From assembly GCA_965178125.1 (NCBI GenBank), contig OZ237735.1, positions 434,001 to 498,000 of the forward strand: DNA of 64,000 bases, in the 5' to 3' direction. A program made the position numbers and the translations under genes. Positions 1-64,000 of this stretch are shown here, in pieces. The stretch comes from Bilabrum cf. latius (taxonomy: Eukaryota). Numbering within the stretch: the stretch's first letter is position 1; every line of letters starts with the position of its first letter. A model generated the notes under the pieces. That model did no database searches, had not been told where the DNA came from, and saw only the letters and a program-made list of their open reading frames with translations.

Positions 1-1560
1 TGGAGCAGCAAGCTGAGGCGTACTGATTGATTTATTCATGCGCTCTCCCGATGCTGCATCTGTGCCGTGACCCGCCCCCGCCTTGGTCTCAGCAATCGGT
101 CTGCCACGGCTGTCCTTATTCGCAGTGGCATCCTTGCCATGGCTGCCTGTTGCAGATAATGCAATAGCTTGGCCTGTAGTATTTGTACCGCTTGCATTGC
201 TTACGCCGGGGTTTGCATCACGCCCCGGCGGGGTGGTGGGTGGCCCGCTCGATGCAATGCTAGACCGCTGACTCTGGATTTGCACCCGACTTGGGCCCTG
301 GGTCAAAGATTCACCCGAAGCAGAGCATGACTGAGCCATAGCATGGCGCGCTTGGCTCGGTTTACCAGGCTGCGTGCTCTCAATCCTGGCCTGCTCCAGC
401 TGCTGCAGCATGCCTTGGCTCAGCATCGCGTGCCCAGGCAGGGCGGCCTGCTCGGAGGACAAGGCACCGGCTCCACTCCACCAGTCTGCATCGTCTTCTT
501 CTGCCAGTTTTTTATGCTGCTTAGAGCCGTGCTAGCTGAAGTCATTCCGTTGGCGGGACGAACTCGGAAACCTGGCAGTGGCAGTGGCAGTGGCAGTGGC
601 ACGGGTGCTCGTGCTGGTCCCGGCGCTCGCTGGCCCCTCACTTGCAGGAGGCTATGCTGCTTGCATTATGCTTCCATTTCCATTGGTGATGGCAGCGCGA
701 CTGTCTTGACCTCGCTTCCACAGCCAAGACTTCAGCTCTGCAGACGTGGTTGAGTCGATGCTGCCTTGCCTGCTTCTGCTTCTGTGGCTGCCTTGGGACT
801 CGAGCACCGAGTCGGAGTCCGTGTCCACGAGAGACACCACGTCGTCATCAGCACCTGCGGTGGCTGGATTGTCCCGAACACCGAGCGCAGTGCTAGCTTC
901 TACGCCCAAGGGCACTATTGTGTTGGTTTGCGGGGTGCTTTTTGACTGCTGTGCTGGTTTGTCTACGACTGTAGCGTTTCGATCCGAAGTGGGCCGCCCG
1001 GATTCGGTGAGATCGTCGGGCTTGACGGCCTCTGTCGGCTGCTCTGTCAGCATTCGATACAGCGCATCACACTGTGGCAGAGTCAGTGGCTCTGGTTCTG
1101 TTATACCTTCCCAGTCGTCTTGCTCCCCTCGAATGATTCGAGTGCTTCTGTCATGTCCCGTTCCACTCCCAACGAGCTCGAAACAGAAGCGAGCGATAGC
1201 GGCGTTATCCATTGTGCATACGTTCCACAACCCCGCAACAAACTCCAAGTAGTCAAGTTCACCGCTGCCGTCCTTATCGAAAAGGGCAAACAGGCGCTCC
1301 ACGAACCTAGTGCGCTACAGCGAGAAGTATTCTGTCGTCTCCGCAAGCGACAGGCTACCACTCCAATCAGCGTCTGCTTCCAGAAATGTGGCGAACATCT
1401 CCCAACTACGATTTTCATCCAGATTAAGTCCGTCGAGAAACTTGCGTTTTCTCGGAAATATGCGATCATGGAAGTACTCAAGTGGTGGAAGTCCCTCCTT
1501 ATATATCTTTGATATTTCGAGCGCCCTGCTGCTGTTTTGCTGCGACAATACGCAGCCCAT
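1..1560 (-). CDS. EF-hand Ca-binding protein (calcineurin-B-like N-terminus, long low-complexity tail); 3' end outside window
   Basis: Starts MGCVLS (possible myristoylation/palmitoylation). EF loops DADWSGSLSLAE and DKDGSGELDYLE. ORFs 1315-1560 and 652-1302 join in frame through TAG at 1315 and 652. The frame has no TGA/TAA down to base 1. Confidence 0.75.
575..600. repeat. (GCAGTG)n coding microsatellite (Ala-Thr repeat on - strand)
   Basis: Tandem hexamer visible inside the EF-hand gene. Confidence 0.7.
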
Positions 1561-1880
1561 ACGGAAGTCAGTTTCAATTAAGCTATCGGATCTCCATTTG
1601 CTCCCGGGTTGATATGCGTGGGCTCGGATGAAATCTTGCGCTCAACTCCTAGTTTTGTAAGGTTGTGTTTTCGCCCCGCCGGGCCAAAATACGATTATTG
1701 TCCCAACAGCAACTACTTGAGTGCACGACCATAGTACGTCGTTCATCTACTTGCAAGCAATACTGTCTCAAGTTTATTTGTCTAATTCTTTGTAAATTTG
1801 CAAAATGGTGAGAAAAATTTGCAAGTACCGCCAAACATTGCCCCATTCCTATACCTACATGAGCAGGCGCGTGCCACGCG

Positions 1881-3188
1881 ATGTTGACTTTTCGTATCGA
1901 TGAAGTGGCATGTCCCTTTGCAACATCATTAATCCAACAGTGTCTATCCGTTAGAATTTACAAAACATATTCGCAGGACGTCCTCCAGATTCTTCTTGGG
2001 CTTATTATCGCGCTGCTGATGCTTGGGCTTGGCAGCACCACGCAGATCGAAGAGTTTAAACAGCAGGTGTACAACTGGCCAGCGCCGTTGATCGGATTCC
2101 TGTGTCAGGTAGTACTCATGCCTCTTCTCTCCTTCGCGTTTGTCGAGGCTTTCGGAATGTCGGATGCGATCTCGTTAAGTATCATTGCCATCGGTTCCAC
2201 GCCGGGCGGGTCAACTTCCAATCTCTTCACGAAGTGGTCGAAAGGTGACCTTCCGCTGTCCATTACAATGACTGTATGCAGCACAGTCCTCTCCTTTGGT
2301 ACTTTGCCCGGTCTGCTGGCCCTGTACGGGTCGCGCTACACTTCGGATGACCTACAGATTCCGTTCGGCACCGTGGCGCAGTCGCTGCTGCTGGTAGTCG
2401 TGCCGGTCTCGATCGGCATTGCCGTGCGCTACTACTCCGCCTACTGGGCCATTTGGTGCGAGAGGATCGGCACTGCCGCAGGCATCATCTTCATCGTCGC
2501 GGCGATGGTCTTCGGGTCGATCACAGAGCAGTCCATCTGGAACGCACCGGCCGGGTCGTACGTCATCGGAGTGCTGCTGCTCCTGACCGGTGCTTGCCTA
2601 GGTTATCTCCTCTCCTGGATATTCAAGTTCCCTAGGCGGCAAGCACGCACGATCGCGCTGGAAACGGGCATCCAGAATAGCGTGCTGACGATCGCGATCC
2701 TGACCCTCAGCTTCCCAGTGAAGGACGGCGCAGAAGAAGAGGCCAGCAGGGAGCTGCAGCAGGAAATCCTGCAGTTCCCACTGCTGTATTCGGTGTTCCT
2801 TATCTTCGACTCCCTGCTCCTCACCGGTATCTTCTACTTTGTGGCAGAGTGGGACCCGGAGGAGGAGAAGGCCGCAGCCAAGGCCTACGAGAAGGCGCAT
2901 CAGGAGGCCAGCGAGAGGGAGATCAACGGGGGAAAGACGAACGCGGAGATGGAGGAAGAAAAAGAGGCCAAAGAGCTAGCGGAAGGCGGTGCAGCTGGTG
3001 CGTCGGCCGACAAGGCGGACGACTTGGAGGAGGGCGGCGGAGAGAAGAAGCAGGGGCAAGCGAACGGGGGCGAGGGTGTCGGCGCTGCTTCAACCACGCC
3101 TAGCAAGAAGGACGAGGACACAGCGATCGCTAAGAGTAAGAGTGGCATCGCGCCCACCGGCTCTGACTAGGTGGTCGCTGAGGTGTGA
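1881..3188 (+). CDS. Bile acid:Na+ symporter family transporter (SLC10/BASS)
   Basis: Motifs LMLGLG, GFLCQVVLMPL, STPGGSTSNLFT..GDLPLSITMT, RTIALETGIQNS; multiple TM segments. TAG 3168-3170 read as Gln gives TGA stop at 3186-3188. Start uncertain (possible acceptor cgcag at about 1976). Confidence 0.9.
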
Positions 3189-3326
3189 CACAGCAAGGGC
3201 ATGAGAAAGCGAATTCCTGTGTGCGCGAAGCTCAGACAAGAGAGAGACTGCGTGTGTACATGTGCCAGACTCAAGCCGGCAAAACTTCTGCGTGATTGAC
3301 TGTTCTTCATCGATACATCCTCTGTC

Positions 3327-6300
3327 TCAAACGCGCGGGGACCTGCCTCGGCCCCCGAATCCACGGCCCCGACTGGACCCTCTTCCACGGCTGCCTCCCC
3401 CACCTCGACCACGACCTCTGCCTCCGCCCCTGAATCCGCCACGCCCGCGACCCCTGCCACCTCCACGACCCCTGCCACCTCCACGACCCATTCCCCTGCC
3501 ACCTTCGCGCCTGTCGAAGCCACTGTGCCCGCCATCTCGTGACTAGGACCTGCCAAACCCGGGCGACGGGCGACCCCGATCACCATCCCGACCGCGACCC
3601 TAGAAACGCCCTCGACCCCGCTGCGAGCCGAAACCGCCGCGGCCCGAAGCTCCCTGTCGTCCTCGTCCTTCGCCATCACCATCGCCATCGCCAGTACCGT
3701 CAGCCCGGAGCTCCGCCTCTGCCCGCCGCCGCTTCGCCTTGCGCCTGGCGACGTCGTCGAAGCGCCCTGCGTACTCCTTGGTCTCCTGCCAGCGCTCCTC
3801 CCTGCTGCCCTCCATGACCTTCTTGATCCTCCCCTCGTCTAGCATGTTCTCCCAGTCGTCCTGCTCCACGTCCCTGCCTTTCTGCTCGTCCTGCAGCCCC
3901 AAGGGATCCTCCTCCTCGTCCCGCGCAGCACGGGCCCGCTTCTACCCTATCGCGCTCGGTGTGCCGATGCCGGCAGCACCACTCCCGCTGCCACTCCCGC
4001 TCTCCTCGTCATCCATGTCCCACCCACCGGCATCGCCTGCGGCCCAGTACCCACTCATGAAGCTGGCTGTCGCCTGCTTGCCCGCCAGAGGTCCTCCGTG
4101 CAGCACACTCCTCACCCTGACTTCCTGATCGCCAGGTGCGCCACCACCGCCAGCCACAGTGTCCGCCCACCGGACCCGTTGTCCACCGTACGTCTCCACC
4201 ATCTCGCCATTGTCGCTGTCTGCGTCGCTGCCGCCATCGCCGCCAATTCCCTTGCCTCGCTTGTGAACGATCACCTCTTCTGCTCTGCCGGCCAGCGCGC
4301 GGCGCAAGGCGGATTTCGCGAGAGCTGACTTGGGCCGCTCGTCCGTCGTCTGTCTGTCTGCCATGGTGGCTCTCGCTGAGCTAGACGCCTTCAATGAGCT
4401 CTTGCCGCTTGACTTTGCCGCACTTGAGGTCACGGACGGCTACGTCAAAGCGCTCTTGGACGGGAAGTTACCCTTGTTCAGCTGCTCTCTTGCCGACGAT
4501 TTGCTGCTGCCCGAGGGCTGGCTCGGCCCAGCAGATCGCCCAAACGAAGTCCAGTCGACTGCCTCGTCTTTGCTTGACTCCGCAGCATCATCCCAAAGAG
4601 TCGAGCTTGCTTCGGTTGTGCCAGCCTCGTTCTGCTCCTCATCTGGCGCCGGGAACTCGAACTCCAGGGGCAGGTCGGCGATCTCGCGGTGCCGCCTCAG
4701 CGTCTCGGCCCGCTCTGCCTCCCGCTGCTTCATTGCTAGCTGCCGCCGAATGATGCGCAGCTCCTCAACCATGGTGGCGTACGGGCCACACCCCGTGCTT
4801 GAGTTGCTGGCAACGCTTCCCTTCGTTTGCTCTACCTCCTCATCATCGTCATCATCATCACCGCTGCTATCATCTGCCGAGTCACCATCATCCCAGAAAC
4901 CATCTGGAACGCGGTGGTCCTGCGGCAGCTCACCGACAGGCACCTCGCGACCATCGCGGAGGATCTTCAAACCTCTCTTGGACGACGACTTGCAACCAGC
5001 CTTTGCTGTCAGAAGCACGCCCGCGAACCTCAAGTGCCTGGGGAGGTGTACGACGGTCCAGCCTCGCAGGGTCTCTGGGACATCAGGCTCATCATCCTCG
5101 TCCTCCTCGCCTGTGCTTGCGGCACCCGGGACAGTCCTGACCCTGGTGCCTTGCTCGCCGCTCTCGTCCGTGATGGCCCCCGACTTGACGGCGTCCACAA
5201 ACTGCTGGAGGAAACGGTCAGAGTCGCTTCCATGCAGTTGCTCAACCGCTCGCTGGGCCCGTTCAGCCTCAGAGGGCTCTTCCTCATCGTTGTCGTCACT
5301 GTCAGACGGGTACTCGTCTGCATGGCCCGCAGCAATTTCATCGATCTCTTCGCCGTCGTCTGAATCGGAAACATCGGGATCACCCATGGCCGCATCGTAT
5401 TCGCCAGCGGCCTCCCCGTCAGCGTCACTATCAGCATCACTACCACTCCCGTCCTCTGCCATCCAGTTGAGCATTCCCATTACTTCCAAGAAGACGATTT
5501 CTTCCCTGGTGGCCCGGCGGACCCTGCTCCAGCCCCGAGGCCTCCAGGTGCGATTCGGACCGTTCGCGCCACTGCTAGGCGGAGGCCTCCACAGGGCGGC
5601 GGGTCCCGCGCCCAAGGCCTAATCCAGCCGGCAGTCTTCCTCGGCAATCTGCTTGACCCTCTCGTACAGCTCCTTGTGCGAAGCTGGCCTGCCCAATGTG
5701 TCCAGCCGGCTGCTGATCGCTGTCCACAATTCCTGAATGTACAGGTGAGCGCGGTCGCTGGCACAGGTGGAGTCGCTCAGAGCCACGGTCGGCACCACAC
5801 CTGACTTCCATGTCCAGTCAGAGACCGGCATCTGCGAGCCGGTGGCTGCTTCATCTGTTGGCGCTGCAATTCCGCTAATGGTTGGCTTGATGCGAGGCCC
5901 GGCCGTCGAGTCATTCGCATCATCGCCTTCCTGGTCCTAGAGACCTGCCCACACCTCTCCGCCGAAGCCTTGCAATTCCTCAGCTACACCGCTGTCACTG
6001 CTGGCCGATCTTGCTGCCCTCATCGGACTCGCGCCGATGCCGTCCTCCTCGCGGATGGTCGCCAGCACCGCTCGCGCGTTCATGCTGGAATCTGCCGTCA
6101 CGTTTGACCCTCCAGACGAGGCGCCGAGGGTCCCGTCATCGGACGTCCAAGACGCCGCACGAGGCCTTCTCACAGCCGCGAGCAATTCGGGATTGTCGTC
6201 GCCGGACGGACTCACCGCACCAGCCAAGGCTAGGATCCCGGGAACCTCCCCGCCGTCAGCTGCCTGAGGCGCGAGGCGCTGCTTTGCAGGTGTGGAAGCA

Positions 6301-8100
6301 GTAGGGGACGGATCCAGTCGCAGAGCTTCGCTGATGGCATCTGGGCGCGCGCTCGAGGCTGCAACTACCGCAGGCGAAACAGGCACGCCTCCTGCAGATG
6401 CGTGGACATGGACTGGTCCAGGGTACTTGACTCCCGACTTCTGCGGGATCCTGGAGTAGAAGAGCATGTAGGCCCTCTGAGACATCACTTGCTTGATATC
6501 CACGCTGGCCACGTGGGAGTCGTCGCAGAGGTACCACCCGCCCGCCGGCCCGCGCACGTAGCTGAAGTAGTGGCCCGAGTGCGCCGAGGACCCCGAGTGC
6601 ACAAGCACGCCATGCAGCAAATACCTGCTGGGCTGCCCCTCGGCGAGAGATTCCTCGCTGAGAGCAGGGCTGATGTCCAATTCCTCAGGGAAACCTATGT
6701 GGGTGCTAATCTTGCGTCCACCGCCGCCTCCGCCGAAGCCCATACCCCCAAGCATCATCTCGAGCATGCCCATGCCCATGCCCCCCATGCCTCCGCGCCT
6801 GCCCTTCTTCTTCCCCCCCCCTTGCTTCGTCATTCCGCCATGGCCTTGCCCGTACCCACCTCCCCCGAAGCGCCCCTAGCTACGCACGTGACCACCCCCA
6901 CCACCACCACCGCCGTGCCCTCCATGTCTGAACCGATGCCGGCCGCTCCCACCGCCGCCTCCACCCCCGAAACCCCTTCGTCCCTTGCCGCCGTACCCCC
7001 CGAGCAGACCACCAAAGGAGAAGCGCTTCAGCTGAATGGTAAGAACATTTGGCGGGTACCGCATCGTCAGCTGCTTGCGCGCCCTTGACTTCTTACCGCA
7101 CTTATCACACTTGTACAGGTTGTCAGCATCCAGCACCTCTGGAGTGGCAAATCTGCGAAGGGCATCGTCCACCGACCGAACGCCCTTGCTCAGCTCAACG
7201 GATAGGTCCAGGAAGGAATCGTAGGTGTTCGAATTGTACCCGCACGCTGCGCACCGGATCTGGCTGCGGAGGTACCCCCCAAACATGGCGTGCACGGGGG
7301 TGGTCTCCGCCTGCCTCTTCTTGGCAGACTCCTCCACCCCGGCCTGCCGCAGCTGGCACTTGTGGATGCCCTCCAGTAGGCACCGAAGGAACTCGTGGCT
7401 ATCCTCCTGGCGACCCAGCCTGAACTGCTTGCCAATGACCCGCAAGCGGCCAGTGATGCGGCGGGGCTCGATGGCTGACCGGCTGGCCAGCATCGTGGCA
7501 ATGGTGCGCGACAGGTGGTGCTCCAAATCCACCTGCTCGGCATCGCCCATCGCCCTCTGCAGGCAGTACTACGCCAAAAGCGGCGTGTGCGCGAGGCATT
7601 GCAGAGTGGCGTTCAGAAAACATGTGTTGCCCAGATTGATGAGGCCGGACGCAACGCGACGCGGCTCAGTCCATCGCAAGTGACCCTACACAAAATCAAA
7701 ATCCCTGAAAATCCACTTCTTCACTGGAACAATATCAAGTTGCTGCGGGAGATACAGCAAAGCGGCAGTCCTAATTATAGTAGCGAGCGAAGCAACCAGG
7801 GCGAAAGGGTGTGCACTCCTAGAACTACGACGCTGCTCACCTCGTCCTGCCTGCTACCTTTCGCACCCGCGGACTGCTTATCGCTCTGTTTCGCTGCAAC
7901 GAATCCCTAACTGCGTACTAGCGATACAGATGTTCTCAGTGGTATTCGTCAGACAGGACGATTTGCAAATGAGTAAGTTGTCCGATTTTGCCTCACGATC
8001 CCTGGTCTTCCTCTCGTCCGCCAGACGCAGCTTCCAACATCGCCAGCCGCATGCGCTCTTTTCGTCTTTCTTTCTTGCTTGATTTTTTCGTCTTCCCCAT
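3327..8100 (-). CDS. USP36: Ubiquitin-specific protease, USP36/USP42-like, about 1529 aa; exons 7997-8100, 7841-7910, 3327-7742
   Basis: Cys box [26 protein letters not shown], His box [15 protein letters not shown]-terminal [15 protein letters not shown] (USP36-type) and RGG tail. Six ORF fragments join in one frame via TAG; ends TGA. Introns 7911-7996 and 7743-7840. Confidence 0.85.
3330..3650 (-). repeat. RGG/RG low-complexity coding repeat at the USP C-terminus
   Basis: Repeated CCACGACC/CCGCC units translating to [15 protein letters not shown]. Confidence 0.8.
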
Positions 8101-8212
8101 TGCGCACCAGAATATTGACGCTCCTGTTTCCTGTTGCCCGCTATGCGGAACCGTTGCGCCGTCAAGCGCGGCGCCGGCGCAGGTGCAAGTGGGCGTGGCC
8201 GCCTCTCAAAAC

Positions 8213-11200
8213 ATGGCAAGCCCACCCCGTAGTCGGCGAAAGACAACGTTCTCTAGTTTATCAGTCTTTTATCGTGGTCTTAGTGAGTTGAGAAGTGGTA
8301 CATAGGCTGATAAACCAGGGCTCGCTTGCAGTATCTTGCGCCCCCAGCAATTGAGAGTTTGACCGTGCTCGCAGGCAGCGATGACATCGAAGCTTCGATA
8401 TCGGAGAGGGCAGAGTCAATTCTATACTTCTATCCGAGAACGTACTCCCTCGGTCGAATGATTCAGCACGTCAACCTATGCGCTGGCGTCGCAGACTTCA
8501 TGAGGTATGTCACACGTTTAGGATCTGAGACACTGGCACCACAATTGCTAAAGCAAGTGCTGTACAATTATTCTCTATATTTCATTGCTGCCGCAGCTCG
8601 TTTGACCGTCCATCGCTCCCACCACGAGTTCCAGCAACTGTCGACAAGGACGACCGAGCCACTGCGCAGACGCTGCTCCACCGTCCTACTGAGATCTCGA
8701 CGTGTTTGCACCAGCGCCGCTTTATCATGAGAGAAGTCGAGCCTAATTTGTGGATGGCATTAGTTCTTACGCACGGAGGTTCGAGATCTCGAGGCCATTC
8801 GGCCCCCTTCCCATCGGACCTTGTTAGCGAGGTCTCGCTGCAGAGCATGCTGCAGCAGTGGTGGGACGCCTTCCGGGTCATGCACGGGCCAGCTCTTTCC
8901 ATACTTAGCCGGGGTGAGTCGCAGTCGCAGGGGGAGGAGGGACCCGCCCACGCCCGCCTCGGCTCCCTGTGGAAGCGCCGCAGGAAGCTCAGGGTCAAGG
9001 CCAATCGGCACCTGCGCATGGCCCTCTCCTCCCCCGCCTTCGACATGGACGAAGACACCAGCAGCAGGGGAAGCGGTGGCAACCAGACGCTCAGCTGCAT
9101 CAGAGCCGCCCTGCAGCTGCAGTCACCCGGCAAGGGCGAGATCTCTGCCCACACCTCGCGATCGCCGTCCCCAGGGTCTCAATCGCAAGGGGACAGCCCC
9201 GCATCAGGCACTGCCACCCAGCACCGAGCGTAGCAGCACCTTGCACAGCTAGGTGCATGCCTATAGGAGCTAGATGAGGTCAGCTAGAAGGCAATGGCGG
9301 AATACAGGAGGGCCCCGCAGTGCAAGCTCAGGGTCTTGCTGCGATCCGTCCTGGACCTGGCGCTCTACCACAGCGACACTGGCAGGATCACTCCGATCAC
9401 GGCACTGGATATGCCCATTGTTGCCGATGCCACGCCGTTTTCGGCGCGTTGTGTAGATCAAATGTGTCGTGCCATCCGCAGCTGTACTGGTGCTGGAGGC
9501 ATCAATCGAATGGCTGTGTACTTTGACGGCAAGGTCGTGAGGGCACCGTCTGACTCCCCTGCTGAGACAGCCACGATCGGTCGCCTGCTGCGGTGGCATT
9601 CAGCCCAGGCTATAACCCCACTTGCTCCGCCCGAAGGCCGCTTGCCGGCATGGCTTTGCCGAACCAGGGATACCAACTAGGGCGGATCCGGGGCTGGGAC
9701 AAGTCATTTGCCCAGCGAGGGCAAGCATACGGACAAGGAACTGGATGCCGTAGCACCATGCGCGGCTCGTGTCGATGAACGAGCCAGCAGTGCGGCAGAC
9801 CTTGCCGTAGAGTCGTCATGGCGACGCATAGAGGCCCGTGGAATCCCTGTCGAGTTCTCGTATCGCGCTCTAGGAGGGGATGCTGCCGCTCTGCCTGACG
9901 ACCTGTCACCTGGCCTGCATGCCGAGCCGTCTTTCACGACGTCTTTCTTCCGATCCACGTCTCAGTACCATTTTGAGGGGCTATTCTTGTCCGATCCAGG
10001 CGTCCCTGATGCGCTTGAGGCATGGGCTCTTGCGCAGCAGTGGGGGGAACCCAGCGTGTCGCGCATGAGACCGCGGGGCGCTGCTGCCTCTCGGTCGGTA
10101 GCCAGCGAATCAGGATCTGTGCGATGGGAAAGCCACATGAGACACCGCTCTGAGGGTGCAGACTCTTCTGCCTCTGCAGGGGTGTCCAGCGGCGCGATCG
10201 TGGATGCTGTGAGGTCCTCGGTCGAGGGCAAGTCGATAGTATCGCCACGGTCGCGAACGGGTAGCACCTCAAGCACCCCGGAGATGGCGGAGCGGAAACT
10301 CTTCATCAATAGTCACAAGCCAGCTGCCGGTAGTGTTCCGCCGCTAGCGGCTGGGTTCCTTGCTTTGGGTAGGTTGCTGCGGTCGGTGCCACCCGGCTAG
10401 CGACACGCCGCGTGCAGAGCCATGTCAATCGGTGCGTGGTGCGTGTCTCACGACTGGCCTGGCATCGCATCCATGCGCGACGACCCGCAGCAACCACTTC
10501 GTGACGGCATTTCTCCGCTCTCTTCGTGGCTGGGCGAGTTGCTTGGCCACAGCCGTCAGCGAAAAGGCAACGAGCGATGGGGCCTATTCCTGCCTGCCGT
10601 GCACCTGCAGCATGCAGCTCCTATGCCTTCGTCTGACGAGGACAAAGCGACGCAAAATAAAGCGCCCTAGACTGCTGCTGAGACGGCTTTATCCGGTCTA
10701 TCTAGCTTCGCGGATCTTTGCAAGCGGTGTCGGCGGCCTTCGCATCGCCTCGGCCTCCTGCAGGCTGGCCGAATGACCCTGGCATTCGCCGTAGAGTACG
10801 AGCAAGGCGGCGTAGAGCATGCCGCTCTGGCGGTTATGCGAGCAATAGAAGCAGTTACATCAGGTGACGCATACAGGCCGTTTTCCGCCGCCTACGATGC
10901 TCTCGCGAGAGCCCAGGAGCTGGGCCGCATGTCACTGCAGCGAGACAGTGGCGTGTTGGCCAAGAGCGACGGGACTGAGCTGCGGCTGCTCGGCCTGCTC
11001 GGTGCAGGGCCGTGCCCGGCCTTGGCACAGCGAATGGCACAGCTACCGAAACCCATCGCTCGAAAAGTGACGGCCTACGACCTGGCAGTGCAAGGGCAGG
11101 CCTTCCTCTCGTGGCAGCGCTCCGATGTGCTCATGTCGCAGCTATCGCCACAGGCACTAGCTGTCCTGAACAGGTGCGTTGACACTATGCATCATGGTGC

Positions 11201-11711
11201 GGATATGCACAATGCTAGCTTGACGAACGCGATATGGGGGCATTATCATGAGATTGCTGCTGTGTTTGCCAGCCTAGAGGGAGTACCGCCAACGGCCGTC
11301 CTGGAGATGGTGGCGAATCGAAGACCATCGATGGCGAGGCAGGCGAAGTGCACGACCAACTTTGCGTCAGTGGAGACCATTGCTAACTATTCGAGCGTGC
11401 GAGAATTCAAACTGGCCCAAGCCGATGCTTCCCGCTCGGCAAGACTCACGCAAGCTGGCTCCAGAAAGCAGCTGTCTGCTCGAAGCAGCACCCGGTCAAA
11501 CTCTGGGCTCATTAGCCTGTCTTCGTCTCGCGCACCTGCGGTACACTTGACCAGTGGGGGACGGGTCGAAGCATCCCACTCGGTGCTTGCATCAGTGCAG
11601 AGCAGCACTGCTGGTGCTGTTGTCTTGCTTGAGGCCAGGCGGCGCACGGCGGAAGGTCTCGCAGGTCGTGCAGAAGCAATGTGCTAGTAGATATCGCCTG
11701 AGGAACATTGA
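8213..11711 (+). CDS. CCZ1/HPS4/INTU-family longin-domain protein (Rab GEF subunit-like); introns 8283-8374, 8505-8596
   Basis: ESILYFYP...QHVNLCAGVADFM and REVEPNLWMALVL resemble the first longin domain of CCZ1/HPS4. ORFs at 8706, 9294, 9708, 10422 and 10773 share a frame and are separated only by TAG. TGA at 11709-11711. Confidence 0.65.
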
Positions 11712-11781
11712 AATTGTGCAGAAAAATATATATCATGTTTGTGGAGAATCAAATGTTCAAGGCAAGGCCTTTGGGAGAGGA

Positions 11782-13365
11782 TCAAGATTGCGCCTGCCGG
11801 CTGCACTCCAGCACAACCCGGTCGAGGAACCTTGCAACGTCGTCATGAGCATCTGCACCTCGCGCAGATCCTCTCAATGCTCGAGAAGCGGACGATGAAG
11901 CAGCCCCGCCTTCAGCGACTGGGCTCCCCGCCGGCATGTGGCAGCCAGCGAGCTGGTCCAGCATCGCCTTGGCCGCCTTCCGAATCATGCCATCCTCACT
12001 TGAACCGCGTGCCGGCCTGCTACCGAATTCCCTGCAGTCTCCAGGCATAAGAAGCGCTAGTATCGCCCCTAGTATTCCCTTCAATAGGGACAGGTGCTGG
12101 AAGGAATACCTCCCACTCAGCTGGTCGGGCTGCCGAAGCATGCTCGCCACGCTCTTGGACAGCAGAGCAGGGATATTTGATGCGACAACACCATGGTATA
12201 TCCGGTACCTGTCCGAATGGCGCTCTTGCTTGGTCGAACTACCCTCCCCGGCAGCCTCCCCGAAGTTCATTGCCCAGTGCTCAAGTTTAATGCAAACCTC
12301 TACGCACCTCGCACACTCCAACAAGGTGCTCTCGCGAGCGATCCGAACGCCAGGCTCGGCCAACGCATACCCTTCCGAAGTGTCTGGTTCTAGTGGCGAA
12401 GAGGTGGACATTCGATAGGGGCGCGACCCAACACCTTGCTGCCTTGACGCTGGCAGGGAGTGGAACGACACTGGAGATATATCGGTAGACACGGTCCCCT
12501 CTGCCGTTGAACGAAGTCCTCCAGGGAGTGAACTCGACTCTCCTATAGTTGATGACGGAGACATCAGCTTCGTTGGTGTCCTGTATGCGCTTGAAACAGC
12601 CTGAGAACCACTGTGGTCCGCCACGTCCGGTCCATTGCCCGCTCCCGCTGCCACCGGCCCAGCTTCAGGACTGAATATGTCCACCTCGAGATCGCCAGTA
12701 GAATTACGAGCTGTTCTTCTTACCTACATTTGTGTCTGTAGGAGAAGTGGGGTCTGCACTGCAGCGCTGCTGGGCAGAGCCCCAGAGAGCACTCGATGGG
12801 ACACGATCGAAGCAGCTCGAAGCGTGTCAGCCAGCATTCCCTCAGGTTCTAGTCCCCGTACTTCCCATGACGTTTCGATCGTGCTAAACTCAATACGACG
12901 CGGTGACACCGAGTCCAATGATTCGATAATCGCTTCTTCCAGTGTCTCAACGAGCACTGAACTTCTCCGCCTGAAAGCGAAGCAGAACATGCGCCGCGCA
13001 CGCAGGCTACAGTTCTCTTGCATGCTGTCTGCTAGTCTGTTTACTGCCTAGATTGTTGCCTTGGATGATCGTTGCAGAAGAACGGCGAGAAGTTTGGCGC
13101 TATTTCGACCTCTGCCTGCCTCAGCGAGAGAAAACACAGACTTCCGACTGAGGCCAGCTATCGCTCTGGCTAAGTTCTCAGCGTCCTGCAGCAATAAAGC
13201 TTCTTGTACCTGTGCGATAGACATATCCACGGACGCTCGTTTGCTTAGCATGCCTACTTGAGTTGTGCTGATGAGCCGAGCAAGCTGAGGCTTCGACATG
13301 CTCGCTTCAACCAGGTGGTCGCAACCATTGCACTCAAAGCTGGCGGTCGCAAGCTCTTCAAACAT
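11782..13365 (-). CDS. Hypothetical helical protein (no family recognised)
   Basis: ORFs 13048-13407, 12724-13023 and 11782-12684 are in one frame joined by TAG; ends TGA. Start ATG at 13365 or 13299. Confidence 0.6.
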
Positions 13366-13418
13366 TGGTCCCAGATACAGTCGTATCGTTGCCAGTATGG
13401 TGTTCACCTATTAAGCAG

Positions 13419-16352
13419 ATGGAATCTACCCCCTTGCTTGAACTTGAAGGCTGTTTGGATAGCGAAAAATCCCTTGTAGTTCTAGATCCAGCACAGACTG
13501 GCTGCGTTTTTGACCGTAGTGTTGCTGAGAAACTCTGCACGCAAGAAGCGGCAAAGAAAGTATCAAGGCGGGGAACCATATTGTTCTATGGTTCATGTGT
13601 TAGTAGTGGCGGGTGGGCGGTTGTTTGTAAGCAGATAGTATCAAAAGTCCCGCGGCGAGACTGCATGCTGCTTCGGGGTGACCTTCGGATTCCGATTCTA
13701 CAAGACAGAGCACTTGCTGTGAGGTCTGGCGACGCCATGCTGGTTGGTAGCGGTATATCAGTAGTCAGGATAGCGCTGCGTCTTCGCTAGCGCGAGGCAG
13801 CAGCCCGATACTTATGGCAATTTGGTTTAAGCAGGTGCTTGTCGCCGCAACCACGTTCCATTTGCAGTGTATCAAGCCGACTGCGAATGATGGCCATTCC
13901 ACGTTCATATGTAGGCATATCGAATGCCTCAAGACTCGCTTCATTGCAGCTCATGTCTGACGAACAACAAGCAGACTCTAGTGTTGAGCACACTGGCTCA
14001 GCTCAGGCACGTAGCAGCTCTTGTCTCCCAACCGTACGTATGATAGCATCAGGTACTGCTGTTGCGTCAAATCTAGACAGCACTGGCTTCGGGTCAATGT
14101 GTGGTTTGGACGGTATTGCACTCGTGGCGCTGGCAGACCTGGACGTGGCTGCCAGCACACCAGGATTTGCTGCCATTCCCACCTTCCATACCGGGTACAG
14201 CCCCGGGGAGGTACAGACAGCAGTAATTGACGCCAAAGGGAGCCTATGTAGTAGAAACAGCGCTGTCCATTCCCCCATTTGCGCGGATCTTCTGGATTGG
14301 CCCGTAGCAGTGTCTCCTCAGGACCAAGGCCTGCTGCCAGCAGTGCCGGCCGCAAGCAGTGTAGGGCGCATGAACGTCCCCGAGACCACTGGCAGTGACT
14401 CGCAGGTTACGGCGAAGGATCGCAACGCATAGGAACCAGGGCGAGTTTCATCGCGTCTCATCTATAGGATAATTGCTCCTGGCTAGGCTCATGCTCGATC
14501 GAGCCGGCTCTTCGTGCGCTCCTTCACAGGCCCCACCCCGGAGCAGCTGAGCAGGAGTGCTTCCGCTGCTTCTGCGGCGGGCACCGCTGCAGGAGACTCC
14601 CACGGATACTGGCTGCTTGGATTTCCACACAGTGCTGTACTCGACTACTGCGTTGCATACCAGCGGCTGCGACGCCTGCTGCAAGTTGGTTGCGGATTTG
14701 CTGGCTCGGATAGGGAGACCGCCACAAGTGAGTGCAGCATCGCGTGCTTCGATGCATCGATCGCAGAGGCGGCGCCAGGCTCTGCGAGCACCGGAGATAC
14801 GCGGTCCAAGTCATGTTCCTCTGCGTCTTCTAGCGTGGACGCGTCGCAGGACGGCTGCAGTGTGGGGGTAGCCTCAAGTGAGCTTGGCAGCAGGCTGTCT
14901 TCGTGGGTGTCGAGCACTGCCTCACCGCTGAGCGCAGCGACAAATCGTCGCAAACCAGTGCATGTTGGTTCTGAGCGAAGCGGGCGGCTGTACCTTAGAG
15001 TCTTCACAAGTACATCGGCAGGCAATGTGTTGAAGTCCCTGCAAGACATGAGGACAGTTGGCTGCATTTGTGACGACGGCGCGCAGTTCGGAGGGTTTCC
15101 CTTGGACTTCTACACCCTTGCCCAGGGCAAGCCATAGCGGGTTTATCGGTTTCACGTAAGTGAAGGTGAGCTCGAGGAATGCGCTTCGAAGAGGCGAGAG
15201 GCTGTGCGCCAGCCCGTGTTCAAGCCACTGCTGAGAGCATGCATGCGAGATAGCAGGCTGGTGTTCCAAGGCACAGCTGGCTCATCGGCGTTTGAGGACT
15301 CGTCGGCTGCAGCGGCTGGTGCCACCGAGCAGGAAGGCGTGTCTCCTATTACCACTGTGGGACAACATACATCTACCGAGCACCCTAAACTTGGCAGCAA
15401 ACGACCAAGGAATGCCGCAGCAAGCAGCACTTGCCCGGCACCGCCCAAGGCTGCGGAAACGGAAGGCAAGCGAAGGAGGGTCAGCGCTGGCAACGCATCG
15501 AGCGTCTTTCAGATAGACGCGACATAGATCTGCAAGCAATTAACAGGGGTGGCACTGGCTAGACGAGGCGAGAAGACGTTTCAGTTCGTTGGAGGCAGGC
15601 AGGTGCCGTCCTTGTACCCGTACATCGACAACACGCCAAAATTTCGTCTGTCTGGTTCGGTGTTCTGGCAAGGACCCGCGAGCATTGGAATTTGGGATCC
15701 CTATCCAAAAGCTAGCATGCATCTTCTCTTCCTGCCCGCCCCTGGCACGCTGCAGCTGGCTACAAGCAGCACGCAGGCAGGGCCGAGGAAGCAGGTTACC
15801 CTCGATGGAACCCCACTGCGCGAGCCAAGCGCCTCCGATAGCAAGAAGACGGTTCGAACCATTGCAGATCTTACATGGGGCAAGCACGGCAATGCACTGG
15901 CGCGGTTCCATGCTGAGTCCCAAGCAGTGGCACAGCAATTGCTCGGCTAGCTGCAATCAGCCATGACTGCTTAGTCCAGGTTTGGACCGTTACGGATGTG
16001 CTACCACATTGTTCCCAGCTTGAGACCGCTGCACCTACATGCAATAACCATGGATATGAGCTCAGACTGCTGCAAGACGCGCAGGCATCTGTAGTCATTC
16101 TTGTCGGAAGCCGCCATGGACCCAGCTGAACTGGAGGCGCGGTTGAGGGCAAGCCCGCTGGCCGCCCTCGACCCGGGGTGGTGCAGAGCGCGGTATGACG
16201 CCGGCATGCGTGCAACCATCACGTGCAAACTTTGTGGAAGCGGTCACGACGGCTTCGCCTCGTTCAAACGGCACCAACAAACCTGCTTTGCGGGAGTCAA
16301 GGAGGCTCCAGCAAGCTCCGCGGAGCACCAGGCCTCGGGAGGTGGGCGGTGA
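13419..16352 (+). CDS. APTX: Aprataxin-like protein (C-terminal HIT domain + zinc finger) with long N-terminal region, about 977 aa
   Basis: IWDPYPKASMHLLFLP, YHIVPSLRPLHLHAITMDMSSDCCKTRRHL(TAG)SF and CKLC..KRHQQTC match the aprataxin HIT-ZnF. Six ORF fragments joined in frame through TAG only; TGA stop. Confidence 0.8.
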
Positions 16353-16431
16353 AGATGATGCACTGCATGATTAAAAAAAGGTTTTTATTTGCATAACCCT
16401 CTTTCGTATTCATATCCAGGGCAACAGGCAA

Positions 16432-19173
16432 TCAATCCGACCTTCCTCCGGCAGTCTCGTCGCGCACAGCAATGGCCCTCCCTAGCTGCAGGCCAAGCCA
16501 TCTCGCAACTTCCGCCAGCAGCCCGAGACGGCGATCCGACTCCGGAAGCGACTGCGCGCGAATCCACTCCGTCTGACCGACCCCGCCCTATGAAACCCCC
16601 AGCTCTCCACCATCCTTATGGAAGAGCGATCGCTCGAATGGAAATGTGCCCGGCGATGCTTCGGCAGCAGTGGCCATGATCGCTGACACCGGGCTGCGCT
16701 CTACTAGGTTGGCCACAACGTACGACTCTTGCTCGCTACCAAAATGCATCCGTATAGATGCAGCTGAGTCGTCCAGCACCGGCACTGAGTCTTCGTCCTC
16801 CCGGGCCTGGATGTCGCGCGCCGAGCCCATCACAAGGTCGCCAAAGTCAGCGAGCTTAACAACATCGTCCAAGTGCAGGGCAGCAAATGACGACGCTGCA
16901 TCCGACAGCCTCTACAGACCCAGCAGCTCCCCAAGCCGCCACATGGCCGCAAGGTTCAGCAGAGATACCCTCTTGGCAGCCTCTTGCACTGCGCATGCCC
17001 TGAGAGCCTCCACCATGAACAGGTCGGCTGCTTCGATCAGCTCGGGGAGGTGCTCATCGGGAAGCACGGCCAGTTCATCCGTGAGGATAAACACCACTAC
17101 GGCCTGGGCAACGCTGGGAGACATGTCTTGCAGCACAATCTCATCGCGACTCTAGGTATCCTAGTCGGTTGCATCGCTCCCAGTGTATGCAAGTGTGGCT
17201 CTGAAATACGGGCTGCGTTGCATGAAGATGGCCTTGGAGCCGTACCACGTCTTGCTACCCGCCACGAGCGCGATGTCCATGTAGCGTTCTGGATGCATGC
17301 CATGCCTTTGGAGCTCCATGCGCTCTGGGTTTGCAAGCTGCCTCCGCCACAGTCTCCCACAGCAGCACGCTAGCGCCATGCCGTGTAGACGCTGTCGCAG
17401 TGACGGGGGTGGATCATCTTCTGCCACAGCATCACCATCAGATTGAGCAGCACATGCAAATGGAAGACTGCCTGAACTACCGCGTTGTATTGTGATGTGC
17501 GTATCAGCCCCAGCCCCAGACGCCGGTGATGGGACGCTAGTCGCCATGCTAGAGAGATGCATCGGTACAGCATGTGTGGCCGACAGCGGCCGCACTCTGC
17601 ACTGTTTAATTCTGCGCCTATACATGACGTACCTGCTCGCTGTAGACCATTTGTTACGCAAGTTGGCGACATTGGTGTCTGGGCGTCCCGGCAACGCTTG
17701 TGGTGGAGTCCTTGCTGGCGATGGATACCCTGCAGATTCCAGCTCTGGCGTTCGCACTGGAGGTGCTGGGGTCGGCTTGCCAACGAGATCAACCTCCTCA
17801 GCGACGTCTATGGTCACGTGATACTTTCCGATAGTGATGTAGCCATCCAGGATTTCATCCCGGGGCTGTTCTTTGCCTTGCTTGCGACCCCTTCCGCGGC
17901 GGCGGCCCCTCGCAGCATTGCTTGTAGCCCCACCTCCAGCAGAGTTGGAATCATCCGATGTACCACTGGCCAGCTTCATGGCCGCTTCGTCGTCCAACTC
18001 CTGCCGCCGTGCGCCGGCCCTGCGCATTGCAGCAGCAAGCCACAGCAAGCCCAGAGCCTCCGCGAACAGGCTTGCAGGCAAGCACTTCGACCATGGCAGC
18101 TGAAGCCTGTCGGTGTAGCACAACTGAACCACTGCATGCACTATATCTGACGACACACCCGGGTGCATCACTCGCACACGAGACCTCGAGCGCCACTTTC
18201 CATTCGCTGCAAACCTCCGCTGCATCTTGGGCGAGGCAGAGGAGAGGACAAACTTGTGGCACTTGATCGTTTCCACGGTGTCGGCAGCTGTGGTGCTGGC
18301 TGCACTGCCACATGCAATGGTGGGAGTGCCGGTTGCTGGCTCCTGCTGCTGCTGCTGAGCAAAGCTGGCAGTTGCCTGCGGCATGCCAAGGTTGTCGCCC
18401 CAGCCCTCGGCCAACGGGGACTGTGCAGCTGCCCCTCGTCCTCCACCCGATCCCTTGGCTGTTCGACGAGGAGAACGGCCAAATCGCTATCCTGGGGCAT
18501 CGGTCTCGCGACTCGCCGTATGGCACTGAAAGGCGAAGTCTGGAAGGCCCTCGAATCGATCCGTGCTCGATGCTGCGAGTGATTGTGCTTGGCTTGTGGT
18601 GTAGTCCTGCGCGAATCCCTGCCGTTCGTCGGGAAGGCGTCCATTGCAGGTTCTAAAAAGTGTGGCCAGAGCTATCTGAACTGGGCTTTTCTGCTTTCCC
18701 ATCATCCTGGAATCCTTCAATAGTCGGCGAATCGAGTCGTTGAGAGCGGCGTACATGCAGCGTGCACCAACGAACAAATGCGGGTCTGCGGTCGCTCCTG
18801 CTTGCAGCAGAACCTTTGTGGCCTCCAAATAGCCGCAGCTTGATGTGTAGTACAACGGAGTAGCATCCCACTTATCTACAATGTTCGGTGACACCCCCAC
18901 GTCATGCACAAGCTCAATGATTCTATCTAAGTGATTCAATTTGGCCGCCAGCCACAGATCAATGTGCTTGTCGATGTTTCCATAGCCCTTACCAGATACA
19001 ATCTCTTTAGAACCTCCCGAAACTGTTCTGATAGTCCGGTATCGGTCCAGCGCACCACGATTAAGCTCAATGTCATCTTGGAGGACGGATTCCTCGGCGT
19101 CTATGTCTCTAACATCCCCAAGCTCCGAGCTCGACGCGCTGGAAGACGATTCCAATGTATCTAGCAAACTCAT
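16432..19173 (-). CDS. ABTB1: Ankyrin repeat and BTB/POZ domain protein, about 913 aa
   Basis: VDKWDATPLYYTSSCGY..LFVGARCMYAALNDSIRRLL (ABTB1 ankyrin), two BTB segments (KCHKFVLSSASP; GSKAIFMQRSPYF), C-terminal REDEDSVPVLDD. In-frame TAGs; TGA at 16432. Confidence 0.85.
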
Positions 19174-19345
19174 TGCAAGTAAATTTGTTGCGTAGGACTG
19201 TCCTTGTGGTGTGTGGCGAGAATATTGTTGCGCAGTAGTCACACCTCCTTTTGAAAAAATCAACCTTGAAGAATCGGGGCACCGTCGCACCCAAATAGCT
19301 TCAATCGTGATGAAATAGCGATAAGCTGAAAATCATCATCTGGCT

Positions 19346-22090
19346 ATGTCGTCTGAAGCCGTGTCAGGTCTTGCCCGCAGAGTAAAAGCAAGCATTCTGC
19401 CGGTCAGACTTTCCACTGCTTGGATTGAACGGTGCTTGGAAGAGCTGATTGTCGGAGGAAAAGACCCGCTGGCTGCAGACTTGCAGCAAACTGTCAAGGA
19501 AGTGTATGGAATAGCGATGCACAACGACATACGATCTTGGGCAGAGTCCAAGTGCATCCCAGCTTGCGCTTTGAACGGGGAGCGCGGCTTCATTGAAGGC
19601 CCAATCTTGCTTCAAGTGGACGAGACGGTGAACATAGGCGCGTCCGCAGATAAACGATTCGATGACACCAGGTCAAGGCTGCTGAAGCTTTGTCTCTGCG
19701 ACGGGTTTGATCTGGCCTTCGCAGTAGAGTGAGCAATTGCTCGTGGAGCCCAACCAAACGTTCTACGTTTTCTTGATCCATGCAAGCATGCACCCTTCGA
19801 GTCTCTGTACCGCAGGTTGCAGTCAATAGCTGACCTCAGCGTGTTTACCTTCGCGGGGGCAAAGGTGGTGATACGAAAGGCGGCAGTCCGCAGAGGACTT
19901 ATCCTCCTGACGCCGTCGAACACCCTCGTTGTTGGTGGTGCCGTTCCCGCTTTAGTACAGCAACAGCAAGCAGTGTTTGCCCAGCTGCGGCAGGTGCAGA
20001 GCAAGATAGCTCAATTCCAGGATGGTGGTTCTGACGGTCGAGTTGCAGTTGCAACAGGTGGTCGTGCTGCTGCAGCTAGCCAAGACAGCTCCGGCCGCCA
20101 GCACCAGGGCTCGTCCGAGCCAACTGCAGCAGCGGCGCACCGCCCATACAAAATCACAGGTGTATCAAATGAGAGATCGCATGGGGAGTCATAGGCATCG
20201 GGGGCTGCGTCTGGCAGCGGCGCGGCCGTTGCACGCCCCATCCCTCCAGCTTCGAATGGCAACAACCAAGCCCCGATGCTGGACGATGGAGACGACCTAG
20301 CCGATCTTTTTGGTGCTGCAGACGATGCTGGGATTGATGACGTGCTGGAGCCCACCGAGGACGAGTGGGCCATTGCTTTCGAGGCGGACAGCGGGAGCGC
20401 GGGTCAGTCCGCCGTTGGAGGGCCGGAGGCTGGTCGGTCTTCCAACAGTGCTGTGGACGGACCATCCAGCAGCAGCAGAGCATCGGCATCCTCATCCTCA
20501 TCCTCGTCGCCATCCGCAGCTGGGGGTCAGATGGCGCGGCAAGGCGTGTCCTCCTCGGTTTCGTCGGCAGGGCTGCTCAGCGGTGTGCAGGAGTCCAAAT
20601 CTCCAGATACTGGGCTCGTCGTCGCAGCCGGGTCAAAGTCAATTGCGAGTGCACACAAAGGAGGCATGGTAGTAGATTTGGAGTCTTCTGATGATGAGGA
20701 TAAGGAGGAGGAGACCGGCAAGGAGAAGAAAGGATGGTCCGGCCCGCATGCGCCCGCGTTACCCGGTGGACGGAGCGCTGTGTCTCGATCGGAAGCAGAT
20801 GGCGGAATCGGGGCGGCTCAGCGTCAAGGACCGTCATCTCCAACGCTTCACAGAGGTGCCTCTATTTCCAAGGCCATTCTGCGGGCCGGTCGCAGCTCGT
20901 CGTCCTCTACGTCGTCGCCACCTGCAGCTGCAGAATTCGACTACGAGATCGGCACGCAGCCGCCCTTTGGTGCATCATAGGCCGTTTCTCTCTAGGATCA
21001 GCGGCACGAAGCCAGCTCTAAGCCACTCTAGCAGCTGGCCCCCTCCGGCGAGCAATCGGCGCCCGTCTCTCGCTTGCCCTCGGTTAGCGACCGGTCGTTG
21101 CAGCAGGCTGGTTCCCTCGGTGGGGCCTCCCAAGGAACATCGGCAACAGAGCAGCGTAGGAGCCGGGGACACAGCGAGTCCTCTGACGAGCTTGTCATGG
21201 TTGCGGCGTCGGGTGACGCGAACACTAGCAGCGCTGGCGTGCCCAGTGCAGCTCAAGCTGCCTCTTCTGCTCCCGCTGCTGGTGCTGGTGCTGGTGCTGG
21301 TGCTGGTGCTGGTGCTTTTGGTGTCGTCGAGAGGGGTACCACGGGATCTGCCCTGCCTAGCATGCCGCTAGCCCGCGTGTCTCTCCAGGCACTACCCGCA
21401 CCGCCGCCTGCTGTCGCTCCGTCTTCTTCGTCGGCCGCCGGAGAGAGTCCCAGGCCTGGTGGTGAGGTTGTTGTGCCGTGCGTGGCGGTGCTCGAGATGA
21501 CGTCCACGCTGAAGTACCGCGGCAGCAGGTTCGCGCTCGGTGTCAGGCTTGCGTAGGTTCGAAGCTGGCCGCCAGCCGCTGCTTCATCAGCGTCCTCCTC
21601 GTCACCGTCAGCCTCGGACTCGAGCAAGCTAGTTACACTTGACGCCACGATCGGCCACGACTTCCTGCAGGCCCGTCTGGGATGCACCCCCGAACAGCTG
21701 GTCGAGCACCTGGGCCGCGGGAAGAGCAAGCCAGTGGACAAGCGGCAGAAGGAATGGCAGAAGGCCACCAAGAAGCGGTGGAAGCGCGCGGTGCTGCAGC
21801 TGGGCGAGGAAGTGGAGCAGTTCGTGGGGAGCGTGACGATGCGGCCCGCGTGGCACGGAGAACTGGCGGAGTATGCGGGGCAGTTTGCGTCCCCTGGGGA
21901 GACGGTTCCGTCGCAGTAGTCGTCCGAGATGTCCCACGTGGAGGGCCGCTCGGACGCCAAGCGTGGAGGGCAAGGGCTGAACGCCACGACTTGGATTGTA
22001 TCAGGCATGGCGGCGGAAGCAGATTCTGGACAGCCGTCAGGGGAGGTTGTGAGTTTGCTACGAGCACTCGAGAGTTGTGAGACAGCATGA
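19346..22090 (+). CDS. RMI1: RecQ-mediated genome instability protein 1 (N-terminal OB, disordered linker, C-terminal OB-like region); intron 19729-19815
   Basis: GPILLQVDETVNIG..RLLKLCLCDG..AVE|LQSIADL..GAKVVI..VRRGLILLTPSNTLVVGGAV. C-terminal region resembles RMI1_C. TAG-joined frames; TGA at 22088-22090. Confidence 0.8.
21278..21316 (+). repeat. (GCTGGT)n coding microsatellite (Ala-Gly repeat)
   Basis: Tandem hexamer within the RMI1 linker. Confidence 0.75.
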
Positions 22091-22309
22091 AGTGGAGGCG
22101 CACCCTGACACTCCGTCACGCCAACTACCCACCGCGACGGGACGAACCTTCTGCCTCGCCGGCGGCTGCCGGGCGGCACCTGTCGCGGGGTTTCACTTTA
22201 AAATATTTTCGAGTCGACATTGATTTGACAGTCACTCTCGCACACCGGCTCGTTTAGAGCACGCGTTGTGTTTTTTTTGTATCATACTGGTAGTAGTGTA
22301 CCGCATTCT

Positions 22310-25300
22310 ATGGTGTCACGGGTAAGAGATGCGCTAATTAGCGCCGGTGATATCAGCGACCTCGACAGGTGCTTGCAGGCACTTCAGGCCCTTTCTGACA
22401 GCCTAGCAGAAGTGTTTCCGAGATCGTCTGTCGCTAATAAGGACGTTATAATTCAGATGTTCGTGTAGCCTGGGGATAATTTGCTTTCAATCCTTAACTA
22501 GACGTCCACTGGTCGACTAGCGGCCGATAAGGACATCTCAGCAGCTCGTGCTCAGCTATACAGCACCCTTTCTGCTTCGGTTATAGCTAGCCTGAATGGA
22601 ACTTAGGCTCTTGGATCCCGGAATGCCAATCGCCCCGTGTTTAGGGCTCTTGCGTATGCTGCGTAGAAGCTACTTCTTCGAGAACGGGGTTCAACTGCAC
22701 AGCAGGCCGTGGCAGAGCTCCTTCGAGCGATTCTGGAGAGCGACTTGATCGAACCGGACGATGTCGATCTTAAAAGTATCGCCTAGGACTGCATGGAGGT
22801 GGCTAGCGCATCGAAGGTAGGAGCGACCGCAAAGGAGAACGTGTTGGCGCTGCTCGGTCGACTGGTTTCGCTGAGCTCGGAAGCTATGCCTGAACTGACA
22901 AGGCGAATTTTTCGGTTGGGCATGCATGAATTATAGAGAGAGATGGAAGCCGCGAGGCATGGGTCTGGTGCCAAGAGCGGTATCGTGAGTGGCGCACTGC
23001 GAGCACTTGCCTCGGTTCTTGAGGTCCAAGACGAGCTCATCAGTGGGAAAGAAGGCGGAGCATATCTGGAAACCATTTTCGAGTGAGTTGATGATTGCAG
23101 TGCCCCTCTTTCACGGAAATTTTGCCAAGCGCGTCGGCCTCTAGTGCTCACAGCCTCATCACTGGTGGATTCATCTGCTACACTTTCCTCGCAGAGCTGC
23201 GTTTGTTCGTGGTACCGTCATTGAGCAAGGGCAAACGCGGTTTGCTGTGACAGAGGCTTCCCTGCAACTGATCGCAAGCCATGCCCTTCTGTTCCGTCGA
23301 AAGATCAGAGACACGATGGGCGGCCTGCTCCCCAGGCTGCATGCTCTCTGCCACTGCAAGCACGAGCGTGTCGTCAAAGCCGCACCTGATGCCTTCATGG
23401 CCGCTATAGAGCAGATATCGGAGTAGTTTCTTCTCGAGGCATCCGTGTCGCCGCTTTGCATGCAAGTCTTCCGTGGGTAGAAGCCTGCAAACGGCACTGA
23501 TGCGGACCCGGGCGGATCGAAGGCAACATCCGGTTCGTCCGCCGCTGCCAGTTCTGCCAGCTCATCGGGGGCTGCTGGAGTAGGCAGTAGCAGTGACCCG
23601 CCGGATTTTTCAGGCTCAATTCCGATGGTCGACGAGGGAAGCGATGACCCGGCTTTGCTCGACCTGAAGCATCTCGATGACGAGCTTGCGAAGCTGTCTC
23701 CGGTGGAGGGGCAGCGGGTGGTCAAGGCAAGAGATGCAAGAGTAGACTTTGGCTTGCTTTTCAGTTTTTGCGTTGATATGATGAAGGGAGAGGCGACTCC
23801 ATGGCTCGCAGTCGCCGTCAAGCAACTGTGTGATGCCAGCGGGGGAGCTACAGGATCTCCCACATCACAGGCTCTGGTTGAGTGCCACGAGACCGTAGCG
23901 CAAAGGAAGCAAGCACTTGACCAGTGCTCCTCTGCAGCACAGCGGTTGGGAACCACCGAGGCACAATATGGTTTCGTTCGATCTCGTGATGAGTACATTG
24001 ACGCTCGCCGTCGGTGTGCTCAAGCCGCATAGGTTGCGATCGCCAGCTTTTCGGGCGGTGGGATTCAACTGAAGTATCGAAAGAAAGATGACGTGTTCCT
24101 TGGATGCCGCAGCTTTGCTGTCCTCGCTGCTGTTACCCAGGCACGATTCGGAGACAGTGTCGTGTCGCTTCTCGCCCGCCGGGTGCCACTCATTGTCCGA
24201 GATGCCGCCGACGCAATCGCGGGTGGTGACGACGCGTCAGCGGATAGAGAGGGTTTGGATGACACTAGTCTCTCTGCAGAGCGGCAGATGAAGAAGCAGC
24301 TCGCCTCTGTATCCACCAAGGTGAAGCGGGACTGCCTAGCTCTGTCTGTGAGTTTCAGGATGCTCACCTGCTGCAGATAGGTTGAGCCTGATGTGATAGA
24401 GCAGCTCGCGGCAGGCATGTCCAGAGCTGCATGTCAGTTTCCAGTGGTTACGACAGGCAAATCTGGTGGACGGCAAGCGATATGTAGCGCACTATTTTGG
24501 ATGTGCGAGTGCATGCGAACTCACCCTGCAACGAGGAGCAACGTGCTTTCGGCCATCTGCGCACCGCTAGCATAGGTAGCTCTGTCAAGGAGGCATGCAA
24601 GCACTGCTACGCTAAGACTGGAGCACCCGGTTACAAAGAGGCCAGTGACTAGACTCGTGTTTGAGATGGTGCCTCTTTTCATCTAGCTCTGCAGGGGCCC
24701 CTCTGAGCTGCTATAGCGTGCCATCATGGCGACAAGGCGTCGACGAAGCGTAGTGCTGGCTTCGGGCGCTGCTGCTGCATCCCAATCAGCCGCATCGTTA
24801 TCGCCTATAGAAAATGATTCTGCCGCCGTGTTGCTTTAGGGGATCCTCGAGGTCGTCCTTTCAGTTCTGCAGGAGGTCGACCTGTCTCTCAGCGTGAGCG
24901 GGCCAGGCGCAGCCCCGTCTGGCAGTGAACACGCAGGCGAAGACATCGCGGTGCTGACTGCAACGATGAGTGGCGACGTGGGCTATGCTGCCGGTCCAGC
25001 CCAACCATCTGGTCCCGCCAGCGGAGCGGGATCTGGCACGAATGCAACTCCAACAGTCCCCTAGCAAGCCCGACCGAGGAGTTAGAACGACTACTGGGCC
25101 TTCTCGGCTTGTGCAGATCTTCTGGTTTGTATTTTGCCTAACTTAGACGCAAATCAGCTGGTGCAGATTGCGCCTCAGGTGATGGATGCAGTAGAGAACT
25201 TGCTGCAAGAGCACTCGCATGAGTATCGGCTCTACACGCTCGCATGCGCTGTCATTCACGCTATCGATGTGTCGCAACCGATTCTAAGCGGGCAGAAAGG

Positions 25301-28300
25301 CTCCCAAGCAGCAATGACAGGGTCTGATGACATCTATGCTGATCAAACTCCAGTCCCGAATCATGCCATGCAGTCTATACGCCGCCTAGCTGGGCTCACG
25401 CTTAGCAATCTTCACGGCTTCCAAGGCATGGTCCTGTCACAAGCAGTCAGGTTCTTGTGCGCAATACCCGCTTCTACAGCAAGCACAGGCACGGTAGTGG
25501 CTGCAATGAAGGCTTTGCTGAGTGGGGGGGCATCGCAAGCAGCAGAGCACCCTGATCTCGTTGTCGCTGCGATCGATTCCCTTGAGGCCAGGCTTGCAAC
25601 AAGGGATGGCCTTGCTGATGCTGACCTTGCATTACTGTTGCCTGTACTGCTACAGCTATTGGATGCTGATGACGGCCCAGTGTTCGGCCTGGAGCAGCTG
25701 GTAACCGAGCGTATGGCAGCACGCCTAAGCAGTGCAGCAGCCTCTCCATCCGCTGCCGATGATCTCACTACTGGGGTGAGGAACTTGCTGTCAAGCCGCG
25801 TAGCAGCACCATATTTAAGGCGCTTCTAGTCCAACGAAAGCGTCCGTGTACACGACGCTCAGCTTCGTCTTGTATCATTCATTGGAAGGCTAGGCCCACG
25901 CGCCATGGAGTGCATTCCGAGTGCCACTGGTGCTCTGGTGCAAGAAAGCTTCTGGACCGCAGCTAGTGTTGGCTCTCAGGTTGTGGTACGGGCCAACGTC
26001 CCGGTCGATGATTTCATCGAAGTAGACATTTTGCGGCTCGTTCCGCGTCTTAGTGAAATAGCTCGCACTGGCGGCAGTAAGCAATCTAGAGTATCCGCGT
26101 TGGAGGCTTTGCATGCCAGCTTCATGATTATCATTGGGCAACCTTCAGTACAGGCCGCAGTTCTGTCCAAAGTCTTTGAAGCCTCGCTGGAGCTCGCCTC
26201 AGGATCCGATCCTATCGCAGCTCAAGTGTTTCAACCCCTCCTGCACTAGCTGGTTCGCTTGCTTCACTCCTAGCGGCATGAACCGGAGAAACGCAAAGCC
26301 ATTGCGCAATGCTGGGACTGCTGCGAGCAAGGCATGCTGCACCATGCATCTGCGTGCAGGTCGCTATCATCCTAGATTTTGTTGGAGTCCGGGGCAATGC
26401 TCCTGCAGCTCGAGCTGCCTGCTCAAGTCGATTCGAAGTTTGCTGCAAACTACAACAGTTCGTGGCAGCATCCTGCAGACGAGTTGGTTGATGATGATGC
26501 AAGTAAGGCAAGTGACATGAGCGACCACCCGTTGGACAGCTGGTTCATTCGAATTGATCGGGTGTTTCGGTCCCCAAGTCAATTTGCCAAAGCGTCTGCC
26601 GCGACCTGCCTTCACGGTTTGCTGTCCAGAGGCATGCAATGCCCACACAAGCTCAGCGCGTTGTACTAGTCCATCATAGTCATGGTCTTCAGGGCCTCTT
26701 TGGATCTGCATGGCGAGCATGACGGTACAAGCACGGCTGGTCGTCTAGTAGCGTCTGCATTAGATCGCGCTCGCATTGCGACGGTTCGCTGCATCGCCAG
26801 GCTAGGTCAGGCTTTCGGCCGAGAAGCTCCCAATCACAAAGAGGGCCTTGAATCAGGCAGCTTAGAGGCCCTACTGAACCCATCATTCGTCTTGCATGTG
26901 CTTCGTCTGGGTATCGATTCATCAGCCCCAGCTGCAAGCAAGATGCTAATCCTTGGTGTTGGGTTGGCTGCAATCGACGAGACCGCCAGCTCGGGCAGTG
27001 ATAGACGAACAATGGCAACCCTTGTAGCTGGTTTACAGCGTAAATCTGTTCCGATAGAAACGTTGTCGAAGTGCGGCAAGCTGCTGCAGTCTTGGGCTAG
27101 TAGGCACAACATGTCAGCTAGCCTTACTCCTGCTGTCGTTGTGCGATCGCTTGTTGCGATAGATGCCGATTCTGACGAAAGCTCGCATAGCAAGCTAGCC
27201 TCTACTGGGATTCGGCTGGCTAGTTTGCGTTCTCTAGTTCGAACATGCGTGGTGTCTGCCCACGAAGCCTACTCATCATTGTTTGGCACCGATCCTGCGT
27301 CAAGCTCTGGCAACGACATGATGGGGGCCATTGCAGATTTTGCGAAAGCTGCTAGCAAGGCTATTGGTGGTGATCGAGGCGAGTTTTAGAATGTGACTGT
27401 CGAAGATGCTGTTCGTGTCGTCAATGAACTCCAGATGCTCCTCCTAGCCGGCCTGAAGGCACTACCGAACAGTGTGCCGGCAGCATCTTCACCATCATCA
27501 GGCGAAGTTGCGGGCGGACTCGGAGACTTGTTCGGAAGGCTGCTTCAGGTACTCGGATCCTCTGTGTTTGTAGCCATATTGATCAATCCGGTTGACCTTG
27601 TCTCGGCGTGTTGTAGTTCACGGCAGCCTCGAGCTCAGCAGGCCGTTCTGTGGCATGAGTCTCGTCTGCTCATGGAGCGCCTCGACGCCGCATGGCGCAG
27701 CCCAGCGCTTGAGAAATGCTTGAGCTCGCTTGATAGAGAGTCCGTCAAGGGAAAAGCCGTTCTGTTGCACGAGATAACGAGATCAGTCGGATCCATGGGG
27801 TTGTGGGAATCAGTCGTGTGCGCATCGACCATTGCAGGGCCAGCCTCGAATCAGGGCAACGCTCTGCTCCTCCTTGTGAGGCTGGCCGTCGCTTCAAAGA
27901 ATAGCTTCATGCTGAAAGGTCTTTTGCCGTGCATATCGGAGCTGTCAGATCCAGGGAGTGCATGGGTGGAGATTCTGTACGAGGACAGGCTTGGGGAGGC
28001 TCTCCTGGCCAGCGAGGGCACACTGCTATTCTCCGAGTTTGACGCGACGCGGGACCCCAGGCGCCACTGTACTCGACTTTTACTTGGCGCTCTCACCACC
28101 CAGCAGGGAAGTAGGAGTATTTCAGGCGCTACATAGCCAGTGATTCGTTTCCTCCTTGCCGACGGCACGCAGGCTGACAAGCGGGTCCACGAAGCTTTGA
28201 GTCGCATTTCGCTGTTTGCCCCTATTCTCAGCTGGGTTTTGCTGGCAAGCGAGAGCTGGCAATGGATGTGCAATGATTTCAAGAAGCGCATTGAATCGTC

Positions 28301-31300
28301 GGATGTGGACGACAAAGCGGCATTTGGTATCGGAAGGATCCTGTGCACGATGCTCTCGATGCTCTCGATAGCTGCTGAACGGTAGGGCTCTGGATCTGCT
28401 AGCCCTTCTGCAGATGTCATCCGCAGCAGCATTACCTAGGGTTTAGACAGCTTAAAATTGGCAGAAAGAATAAGGTCCACCATACAGGGGTTTGGTGATA
28501 GTCAGGCCGGGCTGCCAATTTGCCCGGCGTAGGAGAGGGCCGATCATGCCCTGCCGGTTGTGGCTGCCTTGTTCAATCGTGCCAAGCTATCAGACAGTGG
28601 TTGCACACCGGCAGCATCACTTGTAATGATTGATTTTTTGGAGAGCACAATCAGAGCTCACCAGGACGGGGTGCCCTCTTCCTCGAGTATGTCGGTGCTA
28701 TCAGCACGTCAAGACGCTGCCCAGCTTGCAGTCGAGGTTTTTGAGTGGTTGTCAACCAGAAGCTCGTCTGGTGGCTGGTCTCAGGAAGAGGCGCGAGACA
28801 TCTAGCTTGGCTCCATGCAGCGATTGGCGGCTTTTGGGCTTCCTAGCGTGTACCAAGACTCTTTTATCCCGCTTCACCTGCTTGAAGTAGCGCCTGGCTC
28901 GCTGCAGGACACATACAAACAACTAGCTGTTAGGGTGTTGACCTGCATTGAAAGCGGCGTAGTATCGCGGTACTGGCCCATATCATGGGATGCTATCGGT
29001 GACCAGTTGTCAGGGCAACAAATGCATGCTCTCCAGGTTTCCTCGCACGCGGTGATCAGAGTGTTTGCAGACTCGGGCTGCATTGGCTTGCTACGGCCAG
29101 CTATCATGGGCAGATTGTTTGAGGCCCAGTCTTCTTCTTCGTCGTAGCCGCCTAGTATCGATATTGCCCTGTCTTTGGACGTTGCGCTGCGTATGGTGGG
29201 GAGACGCGCGCATGCAACGCCCAGCTTGCGCGAGTGTTTGCTGGCATGTGCCTTTGGAGGCGCGGGCGCAGCATCTTCAAGCCGGAAGCACTTTCGAAGT
29301 ATCGTAGAAGAATTGTTTGAGTCAGCTTTCGGCTCTTCTCAAACTTCACTCGCTTTGATTTCGCAATCAATGGTTCTGCCCTTTTTGCAGTCAATGCAGC
29401 CGAAAGAGCTGGTTGCTAGTTTTGGCGAGATGAACGGGATCCTCCAGAAATCAATCGCGTATGCTGCCACCGAGTGCATTGCAGGTGATATTGACCTTTA
29501 GCCCTAGGACAGCTCTGATGCAGAATGGTTGCAGGGGCACAAGGTGCGAATTTCATTCGCCTTGCTTGCAGTGTTGTTCGACCGAGTTCCCAAAGAAGTG
29601 ATCGACTCGTCTATCCAGCCGAAGCTGTTCATCCCTGGCTAGAAACTGGTGAAAACCATACGTGATTGTGCGCTGAAGCTGCTCCGAGAAGCATCATCAA
29701 TTCCTCTAGATGATAGCACTGGGGCCACTGGCAGCTCCTCGGAGGCGACGAGCAATATCATGAGTGGCATACTGGAGGCCGCCATCCTATGCTGGAGCCG
29801 TGCTGTCGGGCAGACCCAGTCGCAGTCCAAATGGCTCGCCCAGGTGTTCTGCAAGATTCCGGATGCGCTGGCACTCTGTTGCAGAATCCCGAGGCGCGAA
29901 GGACCCAGGTATCTATCTGATCCGTCGCTGTAGCTTCCCGAAGTGGTAGTATCCTCGAGCTCGTCGGTCCTCTCGCTCCCACCACTCCCGTCTGTAGTGC
30001 AGGGCAACGCCAGGCTAGCGCTTGGATCGATTTCGCTGAATGACGTGGAGAACTTGAATGCATGGAGCAGTGAAAAGCCGAGGGATGATTTTGCAGTAGC
30101 CGCAGCCAGTACTGCTGACCATGCCGAATTTGGCAGGCATATGCAGCGAAGCAAAGGTGTAGCAGACGTGACGCAGGCTCTAGGGCTTGGTACTCAGGCC
30201 GATGATGCATTGGATTCCGCTGACTCGTCTTAGAAGTCGACTTCGCAGACCAGTGCGACCGCCTCTTCATCGCAATATGGCAGCGATTCAAGGCCGCAAT
30301 CGGAAGGCCTGACTTCTGCTGTGGACGCTGAGCATGGATCGGTCTTCGAGGCGGTAGAATTGGACCCTGACTCATCCCATACAGTGTATTTTGCTCTGCT
30401 AAAATTGGTTGATGTTCTTATTGAAGAGTTTTCAGTCTCTGCCGAGCGACGAGGGGGTCCGTAGAGCGCTTTGCGTGATGGCGAGGAGCCTCGATGGGTG
30501 CACTACCTTGCCAGCATAATCGAAAACACCAAGCTGCCTCTGGCTGCTAGGACTGTCGCAGCACGGTTAGTCATGTCTAGAAGCGTGGCGTTGAAACCAT
30601 TCTGGTCCAGGCTGCTCGTCCCAGTGTTGTGCGTGGCAGCCGAGACTCTGCCGGCACCTCGCATGCACTCGAGCGACGCTGAAGTGCAGCGTGCCGCGGA
30701 TGCTGCTAGAGAATATAAACAACATTAGTTTGGGGTTGGAATCCACCATTTCGCTCGGGATGCTGCCGAGCTGCTGCTAGAGTGGAGCCCCGTTGATCTC
30801 TCGAAGTGCAGATGCCCTTGTGTGCCTGCCTCGAGCGATGCAGTTCCGGCCGCAGATGGTTCCTCGAATGTGCAGCAAGCAGTGTCAACATTTATAAATC
30901 GATGTATTGGGGCAGCTTTGTCTTCAAATTCGATTGTGTATCGATCGAACAAGCGTCTTGTGCTCGCATTGATTGAGACAGTCGCAAGCCCGCAGGGCCT
31001 ATACGATCAATAGATCGGGACTGCGGCTTCATACTCCCCTCCGATTCTTCAGCTGGAATTGAACCCACTGTGCCTTGCGATTGTATCGCAAGATACTTTA
31101 CTCAACCGTGGAGCCTAGCTGTCCATGCAAGATACTGCTGCGGCCCTTGCAATTGAGTGCATGCTGACGGCGGCAACACATGGGATTACTCTCCATGATG
31201 GTACTACAGCCAGCGGGATGGATTGGAAGCTGTTCTAGCGATCGTTCCTACTAAACGCTATACCTGCTCCCACGAAGAGTATTCGTGTTCCATCTGGCAA

Positions 31301-34300
31301 GGTGCTGCGACGTACGAAGCGCGACAGGGTTGTGCTGCTTGCGTACAGCCTGCTTGGGGTGTTGCATGCCAGACGAGACGAGCGCTTAGTTCCAGAGTTT
31401 GATATCAAGCCAGTGATTGCACTGCTGCGACAACATACCCTTGGGACTGCTACGTACGCTCCGGTGCTGTTCTTGCGCGGCCTGACTGGTCTTGCCCGCC
31501 AAGACCCCGGAGTTGTATCTGGAGACCTTCTTGACACTGTACTCCGACTTGGTGTGTCTTCTAGCGTCAAGAGTAAGAAGCAATCGGCGGCTGCGATGCG
31601 TACTGCTGAAGCATGCCTTGATTGCTTGCTTGCAGTATCTCGGGGCAGCGATCTGATCTTGTCGCCGTCTCATGCTGTTCAATTCGTGAGAGTTTTGGCC
31701 GCCTGCCTCGGCAGCTCCTCGACTTCAGTAGTCCGATTGGCCTTGAATGCAGCTTTGAATGTCCAAAATCAGCTGCCTGGCAGTGTTCTAGTTCGACTGC
31801 TGGGCAGCAAAGCTTCGGTTGTGATCCCGAAATAGTTCGAAGAGGCAATGGCAGTCTCTCGTGGTGTCTCCGTGTTGGCCCGTGCGCAGGAATCGAAGGA
31901 GACCTCGAGTGCAGTCTTGTCCTTGCTCGCTGGTTTGCTACACTCGCATGAAGATTTGCAGACTTCCGTTTTGTCAACGACTAGCGGGAGCATTGGAGAA
32001 ATGCTCAAATCTCAGGATAAGGAAACGCGCGGTCGAGGCACGCGGGAGGCCCTGGTGTTAGCCAACAAGTCGTGTGAGGATGGGGGTGACAGAGAATCGG
32101 AGCGACGGAGGCTGCGGGGGGTCGCGCTGTAGTACTTTTATGCTGCAGCTTTTGCCTACCCTGAGACCTGGACCGACGTAGAGCTCGCAGACAGCTCCTC
32201 TGTGAGGTCGCAATTGCTGCGCCAGATCCAGCCGGGGGGACACTTGGTGCTTCCCAGCTTCCCAGCTAGTGTCGTCACGATGCTCTCTGACTTCCTACCG
32301 GTCGCATCTGTAGGCTCGAAGTTCAGCGAAGTGAAGCAGGCGGCCGACTCTCAGACGTACTGGCAGCGGTGCTGTGCTGCTGCAGTTGCTGTCTCGGCCT
32401 GCAACACCGAGTCGAATTCCAGCGCAATTCACCACTCTTTAGCTGGCGGTGACGAAGGTGAGAGCTACCGCGTGGATGTCAGTCTATCTCAGACTGCTGC
32501 AAGCGTCTTTGAGGGCGATGATGGGGCACCATCCTCGGCCAAGTCCTTGGATCCTGCCGCGATTGCGTCGTTGCTGCCTCAAGGAACGGTTGGTACTAGA
32601 TCAGGCAGTATCGCCACGCTATGCTCGCAGGGAATGCAGGATGTTGTCCCAGTCTATGAAATGTCACAGTGGTTGGGCCCTTCTGTAGACCCAGAAATTG
32701 CCACGCAGATGCTGCAGAATGTGTTCGCCTCGGTAGGTCTCAGCCAAGACGATGACGCCGGAGAGTCGCCAGCTGCTACCTCGTCCAGCATGCACGCAGC
32801 ATACGGCCAATCAGTAGCAGCGACGACCCAGGCTTACACGTCCGCACCGCTCTTTCGTATATCGACGCAGAGCGAGAAGGGTGAGGCGAGGCCTCAGGGG
32901 CGCTCGAAGCAGGTCGATCCTGAACTCGCAGTGCCTCGAAGGGTTGCTCGGCACTTGTGGAAAGATCACCTGAAATCGAGCTTCACGTACTCCAAACGGG
33001 AGAGATAGGCGGACGCCTCAAATGCTTTGCGATCTCAATCCGGAAAGGAGGTTCGCGTTCACAGAGCGTACCGAAGGGGCGCCATGCCGGATGTATCCGT
33101 GTCTGCTGCTGACCTCATGAAGCCCCTTGCGGTACTTGCTAGCTGCAACGATTCGATTGCTTCCGAGCTTTTCAGCTGTGCCATGCATCGACTTAGTCAA
33201 GGACACCGAGAGTCCATCTCGGCCGCGGGGTAGCGAGGTCCTGGATCTGCTTCCAGACCGGCAGATATCCACTCCGTCATAGATTGCATCAGCAGCGCGG
33301 TCAGCAAGGTATCGGGTGGTGGATCAGCTGCTTCACTGGCGCTGGTGCGCTCCCTCGATACAGCGTGCAGCATGGACCGCACTTCCATGCACCCTTGGAA
33401 GTCTGAGTCGATTGCGATGGAGCCATCAACGCTGGTGGCCGTGACGGATTCCGGCAGACCCTCCGCTGCAGCAGCTGCCCTACTGCTAGAAGACATGTTG
33501 ATCCAGGCGAGCGCCTTACGCGGCGGAATTTCTGGTCCGTCTCAATCCTCTCCTCCACGGAAGCGACGCAGTCGTGGGACTTCGTCTACCGCCGCATCAA
33601 GTCTTGCAGGCAGTGCTGCTCAGCAGCTCAACCCCCCCAGACCAGAAGACGAGCAATCGGCATGGCTGTCGCTAGTTGAGATGTACGACCGAATCGATGA
33701 GGACTCGCTGTTAGCAATCGGCATCAGCGACACCGTCCCTGAGTCTATGCAGGTGGCAGCGACCATGGAATGCAAGAGAGAATTGCACGGTGCGCTCAAA
33801 CAGTACGGATAGGCTGTCATGGTTTCAGCGCCCATGGAAAGTGGGTTGGATTCCAAGGAGGAAGATGACCTAGATCCATCGAGCACATCTACCTCAATGG
33901 ACGATTCAGCCGTTCAAGATCCAGCAGTGGGGGGCGTGAAGCTTGACCCAGAGAGCTCACGACACTTTGCACTGCTCCGGTAGAAACGCGCTTGCGAACA
34001 ACTTGGCAAATGGAAGGAGCTGAACCAGCTCTCCGAGGGGGGCCGAGGCCCGCAAGGGGCGGCGTATTCGCTGCACGAGCGAGAGGCGGTGTCGTCATGG
34101 AGCAGCCTTGTAGAGAACGAAAGCGAATCGCCCGGTTCGTCGAAAAGTTTGCAGAGCAGCCTGCTTTCGATATATGCTTCAAGCGTACACTCGAGTGACG
34201 AGTGGACGCTCCCACGTGCTGCAAAATGCATTGTGCGAGGGGACAGAGTGACGGCCAGTAAACTGCTGGAGCTGGGGGTGATGCGCAGCTTGTAGGCGTG

Positions 34301-37300
34301 GCGCGAAGGGTCGGCGTTTGACCCTCACAGCAGGAGGAGCGGGATTTTGTCCATGTGGCACTGCAGCGAGATAGCGGAGAGAATCAGCTCCCTGGTCCTG
34401 GATGACACCCAAGAGTCTTTCCGAGCCTCGCTTTCGCAGCAGCTATCCCGCTCACTCCTGGACGCGCCAGACGGTGATCTATTTTCGATTCACAAGACTG
34501 TTGCATTGCGAGGCGCCCTATTTTCTCGGCATGCTTTCGATTGCCTGCCCCGTACTGTGTCTGCTTCCCCGGCTGTGCTGGACATGGCTGCAGCAAGCCA
34601 GGTGTCTGCGCGATCCTCTGCAACTGTAGCATGCATTCGCACAGGGCAGTTCAAGGCCGCACTGAAAATGTGCAAGTCTGCAATTTCACAGTAGTTCCCA
34701 GCCTCTGGACTTCGGGGAGGGCAAGTGATCCTAAGAGCTAGTTCTCCGGCCGCTATCGCGCTCATCGATTCTGCCTAGCTTCAATCAAGGCTACAGAAGC
34801 TCTCCGCCGAGTCTAATCCGGCTCGCGTTGCCGATTTGCTGGAGAAAGCGAATTAGTTGACTGGTAGGATGGCCAAGCAGCTGATCCGAAGTGACGGTGC
34901 ATTGCGAGATGCAGCTACTCAAGTGATTGGCATGCTTCGGCATCAACTGGGTGCTGCTGCATTGGAAGCGCCGTGCGTTCAGGATGGCCTTGGTGGCGAG
35001 CGAGTAGACGAAGCTGTGGTGGCTAGCCTGCGCAGCGGACTCATGGCTGCTCTGTAGGCGGATGCATCTGCGGTCCAAGACGAAGAAGTGCTGGATGCAG
35101 TAGACTTGCTGCTGGACCAAGGTATGTCATTAGGGCCGGGAGGGCCATCTGGATTGCTTCATGCAATCGCTGGCGAGGCGCCGAGCACAGCTGCCTCGAT
35201 GAACGTTTCACGTCTCCGCCGGACCAAGTATCTGCTCTCCTTTTCTAGATTTTCTGCCGGCTTGATCCGGACCCAAGTTGATGCAGAGGCTGGCGTCATT
35301 GGCATGAACAGCGATACTATCCCGCATGCGCTTTCTGCTTTGCCGTCGACTGGGCGCGGTGGCCTTGAGTCGTTAATATAGCTGCACGCATCTGCCGTGC
35401 TCGAGGCCATGCAGCTAGGCAGTAGCCATGCCTCGGCGCTGTTTCCATCCGTACTTGCATTCTCTCATCAATTCTGCAGCATAGCCGTTGTAGATAATAT
35501 GACAAAGGGACTCAAGGTATTGTCGCCAGATATGTTGCAGGCTTGGACGCCATAGCTAGTCGCGTTCGCTGGCGCCGCTTGCGAGGCCTCGCTCGCAATG
35601 CCGCCAGGGAATGTTGATGAGGCTGAAGCTGCCATGTCTCTGGCTCGTGGGCTCGTATCGGCCCTAGAATCAGTCGGTGCTGTATCGGCGCAGAGGGTTG
35701 CCGTGCACCTTCGCTGCCAGGCCCTGGACAACAAGGACGAGGAGCTGTCTGAGGCTAGCAACTAGCTAGAAGCCAGCAGTGATTCCGTAGGAGCAAGTCG
35801 GTCTGCTGCATCTCAGCTAGCTGGGTCAAAGCGGAAGCATCCAGATGCTAGGAATGCGAGCTTGCAATCGAAGAGCTCACGAGGCAGCCATGGCGACAGA
35901 CTGTCCAAGCGGTCGAGAACGGCGGGATCAGCTTCTTCGTCGTCCGGATCTGGCCGAGCAGGCGAAATGGCAGCTGGCTCAGCTGCAGTGAGCCTAGAAA
36001 CCAAACGGGCAGCATTTACGAGTTTGTTTGGTCCGCTGCAGGCCCGTGTTCGGTCCCCTGTCTTGGATCGCTTCTTCACGGCCGTGGAGGACCTGCAGTC
36101 CCCCTACTTGCGGGTTGTGGACTGGGTCAAGGCAACCCTGAAGGCTGCGAAGGGGTTGAGCCCGGCTGTCCGCAAGATGTTTATCCAAGACCAGTGGGAG
36201 CAGTTCCTGCCGTGGGTCATTCGCAGCCAGGACCGCAGCTCTCCTGCGGCAGTGCGGTCCACAGTCGCAAGCACGGACTTTAAAGCAGTCCTGCGGAACG
36301 CAGCTCGGGGGCGAAGCAGCCAGGCACCTACTTTTGAGGATCTGCAGCAATGGTATTAGAAATTGAAGGGTGTGAACCCAGGTGCTGCCCACAGCAAGAC
36401 AACAGATCTTCGCAGCCTGTCGCCGTGGCTGTCGGAGTACAGATCTACTGCATTCCCACTGTCCGATCGGATCGAGATGCCCACTCTGTGGGCGAGCGCG
36501 GCCAGGAAGGACGAAAGCTCTGCAACTGAAAACAACCATCGGGTTCACATCAGTAGCTTTGCACCAGCAGTGCTTGTTCTGAAGAGTCTGCGTGTGCCTC
36601 GGCGACTGACTGTGTTCGGCAGCGATGACCGCACGCACCGCTTTTTGGCCAAGGCAGGCGAGGACATTCGGCTCGACGATCGTATCACCGGTATGCTTGA
36701 GACTTGCAACCGACTGGCCGCCAGGCTACCTGCCTCCAGACAAAGAGGTCTCTTTGTGCAGACGTACGCAGCAGTCCCAACCTCGCCCAGCTCTGGGCTC
36801 ATTGAGTGGGTGGACGGCACCACCACGCTCATGGAGGTGCTCGCTTCCAATGCTAATATTCAGGGCTGGCATGCCATTGCGAATGACCCGGATGCAAGCG
36901 CAATGGCCAATTCAATTAAAAACACGACGAGATACCCGTAGCTGTACATGACGCCGCACGCTTCAAACCCTCGTGTAGAAGCTGCCCACGATACTGCTGT
37001 GTAGCTGACTGCGGCAGGATCAATCCGGTAGACCATATGCGACCAGTCTTCGTCCCCTGCATCCTTCTTTGCACGACGGAACCTGTTTGTGCGGAGCTTT
37101 TCGGCGACGTCTGCGGCCACGTACTTGCTCGGACTAGGCGACAGGCACCTAGAGAACTTCCTGATTCGAAGCGATACCATGGCGGTGTTTCCGATCGACT
37201 TTGGCGCAGCATTTGGGCTAGCCCGTTGCCTCCCCGTTCCAGAGCTGATCCCTATTCGGTGCAGTCCTTGCATTAGGCGCGTGACAGGGCCAGTGGACGG

Positions 37301-37838
37301 CAGGTTTCATGTTCACGTCAATCTGAACCATGCCTTTGAGGCACTCCTGGGCCTCGATGGACGAGGAGAACTGTCTTCGATGCTTGAAGTCTTTGTTGCA
37401 GAGCCAATCACGGAGTGGTAGAATGCTGTAGTCGCAGCACATGGCAATGGTGCGTCGACTGGCTCTCCTGCTGACCCTGCCCATCAATCCGAGGCTGGGG
37501 CTGTTGGGTTCAGCTCTGAGTCTGCTGCGCGCAAGGTTGCAATCGCTCGGCTCCGATTGAACAAAGCGCATCCAGCCAGTGTGCAGGCTCAAGAGCTCCA
37601 GATGAACAAACTCTTGCCGGATACAGTCAAATCTGCGATGTCGACGTTCATGCAAGCTGCCGGTGGCATGGACGCGGAGCCCAGCGGCGCAGGGCGTTCT
37701 GACTCTGAGAAGTCGAGCGAAAGCGGTGGAAATGCGGTATTAAGCAGTAGCTTTGACTTGGCCGCGGCAATTCTCTCCATGTCGACGGACTCAAGCATCT
37801 GCTCTCGACAGTGGCACGGCCTGTGTCTGCATGTTTGA
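22310..37838 (+). CDS. PRKDC: DNA-dependent protein kinase catalytic subunit, about 5138 aa; single intron 23083-23194
   Basis: Kinase motifs SLRVPRRLTVFGSDDRTHRFLAKAGEDIRLD, GLIEW, LGLGDRHLEN, IDFG, LPVPELIP; DNA-PK-type VHRAYRRGAMPDV; FATC-like end. About 29 ORF fragments from 23625 to 37557 share one frame; every fragment end and gap I read contained only TAG. Confidence 0.9.
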
Positions 37839-38036
37839 CCCGATCGCCTGCGACTGACTTTGATACATAAACGTTTTGAATGTATTTTTTAAAAATTGAT
37901 ATGGGTATTGACTGCTTTGTCGTAAATTTAAGAATTGAATTAGTCTATTGCGACCGAACCCAGATTAGGATCGGATCAAAGCAGATTCCCCACACTCCGA
38001 TGAACCGAGCACAAACCACCTCACATAGCTTGAATC

Positions 38037-40976
38037 ATGAATTCCGAAAGTCAGGGACAATACTCCATGGCACAAACTGGTATCGCAGATAACTCAAATG
38101 AGGATGTTGATTCTGCAACACCAAAAGCGTTTCTTGGGGTAGTGCTGCACCGCAGCGCCAAGGGTACTAGTACAGCGAAAGCCCGAGCAAGCCTAAGCAA
38201 AGCCACTGCATCCAAGTAGCTATCTACTGGAGAAGTTGTTAGGCTTGGTTTCTCGTTCTTCGATTCATCCAAGTCATCCATTCTGGTTGGGTCTGTGGTT
38301 GTCCGAGGAGATGAGCTCGACAGCGTTTTGCAACGCGAGATATCAGGAAAGCTGCTCGCGGGCAGAGAGCTGGCAGGGGTCGTGTGCATGAGAGATCAAG
38401 CTCACATTGTTAAATCTGCTTTGAGACCGAATTTATCGACATCAATTTCGTCTGCAGACAGCAGCGGTTCAGCGGCAAGTTCTGTCAGCGGGCCGCAGCG
38501 AGCAGTACTCGACACGGTCCCTGCTGCTAGGGGAAAGTCAGACGAGAACGCTGCCACTATTCTAGGCACACTCTTCGAAAATATAGTTGCATCCCTGGGA
38601 AGCAATCCAACGCGACAAGAGTATCGGATTGGAGTGGCGTCGGTGATGGACTTCTCAGATGCGGCACAGGTTGTATCGTGTGGGATGCTGATAGACTATC
38701 TCAAACGACTGAAGCTCATCGGGGCGGACGGTGCATCACCCAGTGCGTTTGACCAGACTTCGAAGCCGCAATGCTTAGTTCGGTCTCTGCAGCCGGCTCG
38801 CTTGAGCGAATATGTGTTCACTGACGACGCGACCCTGCACGCGTTACAGGTCTTCTCTAGGGACGACCACCCTGTTGTGTCTCGAGGCAAGCAGAGATCT
38901 AAAGAAGGCGTATCAATGTACTCAATTTTTGCAGACCGACTGGCCAGGGCAGACTCTAGAGGCAGACTTCGTGAGATGCTGAAGCAGCCATCCTGCAGTA
39001 TGGTCACGCTGGGCATTCGCCAAAGCGCAGTTCAGGAGCTCGTTGATGCCTGGTAGACATGCCCAGAAGCTGTCAACAGGCTCCAAAAGTGGATGGCGCC
39101 AACTTCACTCCTAACGACGACAGCCAGAAGCTTCCAGAAGTACGATCACTCCAAGCAACTCTGGTTGCGCCTCAAGTCTGCAGTGGCAGGCAGCCGCGCT
39201 GCACTGGAGGGCCTCCGGGCGGTGCTCTCTAACCTCGAGTCAACTCCTACGGATGAATCAGGTGCAACATCTGAACAGGAAACTTCGAGCACTGGTGAGT
39301 TCATCGGCGCTGTGATCACCGATGTTGAGGAGTGCGAGCAGACCATGGGGCTGGACAGGCAGCTGTCCGTATCCATCGATTGGGACCGCACCGCTGCAGC
39401 ATCTGACAGAGTTTACGTTGCTACTGGAGTCGACGATGAACTGGATCAACTAAGAGAAATTCAAGAAAGCCTGCCCGTTGAACTTGAAGCTGCGAACCGG
39501 AGGATCCGAGAGGAGGTTGGTGCTCGCCTCGGTGCCTTCGAGCTCGAATCGGTGCCGCAGCTCGGGTGCCTCATGTCTCTCCCAAGGACGTCGATCCCGA
39601 ACAACACTTCAGAGGGCTAGGAAGCTCTCCAAAGCTTCAAATTTATTCTGGAGCAGGAAGACATGGTCTACTTCCGACACGCTGAGACCGAGGCGATTGA
39701 CGCAAAGTACGGGGACCTGCACCAAAAGGTGCGGGACCGAGAGGACGCAGTTCTCAGGTCGCTCCACACAACCATTCAGGAAGCAGTCGAGGACATGATG
39801 TTCTTGGCAGCTATTTTGGCAGACCTAGACGTAATGCTTGCGTTTGCTTCGGTTGCAGTCGACTTCAACTTCGTACGACCGACGCTCACCAATGAGAGCC
39901 CGTCTTCAGTGATGGAGTAGTGCTGGCACCCGATTCTTGAATACATTCACGAAAGGTGAGAGTATTGAGATAGGCTGAAAGGAAGTGTAATAGACTGCTG
40001 CACTTCTTTATTGTACAAATGTTCCGTGCAAGATTGCATCTACTTGCCCCGCAGCGCAATCCCAAACGACGTGAGCATCGGCGGCGCAGAGCCAGCAGTG
40101 GCCCTAATCACTGGGCCAAACGCATCGGGAAAGAGCGTTTATCTCAAGTCTGTCGCATTATGCTAGTACTTGGCTCAGATTGGAAGTTTTGTCCCGGCAC
40201 GCCAAGCAACTATCGGCTTAGCATCCGGGATCATTGCGTGCATGAGCGCACCTGAGTCGTGAGTCTGCTGCGCGTCACCAAGAGAGTAACTGCCCTATTC
40301 GTATTGCAAGAAACGGCTCATACGCTTGGATTCAATCTCATACTGCAGAGTCACATCTGGACTGTCCTCATTTCAACACGAACTGGTTGACGCGGGACGT
40401 GCCCTCGCAATGTGCGACAACCGCACGATGATCGTGATGGACGAGTTTGGCCGCGGGACGCACTCCAAGGACGGAGCTGCGCTGCTTGCAGCCCTTGTCA
40501 GGCACTTGTCGGAATCATACCCAAGCGCAAGGGTTCTGGTTGCTACGCATTTTACCGAAGTATTGGACGAGAGGGTGCTCGGAATGGCGATCAAGCTGTC
40601 CGACCGGGCGCCAGGTGAGCACGACAAGAGCGGTGCGGCTGGAGCACAGACCGACGGGGGTTCCGACATGGTGTCTACGGAGGGCACAGCAAAGTAGCGG
40701 CTCTAGGAAGCAAGTGCAGCTGGCGAGGCAAGGATTGCCTGCTTTTGCATGCAGGTCCGCTTTCAAGATGCACCGCAGGAGAGCATCGGGAGCAAGCGTG
40801 CTCGTGACGACTCACGCAGCATGCAAGATGTCGAACCGCTCTTCCTCTTGGCACGAGGCATCTGTGACGGGTCATTCGGAATAGAATGCGCAAGCCGGGC
40901 GGGCGTTCCCTGGAGTGTCTGCCTTCGAGCCAAACAAGTGGTGGGGCAGCTGCATGCTGCAGATGGGTGCGAGTGA
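38037..40976 (+). CDS. MSH5: Meiotic MutS homolog 5; introns 39956-40054, 40259-40348
   Basis: TLHALQVFSRDDHP..KEGVSMYSIF (MSH5-type), LADLDVMLAFA, Walker A ITGPNASGKSVYLK, MDEFGRGT, ATHF. No mismatch-binding domain I evident. TAG-joined; TGA stop. Confidence 0.85.
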
Positions 40977-41110
40977 TCGCTGCCAAGGTGATCGCGATTC
41001 GTAATTCATCCACCCGATCATTAAATGGTTTAGTCTCGGTCTTATGACAGTTTCATGTCCCAGGGTGTGTTTAAAGTCGAAATGATACAACAAAGAGTGT
41101 TTTAGTTCAA

Positions 41111-44100
41111 TTACAGCGGTGGGAGAGAACCACGCGCCGCGACCCGAGATCGACCCAAGCCGCTGCTTGCACGCGAGCGTCGCTGACCTGGCTTTGCACC
41201 TACCCCATCGTGCCTACCAACAATACCGCTTGCATACGTGGCACCATACCTCTACACTAGCGCTCCAGTCCCCCCTGCATCCCTTACTGAGCCAAGCTTG
41301 ATGCCTGTGCTGTTCCGCCCGGCCGATCTCTTGCTTGGTCTCGCACGCTGACCAAAGCCAGCCATACCCAGTGACGGTCCTGCGGTTGGACGCCCCTTTT
41401 TCATGGTAGCGCGACGATGCGATCGCGATTTGCTTGCACCGCCTGCTGCATTCTTACGCTTGCGAGGTCGAGCAGCCTTGCGCTTGCCTGCGCTAGCCTG
41501 CAGCGCGGCAGGGCTCATCGAGCCGGCGGGTTCCATGTAGAACGCGCTGCCGCTCGCAAGCTCAGTGCTCTGCAGTGCTTCGTTTCCCATCGGTGCGTAT
41601 GCAAACGTGGCTGCTGCCGCATTTGCATCGATATCACTGGTGGGAATACCAGCTTCGTGTCCGCTATTCCTGCGGCTGCGCTCCCCGTCATCGGCACCAA
41701 CGTCAACGTCTCGCTCGTCGCGCCGCTTTTGCGCATCCACGTACTTGAGCACCCTGAACTCCTTTTGCATCATGTCGTGCCACCTGCGCTCACCGCTATC
41801 GTACACGACGAGGTGCATGCTCCTCGGCGCGTCGAATGCAGCCACCGTGCCCTTGAGCAGCGTGCCGTACCTCGCGGCTCGGATGGCGACCCTGCAGCCC
41901 GCATCTCTTCGGTCAAATCGGAACCGGCCAGTTCCAGGCCCTTTCTTTGATTTCTTTGGCTTCTTTTTTGCCTTGGCTGCTTGTTTCTTAGATGGCTTGG
42001 CGCCACTTGGCTTCGCCCGGGTGTACGCAACGATGTCGATGTCGAGGGCCCCAACTCCGCCTGCGTGCAGCTGGCTCAGCCTCCAATCGGCTCTCTCCTC
42101 ATCGGGTGCTTCCCGCTTGCCCATCGCACGCCCATCCTTGTACAGGTCTCCCGATCGGATCTCGCTGGTTGCGCTTGCTCGGCGGGTCTTCTTCCTGCGA
42201 ATTTTCTTCTTTTTTCCTGCCCGCGCTGCGGCTGCCGGGGACCTCGACGAAGACGACTACGCCCCGGCTCGTCTTCTTGCAGATAAGAGTGCACTGCCCT
42301 CCCCGTCATCGGAGTCATCGCTCCCAAGCACGACCCCACCCAAGCCCAAGCGGGCGCTGTTACTCTCAGGCGACCATCCCCTGGATGGTGCGCCGCCATC
42401 GGCCGTCCAGCCGCCCGATCCTCCCGAGTCTGCAAGCAGTGCATCGATCGCCGCCGCGCTTCGCTGGTGGTGCTTGGCGCGGGGCAGCCGCTGCTGCGAT
42501 TGCTCCAATCGCGCTTCGCCGGGCCCAAATATTCTTGGACCATCGGTTCGGCCCGTCCCTATCGCGCTTCTATCTGTGAATGCAGCCGAGCCACGGCGGG
42601 CGGATACCAGCCCATCCTGGTTGAGTGGGTCTCCCACAGAGGAGGCTTGCCCGTTGGAGTTCGCCGAAGATGGAGGCACCGGTCCTAGCCGCCGCCCTGA
42701 CTTGGAAAATACAAACTGCTGCAAGTCTGCGGCATCAACCCTTGGCCCTTCGGCCAGCCCTACAGGAAGCGGCGGCACTGGCGAGCTAGGCCCGGTCTTG
42801 ACACCGGCGTGGAGCTTGTTCAGCATCTTCTGCAGGTTCTCCTTCTCTTTCTTGATGGAGCGAACGCCGCGCAGCAGCTCATTCTCCTGCTAGAGAATGC
42901 TCCTCCGCGCCTCATCTGCCAGCTCGGTCAGCTTGACCTGTGCCACGATGCCCTTGGACTCTGACCTGACGATGAGGGCACCCTCCGCATCGCGCGCCAC
43001 CTGCACGTCTTTGCCACGGAATGAGTTGGCCAGCCGAGTGATCCGTTGGCCGACTTCAGTCTGTTCCTCATCGCTGTCAATCAGGTTCGCCAACGCCACA
43101 TAATACTTCACCTTGTCGTTGTTTGGCTCGAAAGGGCGATACAGCTCGTCGCTGCCGTCGTCCTCCGAGTCGCTCCCCGATGAATCTCCGCTGTCCTCCT
43201 CGTCGCTGCTCCTGCTCAGGCTCCCCTCTTCTGCATCCGAGTCCTCGGAATAGTCATCCGAGTACTCATCAGAGTTGCCGTCGTCATCCGCCTGGTTGAT
43301 GCCCCCGCCGGGGGCAGCAGCCCTCGGTGGGACAGGGTGTGTGACACCGCTTCTTGCAGCTCCGGTCGCGCTCTCGTCACCGCCAGCAGAAGTCTATGAG
43401 TAGTCCTCGTCGTCATCGCTCCCAGAATAGCTGCTCTCGGACAGACCATCTGGAACTCCCAGGGCCCCGGATCCCGCCACAGAGAGAACCTCGGGCTTGC
43501 GACGAGCCCTACGCTCGCGCTCGACGTGGCGGGCAGGGCTGCCGGCGGCACTCACTGGTGACGGCAGCTGCACGCGGACCACGCCCGCGCGATCATGATG
43601 CGGACTCAGGGCTGGCAGGTGGGCGTGGCCGCTCCCAGTCGGACTGCTTCCCGGAGAAGACTTGACTGGCTTCCTACCCTTCCGTTTTCGTTTCGAGACC
43701 TTGCGGTGCGTTTTGGCGGGTCGTCGCGCTGCGATGCCGCTCTGCTTGCCTGCGCTCTTCGGTTGCTTCGCTTTCGTGGATGTAATGGGAGACACTGAGA
43801 GCCTGTTGTCGTGTCTCGGAGGCCTCGGCTGCCTGGCAGGGCTTCGGCTACGCACCGGCTGGCTCACTGCCCTCGGGCTTCGTCCCGGTGCCCGGCCTCT
43901 CTGACCTAGAAGCTGCCTGAGCCTGTCGTTCTCTGCTCTAAGCTCGATCACCAGCTGCGCCAGCTCTGCAGCCCGCCGTTCCGCCCTGTTCAGGCGCCTC
44001 ACTTTGGATCGAAGCCTGTCAAGTTCCTAGTTGGCCTGGGCCAGCAGCACCGCATCGTCGATGACCTCGTGAGGCCGCACATTCACCAGCACTTTCCTTG

Positions 44101-45400
44101 CCCTGTCTGCGAAGACCATGGTGCTGATGGAGTCTTCCTTGTTGGGAGCAGTGGGACTGATGGTCGCAATCACCGTGGTGCGCGCCGTGCCGCCCAACGA
44201 GTCCTGCAGCAGCCTCGTCAGCTTCGAGTCTCGATAAGGTATGTGCCTGCGCCCCGAATCCGTGAGTGCGCCAATGCAGTTGCCCAAAGCTGACAGGCTC
44301 TTGTTGATGTGGGTCAGCTCCTTGGCTCGCGCCTTGCCCAGCTCCAGCTTGACGTCCCATTTTTCGCTGCCGGCGAGGTCCACCAGCGAGAGTTTCGCGC
44401 GCCGGAGCACCTTCACCCCGCCATCCGTGCCCTGCTCGACCACGACGGCCAGCTGGAGAATGGCGTGTGACCGCGAGCTGGCGGCGTTCAGCTCGGTGGC
44501 ACGCACGGCTCGGTTGCGCGAGCCCCTGTGCAGCACGCGCATCACTCCCACGGTCGAGTCTACGACCACCTGAGAGAGCCCTTCCACGTACACCTCCGAG
44601 GACCTTCCCGCTCCTCTCTTCTCCCGAATGGCCAGCGGCTTGGCCCTCCTCGCGTCTGCCAGCAGGTCGAAGCACTTGTCATTGTACAGCTCGATGTAGG
44701 AGGCGGTGACGCTCGCTGAGAATGTGCTGTCCTGCTCCTGTCCGCTGCCGATGAGGTTGAAGATTCTCTGCACGGCCCTCGGCATGATGCCCCAGCCGGG
44801 CTCTGCCTTCGGATCCGTCGAGTCTCCGGCGCGGCGGGGGGTGGTCGCAACGGAGGGCGGGCTGCTTCCTGCCGCCGAACCGCTTGCGCCGCTCGCACTG
44901 GCCGCTGAGGGCAGTGATATTGATGCGGCCGCGGACGGGGCCGCGCCGCTTGCTTGAGATCCTTGGGCCGGTGACGGAGGCGGCGGATCAGCCGATCGTC
45001 CTACCTCGGCGGCTCGGCCGCGAAGAGGCGTCGACTGCGCTCGAAGCCTAGCGTCTACGGCCAACAGAGCATGTGCGCTCGTTTCTCCACTTGGAGTGGA
45101 TTCTAACCCTTCACCAAGCATGCTATGTGTTTTCCCGGAGCCCGTTTGCCCGTACGCGAACACTGTGGTGTTGATTCCTTGTAGCACGCCGTCGATGTGG
45201 GAGCGAACGACGCCAAACACATCATCCTACGTCGATTCTGGTCCAAACACTTCATCAAACTCGGCTTGGTGGTTCCCGACCCGAACCACAGCTGCATCGC
45301 GATCCGCCCGTGCTACAACGCTGTCGGGGTCCTGCGAGCGCTCAAACGGCAAAACGGGCCGGACTCGCACGCATACCTGGATTGCTTCGCCAGCTTCCAT
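41111..45400 (-). CDS. N-terminal motor kinesin, about 1429 aa, with acidic/low-complexity tail and Tudor-like segment
   Basis: VCVRVRP, FDEVFGPEST(TAG)DDVF, AYGQTGSGKTHSM, SYIELYN, NAASSRSH, LVDLAGSE, HIPYRDSKLTRLLQDSLGG. Six fragments in one frame; ends TAA 41111-41113. Confidence 0.9.
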
Positions 45401-45525
45401 GGATCGCTTTGTTTTACTTTCGCCTAGCACTGCTTTAATGCCATCGAGCCGTTCGTAAACGAAATCGAACGAAACCGGAACTCAAAACAGTATACACCAT
45501 ACATCCCTCCACTCGAGGCTATCCA

Positions 45526-47130
45526 ATGATTTTCTCCCTCACTATAGCTATTTGTGTCATAGTATTTGCCCACTCGGCGGCGATATGGCCGAAGCCTCAG
45601 TCAATCAAGTGCAATGGAGAATTGACTGGGGTGTCTTGCATGAAACTGCAAACTGCGTTGCCACCAAGCTCTCAAGACTATCAGACACTAAGTGCGAGAT
45701 TCTCTGAGTATCAAGTACTTGTATTTGGGAACGGTGGGGGTTGCACTGCTCAAGATGGTAGGTGCTTGAACGTCAAGGTAGATGTGGCGCACTCACCTGT
45801 GGTTTTTCAGTTTGGGACGGACGAAAGCTTTGAACTGGGAGTAAATGCGAACGATCTCGATGTCTCCATTACTGCGTAGAATATATGGGGTTCCATGCGG
45901 GCTTTTGAGACTCTAAGTCAGCTTGCATCGAATTCTAGCGCGTGGAGCAACTAGACCTTCTCGGCTTGTATGATCCAGTCGTCGCCACGATTTTCTCACC
46001 GGGCGCTAATGGTGGACATCGCTAGGTATTTCTTCAACGCTAGTTTTATCCTGCATACGCTGGACGCAATGTCGTACAACAGCCTGTCCGTGCTTCACTT
46101 GCACGCAACAGATGCCCAATCGTTCCCGCTGGAGCTGCCCGGCCTCGGGTACATGGCGAGCTACGGCGCGTTTCCTCCCCACCAATTCGGGTGTCCCTAC
46201 GACAACTGCACGCTATCAGCAGCAGATATGAAGAGTATCGTCGACAGGGCGCGCGCGCTCGGCATCCGCGTGGTCCTGGAGCTGGACACCCCCGGCCACA
46301 CGCTGGCCTGGTCGGCCTCGCCCCAGCTGGCCGGCGTGTCTGTGCGGTCGTGCTACGTGCCCATCCTCTTTAATAAAGACTCGGTGCCCATGGATCCGAC
46401 CAACGCCACGACCAACGCCACCATCCGAGCGGTTTGGAAGGCCGCGATCGGGGGCGAGGACCCGCTGTTTCCCGACTAGTTCGCCTTCCTGGGGGGCGAT
46501 GAGGTGGACTTCGACTGCTGGAAGAACACACCACGCGTGGCCAAGTGGCTGCAGGAACAAGGCATCACTCCGGAGCAGGCCCAGGCCCAGCTGGTTGCAA
46601 CCGCCCAGTCCGCGGTCGCGTCCCAGGGCAGAATCCCCATGCAGTGGGAGGACGTGCTGCAGCCTGGCAGTGGCGCGGTCCTCGAGCCCAGCACGGTCAT
46701 CGCCGTGTGGCGCAACGCGACCAAGCTGCTACCGGTCTCCCGGGACAGCGGGTACCGCACGGTGCTGTCTGCCGGATGGTACCTGTCTGGGAACCTGATT
46801 ACGCCCAGCCAGTGGTTTGATTTCTACGGGCAGGATCCGTTCGATGGGAGCGGCTGGACCGAGGCGAGCAAGAAGCAAGTGCTCGGGGGTGAGGTGAGCA
46901 AGTGGGGCTGCAGCGGGCTGTGCCTGACGCCCACGACGGCTGACGATTTCGACTACTTTGTCTGGCCCACGGCCTCTGCAGTGGCCGAGGTGCTGTGGAG
47001 CGATCTGCCGCCGAATCGGAGCGCCAACGGCACGGAGGCTCGCGATGCGTACGGTCGGCTGGTCGCGCAGGCGGAGCGCATGCAGGCTAGAGGTATCGCT
47101 TCCAGGATGCCTGCTTCGCTCCAAGCATGA
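45526..47130 (+). CDS. Secreted/lysosomal beta-N-acetylhexosaminidase (GH20), 534 aa
   Basis: Signal peptide, IWPKPQ, WGSMRAFETLSQL, PRFSHRALMVD, ELDTPGHT, FPD(TAG)FAFLGGDEV. Three in-frame TAG; TGA stop. Confidence 0.9.
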
Positions 47131-47299
47131 TGCATGCTTTGTAGTTACTTATTCGTGTCTGGCCAGGTGTTAGACTAGATCTATGCAGATCTTGGCTGCT
47201 GGCACAATAGATCGTGTTTCGTCGCCGCCATTCTCCTTGGAATTGCGAGCTTGTGTTGCACCGATGTTGAAAATTGACTGGTGGACAGCTTTTCGTCCA

Positions 47300-47410
47300 C
47301 AAGATTCATATCAGCACCGTGCACCTGGGGGAGCGCAAGCACCAGTGCAGCGTGTGCGGCAAGCGCTTCAGTCAAGCCAGCAGTCTCAAACTTGAACAGG
47401 CACTTGGACG
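47300..47410 (+). pseudogene. Isolated C2H2 zinc-finger fragment in an intergenic region
   Basis: [28 protein letters not shown]; the completing LNRHL is in a shifted frame. No convincing start. Confidence 0.5.
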
Positions 47411-47638
47411 CGATGCACTGAACCCTATCGACCCGCGAGGGCAGAATACCCCCTTCGATCTGATCGTTCGAACCTGATAGATTCTGTGAGACTGGCTTGA
47501 AAAGACCCGCCTTGCAGGGCTATGCGAGGACAGCTGATATGCGCGTTTGAATCCAGCTGCTTGGTGTGTATAGAGAGTGGCTGGACTTCGACCAGAATAC
47601 CTGCTCATGTGAAAGGCTAGTTCTGTGTATCTTCACGA

Positions 47639-48433
47639 TCAAAGCACCGAGCTGGTTGCCGACATGGCGGCCAGCGCGTCCGACACCTTCACCCCGTCCT
47701 CTCTGCGCCTGGCTGAAGGACTGTTCCCCTCGTTCGCTGGAATCTTGATCGCACCGCTGCTGCCGTCCATCTCCCACCCAAACTGCTTGCAAGCAGCGGA
47801 AACGTCATCAACATTCATGGCAGCCTTGGCCTCATCAACGGGCAAGGTGGTGTACGTCCGTGACAGTGCGAAGGCGATATAGCTTCGCATTGCGTCCACG
47901 AACCCGTGCACATTCTCAATAAGCTTCTGGCTATCCTCGGCGCTGAGTGCTTTCCAGAATCGATCAAAACGAGCCGCCGTAAGGTGCCCCTCGAGCTCCA
48001 ACAGCAACTGCACGTTTGCCTGGCGCAGCATCTTGGGATTCAAGAGGTGAAGAACCAGAGGAAATTCTGGCACTGATGCCATTTGTCCAGTCGCTGCATC
48101 TGGCGCCATCGCCATGAGTGACTGTGACAATGGAACAAAACAAGGCTTGGGGGGAACCACGGTCGGTCTTCAATTGCTACTACATCTAAGCATTCGCTGT
48201 GGAAAGGGCCTCACCTTCAGCAAAATTTTCGTAACAGTAGCCCCTTTTGCCATTACTGGGTACATTTGGTACAACTTGATCAGGGCCCGGTTTATTCTCC
48301 TGTCGTAAGACCCAGTCGCAATCTAGTACTCTACGTGCTGTTCCATGATACCCGCATTCCCGTGTTGAAGCAATTTGGTGGCGTTCAATGCCTTTGCCGT
48401 AGCATCAATGTCACCGAAACTACCAGCAGCCAT
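47639..48433 (-). CDS. EIF3K: Eukaryotic translation initiation factor 3 subunit K; intron 48122-48214
   Basis: EQHVEY(TAG)IATGSYDRRINRALIKLYQMYP..KILLK|SLM..LTAARFDRFW..GFVDAMRSYIAFALSRTY matches the eIF3k/PCI pattern. TGA stop. Alternative start at 48460. Confidence 0.85.
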
Positions 48434-48468
48434 TGTTGCTTGCTTCTATGAGGCCAGCATGGCTTGCC

Positions 48469-48517
48469 GGCGGGAATACCACATTCAGGTTTCATCACGC
48501 TACATTCACATTTCAAA
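48469..48517. promoter_or_regulatory. E2F-like GGCGGGAA plus CHR-like TTCAAA in the eIF3k/RPA1 divergent promoter
   Basis: Motifs at 48469-48476 and 48512-48517, upstream of the RPA1 ATG. Both are short and could be chance. Confidence 0.3.
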
Positions 48518-48555
48518 AAAGTTGCACACCTCCTTCGTGGTCGCATTGTGCTGTC

Positions 48556-50697
48556 ATGAGCCTTACTTCAGGGGCAATCAAGGCGATAATTGGATAGGAG
48601 CAGGTCAAAGATGCTGGCATCCTGTAGGTGAGACGAATCAGCTCGTTCAATCCTGAGAGTACACTGATGAACGCATCGAGCAAGTGCTGGTTCTATTTGC
48701 CCGACGCTCCTCTGTCTGCAGGTAACTGAGCTCAAGCCCCTCCCGAAAAAGACAAGCGAGGGGAAATCTCGGCACATGTGAGGCTACTTAATCCTGCGGC
48801 GGGCTGGCGCATAATCTTGTTATTTCGTGCCAATTCATAGTCGGTACAGATGCTAATCCTCCACGTTTACACAGGGTCAAAGTATCGGATGGCACCCATT
48901 TTATCACTGGTATGCTGACTGGTCCCGTGGAAGCCATGGTGGGCTCTGGAGCCCTCAAGCTTTACTCTCTGATCGACGTAAAGCTCGGGCACGTCAAAAC
49001 CTTGCCTGGCAGCGGCAAGGAACGCAAGTGAGTGCGAGGACTATCGCGCAGGTCATTGTATTTGCCTGATACTGGTTAGGATGTTAGTCTACGCGATTTC
49101 ATGAATCGCCATTCGTCGCAGGGTATTGATTTTGATGAACGCCGAGGTGGTTCCGGGCGGGCCGGGCACTAAAATTGGTGATCCAGTGGACCCGAACGCG
49201 GCATCTAGCGCATCTGGTGGTGCTGCAGCATCTGGTGCGGGCAGTAGCGGTAGCAGCAGCTACGGCGCGGTAGTCCCGGCCGAGCAGCACTTCCAGACGC
49301 AGCCGGTGCGCAGCCTCAACCTGTACACGAACAAGTGGATGGTCAAGGTGCGGGTCACCAAGAAAGGGCCCCTCAAGTCAGGCAACAAAAATGGACGGGA
49401 CTGGAAGCTCTTCAGCGCGGACCTCGTGGACTCGGACGGGACCGAGATCCGGAGCACCTTCTTCGGCGAGGCCGTGGACAAGTACTTTGACGTGGTGGAG
49501 AAAGACAGGGTGTACTACATGGGCAACGGGAAGCTGGCCCCGGCCAACAAAAGGTGGACCTCCATACCCAACGACTACGAGGTCAAGTTCGACGACCGCT
49601 CCATCGTGCAGCCGTGCGCGGACGACGGGACAGTGCAGGGAATCCAGTACGCCTTTGTGCCCATCAAGAGCATCGAGGGAACTGAGCCGGGCAAGACCGT
49701 GGACGTCATCGGAATCATCAAGGAGTGCAGCGACCGCATCACGATCACGACGAGGAAGGGCACCGAGCTGGAGAAGAGGGACGTCACTCTCGTGGATGAC
49801 AGCGGGGCCTCCATCTCGGTCACCATGTTCGGGAAAGAGGCGCACGATGACAGCGTCACGGCCGTTGGGGCGGCCGCGGCTTTCAAGGGTGTCAGGATCG
49901 GAGATTACGGCGGGCGCACGCTCAGCACGACCATGGGCTCCGACATCGCGGTGAATCCCCCGAACGTGCCGCGGGCAGCCGAGCTCGCCAAGTGGTGGAG
50001 CTCGGGGGGGTCCACCACCGAGGTCTAGCAGCTCAGCGGTCAGGGGCGAGGAGGCGGCGGCTCCGGTCCCATCTCCATGCCCGAGAAGAGGGCGTTCCTG
50101 AGCGACATTGACACCAAGGGTCTCGGGCACGGTGACAAGCCCGACATCATCACTGTCAAGGCCACGGTCACCCGGGTGCTGCGGTCCGAGGACAGGCAGC
50201 CGTGGTACCCTGCGTGCCCCAACGACGTGCAGTCGGCGGCGGGCGGCACCAGGAAGTGTAACAAGAAGCTAATTGATGACGGCACGGGCAACTGGAGCTG
50301 CTTGCGCCCGGAGTGCTCCAGCATGGGCTCGGTGCAGCCGACCTACAGGTACATCCTCCCCGTCGTGCTGCACGATTCGACCGGCAGCAGGTCAGTTACG
50401 CTCTTCGACGACGAGGCCAAGCTCTTGCTTGGCATGAGCGCGGGTGATCTGAAGCAGAGGCTGGACTCCGCCGGGGGCATGGTGGCGGACGGCGGCGGCG
50501 GCGAGCCCGATGCCTACCGCAAGGTGCTGGACGGCCCCCTATTCTCTCAGAAGTTCTTCACTCTTCGGGTGCGAGCCGAGACTGTCAATGATGAGCTGAG
50601 GACCAAGGTGGGCGTGCTGCGATTCAAGGCGGTGGACCCGGCGTACGAGGCGTCCAAGCTGCTCGAGGCCATCAAGAAGTACGATGCCGGCATGTGA
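48556..50697 (+). CDS. RPA1: Replication protein A 70 kDa subunit; introns 48628-48721, 48778-48874, 49028-49121
   Basis: LTSGAI..IL(TAG)|V..VSDG N-terminal OB; SLNLYTNKWMVKVRVTKKG, VDVIGI, FKGVRIGDYGGRTLS; C4 zinc motif YPACP..CNKK..CLRPEC. TGA stop. Confidence 0.95.
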
Positions 50698-50804
50698 GGC
50701 CGCCGCATGGCTGCTTCAGGCGCGTGAACCAAAAAGTCGTAGGTTAAACAACAACATCTACATCCAATCGCAATCACCCAATTCGTGTGACCCCGATGCC
50801 CGCA

Positions 50805-53800
50805 TCAGGTAGCGAAGCTCCTTCCCGAACTCTACCAACCGCTCCCACCCTGCTGCTGCGCCCCCGCACCGTAGCCCTTGTATGCCGCTCCACTGAAGGA
50901 GGCCCTGGACCCTGGCACCTGGGATCCGGCCCCACCCGACTGCTTGGAACTGCTGCGCGCAAAGGCTCCTGCAAAGGAAGGGGGTACCCGAGCAGAGTAG
51001 CCGAATCCGTGCCCGGACGAGCTGCCGCTCCGGGCGTGAGGTGGTTCCGCACCGGCCGCGGCGCTGCGCTCTGCAAAGGCGGCATAGGCTGCCGACGCGG
51101 ACGACGTGTGTCGCCGCTGCCTGGATCCCGATCGTCCGGCTGCAGCAGCAGCGGCAAAGCCGTGGTAGGCACCCCTCGTCGTGTGCCGCCGGCTGGAGCC
51201 GCCCCTCGCCCCTGCGCTCCCCTTTGGCTTAAATGTGGGTGGCAGCTCCCCGTCCTCGTGAGCCTTGAAGGCGTCCTGCAGCACGGCAAAGACGCGCTGT
51301 GCCTCTAGTCTTTGCTGCAGTGGCGCAGTCGCCACCTTGTCTGGGTGCACGACCCTCACAGCCTTCAAGTAGGCCTTCTTGATGGCGGCTGCGCTGGACC
51401 TGGCATCCAGCTCGACCCCCGAGGAGTGCTCCCCCCAGGCGATGACCTGCGGGAGGGACTGTAACATGCCTCCGATCGTCTTGCCGCGCGCCCAGCTGGC
51501 CACCCTGGACTCGATCTCCTCCCTCAGAGTGTCCTTGGTGGCTTCCTCCTGCTTGGCCCGATCGGCCGTATCGTTGATCTGCTGCACCCTCTCCGCGTGT
51601 CTCCTCTTGTGCCTCAGCTTCTCCCCGATGATCCTGGCTTCGACCTTCCGCGCCATCTCAGGATCGGGCTTCTCCCACCTCACCGCCCTGCTCACCCGGT
51701 GGTAGTAGTAGACCTGCCCCTCCGCCGTGCGGGCCTGCAGCCAGTTGTCCAGCGCCGCCGCCGGGTCCACCTGGCTCGGGCTCACCTTGTCCGGGTCGAA
51801 GGCGCGAGCTGTAGGGGCCTTGGGGTTCGGCGGGGACTCGTATCTCTGTTGGAGCTTGGCAGCAACGGCAGACGCGGCGGCCTGCTTGTCTCGCAGACCC
51901 GAGTGGTGGCCATGGGAAGGCTGCATGGGCGAGGGGCTGCGCTGCTTGTCTCCTTGCCACTTGGCGCGAGCAGCGGCAGCTTGCTTCGCCATGGCCTTGA
52001 CAGCGTCGTCAACCTGGCTTCCAGCAGCGGCCGAGTAAGCGCCCGGAGCTGGCCCGGCTCCGGTGCCCGTCGCCGGTGCCGTGCTCGAGGCCGCGTCGTC
52101 GTCGTCTCCGGAAACGGATGACCGCCTGGACGAACCCATCGACCTGGGCCCGGGCGAAGAGCTGGACACTCCATCCAGGAAGTTCTTCGCCGTGCCCACC
52201 TCGACCGCCTTGACCAGTCTCGACCTCAGCTCCGCCTTCTCCAGGCAGTCGGCGTGCGGGATGCCGGCGCGGTCCAGGAGCCGCTTCAGCTGCGCCACGC
52301 TCATGCGGGACACGGCAGCCACAGCCTGTTCGGACAGCCGCGGATCGATGCTGCCTGCCTGGGGCTTGGTGGGGCTGGTCTGGTGGGACCGGTCGCCGGT
52401 CTGCCCTGGGGGGCTACCTCCCGCGCTGCCGATGTCCACAGACTCGGCTCTTTGTTTCTGCTCCGGCGTGGACGGTCCACTGCGTGTTCGCTGCCTAGGC
52501 AGGGAACGTTGAAGCCTGCTGCCTGGCCCGTCCTCGCTGGATTGAGCGGCGAAATCAAAGCTCTGCTTGCGTCTTCCAGCAGCCTGTGCCGCCCCCGAAC
52601 GTGCCTGCCGGTGCATCCGCGCCGACCCGGACACCGGCCCAGATCCAGGCCCAGCATCGCGCGGGACGCTGGCTGGTGTGCGCGGAGTTGCAGGCGATGA
52701 ATGAGACTCTGGCGACTCCTGCTTGCCTTCAGGTTCCGTGCGAGAGGCTGTGGACCCCGACCGTGCCGATCCAGGCGGGGTGGGTCCGTGCGAGCCGGCG
52801 CGTGACTGCGGGCTAAGCTCGCTTTGCGCAGCTGAGGTGACGCCGGGCGGGGCTGGACGAAACCCGCGAGACCCGTCCGAAGCGACAGAGGTGGCCGCAG
52901 AGGCTGGCTTTGGCTACGGGGGCACTTGCGTTGGCGTGCTAGGCGACAAGCTCTCCACCGAGTCGGTCTCAGCGTGCTCATCCCCAGAGTCGCGTGCCTG
53001 GTTACTGGGCGGTGTTGCACCTTCGCCGTCGATCGAGTCGCTCTGCTCGAATCCGATCTTCCTCGCGTGGTTCCGTGCAGCCATCGCAGCTAAGGCTGCT
53101 GGTGATGGCTGAGTAGGAGGAATCCCCGCTCCTGGCATGCCATCGAGGTCGAGGCCTCTAGGTTTGGATGACCTGGCGCCCGCGACTCCATGCAATGGGG
53201 GCTTGGTCTTCTGGATGCCGTGCTGATCATCGTCAGCAGTGCCAGTACGTTGTGCTGATTGCGTTGGTTCGTGGCCGGGCGTTGTTCCGAGCCCGGAGGT
53301 GCTCTGTGATTGCCTTGCAAGTGCCCTCGCCTCCTTCTGGTACTTTTCCTTTAGCTTGGATTCCTCTAGCAGGGATGCTTGCGACGCCTTCACCATCGCC
53401 CTCAGCTCCCCGAGCTGGGTCTGCAGTGCGTCGAGCTCCTTCTTGGTGTGGCTTGCCTGTTTCTTGTATGATTCCCTCTCCTCCCGCACCCTCACCACCT
53501 CCTTACGGGCCACGTCCAGGCTCTTCTCGCAGCTGCTGATGATCTCCTGCCTCCACTTGTCCGTGTCCTTCTCCCACCCGCGCATCACCTCCTCATACTC
53601 AGCCCGCGCCGCGCCCACCTTCTCCTCAATGGCCTTGTCCTTGTCCGCCTCGGCTGCCTCGAGGAGCTTCTTGGCAGTGGTCTGCTCCTCCGCACGTGCA
53701 GCAGACACAGCTTTATCCAGCTGCTCCTTGCTCTGCTTGGCAGACTTCTCGTGGTAGGACTGCCACTGCTCCCCGAGGCTAACGGCCTCATCGTGAGCCT

Positions 53801-56800
53801 TCTCCATGGCCTCCCGGAGCTTCTCGTCGCCCCTTGCCTTCTCCTTTACAACGGCTTCCGCCACGGCCTGCTGAATGCTTTGCTCTCTCGTTGACTGGAA
53901 CTCTTCCTTTGCCTTCGTGAGCGCCTCGCGCACGGCCTTAGACATTCTCTCCTGCACTTCATGCTCCAAAATATGCGACGAAGGACCCGCTGCCTCCTGC
54001 AGCCGCATTTCGAGCTTGCTAGCTCGCTCCAGCGCGTCACCCAGCTGCTTGGTCAGCTTGCTGTTGCCTTCCAACTCTGCCTCCAGGCGATCCTCCGTCA
54101 ATGCGAGGGTAGAGCGCACAGCATCAGCTGCCTGCTCCAGCTCTTCGATCCTACGCTCGGCTTCCTCCGCTCTACCCCTGAGCCGCTTCACCTCCACGCT
54201 GTAGGCCTCGCTAGCTACCTCGTGGGCCGCCTTCAGGCGAGCTACCTCACTGTTGTGTGTGTCGCTCGCGGATCGCAGAGCTTCCGCGTCCTGCTTCGCG
54301 AAGGCGAGCTCCTCCAATGTGCGGGTAATATCTCCATCCCTCTGCCTCTCTGCAGCCTCGTGTGCGTCTCTCTGCTTCTCTAGCTGCGTGCGAAGGTCGT
54401 CTGCCTCTTCCCGCAGCTCAGCGTTGGAAGCCTGTTGATGCTCCAGCTAGCCCTGCGCCTCGCTGGCAAGCGCTTGTGCAGCTTCCACCTGCCCTACCCA
54501 CTCTTGCTTCTCCATCTCCCGCTTGCTCTCGGACTGCTTCAACTCCTCCTCGAGCCTCGCCAATTTTGTCCGGGAGGCATGCAAGTCCTGCTGAAGCGAC
54601 TCCATCTCAACGGCTGCTTTGGCAGATGCGTCTCCTCTGTCCGACGCCAATGATGGACTGCCAACATCTGCAGATCCAGACTTAACTCCCTTTCCTTGCA
54701 ATACAAGGTACTTGTTTCGCGTTGTTTTCTCGCGGTCGATCGCGCTGTCGAGGTCACGCGTCGTCTTCTTGAGCTTGTCCTCGAGCAGCCCGGTGCGTTC
54801 CTCGGCCGCCTTGGCCCTCCTCACCGCCTCCCTGGCTCTCTTGGCCTCGACCTGCACCCGTTCGCTGATCCTGCGGATGCGGGCCTCCGCCCGCTCCTCT
54901 GCGGCGCGTATGCGGCCGTCCATTTCAGCAGCTCTGGCGCTGAGCTTGGCCTTGCGCACCTCTTCCAGCCTCTCCAAGCGGTCGTTCGCGAGTGCCAGCG
55001 CGTCCCTGCCCCTCTTCTCCGCGTGCTTGGCGGAGGCTTTTCGCCGCTCTCGCTCACGCTTCAGCAGCTCGGCAACTCTGAGGGAGAAGACAGACTCGGC
55101 CTGCTGGAGCGCCTTGTCCACGGCTTCCTGGGCGCGGCGATTCGCCTCGCTCGCAGACACCTGGTGAGACCCACCGACAGCCAACGGGGCAGAAGCACCT
55201 GATCTCCCGGCAGAGGAATGCAGCGATGCCCCAGAGGCGCGCCCCTGCTGCTCGTGGTGTGCCCGCACCTGTCTCTATAGCCTGGAGGAGCGAGCCGAGC
55301 GGTCTCCTACGCTGCCTCTCTGCGACGCAGCGTCCGAGACCCCAATCGCCCGCTTCGCCTCAGCTAGCACGGACTGAGCGATTCGTGCCGCGACCGCTTC
55401 CTACTCGCCGCTCTCGCTGTCCGTGCCGTCGGTGCTGCGCTCCGCTGCAGAGCTCGGGCTCGTGGGCTGCGGCACACCAGCCCCCAATGGGTATGACCTG
55501 CCGCCAGGGCTGCTTCCTCCCATGGTTCCTGCGCTACCTCTGCCGGCATGATTTGTCTAATGGCCAGTCTACGGGCTACCCGCCGCCTCTGCACCGCTGC
55601 GCTTAGTGGGCGTCACCACTAGAGCGATGCTGCCATCCTCCCTCCTCCGCACCTTGCGCCGACTCTGGGGGCGAATCGTGCCAGCCCCTGTCCCTGTCGC
55701 CGCGGAGGACTCAGACGATCGGCGTGACCGGGGCAACTCGCCGAGGCCTAGGCTAGGGTGCTGCCTGCCACCGCTCGGCCTGGACTTTGCGCGGGCAGCA
55801 GGAGCCGCTGAGAGGTTGGGTGGCGCGGTGACGGGGGGCGGTGGCAGTGGCGAACCTTCCCTAGAGCGCTGGTGATGGTGCTAGACTGACGGCGGTGGCA
55901 TCGCTCTGCTGCTGGACTCGGCCAATTCGTCCTCGCCAGCTCCGGGCATGTCACTCCCAGAGGGCTCACTGATGTCTGAGTCAGCCCCGCTGGCAGTTGA
56001 TGAGGAAGAGGCCCGGCCACCCTCGACTCTGCCGGTCTAGCCATGCCTCTAGCCGTCGTCCTGGCTAGAGCTGGTGCCGGCACTTGCAGGCAGTGTCGGC
56101 GGGGGCTGCAATGCGCCCGGCAGCGGCCTAACTCGCAGCATTGGCATGCGCTGGCTGGGCTCGCGTGGCAGTCCAGTGCCCACGCCCCCGGCAGAGGGCG
56201 CTTGGGGTACTGCACCTGCATGCGCTGCACCCGCCCCTGCCACGCTGCCTTGAGCCGTGGGTCCGCGAGCAGACACCTTTGGCGGCTGCTCCGGGATGGC
56301 ATCCGATGCCACGGTCTCGGTGTCGCCGTCAGTGCTCGGATCGATGCCGGCGGCGGCGGAAGGCTGCTGCCCATGGGCATGTTTGCCCATCGTCGGGCCG
56401 TCGCCGCTGTCGTGCGATTGAGACGCGACGGAGGTTGCCTCAGGGAGATCGGCTCCGTCCGCCTCTGTCGTGCTGACACCGCTTGCACTCCACCCGTCGG
56501 GGTCTTCGCTCCATTCCGACGAGCCTACAGATGCTGGCTGGTGCTGCATACCTGTCACGCCAGCCACAGTCGCAGTTGCCGGTGCCACTGAGCGACCGGT
56601 CGAACTCATAGCAATTGTGTCCCTGAGATTCGGCGGCGCACGAGATGGCGGTGACATGCGCTACTTGGGCATCTATCTATCATCGGGATCCTCTCGGGAG
56701 TCTTCGGAGCTTGAATCCGGAGGACCTGCGTGATGCAGCAGTCTTGGCGGAGCCGCAAGATCACAACCGTGAGATGCACAATACAGACAGGCTTCACACA

Positions 56801-57117
56801 CTTTAATTGAGCGGACTTACTGGAGCTTGTTCCGTTTCGCATTGCATCCACAGAGGCTGACTTGATCTGCAAGAACTAGTTTGACTCTCGATTTCGCCAC
56901 GACACAAAATGGCAGATAGAAGGGGAACCAAGTTGCCATCACGAAGCACACCACCTTCATACAGATGTACAAGGATGCTCACCTTATCTTTTAGCCGGAC
57001 GTTTTCGGATTTAGCCTGTAGCAGGTGATGGCGAAGCTCACGCAAATCTAGCCGTCCGTCGGATTCGAGTGACCCCGGTGACAGCTCCGATCCTTGGCCA
57101 CCGCTGCTCTAGCTCAT
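50805..57117 (-). CDS. Large protein, about 2033 aa: low-complexity region, coiled coil, SAP-like motif, WW domain, C-terminal auxilin-type J domain; introns 56867-56982, 56726-56820
   Basis: WLQARTAEGQVYYYHRVSRAVRWEKP (WW), IKKAYLKAVRVVHPDK (J, HPD intact), MSVAQLKRLLDRAGI..CLEKAEL. Single TAG-joined frame; TGA at 50805. Confidence 0.75.
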
Positions 57118-57306
57118 ATAAATGTCGATATTTCGTTCGCGATTCGGACGTGCGTTGCACAGGTACTACGTGAGCAGGCGATCACCTGAGCAAGCTAAAT
57201 GTACACTGTATAAAAATGATGGTTCCGCTATACAAAACAATAATGCGCAGCGATATTGCGTAGTGAGCAGCCCGTTCTAGTCCATCAGTCTCTACTTCTA
57301 CACACG

Positions 57307-58693
57307 ATGGCAGCCGTTGCGTCCTCTAAGGGTGCAGAGGTAGATGCTACAAGTGATGGCATCAGGCCATACTTCCGGGCCAAGCTTGATGAAATGGAAA
57401 TTAAGATTCGCCAGCGAACCTAGAATCTGCGCCGTCTGGAGGCGCAGCGGAACGAGCTAAACTCGAAAGGTGAGATTCAACGGGGCAATAGCGCATGAAA
57501 TACATGTTGTGCGCAATAACTGGTCCTTGAATTGTCACACAAGAGCATCATTCTGGCGCCACGACAGAGGTCGCTCCATTCAACCAGTCCTTTCAAACGC
57601 CCCGTGTTCGCGCACTGATTACCGTATTGTCACCACAGTTAGGGATATTCGGGATGAATTATCGATGTTGTATCAGCATGGATCGTCCGTAGGCGAGGTT
57701 GTGAAGCCTATGGGTAAGGACAAGGTGCTGGTGAAGATGGGAGGCGAGGGCAAGTATGTTGTTGGGCTAGACAAGGAGATTAAAATCTCTCAGTGCACAC
57801 CAGGAGCCCGGGTTGCGCTTCGATCAGACAGTATGGAGCTTCACAAGATCTTGCCAACCAAGGTGGACCCGCTGGTGAGCTTGATGCGAGTGGAGAATGT
57901 GCCGGACGCGACGTACGACATGGTAGGCGGGCTTGACAAGCAGATCTAGGAGATGAAAGAGGTTATTGAGCTGCCAATCAAGCACCCAGAACTGTTTGAG
58001 GCTCTTGGTGTGGCTCAGCCGAAGGGGATTCTCATGCATGGCCCCCCCGGTACAGGGAAGACCTTGCTTGCTCGCGCCGTGGCACACCACACCGAGTGCA
58101 CGTTCATCCGCGTGAGCGGCTCTGAGCTGGTGCAAAAGTACATCGGGGAAGGCTCCCGCATGGTGCGAGAGCTGTTCGTGATGGCACGGGAGCACTCGCC
58201 ATCCATCATCTTCATGGATGAGGTGGACTCGATCGGGGGCAAGCGAGCGGAAGGCAGCAAGGGCGGCGACAGCGAGGTGCAGCGCACGATGCTGGAGCTT
58301 CTGAACCAGCTAGACGGCTTCGAGCCCAAGCAGAACATCAAGGTAATCATGGCCACGAACAGAATCGATATCCTGGATCCCGCGCTGCTGCGACCCGGCC
58401 GCATCGACCGGAAGGTTGAGTTCCCGCACCCGAACGAGGCTAGCAGGCTTCACATCCTGACAATCCATTCCAGGAAAATGAATCTCATGCGAGGCATCAA
58501 CCTGAAGAAGATCGCGGACAAGATGACGGGCGCATCGGGAGCTGAGTGCAAGGCAGTGTGCACGGAGGCGGGCATGTACGCCCTGCGAGAGCGGCGCATT
58601 CATGTCACTCAGGAGGACTTTGAGATGTCCGTCGGAAAGGTCATGCGCCAGGACGCGGAGAAGGACGTTTCGTCGATCAAGCTTTTCAAGTGA
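57307..58693 (+). CDS. PSMC5: 26S proteasome regulatory ATPase RPT6; intron 57470-57638
   Basis: T(TAG)[62 protein letters not shown]-terminal KLFK. Two in-frame TAG; TGA stop. Confidence 0.97.
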
Positions 58694-58788
58694 TCGGGCG
58701 TGCTATCGCTGTTGCTCGGCTGTGGCCGTGTGGATTGAGTGGTGAAATACGCGAGATTCTAATCCGATGGATACGAACTTTCAATCTT

Positions 58789-61700
58789 TCACGACCTTGC
58801 CTTCTTTCTAGACCGGCCTTCCCTGTCCCTTCGCTCGTCCACGTTGCGCTTTTTCTTGCGCCTGCCCGCCTCCTGTTTAGAGCGCTTGCCGTGTGCCGCC
58901 GCAACGGGATCAAGCATACCTTGCAGGGATTTCCTCGAGCGCTTCTCCGCTCGGGCATCGCTCCTCCTCTTGGCCGCCGCCTCCACCAGTCGCCCCATTT
59001 CTCCCGCTGGCAGGACGCCCTCCGCCTGCTTGAGTGCCTCGCTGGCCTGCACCTTGAGGCTGGCGACCAGGCTGTCTCGCCCGCCGCACTGCACCTCCTC
59101 CTGTCCCATGGCATTGGCTTCGTCCAGCTGGGCCCCTCCGATCCCCCGAGCCTCCAGCATCGAAGCGGTGGGAGGCGCACCGGGTGCCTCCCCTCCAATC
59201 CCCATGGTCTTGGCGAATGCCTCTGCCGCAATCGGAGCAAACGACCGGAAGTGAGCACCCGTAGCCGACGCCAGCCCCACGAAGAAATCCAATAGGCAGC
59301 TGCGCACAGGCAGAGACGCCTTGGACAAGAGCTTGACGACCCGTCTGCACGCAGACTCAGAGACAAGCCCATCGATTGGGACTCTCAGCTTGCCCTCTGT
59401 AGCAGCGGCAGCAGCCTTGCTGCTCGACGCCCGGATCGAAGCGTGGGCCTGTTCGAACTGCAGCACCACGAGCGCAAGCACGACCTAAAGCACCGCATCC
59501 GCGTGCTGCCGCGTGGTTCCGAGCCAGTACAGCTGCGAGAGGAGCGCCTGCACCAGCGTCTCTGCACCTTCGCCTTCCATCAGAGAGGACAGCAGGGCGC
59601 CCTATGCATAGCCGCCTGCAGGAACAGGCTTACCCGAGTCCTTGAGAGATGCCAGTGTTTCTGGCACGCCTGCTGCCACCAGCAAAGAGGCCGACAGGCG
59701 AGTGGACACCTGCCGAACCCACACATGGGGATACCGCAGCAGTTCGCTGAGCGCCCTGATCGCTGGTATCACCTAGCTATCGCTATCTGTGTCTTCTGCC
59801 GCAGCCGCGCCGGATGCGGCGGAGGCCTTTGCTGAAGATTGCTTTGAGCCGGTGGTTGTTCCAGGGCAGGACAGCCGCGGCAGCAGTGCAGCAAATCGGA
59901 CAGGGCTGGCTCGCGCCAGTTTCTCCATGGCAACGCACGCATAGTACAGCGGCTGCCAGTCGATGGTCTCTAGACCGGCGCTTACCGACTCGCTCTTGGC
60001 CGCTTGCTCGACTTTTGCTGACCATGCTGCTGCGGGCTGCGACGACCCAACTCCAACCTCCCCCTCCGAAGCCCCCGCCCCGCTCGCTGGTCCTTCGCTG
60101 TCCATCTCCCGCTGCGCAACTTTGATGGCTTCCACCTCTTCGATCAGGTCTACGTCAATGTCCGCAGGCACTTCGACTCCAGGCCGAGCTCGAATGAAGC
60201 CATCGTCATCCATCGCCTCCATCAATAGTGCCTTCATTCGCGCTCTCTCAGATTGATGTGAGGCGCTGCCGCTCTGTGAAGCCGAGGTCGACGATGTGCT
60301 GAACCGAGGCTCCTCGTCGGGAGCATCAACATTTGCTTGACGGCCCGACTATGAGCTAACAAGAGCAGACAGCCTGTTGCTGGCACTCACAGAAGCAGAA
60401 AACTCGTCAGAGGATGGAACCACAGCTCCTGAACGACCCTTTAAACCATCCTACATCTACAACGAGGCCTTGATTGCGCGGTGCACCTCGGTCAACATGC
60501 TCTTCTCCACCTTGTCAGCGGCAGACTTCTCGTACACAGGCATCCGGGTGTCAATCAGAATTCCAGCGAGCTGAAAACCAAGCCTTCGATTCGGACTAGC
60601 TTGTTTTTGCTTGCACCATGCCGCCACCATCTTTCCGATCGCTTGCGCCCGGCGGTGAGGAACACGAGCCACTAGCCTGGACACCGCTAGCCCTGCTGCC
60701 GCCCGGCAGCTTTCCTCGGGGTCGTTCACGATCCTGGCAGCCAGAGGCAAGAACAGCAGTTCAGCGTGCTTCTCGAGCACAACCACGGGAAGCTAGTCCA
60801 CCGCAGCAGCAATCACATCCAACGCCGCCAACCGCCCGCCAGGCTTGTCGTACTCCAAGTTCCGAAGGAAGAAGCGCAAATGATCTGCCAACCTCTCCTC
60901 GGATAAAGGGAAGTGCATCAAGAAGGTCAGAAACACGTGAGCGGATTGCGCTCGGGCTCCTACCTTGGTAGATCTGATCATGAACTTTGCCACGCGGTCC
61001 ATGAGGTCGTAGACCTCGGGGGCAACCAGCCTGCGGTGCAGCACCGCTCGCAAGAGGGCAAAAGTAGAGTTTTGCCTCTCTGGCACTTCGAGATCGGCGT
61101 CAAGCACGAGCACGATCGCCTTAAGCTCGTCCTGGGAAATCTTGGCGCTGGGCAGGTAGCGCAGCATCGCTGTAACTGCCTTGACCGTCTGCTGAGACAC
61201 CTGGCCTCTCGCTCCAGTCGAAGCATCTACACCGCTGGACCCCGTGACGGGGCGCACAACCCTTGACATGTGCAGGAGCAGCGCCTGCTGAACCTATTTG
61301 CCGATGGACTGCAGCAGCTGGGGGGCCTTCTGCAGCATCATGGTGACGAGCCGCAGCCCTGCGGCCAATGCACGGTCCGACCTCAGTACGAGCAGAGCAC
61401 GCACTACGTATTTTCCAACCGCTTGGATGGCATCAGCACTAGTGTCCGGCTTCCATGAGGATTTGCCCTTTCGCGCACCTGACATCATGAGGGCCATGGA
61501 GAACCAGACGAGCACCTCCGCTGATTGACCATCCAGACTTGAGGCCCGTCCACCACGGATAGGCTGCCTGGCTCGATCAGCTGCAGTCTTCTTCTCTTTG
61601 GCCTTGATATATCTGCCGATGCCCGTCATGCGAGGTTCAGCCGCAATCTTGAAGGTGTCGGTCGGGCGGCTCGAGGGTCTCAGAATCGAAGCCACGTCGG

Positions 61701-64000
61701 CCACAACTGTGTTCCGACTCTGAGATGCGCCCCCCAGGGGGACAGCTGCCAACGAATCCGAAGGGTTCGCAGCACCGGCTCCGCTGGCGGCGCCTTGGGC
61801 AGCCCTCGACTGGATCTCGCGAATGAGCATGTACGGGTCACTTGCGCTCCAAAGAGGCTGCGAGTTCATCCGCTACAGCCTCCAGCGCAAGGTTGCTGAC
61901 TAGCCCTGTCTGCTTGCTGCGCTGTACAGGTCTCCAAACCGCACGGAGGCGATATCGCCTGAGTGGTCCACACCATCCCTGGCTGCAAGACCATCCACTG
62001 CCAGGTTGTCTCTCAGCAACCCGAGGCAAAACTGGTTCAGGCCGCTGGATGAAACGGATGGGTTGGCGGTGAGACCGCTGATGAGAGAGGAAAAAAGCTT
62101 CACCACCGCAGCCATCGTCTTAGTGTCTTGTGCACCGCCATCTGCAAGGCTAGCTAGCAGTGGGGCAGTCAGCTGGAATACGGCCGGATGCGGGAAGAAC
62201 GGCACACAGCTGGCGATAATCTCAAAGGTCAGGTAGCCCCTGCATGACCTGGATTCCATCATTGGGTACTTGGGAACGTAGCCGCACTCAGGGTCCTTGG
62301 CCATGGCCACCTTGCCCAGCACGTCCTCGACTACCACTTCGAGCAAGTCAGGCAGCGCTGCAAGCAGAGCAGAGTCTTCGTGATCAATTTCGTCAGCTGC
62401 ATCTGTGGAATCGCTGTCGCTATCACTGCCACCATCGCTGTCGCTGTCGTCTGTCATCTCACTTACGCTTGCGGACGGGGAAGCCTTCTACCTCAGGTCG
62501 CTCTTGAGAGCTGCCAGTACATCGTACACGACATGCCCCAGCACATGCACCATGTAGCCATCCCGCAAGGTGTGTCTCAGCGAACTTATCACAGAGGGTA
62601 GATACTGAGTCCCCACAGTCGTGGCTATGCGCACCATGGCTGATCGCGCCGAATTCCTGGCCTGCTGCACCCTGCTCTTCATCGCGAGGGCAACCTTGGT
62701 AAGCAAGCCCCAGAGCCACTTGCTCAGTACAGCCTTCGGCAGCAGCTTAACCAGCTTTGCGCAAGCTACGGCAACTTCAACTTTCACCATCCCATCGCGG
62801 TTCGACAGCAGCTTCTACAGAGTAGGCAGTACGTCTTCCTCAAGTGTTCGAAGCACCACCGTCGAATTTGGGGCAACCGCACCGCCTTGTACAGCTAGAG
62901 CAATCCTGTCCTTGGCATCGATTTCGAAGGGGGTTCCTGCGTACGCCTCTTCTGAAGCAACCGAAGTGGCAGCGCTATCAATCATGGGTACACTTGCATC
63001 CGCTGCGGCGACCTCAGACTTGGCCCCTGTCTGCGAACTGGAATCCGCGTTAAAGTGGAAGGCATCTAGAAGAGCACAGATCGCGCTCTCCAGCGCCGAG
63101 GACCCAGTTGCGACAAGGTTGCGAAGCAGCAGTTTGAGCAGCCAGCCGTACTGCTCCCAAGGCAGGCTCTGGCCGATCGCAAAGAAGAGGCTGCACAGTG
63201 CCTACTTTCTTGTCTTGGCAGCACCCCTTGGTGCTCCTGCAGAACCGCCCCGCTGAAGCAGTTGTACTGCAACGGGCACTACGAAGTGCCTGACCACCCT
63301 GGCTACTCGCAATTGCTCATACTTTCCATTCCTCAGCTTTTCGAGAAGAATAGCAAGCTATTCCATGCTGGCACTGCTGGCCATCCCATTGATGCTGCAA
63401 CACTCGACAAGAAGGTGCTGGTTCCCTGGACCAGTCTCCACCGCGCTTTCTGCCTCTGCAGCAGACTGCGCAGCACCAAGCGAGTCTTCTTCATCGTCTG
63501 TGAGGTCCAGCACGGCGTCGTATAGCAAATCTCCAAGTCTGACCGTTACCCCTTGCATGCCAGAATCAGGCGGGTTGCCTTGTAGCAGCTCAAAGCCAGG
63601 GGGCAGCTCAGAGTCCAGCAGCACGACTGTAGTTCGCAGCGAGCTGGCAGCTGCAAAATATGAAGAGATGGCTGTTACTGCAGCCTAGGCTGCTTCCTTT
63701 AGCGAAGAAGCCGGCGCTACGTTCAGCACATGCCGCACGGCTGGAAGCACGCAAAAGCTCATAACACTGGCGCCATGCAGCACCCCTTTCCCGGACTCCA
63801 CCGGAAACGGAGGTTGAACACGATCGCAACCTCGCCTAATCGCGGCCGCGTCAGTCCTTCCCATGGCTTCGCAAAGCTGAGACAGGAGTGCTGCTGCTCG
63901 ACTGCGTAAAGCGAAATTCTCGTCTGCCAAGTAGTACGATGCCACAGCACTGACTGCCGCGAGGTCGACTGCCTCAGCTGGGGCCTTCGAAGACGGGCGA
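58789..64000 (-). CDS. UTP20: SSU processome HEAT-repeat protein UTP20, 3' part; 5' end outside window
   Basis: MKSRVQQARNSARSAM..TLRDGYMVHVLGHVV, EDVLGKVA..MESRSCRGY, FLMHFPL..HLRFFLRNLEY, FLPLAARIVND, basic C-terminal tail. Nine fragments in one frame; TGA at 58789. Confidence 0.85.

Follow-up and report, generated by a model that had tools for sequence, protein, structure and literature searches.

UAG as a sense codon, most likely for glutamine, in DNA of a protist probably related to Cafeteria

Here we report that every gene in a 64,000-nt stretch of DNA (hereafter, the window) uses UAG as an ordinary sense codon, that this codon is present in spliced mRNA and that, judged from the sequence, it is most likely read as glutamine (Gln). 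Taken as a whole, the window is very probably nuclear DNA of a compact, GC-rich and intron-poor protist, likely a stramenopile near the bicosoecid Cafeteria, in which UAG specifies Gln, UGA is the main stop codon and UAA a rare one.

Under the standard code, the window (GC content approximately 58%) contains 24 stop-to-stop open reading frames (ORFs) of at least 250 amino acids (aa), the longest being 693 aa; the same scan with TAG read as sense returned 48 ORFs, one of which runs for 4949 aa and includes 52 TAG codons. Across 16 gene frames (19,185 codons), TAG occurs 138 times and internal TAA and TGA are both absent, against 377 TAG, 133 TAA and 747 TGA codons when these stretches are read in their remaining two frames (38,370 codons). 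In gene models amended by spliced contigs, 17/17 genes (138 TAGs in approximately 18,900 codons) carry at least one TAG downstream of the first ATG with their frames intact, in agreement with the first-pass annotation, and the codons that it singled out at 45227-45229 and 48323-48325 (minus strand) and at 57421, 48625, 46477 and 35553 are all in-frame TAGs. Among the 15 genes with a settable 3′ end, 14 terminate at TGA and one, the kinesin gene, at TAA, the only gene in the window to do so. UAG contributes approximately 15% of the Gln codons in the window. The CAA:CAG ratio of the window genes is 251:534 (CAA, 32% of CAR codons), and if TAA:TAG equalled it, approximately 65 in-frame TAA codons would be expected. 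A code in which both UAR codons specify Gln (NCBI table 6 type) is ruled out for the window by the complete lack of in-frame TAA together with the TAA terminator of the kinesin gene. The earlier claim that the reassignment is confined to UAG, with UAA and UGA still serving as stops, is upheld by these codon counts and by the calibrated tests described below.

Gene structures were refined with contigs of sequencing runs X6 and X8, which belong to two other studies and which skip seven GT..AG introns of 93–169 nt; no listed run is recorded as RNA, and the two runs were judged to be transcript-derived solely from this intron skipping. From the left, an EF-hand protein gene (1..1641, minus strand; Pfam EF-hand_1), whose 3′ end lies outside the window, contains three TAGs (1317, 654 and 534). 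A transporter of the SBF family (sodium/bile acid symporter; 1881..3188, plus strand; Pfam SBF, E=4.9e-31) has, as first annotated, its single TAG near the C terminus, at 3168, five codons ahead of the TGA stop. It is followed by a ubiquitin-specific protease with a UCH domain and a long low-complexity tail (3327..7550, minus strand; Pfam UCH, E=7.3e-56; seven TAGs after the first ATG; TGA stop) and by a large protein that only weakly matches longin (CCZ1/HPS4-type) (8727..11711, plus strand; Pfam Intu_longin_1, E=4.7e-4, under the curated cut-off; eight TAGs), in which a TAG-TAG pair (11685-11690, plus strand) stands six codons ahead of the TGA stop. Next come a protein without a Pfam family (11782..13365, minus strand; two TAGs after the first ATG; TGA stop), a protein whose C-terminal part carries a HIT-like (DcpS_C) domain (13419..16352, plus strand; Pfam DcpS_C, E=2.2e-5; eight TAGs; TGA stop) and an ankyrin and BTB/POZ protein (16432..19173, minus strand; Pfam BTB, E=1.3e-20; five TAGs; TGA stop). 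In the last exon or exons of an RMI1-like gene (19733..22090, plus strand; six TAGs in the open frame; TGA stop), the match to Pfam RMI1_N_C (E=2.8e-10) covers ORF residues 29-79 and precedes the first ATG of the frame, so that the gene probably starts in an upstream exon.

A DNA-PKcs homologue (23091..37838, plus strand; 4915 aa from the first ATG; 52 TAGs; TGA stop), in which no intron was seen, was identified through homologues that bear DNA-PKcs Pfam families in precomputed annotation. The adjacent MutS homologue (38037..40976, plus strand; Pfam MutS_III/IV; at least seven TAGs) is split into three or more frame segments (38037-39959, 39969-40262 and 40290-40976) with inferred introns, and its nucleotide-binding (P-loop) segment matches the MSH3 ATPase region. 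The kinesin gene (41111..45400, minus strand; Pfam Kinesin, E=5e-92; TAA stop) contains six TAGs, that at 45227-45229 lying within the motor domain, and a GH20 β-hexosaminidase gene (45526..47130, plus strand; Pfam Glyco_hydro_20, E=2.6e-58; TGA stop) contains three (45877, 45952 and 46477). The gene for eIF3k (47641..48433, minus strand; 233 aa; PDB eIF3k match; TAG 48323-48325; TGA stop) has an intron at 48122-48214 that contigs of both X6 and X8 skip, and that for RPA1 (RPA70; 48448..50697, plus strand; Pfam Rep_fac-A_C and REPA_OB_2; TAGs 48595, 48625 and 50026; TGA stop) has three with GT..AG boundaries that are skipped in X6 contigs (48628-48721, 48778-48874 and 49028-49121). Two GT..AG introns (56726-56820 and 56867-56982) were likewise placed by spliced contigs in the gene for a coiled-coil protein of 2033 aa (50807..57117, minus strand; 13 TAGs; TGA stop), here called WW-DnaJ after weak Pfam WW and DnaJ matches that are both under the curated cut-offs. 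The remaining genes encode the 26S proteasome ATPase RPT6 (57307..58693, plus strand; 405 aa; PDB RPT6, E=4e-178; intron 57470-57638; TAGs 57421 and 57947; TGA stop) and UTP20 (58789..63999, minus strand; Pfam UTP20, E=7.7e-40, and homologues; 15 TAGs; TGA stop), the latter with its 5′ end outside the window. ARAGORN found no tRNA genes, and no Rfam family matched, in the 64-kb window, and none of its genes encodes eRF1. High read depth at 47319-47369 coincides with a C2H2 zinc-finger-like fragment that resembles many sequences elsewhere, and an RNA gene as the source of this depth was rejected.

In three of these genes, TAG falls among the final 10 sense codons (SBF, 3168; longin-like, 11685-11690; and WW-DnaJ, 50834), as might be seen if UAG were dual and context-dependent, specifying Gln within genes and terminating translation near some 3′ ends. 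Ambiguous stop/sense codes have been reported in Condylostoma, Parduczia and karyorelict ciliates. The tails of 13 genes hold three TAGs against 0.95 expected (Poisson P=0.07), and 14 tails hold four once that of WW-DnaJ is added by hand; however, this enrichment is weak and is accounted for equally well if these TAGs once were stops and have come to be read through. Moreover, no gene in the window requires a TAG terminator, each frame meeting TGA or TAA within 5–9 codons, and conserved C termini, such as that of RPT6, finish at TGA. We consider such a dual code improbable.

Support for Gln comes from calibrated tests, in which 19 TAG sites aligned to homologue profiles with a posterior of ≥0.8 were judged against the organism's own codons as the reference. 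In pairwise log-odds of Gln versus 18 other residues, the observed values fell within the bootstrap range of the organism's own Gln sites (percentiles 0.46–0.93), and 0/5000 bootstraps of the sites of any rival residue attained the observed value; in the comparison with Lys, Lys sites gave −14.4 ± 2.6 and the observed value was 0.0. A z-score test on 19 TAG sites gave +0.7 for Gln, −1.9 for Asn, −2.2 for Lys and −2.7 or lower for all others (Ser −2.7, Glu −4.0, Leu −8.1), and its control, with 19 random sites each, recovered 39/45 sense codons. Two crude tallies were set aside because they performed poorly on controls: an uncalibrated profile tally (control, 46/61 sense codons) did not separate Gln (P 0.504) from Lys (0.496), and a frequency-normalised tally (control, 40/58) gave P=0.70 for Gln and preferred Asn once the two strongest Gln columns were removed. 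In the calibrated tests the 19 sites behave as Gln sites and as those of no other residue.

At the level of single sites, the strongly conserved columns that bear TAG in the DNA-PKcs alignment are Gln columns only. Most TAG columns of the global MAFFT alignment of this protein were gappy and unreliable, with only those at residues 1087 and 4189 being clean. TAG 26247 corresponds to Gln in 14/15 aligned homologues (profile emission for Gln, 0.76) and TAG 35553 to Gln in 13/14 (0.49), so that the latter lies on a conserved Gln as had been claimed. The same claim stands for kinesin TAG 45227, with Gln in 3/4 aligned PDB kinesins and Gly in one, and for eIF3k TAG 48323, with Gln in 4/4 of the PDB alignments listed, all of them of near-identical eIF3k sequences. 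It is not supported at two other sites, as RPT6 TAG 57421 falls in a variable column with Leu in Cafeteria and Ile in two others, and GH20 TAG 46477 falls in one where three relatives differ (Lys, Gln and Glu), the 95%-identical relative having Lys; opposite GH20 TAG 45952 this same relative has Gln. MutS TAG 40164 lies in a variable and uninformative column with Thr in MSH3 (PDB search with the P-loop exon), Leu/Ile/Val columns hold the TAGs at residue 4023 of DNA-PKcs and at residue 395 of UTP20, and a search against PDB with RPA1 exon 1, for the claimed Gln at 48625, returned no RPA match.

UAG might instead encode a different residue, with Lys, Asn and Glu as the most plausible candidates, given the near-tie of Gln with Lys in the raw profile tally, the preference for Asn in the normalised tally without its two best Gln columns, and the presence of Lys at several sites: the column of UTP20 TAG 60795 is Lys-rich (0.59) in 15 fungal homologues, the close relative has Lys at GH20 46477, and Lys occupies RPT6 57947 in three PDB RPT6 alignments listed (two human isoforms and one other). 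At this last position, however, the nearest relatives, Cafeteria included, have Gln (4/4) within an identical or near-identical flanking motif, and it is the distant ones that have Lys. Since the strongly conserved TAG columns are Gln columns and the pairwise and z-score tests reject every alternative, we regard a different amino acid as decidedly improbable and retain Gln as the meaning of UAG.

The spliced contigs of X6 and X8 show no base differences from the window over TAGs 45877, 45952, 46477, 50026, 50834, 52916, 57421, 57947 and 59487-59775. A single transcript contig spans all three TAGs of the GH20 gene, a spliced X8 contig spans both TAGs of RPT6 and an 11.4-kb X6 contig spans 58838-59999 in UTP20, each with zero differences. 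Contigs of four runs from four studies contain no base differences, the only listed discrepancy being a single inserted base at 59810 in one of the X8 contigs. That TAG is not read as a sense codon, owing to pseudogenes, to CAG being miscalled in sequencing or assembly, or to RNA editing back to CAG, is the default under the standard code with nothing found in its favour, and we give it practically no credence, since spliced contigs match the window across TAG, four runs agree on the bases, frames are interrupted by TAG alone and never by TAA or TGA, and TAG is found in every one of the 17 genes, RPT6, RPA1, eIF3k and UTP20 among them. Near-identical sequence occurs in sequencing runs bearing several organism labels, and anyone using such runs should be prepared for the co-occurrence of a eukaryote whose code differs.

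In a tree of RPT6, a single conserved gene sampled through its best database matches only, the protein from the window falls in a five-member clade with Cafeteria roenbergensis and three environmental proteins (FastTree 0.976; IQ-TREE SH-aLRT 96), with oomycetes and ochrophytes nearby. From RPT6, one of two genes that had been suggested for phylogenetic placement, the organism probably groups with Cafeteria, among the stramenopiles. The top named match of DNA-PKcs is a haptophyte (33% identity). The earlier view that the organism is not a ciliate agrees with its GT..AG introns of 93–169 nt, and its genes of up to 15 kb, which in one run lie on a contig of at least 83 kb. The suggestion of an independent case is also in line with this one-gene placement, a Cafeteria-side lineage being separate from published UAG-only-to-Gln cases. 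In a relative approximately 95% identical, protein P0172 ends exactly before the position of TAG 45877 and P0154 resumes five residues on, each being recorded on a 39,308-bp contig, probably one and the same. This suggests that the sister taxon has an in-frame stop at the equivalent site, and the two fragments look like products of standard-code annotation. When metagenome contigs were scanned with DNA-PKcs, 39 stretches fitted the pattern but no relative was confirmed among them, and an exact 40-mer of the window had no matches in a public genome contig collection.

In the scheme that we propose, UAG would have been reassigned from stop to Gln, leaving UGA as the main terminator and UAA as a rarely used stop. 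By analogy with other UAG- or UAR-to-Gln lineages, UAG would be decoded by a tRNA-Gln whose anticodon, CUA, differs from that of tRNA-Gln(CUG) by a single base, and eRF1 may have lost or weakened its recognition of UAG with that of UAA and UGA kept. The UAG-only-to-Gln variant itself is rare and already known from other lineages (Iotanema and some ciliates). A literature search found no stramenopile case of it, and the host lineage near Cafeteria seems to be one in which UAG-to-Gln has not been reported. Tentatively, and with somewhat more doubt than belief, we suggest that this is the first nuclear code change in Stramenopiles, a fairly recent UAG-to-Gln change in a small bacterivorous flagellate lineage beside Cafeteria that is common to at least one sister taxon approximately 95% identical. 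If so, the TAGs shortly before TGA in three genes would be former terminators now read through, and the lineage, young, genomically compact and possibly open to culture, would lend itself to the study of stop-codon capture. A further independent UAG-to-Gln change in a different supergroup would add evidence that this route is repeatedly accessible. In practice, standard-code annotation would fragment nearly every gene of this genome.

Among known codes, that of the window corresponds to NCBI translation table 15 (the 'Blepharisma' nuclear code), in which UAG specifies Gln and UAA and UGA are stops. The codon tables are identical, since here too TAG is a sense codon for which Gln is the best reading, with TAA and TGA as terminators, but table 15 was defined for ciliates, whereas the window has conventional long genes, spliceosomal introns, a large contig, a GC-rich composition and an RPT6 that groups with a stramenopile. 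Nuclear code changes are rare and uncoupling of UAG from UAA is rarer, the two papers on which the following comparisons draw (PMC5304391, PMC11687900) describing it for Iotanema, Scotinosphaera, one rhizarian and a small number of ciliates. Iotanema spirale (a fornicate, Metamonada) reads UAG, and not UAA, as Gln (Panek et al. 2017, PMC5304391; cited in PMC11687900); it is likewise a non-ciliate but belongs to another supergroup, RPT6 here lying in the Cafeteria clade. Protocruzia tuzeti and two phyllopharyngean ciliate lineages underwent the same reassignment, UAG only to Gln, with several independent origins (McGowan et al. 2024, PMC11687900), yet these are ciliates and not related to the present lineage. 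UAR-to-Gln codes (NCBI table 6 type) occur in many ciliates, Hexamita, Streblomastix, ulvophycean green algae and Amoeboaphelidium protococcarum (PMC5304391, PMC11687900) and share the change from stop to Gln, probably via a mutated tRNA-Gln, but there UAA is also Gln, whereas here it never occurs in frame and ends one gene. In the other UAG-only cases, the rhizarian exLh (Leu) and Scotinosphaera (Ser), and in one ciliate with UAG as Glu and UAA as Lys (PMC11687900), UAG and UAA have parted in meaning as they have here, but the amino acid differs, with Leu, Ser and Glu each rejected for the window (z −8.1, −2.7 and −4.0, respectively; 0/5000 each).

With the standard code, the 64-kb window (54–65% GC) holds just 24 stop-to-stop open reading frames (ORFs) that reach 250 aa, with a maximum length of 693 aa; with TAG read as a sense codon, it holds 48, the largest of 4949 aa with 52 TAG codons and further ones of 2003, 1736, 1516 and 1456 aa. 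Pfam and homology searches revealed genes of ordinary eukaryotic nuclear type, encoding an EF-hand protein, an SBF transporter, a ubiquitin-specific protease, a longin-like protein (weak match), a HIT-like protein, an Ank-BTB protein, RMI1, DNA-PKcs and MutS homologues, a kinesin, a GH20 hexosaminidase, eIF3k, RPA1, a coiled-coil protein that weakly matches WW and DnaJ (WW-DnaJ), RPT6 and UTP20, and one further gene without any family match in these searches. Across 16 gene frames (19,185 codons), we counted 138 in-frame TAG codons (0.72% of codons) and not a single TAA or TGA inside the frames, and the other two frames of the same DNA (38,370 codons) contained 377 TAG, 133 TAA and 747 TGA codons. 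TAG thus behaves like a sense codon, and the other two stops are strictly excluded from the reading frames, as the UAG-only reassignment proposed in the first-pass annotation implies. Its statement that every gene carries in-frame TAG was also borne out, as at least one TAG follows the first ATG in all 17 corrected gene models. CAA makes up 251 of the 785 CAR codons, so that tens of in-frame TAA codons would be expected if TAA encoded Gln; none was seen, indicating that TAA is not used as a sense codon at an appreciable rate. Where the gene end could be set, the terminator was TGA in 14 of 15 genes and TAA in one (kinesin), the MutS homologue, with its unconfirmed exon structure, being excluded from this count. 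In every gene UAG is read as sense, and translation ends at UGA or, rarely, UAA.

By analogy with other lineages that have reassigned a stop codon, such decoding would involve a tRNA-Gln(CUA), one anticodon base away from tRNA-Gln(CUG), and an eRF1 that would lack efficient UAG recognition. TAG codons occur among the last 10 codons of three genes, at 3168 (SBF), at 11685–11690 as TAG-TAG (longin-like gene, 8727–11711, + strand) and at 50834 (WW-DnaJ), where they stand 5–9 codons ahead of the TGA stop. This near-stop enrichment is weak, with 3 TAG in 13 gene tails versus 0.95 expected (P = 0.07), or 4 in 14 with the WW-DnaJ tail added by hand. The near-end TAG codons may be relics of old TAG terminators, with translation now continuing to the following TGA; they could also mark residual termination at UAG, and the window data fit either reading.

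To identify the residue inserted where UAG is read as sense, we translated TAG as X, which kept the alignments unbiased. Three of the conserved Gln positions cited by the first-pass annotation were recovered: TAG 35553 of the DNA-PKcs homologue (23091–37838, + strand) is opposite Gln in 13 of 14 homologues (profile emission for Gln 0.49), the kinesin motor TAG is opposite Gln in three of four PDB kinesins and Gly in the fourth, and the eIF3k TAG is opposite Gln in PDB eIF3k sequences that are near-identical to each other. Two others were not supported, since TAG 57421 of RPT6 (57307–58693, + strand) falls in a variable column and TAG 46477 of GH20 (45526–47130, + strand) is opposite Lys, Gln and Glu in relatives of 95%, 46% and 41% identity, respectively. 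Among further sites, DNA-PKcs TAG 26247 is opposite Gln in 14 of 15 homologues (profile emission for Gln 0.76), and GH20 TAG 45952 is Gln in the 95%-identical relative. The residue opposite RPT6 TAG 57947 is Gln in all four nearest-clade members, including Cafeteria, within an identical or near-identical motif. The three displayed PDB alignments of RPT6, two of them with human isoforms, have Lys there. UTP20 TAG 60795 falls in a Lys-rich column built from 15 homologues that are all or mostly fungal (the eight named are fungi), two TAG sites fall on Leu/Ile/Val columns, and MutS TAG 40164 is opposite Thr of MSH3.

The rival residues were weighed with profile hidden Markov models for DNA-PKcs (15 homologues), UTP20 (15), RPT6 (116) and GH20 (148, without the two near-identical fragments), in which 19 TAG sites were kept at a posterior of at least 0.8. 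A plain Codetta-style likelihood was underpowered at these 19 sites, giving Gln 0.504 versus Lys 0.496 with 46 of 61 sense codons recovered in controls. Normalization by the organism's skewed amino-acid composition gave Gln P = 0.70 with controls worse than in the plain version (40 of 58), and Asn became the best residue when the two strongest Gln columns were removed. The test that proved informative was calibrated on the organism's own codons: log-ratios e(Gln)/e(rival), summed over the TAG sites, were set against family-stratified bootstraps of its known Gln sites and known rival sites, covering 18 rival residues, with Trp outside the test. For all 18 the TAG value lay within the Gln distribution (percentiles 0.46–0.93), and no rival's own sites reached it in any of 5000 bootstraps; for Lys, those sites gave −14.4 ± 2.6 versus the observed 0.0. 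The z-score version ranked Gln (+0.7) ahead of Asn (−1.9), Lys (−2.2) and the remaining residues (≤−2.7); in its control, with 19 random sites drawn per codon, 39 of 45 sense codons were recovered, and errors went to similar residues. All evidence together makes it very probable that UAG encodes Gln; the in-frame UAG codons are confirmed, and their interpretation as Gln is supported.

RNA editing as the process that makes the genes readable was rejected, because spliced contigs retain TAG. Contigs of four public sequencing runs were aligned to window positions 44000–59999. A single contig of one run spans this whole interval, and that run may be where the window sequence comes from. Three further runs, from other studies and under other organism labels, match it with no substituted letters listed and with no listed difference beyond a 1-base insertion at 59810 in a contig of run X8. 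Contigs of two of these three runs, X6 and X8, skip seven introns of 93–169 nt, all with GT..AG ends, and therefore originate from spliced transcripts. They span TAG codons in GH20, RPA1, WW-DnaJ, RPT6 and UTP20 with no differences, so UAG is kept in mRNA; as contigs lose rare variants, this agreement speaks against major editing, and low-level editing would escape it. Exons spliced in silico gave open frames in all four intron-containing genes, with only TAG in frame and TGA at the end, for predicted products of 405 aa (RPT6), 654 aa (RPA1), 233 aa (eIF3k) and 2033 aa (WW-DnaJ). Near-identical sequence occurs in runs under four organism labels from four studies, without base differences in the compared pieces, and small shares are also present in 'protist' and 'algae' metagenomes. 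Such a spread would fit an organism travelling with other cultures, but the small shares by themselves prove nothing.

Genes are tightly packed, with a coding share of ~89% of the window and, in its modelled part, divergent starts and convergent stops ~15–190 bp apart (close junctions at 45400/45526, 48433/48448, 50697/50807, 57117/57307 and 58693/58789). Introns are few; six start with GTGAG and one with GTAAG, and all end in CAG. The RMI1 N-terminal domain match (19733–20275) precedes the first ATG in its open frame, so the true start probably sits in an upstream exon outside the present model. The MutS homologue (38037–40976, + strand) is split into at least three frame segments, a pattern that points to two putative short introns or to changes of frame. 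Between GH20 and eIF3k, a 51-base stretch (47319–47369) would translate as a C2H2 zinc-finger linker-like peptide; in all four runs contig depth there is very high, reaching 908, with joints that go back 51 bases. Rather than a local gene, the stretch appears to be an isolated fragment similar to abundant zinc-finger arrays present elsewhere, in the same genome or in other organisms.

No rRNA or tRNA gene was found within the 64-kb window, and the organism was placed by RPT6, whose best named hits are mostly stramenopiles. In two trees of this one conserved gene, with taxa drawn solely from the best database hits, the window sequence groups with Cafeteria roenbergensis and three environmental proteins in a five-member clade (FastTree support 0.976; IQ-TREE SH-aLRT 96). 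The top named hit of DNA-PKcs is a haptophyte protein at 33% identity. Cafeteria genomes are GC-rich and intron-poor, which would fit the window. The organism is likely a stramenopile near bicosoecids, judging from the one-gene tree; both its gene structure and the position of its RPT6 speak against a ciliate or fornicate identity, in line with the earlier remark that the genome is not ciliate-like.

An exhaustive GH20 search yielded two protein fragments from a relative, P0172 (83% identical), whose last residue directly precedes TAG 45877, and P0154 (95% identical), which begins five residues after the P0172 end. In Logan, a collection of public read assemblies, each is recorded on a contig of 39,308 bp, probably a single shared one. 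A break at TAG 45877 is the pattern that a standard-code gene caller leaves at an in-frame stop, and these fragments suggest that the sister taxon probably has the same code.

With UAG as Gln, the codon table of the window corresponds to NCBI table 15. In the literature covered, which was incomplete and included a 2024 stramenopile review, we found no nuclear code change in a stramenopile, bicosoecid or other Bigyra, and an earlier report may exist. According to two papers (PMC5304391, PMC11687900), UAR encodes Gln in many ciliates, Hexamita, Streblomastix, ulvophytes and Amoeboaphelidium; UAG only is reassigned to Leu in a rhizarian, Ser in Scotinosphaera and Glu in one ciliate; and UAG only is reassigned to Gln in Iotanema spirale, Protocruzia tuzeti and two phyllopharyngean ciliate lineages. 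The code described here is a known kind of variant, not a categorically new one, apparently in a new lineage.

Follow-up and report, generated by a model that had tools for sequence, protein, structure and literature searches.

Does UAA still terminate translation where UAG has become a sense codon? The question is raised by one gene end in the window, that is, in the whole 64-kb stretch of DNA analysed here, in which a kinesin gene with in-frame TAG codons closes on TAA. We find that UAG is very probably read as an amino acid, most likely Gln, and that UGA and UAA stay terminators in cytoplasmic translation. The window is compact, with few introns and a GC content of about 58%. Judged by its sequence, it is probably nuclear DNA of a eukaryote, a stramenopile near the bicosoecids, with best protein matches that point to a stramenopile close to Cafeteria.

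The kinesin is recognized by a Pfam match to the motor domain (E 5e-92) and by matches to solved kinesin structures (E 4e-58). Its stop-to-stop frame, 45481 to 41111 on the minus strand, comprises 1456 codons, six of them in-frame TAG, with TAA at the end. The gene and its 3' surroundings have the following features:

41114–45400, minus strand: kinesin coding sequence, from the ATG (45400–45398) to the last sense codon, with six in-frame TAG codons.
41252–41254, minus strand: last in-frame TAG of the kinesin, a sense codon; Glu in the related protein P0126, and the point at which the standard-code open reading frame (ORF) of P0124 stops.
41114–41251, minus strand: C-terminal tail of the kinesin, 46 codons from the last TAG to the TAA, coding in the kinesin frame.
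41111–41113, minus strand: TAA closing the kinesin frame; of the window's 16 gene ends, the sole one to use TAA.
41102–41104, minus strand: second in-frame TAA, two sense codons past the first.
40977–41110, no strand: AT-richer gap between the convergent stops of the kinesin and a MutS-family gene, 134 nt, GC 0.41.
40974–40976, plus strand: TGA stop of the convergent MutS-family (meiotic MSH-like) gene.

The initial annotation had placed the end of the kinesin frame at this TAA, with a second in-frame TAA at 41102 and AT-rich sequence beyond. Both codons are where it put them: the plus strand reads TTA at 41111–41113 and again at 41102–41104, so that the two are TAA on the minus strand, the second at 41104–41102. 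Beyond the first TAA, the kinesin frame meets further TAA codons at +3, +23, +27, and +30 and a TGA at +31. GC falls from 0.68 in the 90 nt upstream of the TAA to 0.34 in the 50 nt downstream. A coding-versus-intergenic score gives +0.19 per codon in the kinesin tail and −0.90 after the TAA. The composition shift at the 3' end of the gene thus sits at the TAA, not at the last TAG. By the same score, the last 47 codons of the 15 other genes range from +0.12 to +0.44, and the 23 codons after their stops from −1.02 to +0.10.

The spacing of neighboring genes can be read in the same way. With the TAA as the kinesin stop, the gap to the convergent MutS-family stop is 134 nt, and with the last TAG as the stop it would be 275 nt; the other five convergent pairs in the window have stop-to-stop gaps of 70 to 138 nt. 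The gap at 40977–41110 must hold the 3' untranslated regions of both the kinesin and the MutS-family gene. A contig from another study (run X5) is collinear with the window over 41079–42332, with 0 differences and 0 gaps, and ends at 41079, 32 nt past the kinesin TAA. The kinesin tail and its TAA are therefore not an assembly error.

Homology fixes this gene end independently of composition. P0126, the protein of a more distant relative, aligns with the kinesin past its last TAG and up to the residue preceding the TAA. In a HMMER search of 1.84 billion representatives, P0126 is matched with E 1.3e-9, query residues 109 to 228 of 229 corresponding to its residues 110 to 229 of 231. BLASTP of the kinesin end against P0126 (E 3e-19) carries the match to the end of the query (residue 229 of 229) and to residue 230 of 231 in the subject. 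The 46-residue tail alone matches P0126 with E 4.5e-6, at the spot that continues the upstream alignment, while its +1 and +2 frames give weak matches elsewhere only (E 0.077 and 0.007). Since P0126 aligns in frame up to the TAA, we regard this TAA as a homology-placed terminator and not as a chance stop. The same alignment through the tail rules out the last TAG as the true kinesin stop. A TAA end fixed by homology is seen for one gene, the kinesin, which is also the only one of 16 gene ends in the window to be TAA, and P0126 was compared as a protein only. Scans for DNA of relatives gave no match, either in metagenomes with the kinesin or in genome contigs and viral contigs with the alignment of its C-terminus.

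The absence of TAA from coding frames points in the same direction. We counted stop-class codons in 18 ORF models that run from stop to stop, so that some 5' leader codons are included in their 19,573 codons. TAG occurs 140 times in frame, with at least one in 17 of the 18 models, and TAA and TGA occur 0 times. The dozens of internal TAG and the lack of internal TAA seen at first inspection are thus borne out. Out of frame, the same ORFs contain 55 TAA in the +1 and 78 in the +2 frame. Among the long ORFs, 17 of 18 match a Pfam family at E ≤ 0.001, some of them under Pfam's own cut-off. The longest ORF has 694 codons with all three stops and 4950 when TAG is no longer counted as one; without TAA as a stop it stays at 694. 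If TAA were used like TAG, scaling by CAA/CAG (256/543) predicts 66 in-frame occurrences (probability of zero, 2e-29), and the lowest A/G ratio, that of TTA/TTG, still predicts 24 (5e-11). A border-free scan for stop-class codons with coding-like flanks of 40 codons on both sides returned 69 of 1100 TAG codons, 59 of them in the sense frame of annotated genes. It returned 1 of 394 TAA codons, antisense to RPA1, and 13 of 1768 TGA codons (12 antisense and 1 intergenic), with 0 in the sense frame for either.

Apart from the kinesin, every gene end in the window is TGA, as first noted (15 of 15; 15 of the 16 ends overall). Three TGA ends fall at or near the C-termini of solved homologues: the Rpt6 alignment includes the final residue of human PSMC5, and those of RPA1 and the hexosaminidase come within a few residues of the end. 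TAA stops are rarer than base composition alone might predict. The probability of observing at most 1 TAA among 16 ends is 0.026 if TAA has a share of 30%, 0.14 at 20%, and 0.52 at 10%. The rarity of UAA as a stop (1 of 16) is probably the result of a G+C-rich genome favoring TGA. The initial annotation rested the case for TAA as a stop on one gene end and internal absence. That case is now stronger, with a tail of 46 codons conserved in P0126, and the claim that UAA still stops while UAG is sense, so that their meanings differ, is supported by this tail together with the TAA-free coding frames.

Alignments at the TAG positions suggest that UAG is most likely glutamine. Two sites are the most informative:

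45227–45229, minus strand: TAG in the kinesin motor domain, at a strongly conserved Gln position.
57421–57423, plus strand: TAG in exon 1 of Rpt6 (proteasome ATPase), at a position where Gln is the commonest residue in orthologues.

The kinesin site, the only TAG site strongly conserved as Gln, is Gln in 113 of 116 aligned kinesin homologues (the other three have a gap, Gly, and Tyr) and in three of the four solved kinesins shown. At the Rpt6 site, 15 of the 48 full-length orthologues taken from metagenomic loci have Gln. Human HEXB has Gln at the FPDxF site of the hexosaminidase TAG. P0124, from a relative and 92% identical, has Gln at one window TAG (“SILxQENEL”) and Lys at another. Glu stands at the last kinesin TAG in P0126, Lys at a less conserved Rpt6 TAG in 57 of 80 orthologues, and Ala or Gly, Ser, Arg, and Lys at the DNA-PKcs sites compared with human DNA-PKcs. 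A homologue search with DNA-PKcs returned three matches only. Overall, the residues found opposite TAG at sites other than the strongly conserved one include Lys, Arg, Glu, Ser, Ala, and Asn, and no aligned site is dominated by Leu. Conservation is poor at the TAG positions of the kinesin neck, hexosaminidase, RPA1, Rpt6, and DNA-PKcs. The metagenome scan with Rpt6 yielded 80 loci, all at most 82% identical, and none of these is therefore from the window's organism. Read as Gln, UAG would make up 14.9% of Gln codons in the window (140 of 939).

Much as the initial annotation had inferred, such a code would probably depend on a tRNA-Gln with anticodon CUA, which pairs with UAG and not with UAA, and on an eRF1 that has lost or weakened its recognition of UAG while keeping that of UAA and UGA. 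The same combination, tRNA-Gln(CUA) and an altered eRF1, is predicted for Iotanema spirale in the published account, in which the GTS motif of eRF1 carries T32G (PMC5304391). No tRNA genes were found in the 64-kb window, and none of the 18 ORF models matched the eRF1 family in Pfam.

The alternative that survives best is that UAG is dual: sense inside genes and a terminator near the mRNA 3' end, as in the ambiguous codes of some ciliates. Some genes that appear to end at TGA would then really stop at a TAG a few codons earlier, and UAA would hardly matter. We consider this quite unlikely. The fuller version, in which UAG is Gln inside genes and a terminator in the last few codons, with UGA the main stop and UAA nearly abandoned, is likewise unlikely. 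The evidence comes from four TAG codons, in three genes, that lie six to nine codons ahead of the TGA:

3168–3170: near-end TAG in the SBF gene.
11685–11690: two near-end TAGs in the longin-domain gene.
50832–50834: near-end TAG in the DnaJ gene.

Four TAG in the last 10 codons of 16 genes compare with 1.14 expected (P = 0.029), an enrichment of four codons in a post hoc test; counted per gene, 3 of 16 have one (P = 0.095). TAG occurs just once in codons 11 to 50 before the stop (1 of 640). The 3' untranslated regions must be very short, given that convergent stops are 70 to 138 nt apart, and the standard-code ORF of P0124 ends exactly at the last TAG of the kinesin. Against this, that last TAG lies 46 codons from the gene end, and the tail downstream is conserved in frame with P0126, which makes it sense. 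The SBF, longin-domain, and DnaJ genes are without available C-terminal homology, and none of the window's gene ends needs a TAG stop. If UAG were position-dependent, the window would come from a GC-rich stramenopile with an intermediate, partly ambiguous code.

UAA might instead be unassigned, that is, neither decoded nor efficiently released by an eRF1 that serves UGA only, and hence avoided, with the kinesin TAA a tolerated oddity. This is very doubtful. It would fit a codon that occurs 0 times in frame and ends 1 of 16 genes, as well as the second in-frame TAA two codons past that of the kinesin. However, the conserved C-terminus of the kinesin ends exactly at the TAA, and GC richness alone can make TAA rare. 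In the UAG-only codes described in the published accounts, moreover, UAA is a stop, and the main one.

We give as little credence to an ending of the kinesin in another frame, reached by a short intron or a +1 ribosomal frameshift, at the following codon:

41107–41109, minus strand: TGA in the +1 frame, overlapping the stop region (TGTAATTGA); rejected as a stop.

The +1 frame is open from 41283 to this TGA (41109–41107). A candidate intron of 88 or 100 nt has a GTAAGG donor at 41287 and an acceptor at 41200 or 41188, and introns are present elsewhere in the window. Codon usage gives a weak signal in the tail and slightly favors the +1 frame (0.27 versus 0.195 per codon, about 3 nats), as does GC phase, with GC at codon positions 1, 2, and 3 of 0.70, 0.72, and 0.48 in the tail and 0.62, 0.52, and 0.64 in coding sequence overall. 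However, the match of P0126 to the tail is in the kinesin frame, not the +1 frame, and extends to the last residue; this alignment rules out a shift to the TGA by either the GTAAGG intron or a frameshift. All four recognized introns in the window have GTGAG donors, and the three clear acceptors read CCGCAG or CCACAG; neither the donor nor the acceptor of the candidate conforms. P0124 is identical in the kinesin frame across 17 residues past the candidate donor. The X5 contig spans the candidate intron unbroken, which argues against splicing only if X5 is RNA; the run is marked “probably DNA,” and an RNA nature of X5, X6, or X8 is a guess.

Least credible is that UAA and UAG are both Gln, with TAA too rare in a GC-rich genome to fall within 64 kb: the two codons are described as moving together in most known nuclear reassignments (PMC5304391), but the count of in-frame TAA is 0 where 24 to 66 are predicted, the same ORFs contain many TAA out of frame, and the kinesin would have to cross five TAA in 30 AT-rich codons that score −0.90 per codon.

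With UAG as Gln and with UAA and UGA as stops, the window code is a further case of the already known UAG-only type (the Iotanema type; NCBI table 15 pattern). The split between UAA and UAG had at first been presented as rare. This is outdated, as UAG-only reassignments have been reported in several lineages since 2017. The combination of UAG as Gln with UAA and UGA as stops was published in that year for Iotanema (PMC5304391) and later for ciliates (PMC11687900). In Iotanema spirale, as described by Panek et al. (2017, PMC5304391), UAG stands at Gln positions, in-frame UAA and UGA are absent, and both codons end genes, as in the window. Its main stop, however, is UAA, with 104 UAA and 15 UGA ends and 7 of 126 transcripts truncated (PMC5304391), whereas UGA closes 15 of 16 genes here. 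Iotanema is also a metamonad known from a transcriptome, while the window is genomic DNA, rich in GC, and its best protein matches are to stramenopiles.

Among phyllopharyngean ciliates, Hartmannula sinica and Trochilia petrani are reported to have reassigned UAG alone, putatively to Gln, with UAA a stop, as here (McGowan et al. 2024, PMC11687900). There UAG accounts for 18.5 to 31.8% of Gln codons, compared with 14.9% in the window, and the preference among stops is reversed: UAA is preferred (91.9% of H. sinica genes) and UGA has 8 to 13% (PMC11687900). The rhizarian exLh and three TARA phyllopharyngean genomes are described as having UAA and UGA stops and a decoupled UAG, like the window (PMC5304391, PMC11687900), but their UAG is Leu, whereas the conserved site here is Gln (113 of 116). 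Codes in which both UAR codons are Gln (NCBI table 6: many ciliates, hexamitin diplomonads, and some green algae) share UAG as Gln and UGA as a stop with the window. They also read UAA as Gln, whereas TAA in the window is never in frame and ends a gene. The ambiguous codes of Condylostoma, karyorelicts, and Blastocrithidia (NCBI tables 27, 28, and 31) are, like the window, described as using a stop codon as sense, and the window probably shares very short 3' untranslated regions with them. In those codes, the same codon also terminates by position; for UAG in the window there is a weak post hoc hint of this only.

The window would represent one more origin, probably an independent one, of a code that gives UAG and UAA different meanings, which strengthens the view that the eukaryotic translation machinery can separate the two codons. 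Its UGA-dominant stops are unlike the UAA-dominant usage described for the published UAG-only codes compared here. Because UGA dominates, the split between UAG and UAA is independent of a UAA-dominated, AT-rich genome. If the placement among stramenopiles holds, this may be the first nuclear code change reported for the group; none was found in the literature searched, which had subscription journals outside its coverage. Gene callers that assume the standard code shatter such genes, as in the truncated public ORF P0124. Organisms with such a code may also serve as hosts for viruses that share it.

The sequences after the stop codons have some features in common. TTAAA follows in 5 of 16 flanks, against 0.25 expected, and a T/G-rich pattern in 8 of 16, against 9.5% of random 70-nt windows; these flanks are AT-rich and shared by convergent pairs, and we draw no conclusion from the counts.

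No RNA runs were listed as containing window sequence. Contigs of X5, X6, and X8 do not cover 38000–40669, in the MutS-family gene, which is not evidence of anything. Next to the hexosaminidase ATG (45526), contigs of X5 and X6, which come from two studies, begin at 45521 and 45527, while X1 continues; contig starts at this ATG are a weak hint that X5 and X6 are RNA.

The codons TAG and TAA are used in sharply different ways in this DNA. The longest open reading frame (ORF) obtained with the three standard stops has 694 codons; it is unchanged when TAA is taken as sense instead and reaches 4950 codons, in DNA-PKcs, when TAG is. We counted in-frame codons in 18 stop-to-stop ORF models (19,573 codons, including some leader codons before the first ATG). 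A Pfam family match at E ≤ 0.001, in some cases below Pfam's own cut-off, was found for 17 of the 18, and the genes represented include those for an EF-hand protein, an SBF transporter, a ubiquitin hydrolase, RMI1, DNA-PKcs, a MutS homologue, kinesin, hexosaminidase, RPA1, Rpt6, and UTP20. Within the window, the initial annotation's claim that internal TAA is absent against many TAGs holds throughout these models.

Stop-class codons in the 18 ORF models, by frame
TAG: 140 in frame; 211 in +1 frame; 168 in +2 frame
TAA: 0 in frame; 55 in +1 frame; 78 in +2 frame
TGA: 0 in frame; 311 in +1 frame; 451 in +2 frame

If TAA encoded glutamine and were used like TAG, the CAA/CAG ratio (256/543) would predict 66 in-frame TAAs (probability of none, 2e-29). 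Even the lowest A/G ratio of any codon pair (TTA/TTG) predicts 24 (probability of none, 5e-11). Because TAA served as a border in defining the ORFs, we repeated the test without borders, scanning each stop-class codon on both strands and requiring coding-like codon usage in the 40 codons on either side. TAG passed at 69 of 1100 occurrences, of which 59 lie in annotated genes in the sense frame, 5 are antisense, and 5 fall in unannotated stretches that may be further exons, like Rpt6 exon 1, for example. Only 1 of 394 TAAs passed, antisense to RPA1, as did 13 of 1768 TGAs (12 antisense and 1 intergenic).

Of the window's 16 gene ends, 15 are TGA, as had been proposed, and 1 is TAA. Alignment to solved homologues confirms the C-terminus ahead of the Rpt6 TGA to the last residue, and those of RPA1 and hexosaminidase to within a few residues. 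Six gene pairs are convergent, with 70 to 138 nt between their stops (3189-3326, 11712-11781, 16353-16431, 40977-41110, 50698-50804, and 58694-58788); with so little space, their 3′ untranslated regions must either overlap or be very short. In the 70 nt after stops, TTAAA is enriched (5/16 flanks; 0.25 expected). T/G-rich runs such as TTTGTTGT are also enriched after stops (8/16 flanks versus 9.5% of random windows), resembling the TGTTTGTT element that Blastocystis has near its poly(A) sites. Introns are short (about 87 to 168 nt for those with two clear ends), and the three clear acceptors read CCGCAG or CCACAG.

Recognised introns: starts near 39957, 40258, 19730, and 57470; donor GTGAG in four of four

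Two in-frame TGAs, one closing the first MutS ORF and one upstream of the RMI1 ORF, belong to such GTGAG donors and are not real stops.

The single TAA end belongs to the kinesin gene. The plus strand reads TTA at both 41111-41113 and 41102-41104, so that the minus strand carries, as originally described, two in-frame TAA codons with TTG AAC between them.

45481 to 41111, minus strand: kinesin stop-to-stop frame, 1456 codons, closed by TAA
45400-45398, minus strand: first ATG of the kinesin frame
40974-40976: TGA stop of the convergent MutS-family gene, 134 nt from the kinesin TAA

This frame holds six TAGs, no TGA, and no internal TAA, and its product contains a kinesin motor domain (Pfam, E 5e-92; solved kinesins, E 4e-58). 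An Ala-, Ser-, and Pro-rich insert of low complexity, ~100 residues long (44800-45130, minus strand; residues about 100-200), splits the motor after the P-loop; the alignment to solved kinesins falls into two blocks (about residues 4-100 and 203-452). Near the C-terminus, a block of ~65 residues (GRFRFDRRDAGCRVAIRAARYGTLLKGTVAAFDAP...RWHDM...FRVLKYV; residues about 1195-1262, window about 41615-41815, minus strand) has no Pfam match and is nearly invariant in the two relatives covering it, P0124 (a public protein) and P0125. Beyond the TAA, the frame meets further TAAs at codons +3, +23, +27, and +30 and a TGA at +31, and GC is 0.68 over the 90 nt upstream of it but only 0.34 over the 50 nt downstream.

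Two other ends for the kinesin were considered. The last codons could be read in the +1 frame, which is open from 41283 to a TGA at 41109-41107 inside TGTAATTGA and could in principle be reached by splicing from GTAAGG at 41287 to an acceptor at 41200 or 41188. Weak codon usage in the 46-codon tail slightly favours this frame (0.27 versus 0.195 per codon), and tail GC at codon positions 1/2/3 is 0.70/0.72/0.48, versus 0.62/0.52/0.64 for coding sequence overall; base composition left the choice of frame unsettled. The candidate donor, however, differs from the GTGAG of all four recognised introns. Alternatively, the gene could stop at its last in-frame TAG (41254-41252), 46 codons upstream of the TAA, exactly where the standard-code ORF of P0124 stops. 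This would widen the convergent gap to 275 nt, whereas the 134 nt obtained with the TAA falls within the 70-138 nt of the other five pairs. Per codon, the coding-versus-intergenic score is +0.19 for the stretch from the TAG to the TAA and drops to −0.90 past the TAA; the other 15 genes score +0.12 to +0.44 ahead of their stops and −1.02 to +0.10 downstream. Score drop, gap length, and intron donors favour a kinesin end near 41110.

The question was decided by a full HMMER search that used the last 229 kinesin residues as query; its matches include P0124 and P0126, which is 231 residues long and comes from a more distant relative. The P0126 alignment starts at the conserved SDIDANAAAATF block, crosses the last TAG, where P0126 has Glu, pairs its ...RFGSTYASSIAAR... 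with ...RYGATYASGIVGR... in the tail, and matches its ...FPPL to ...LPPL, the four residues that immediately precede the TAA (BLASTP E 3e-19); P0126 ends one residue later. Searched alone in the kinesin frame, the 46-residue tail matches P0126 where the upstream alignment continues (E 4.5e-6); read in the +1 and +2 frames, it finds only weak similarity elsewhere in P0126 (E 0.077 and 0.007). On this basis we reject both the TAG end, the tail beyond it being conserved in frame, and the +1-frame TGA end. As judged from the alignment, the last TAG is sense, the frame is unshifted, and the predicted protein ends at the TAA, in agreement with the proposal that UAA stays a stop. An assembly indel in the tail is ruled out by a contig from sequencing run X5, of a different study, which covers 41079-42332 with 0 differences and 0 gaps. 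If X5 were RNA, itself a guess, the tail would be unspliced and the transcript would end 32 nt beyond the TAA.

TAG very probably encodes glutamine, judging by aligned homologues. At the kinesin motor TAG (45229-45227), Gln is found in 113 of the 116 homologues that align there, among the 120 best. It is the commonest residue at the Rpt6 exon 1 TAG (57421-57423; 15/48 orthologues) and occupies the TAG site of the hexosaminidase FPDxF motif in human HEXB. P0124, 92% identical to the kinesin C-terminal region, has Gln at one TAG site and Lys at another; it was predicted with the standard code and so cannot itself contain TAG. At less conserved sites the homologues have Lys, Arg, Glu, Ser, Ala, or Asn, and leucine dominates none of the aligned sites. 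Such mixtures are commonly the behaviour of glutamine positions: in the available text of PMC5304391, Gln dominates only about 20% to 44% of conserved alignment positions at ordinary Gln codons, depending on the conservation threshold.

Three genes carry TAG only 6 to 9 codons upstream of their TGA.

3168-3170, plus strand: in-frame TAG near the end of the SBF gene
11685-11690, plus strand: two adjacent in-frame TAGs near the end of the longin-domain gene
50832-50834, minus strand: in-frame TAG near the end of the DnaJ gene

The last 10 codons of the 16 genes hold 4 TAGs in 160 (1.14 expected from the overall share of 0.72%; small numbers and a post hoc test), and codons 11-50 before the stop hold 1 in 640. 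These counts give a slight hint that UAG use may depend on position, though that seems unlikely.

Codes that read UAG as sense but keep UAA and UGA for termination were first documented in 2017 (PMC5304391), so the present case is not the first of its kind. That source gives UAG as Gln in Iotanema spirale (gene ends 104 UAA, 15 UGA) and as Leu in the rhizarian exLh (56 UAA, 15 UGA). PMC11687900 added, in 2024, Hartmannula and Trochilia, in which UAG is Gln, and three TARA ciliate genomes, in which it is Leu. In H. sinica and the TARA genomes, UAA, the preferred stop, ends 91.9% to 98.3% of genes. UAA is thus the main stop in all these lineages, whereas here UGA closes 15 of 16 genes and UAA is rare; a GC-rich genome and a probable new host lineage further set the case apart. 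UAG and UAA could be split by an eRF1 that rejects UAG and keeps UAA, together with a CUA-only suppressor tRNA, a mechanism proposed in the initial annotation and likewise in the available text of PMC5304391.

Two proteins of Cafeteria roenbergensis match the kinesin best (426 and 397 bits), and the named matches that follow include many oomycete, one Hondaea (labyrinthulomycete), and brown-algal proteins. The source is therefore probably a stramenopile, possibly near the bicosoecids, a placement by similarity within one protein family rather than by phylogeny. In the window the genome is compact, with alternating strands, few short GTGAG introns, and a GC content of about 58%. No nuclear code change in stramenopiles was reported in the literature searched, which excluded subscription journals, or in the available text of a 2024 stramenopile review. 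Sequencing runs from three studies, under three different organism labels, contain contigs identical to 38000-46000 of the window over the parts they cover, which suggests that the organism turns up alongside others. Among 80 metagenomic Rpt6 loci, 8 have stop-class codons inside the tblastn alignment, including L060 (10 codons), L080, and L032; some may reflect other genetic codes, and others may fall within introns that the alignment crosses. One Rpt6 orthologue has a stop-class codon exactly at the window's TAG position.
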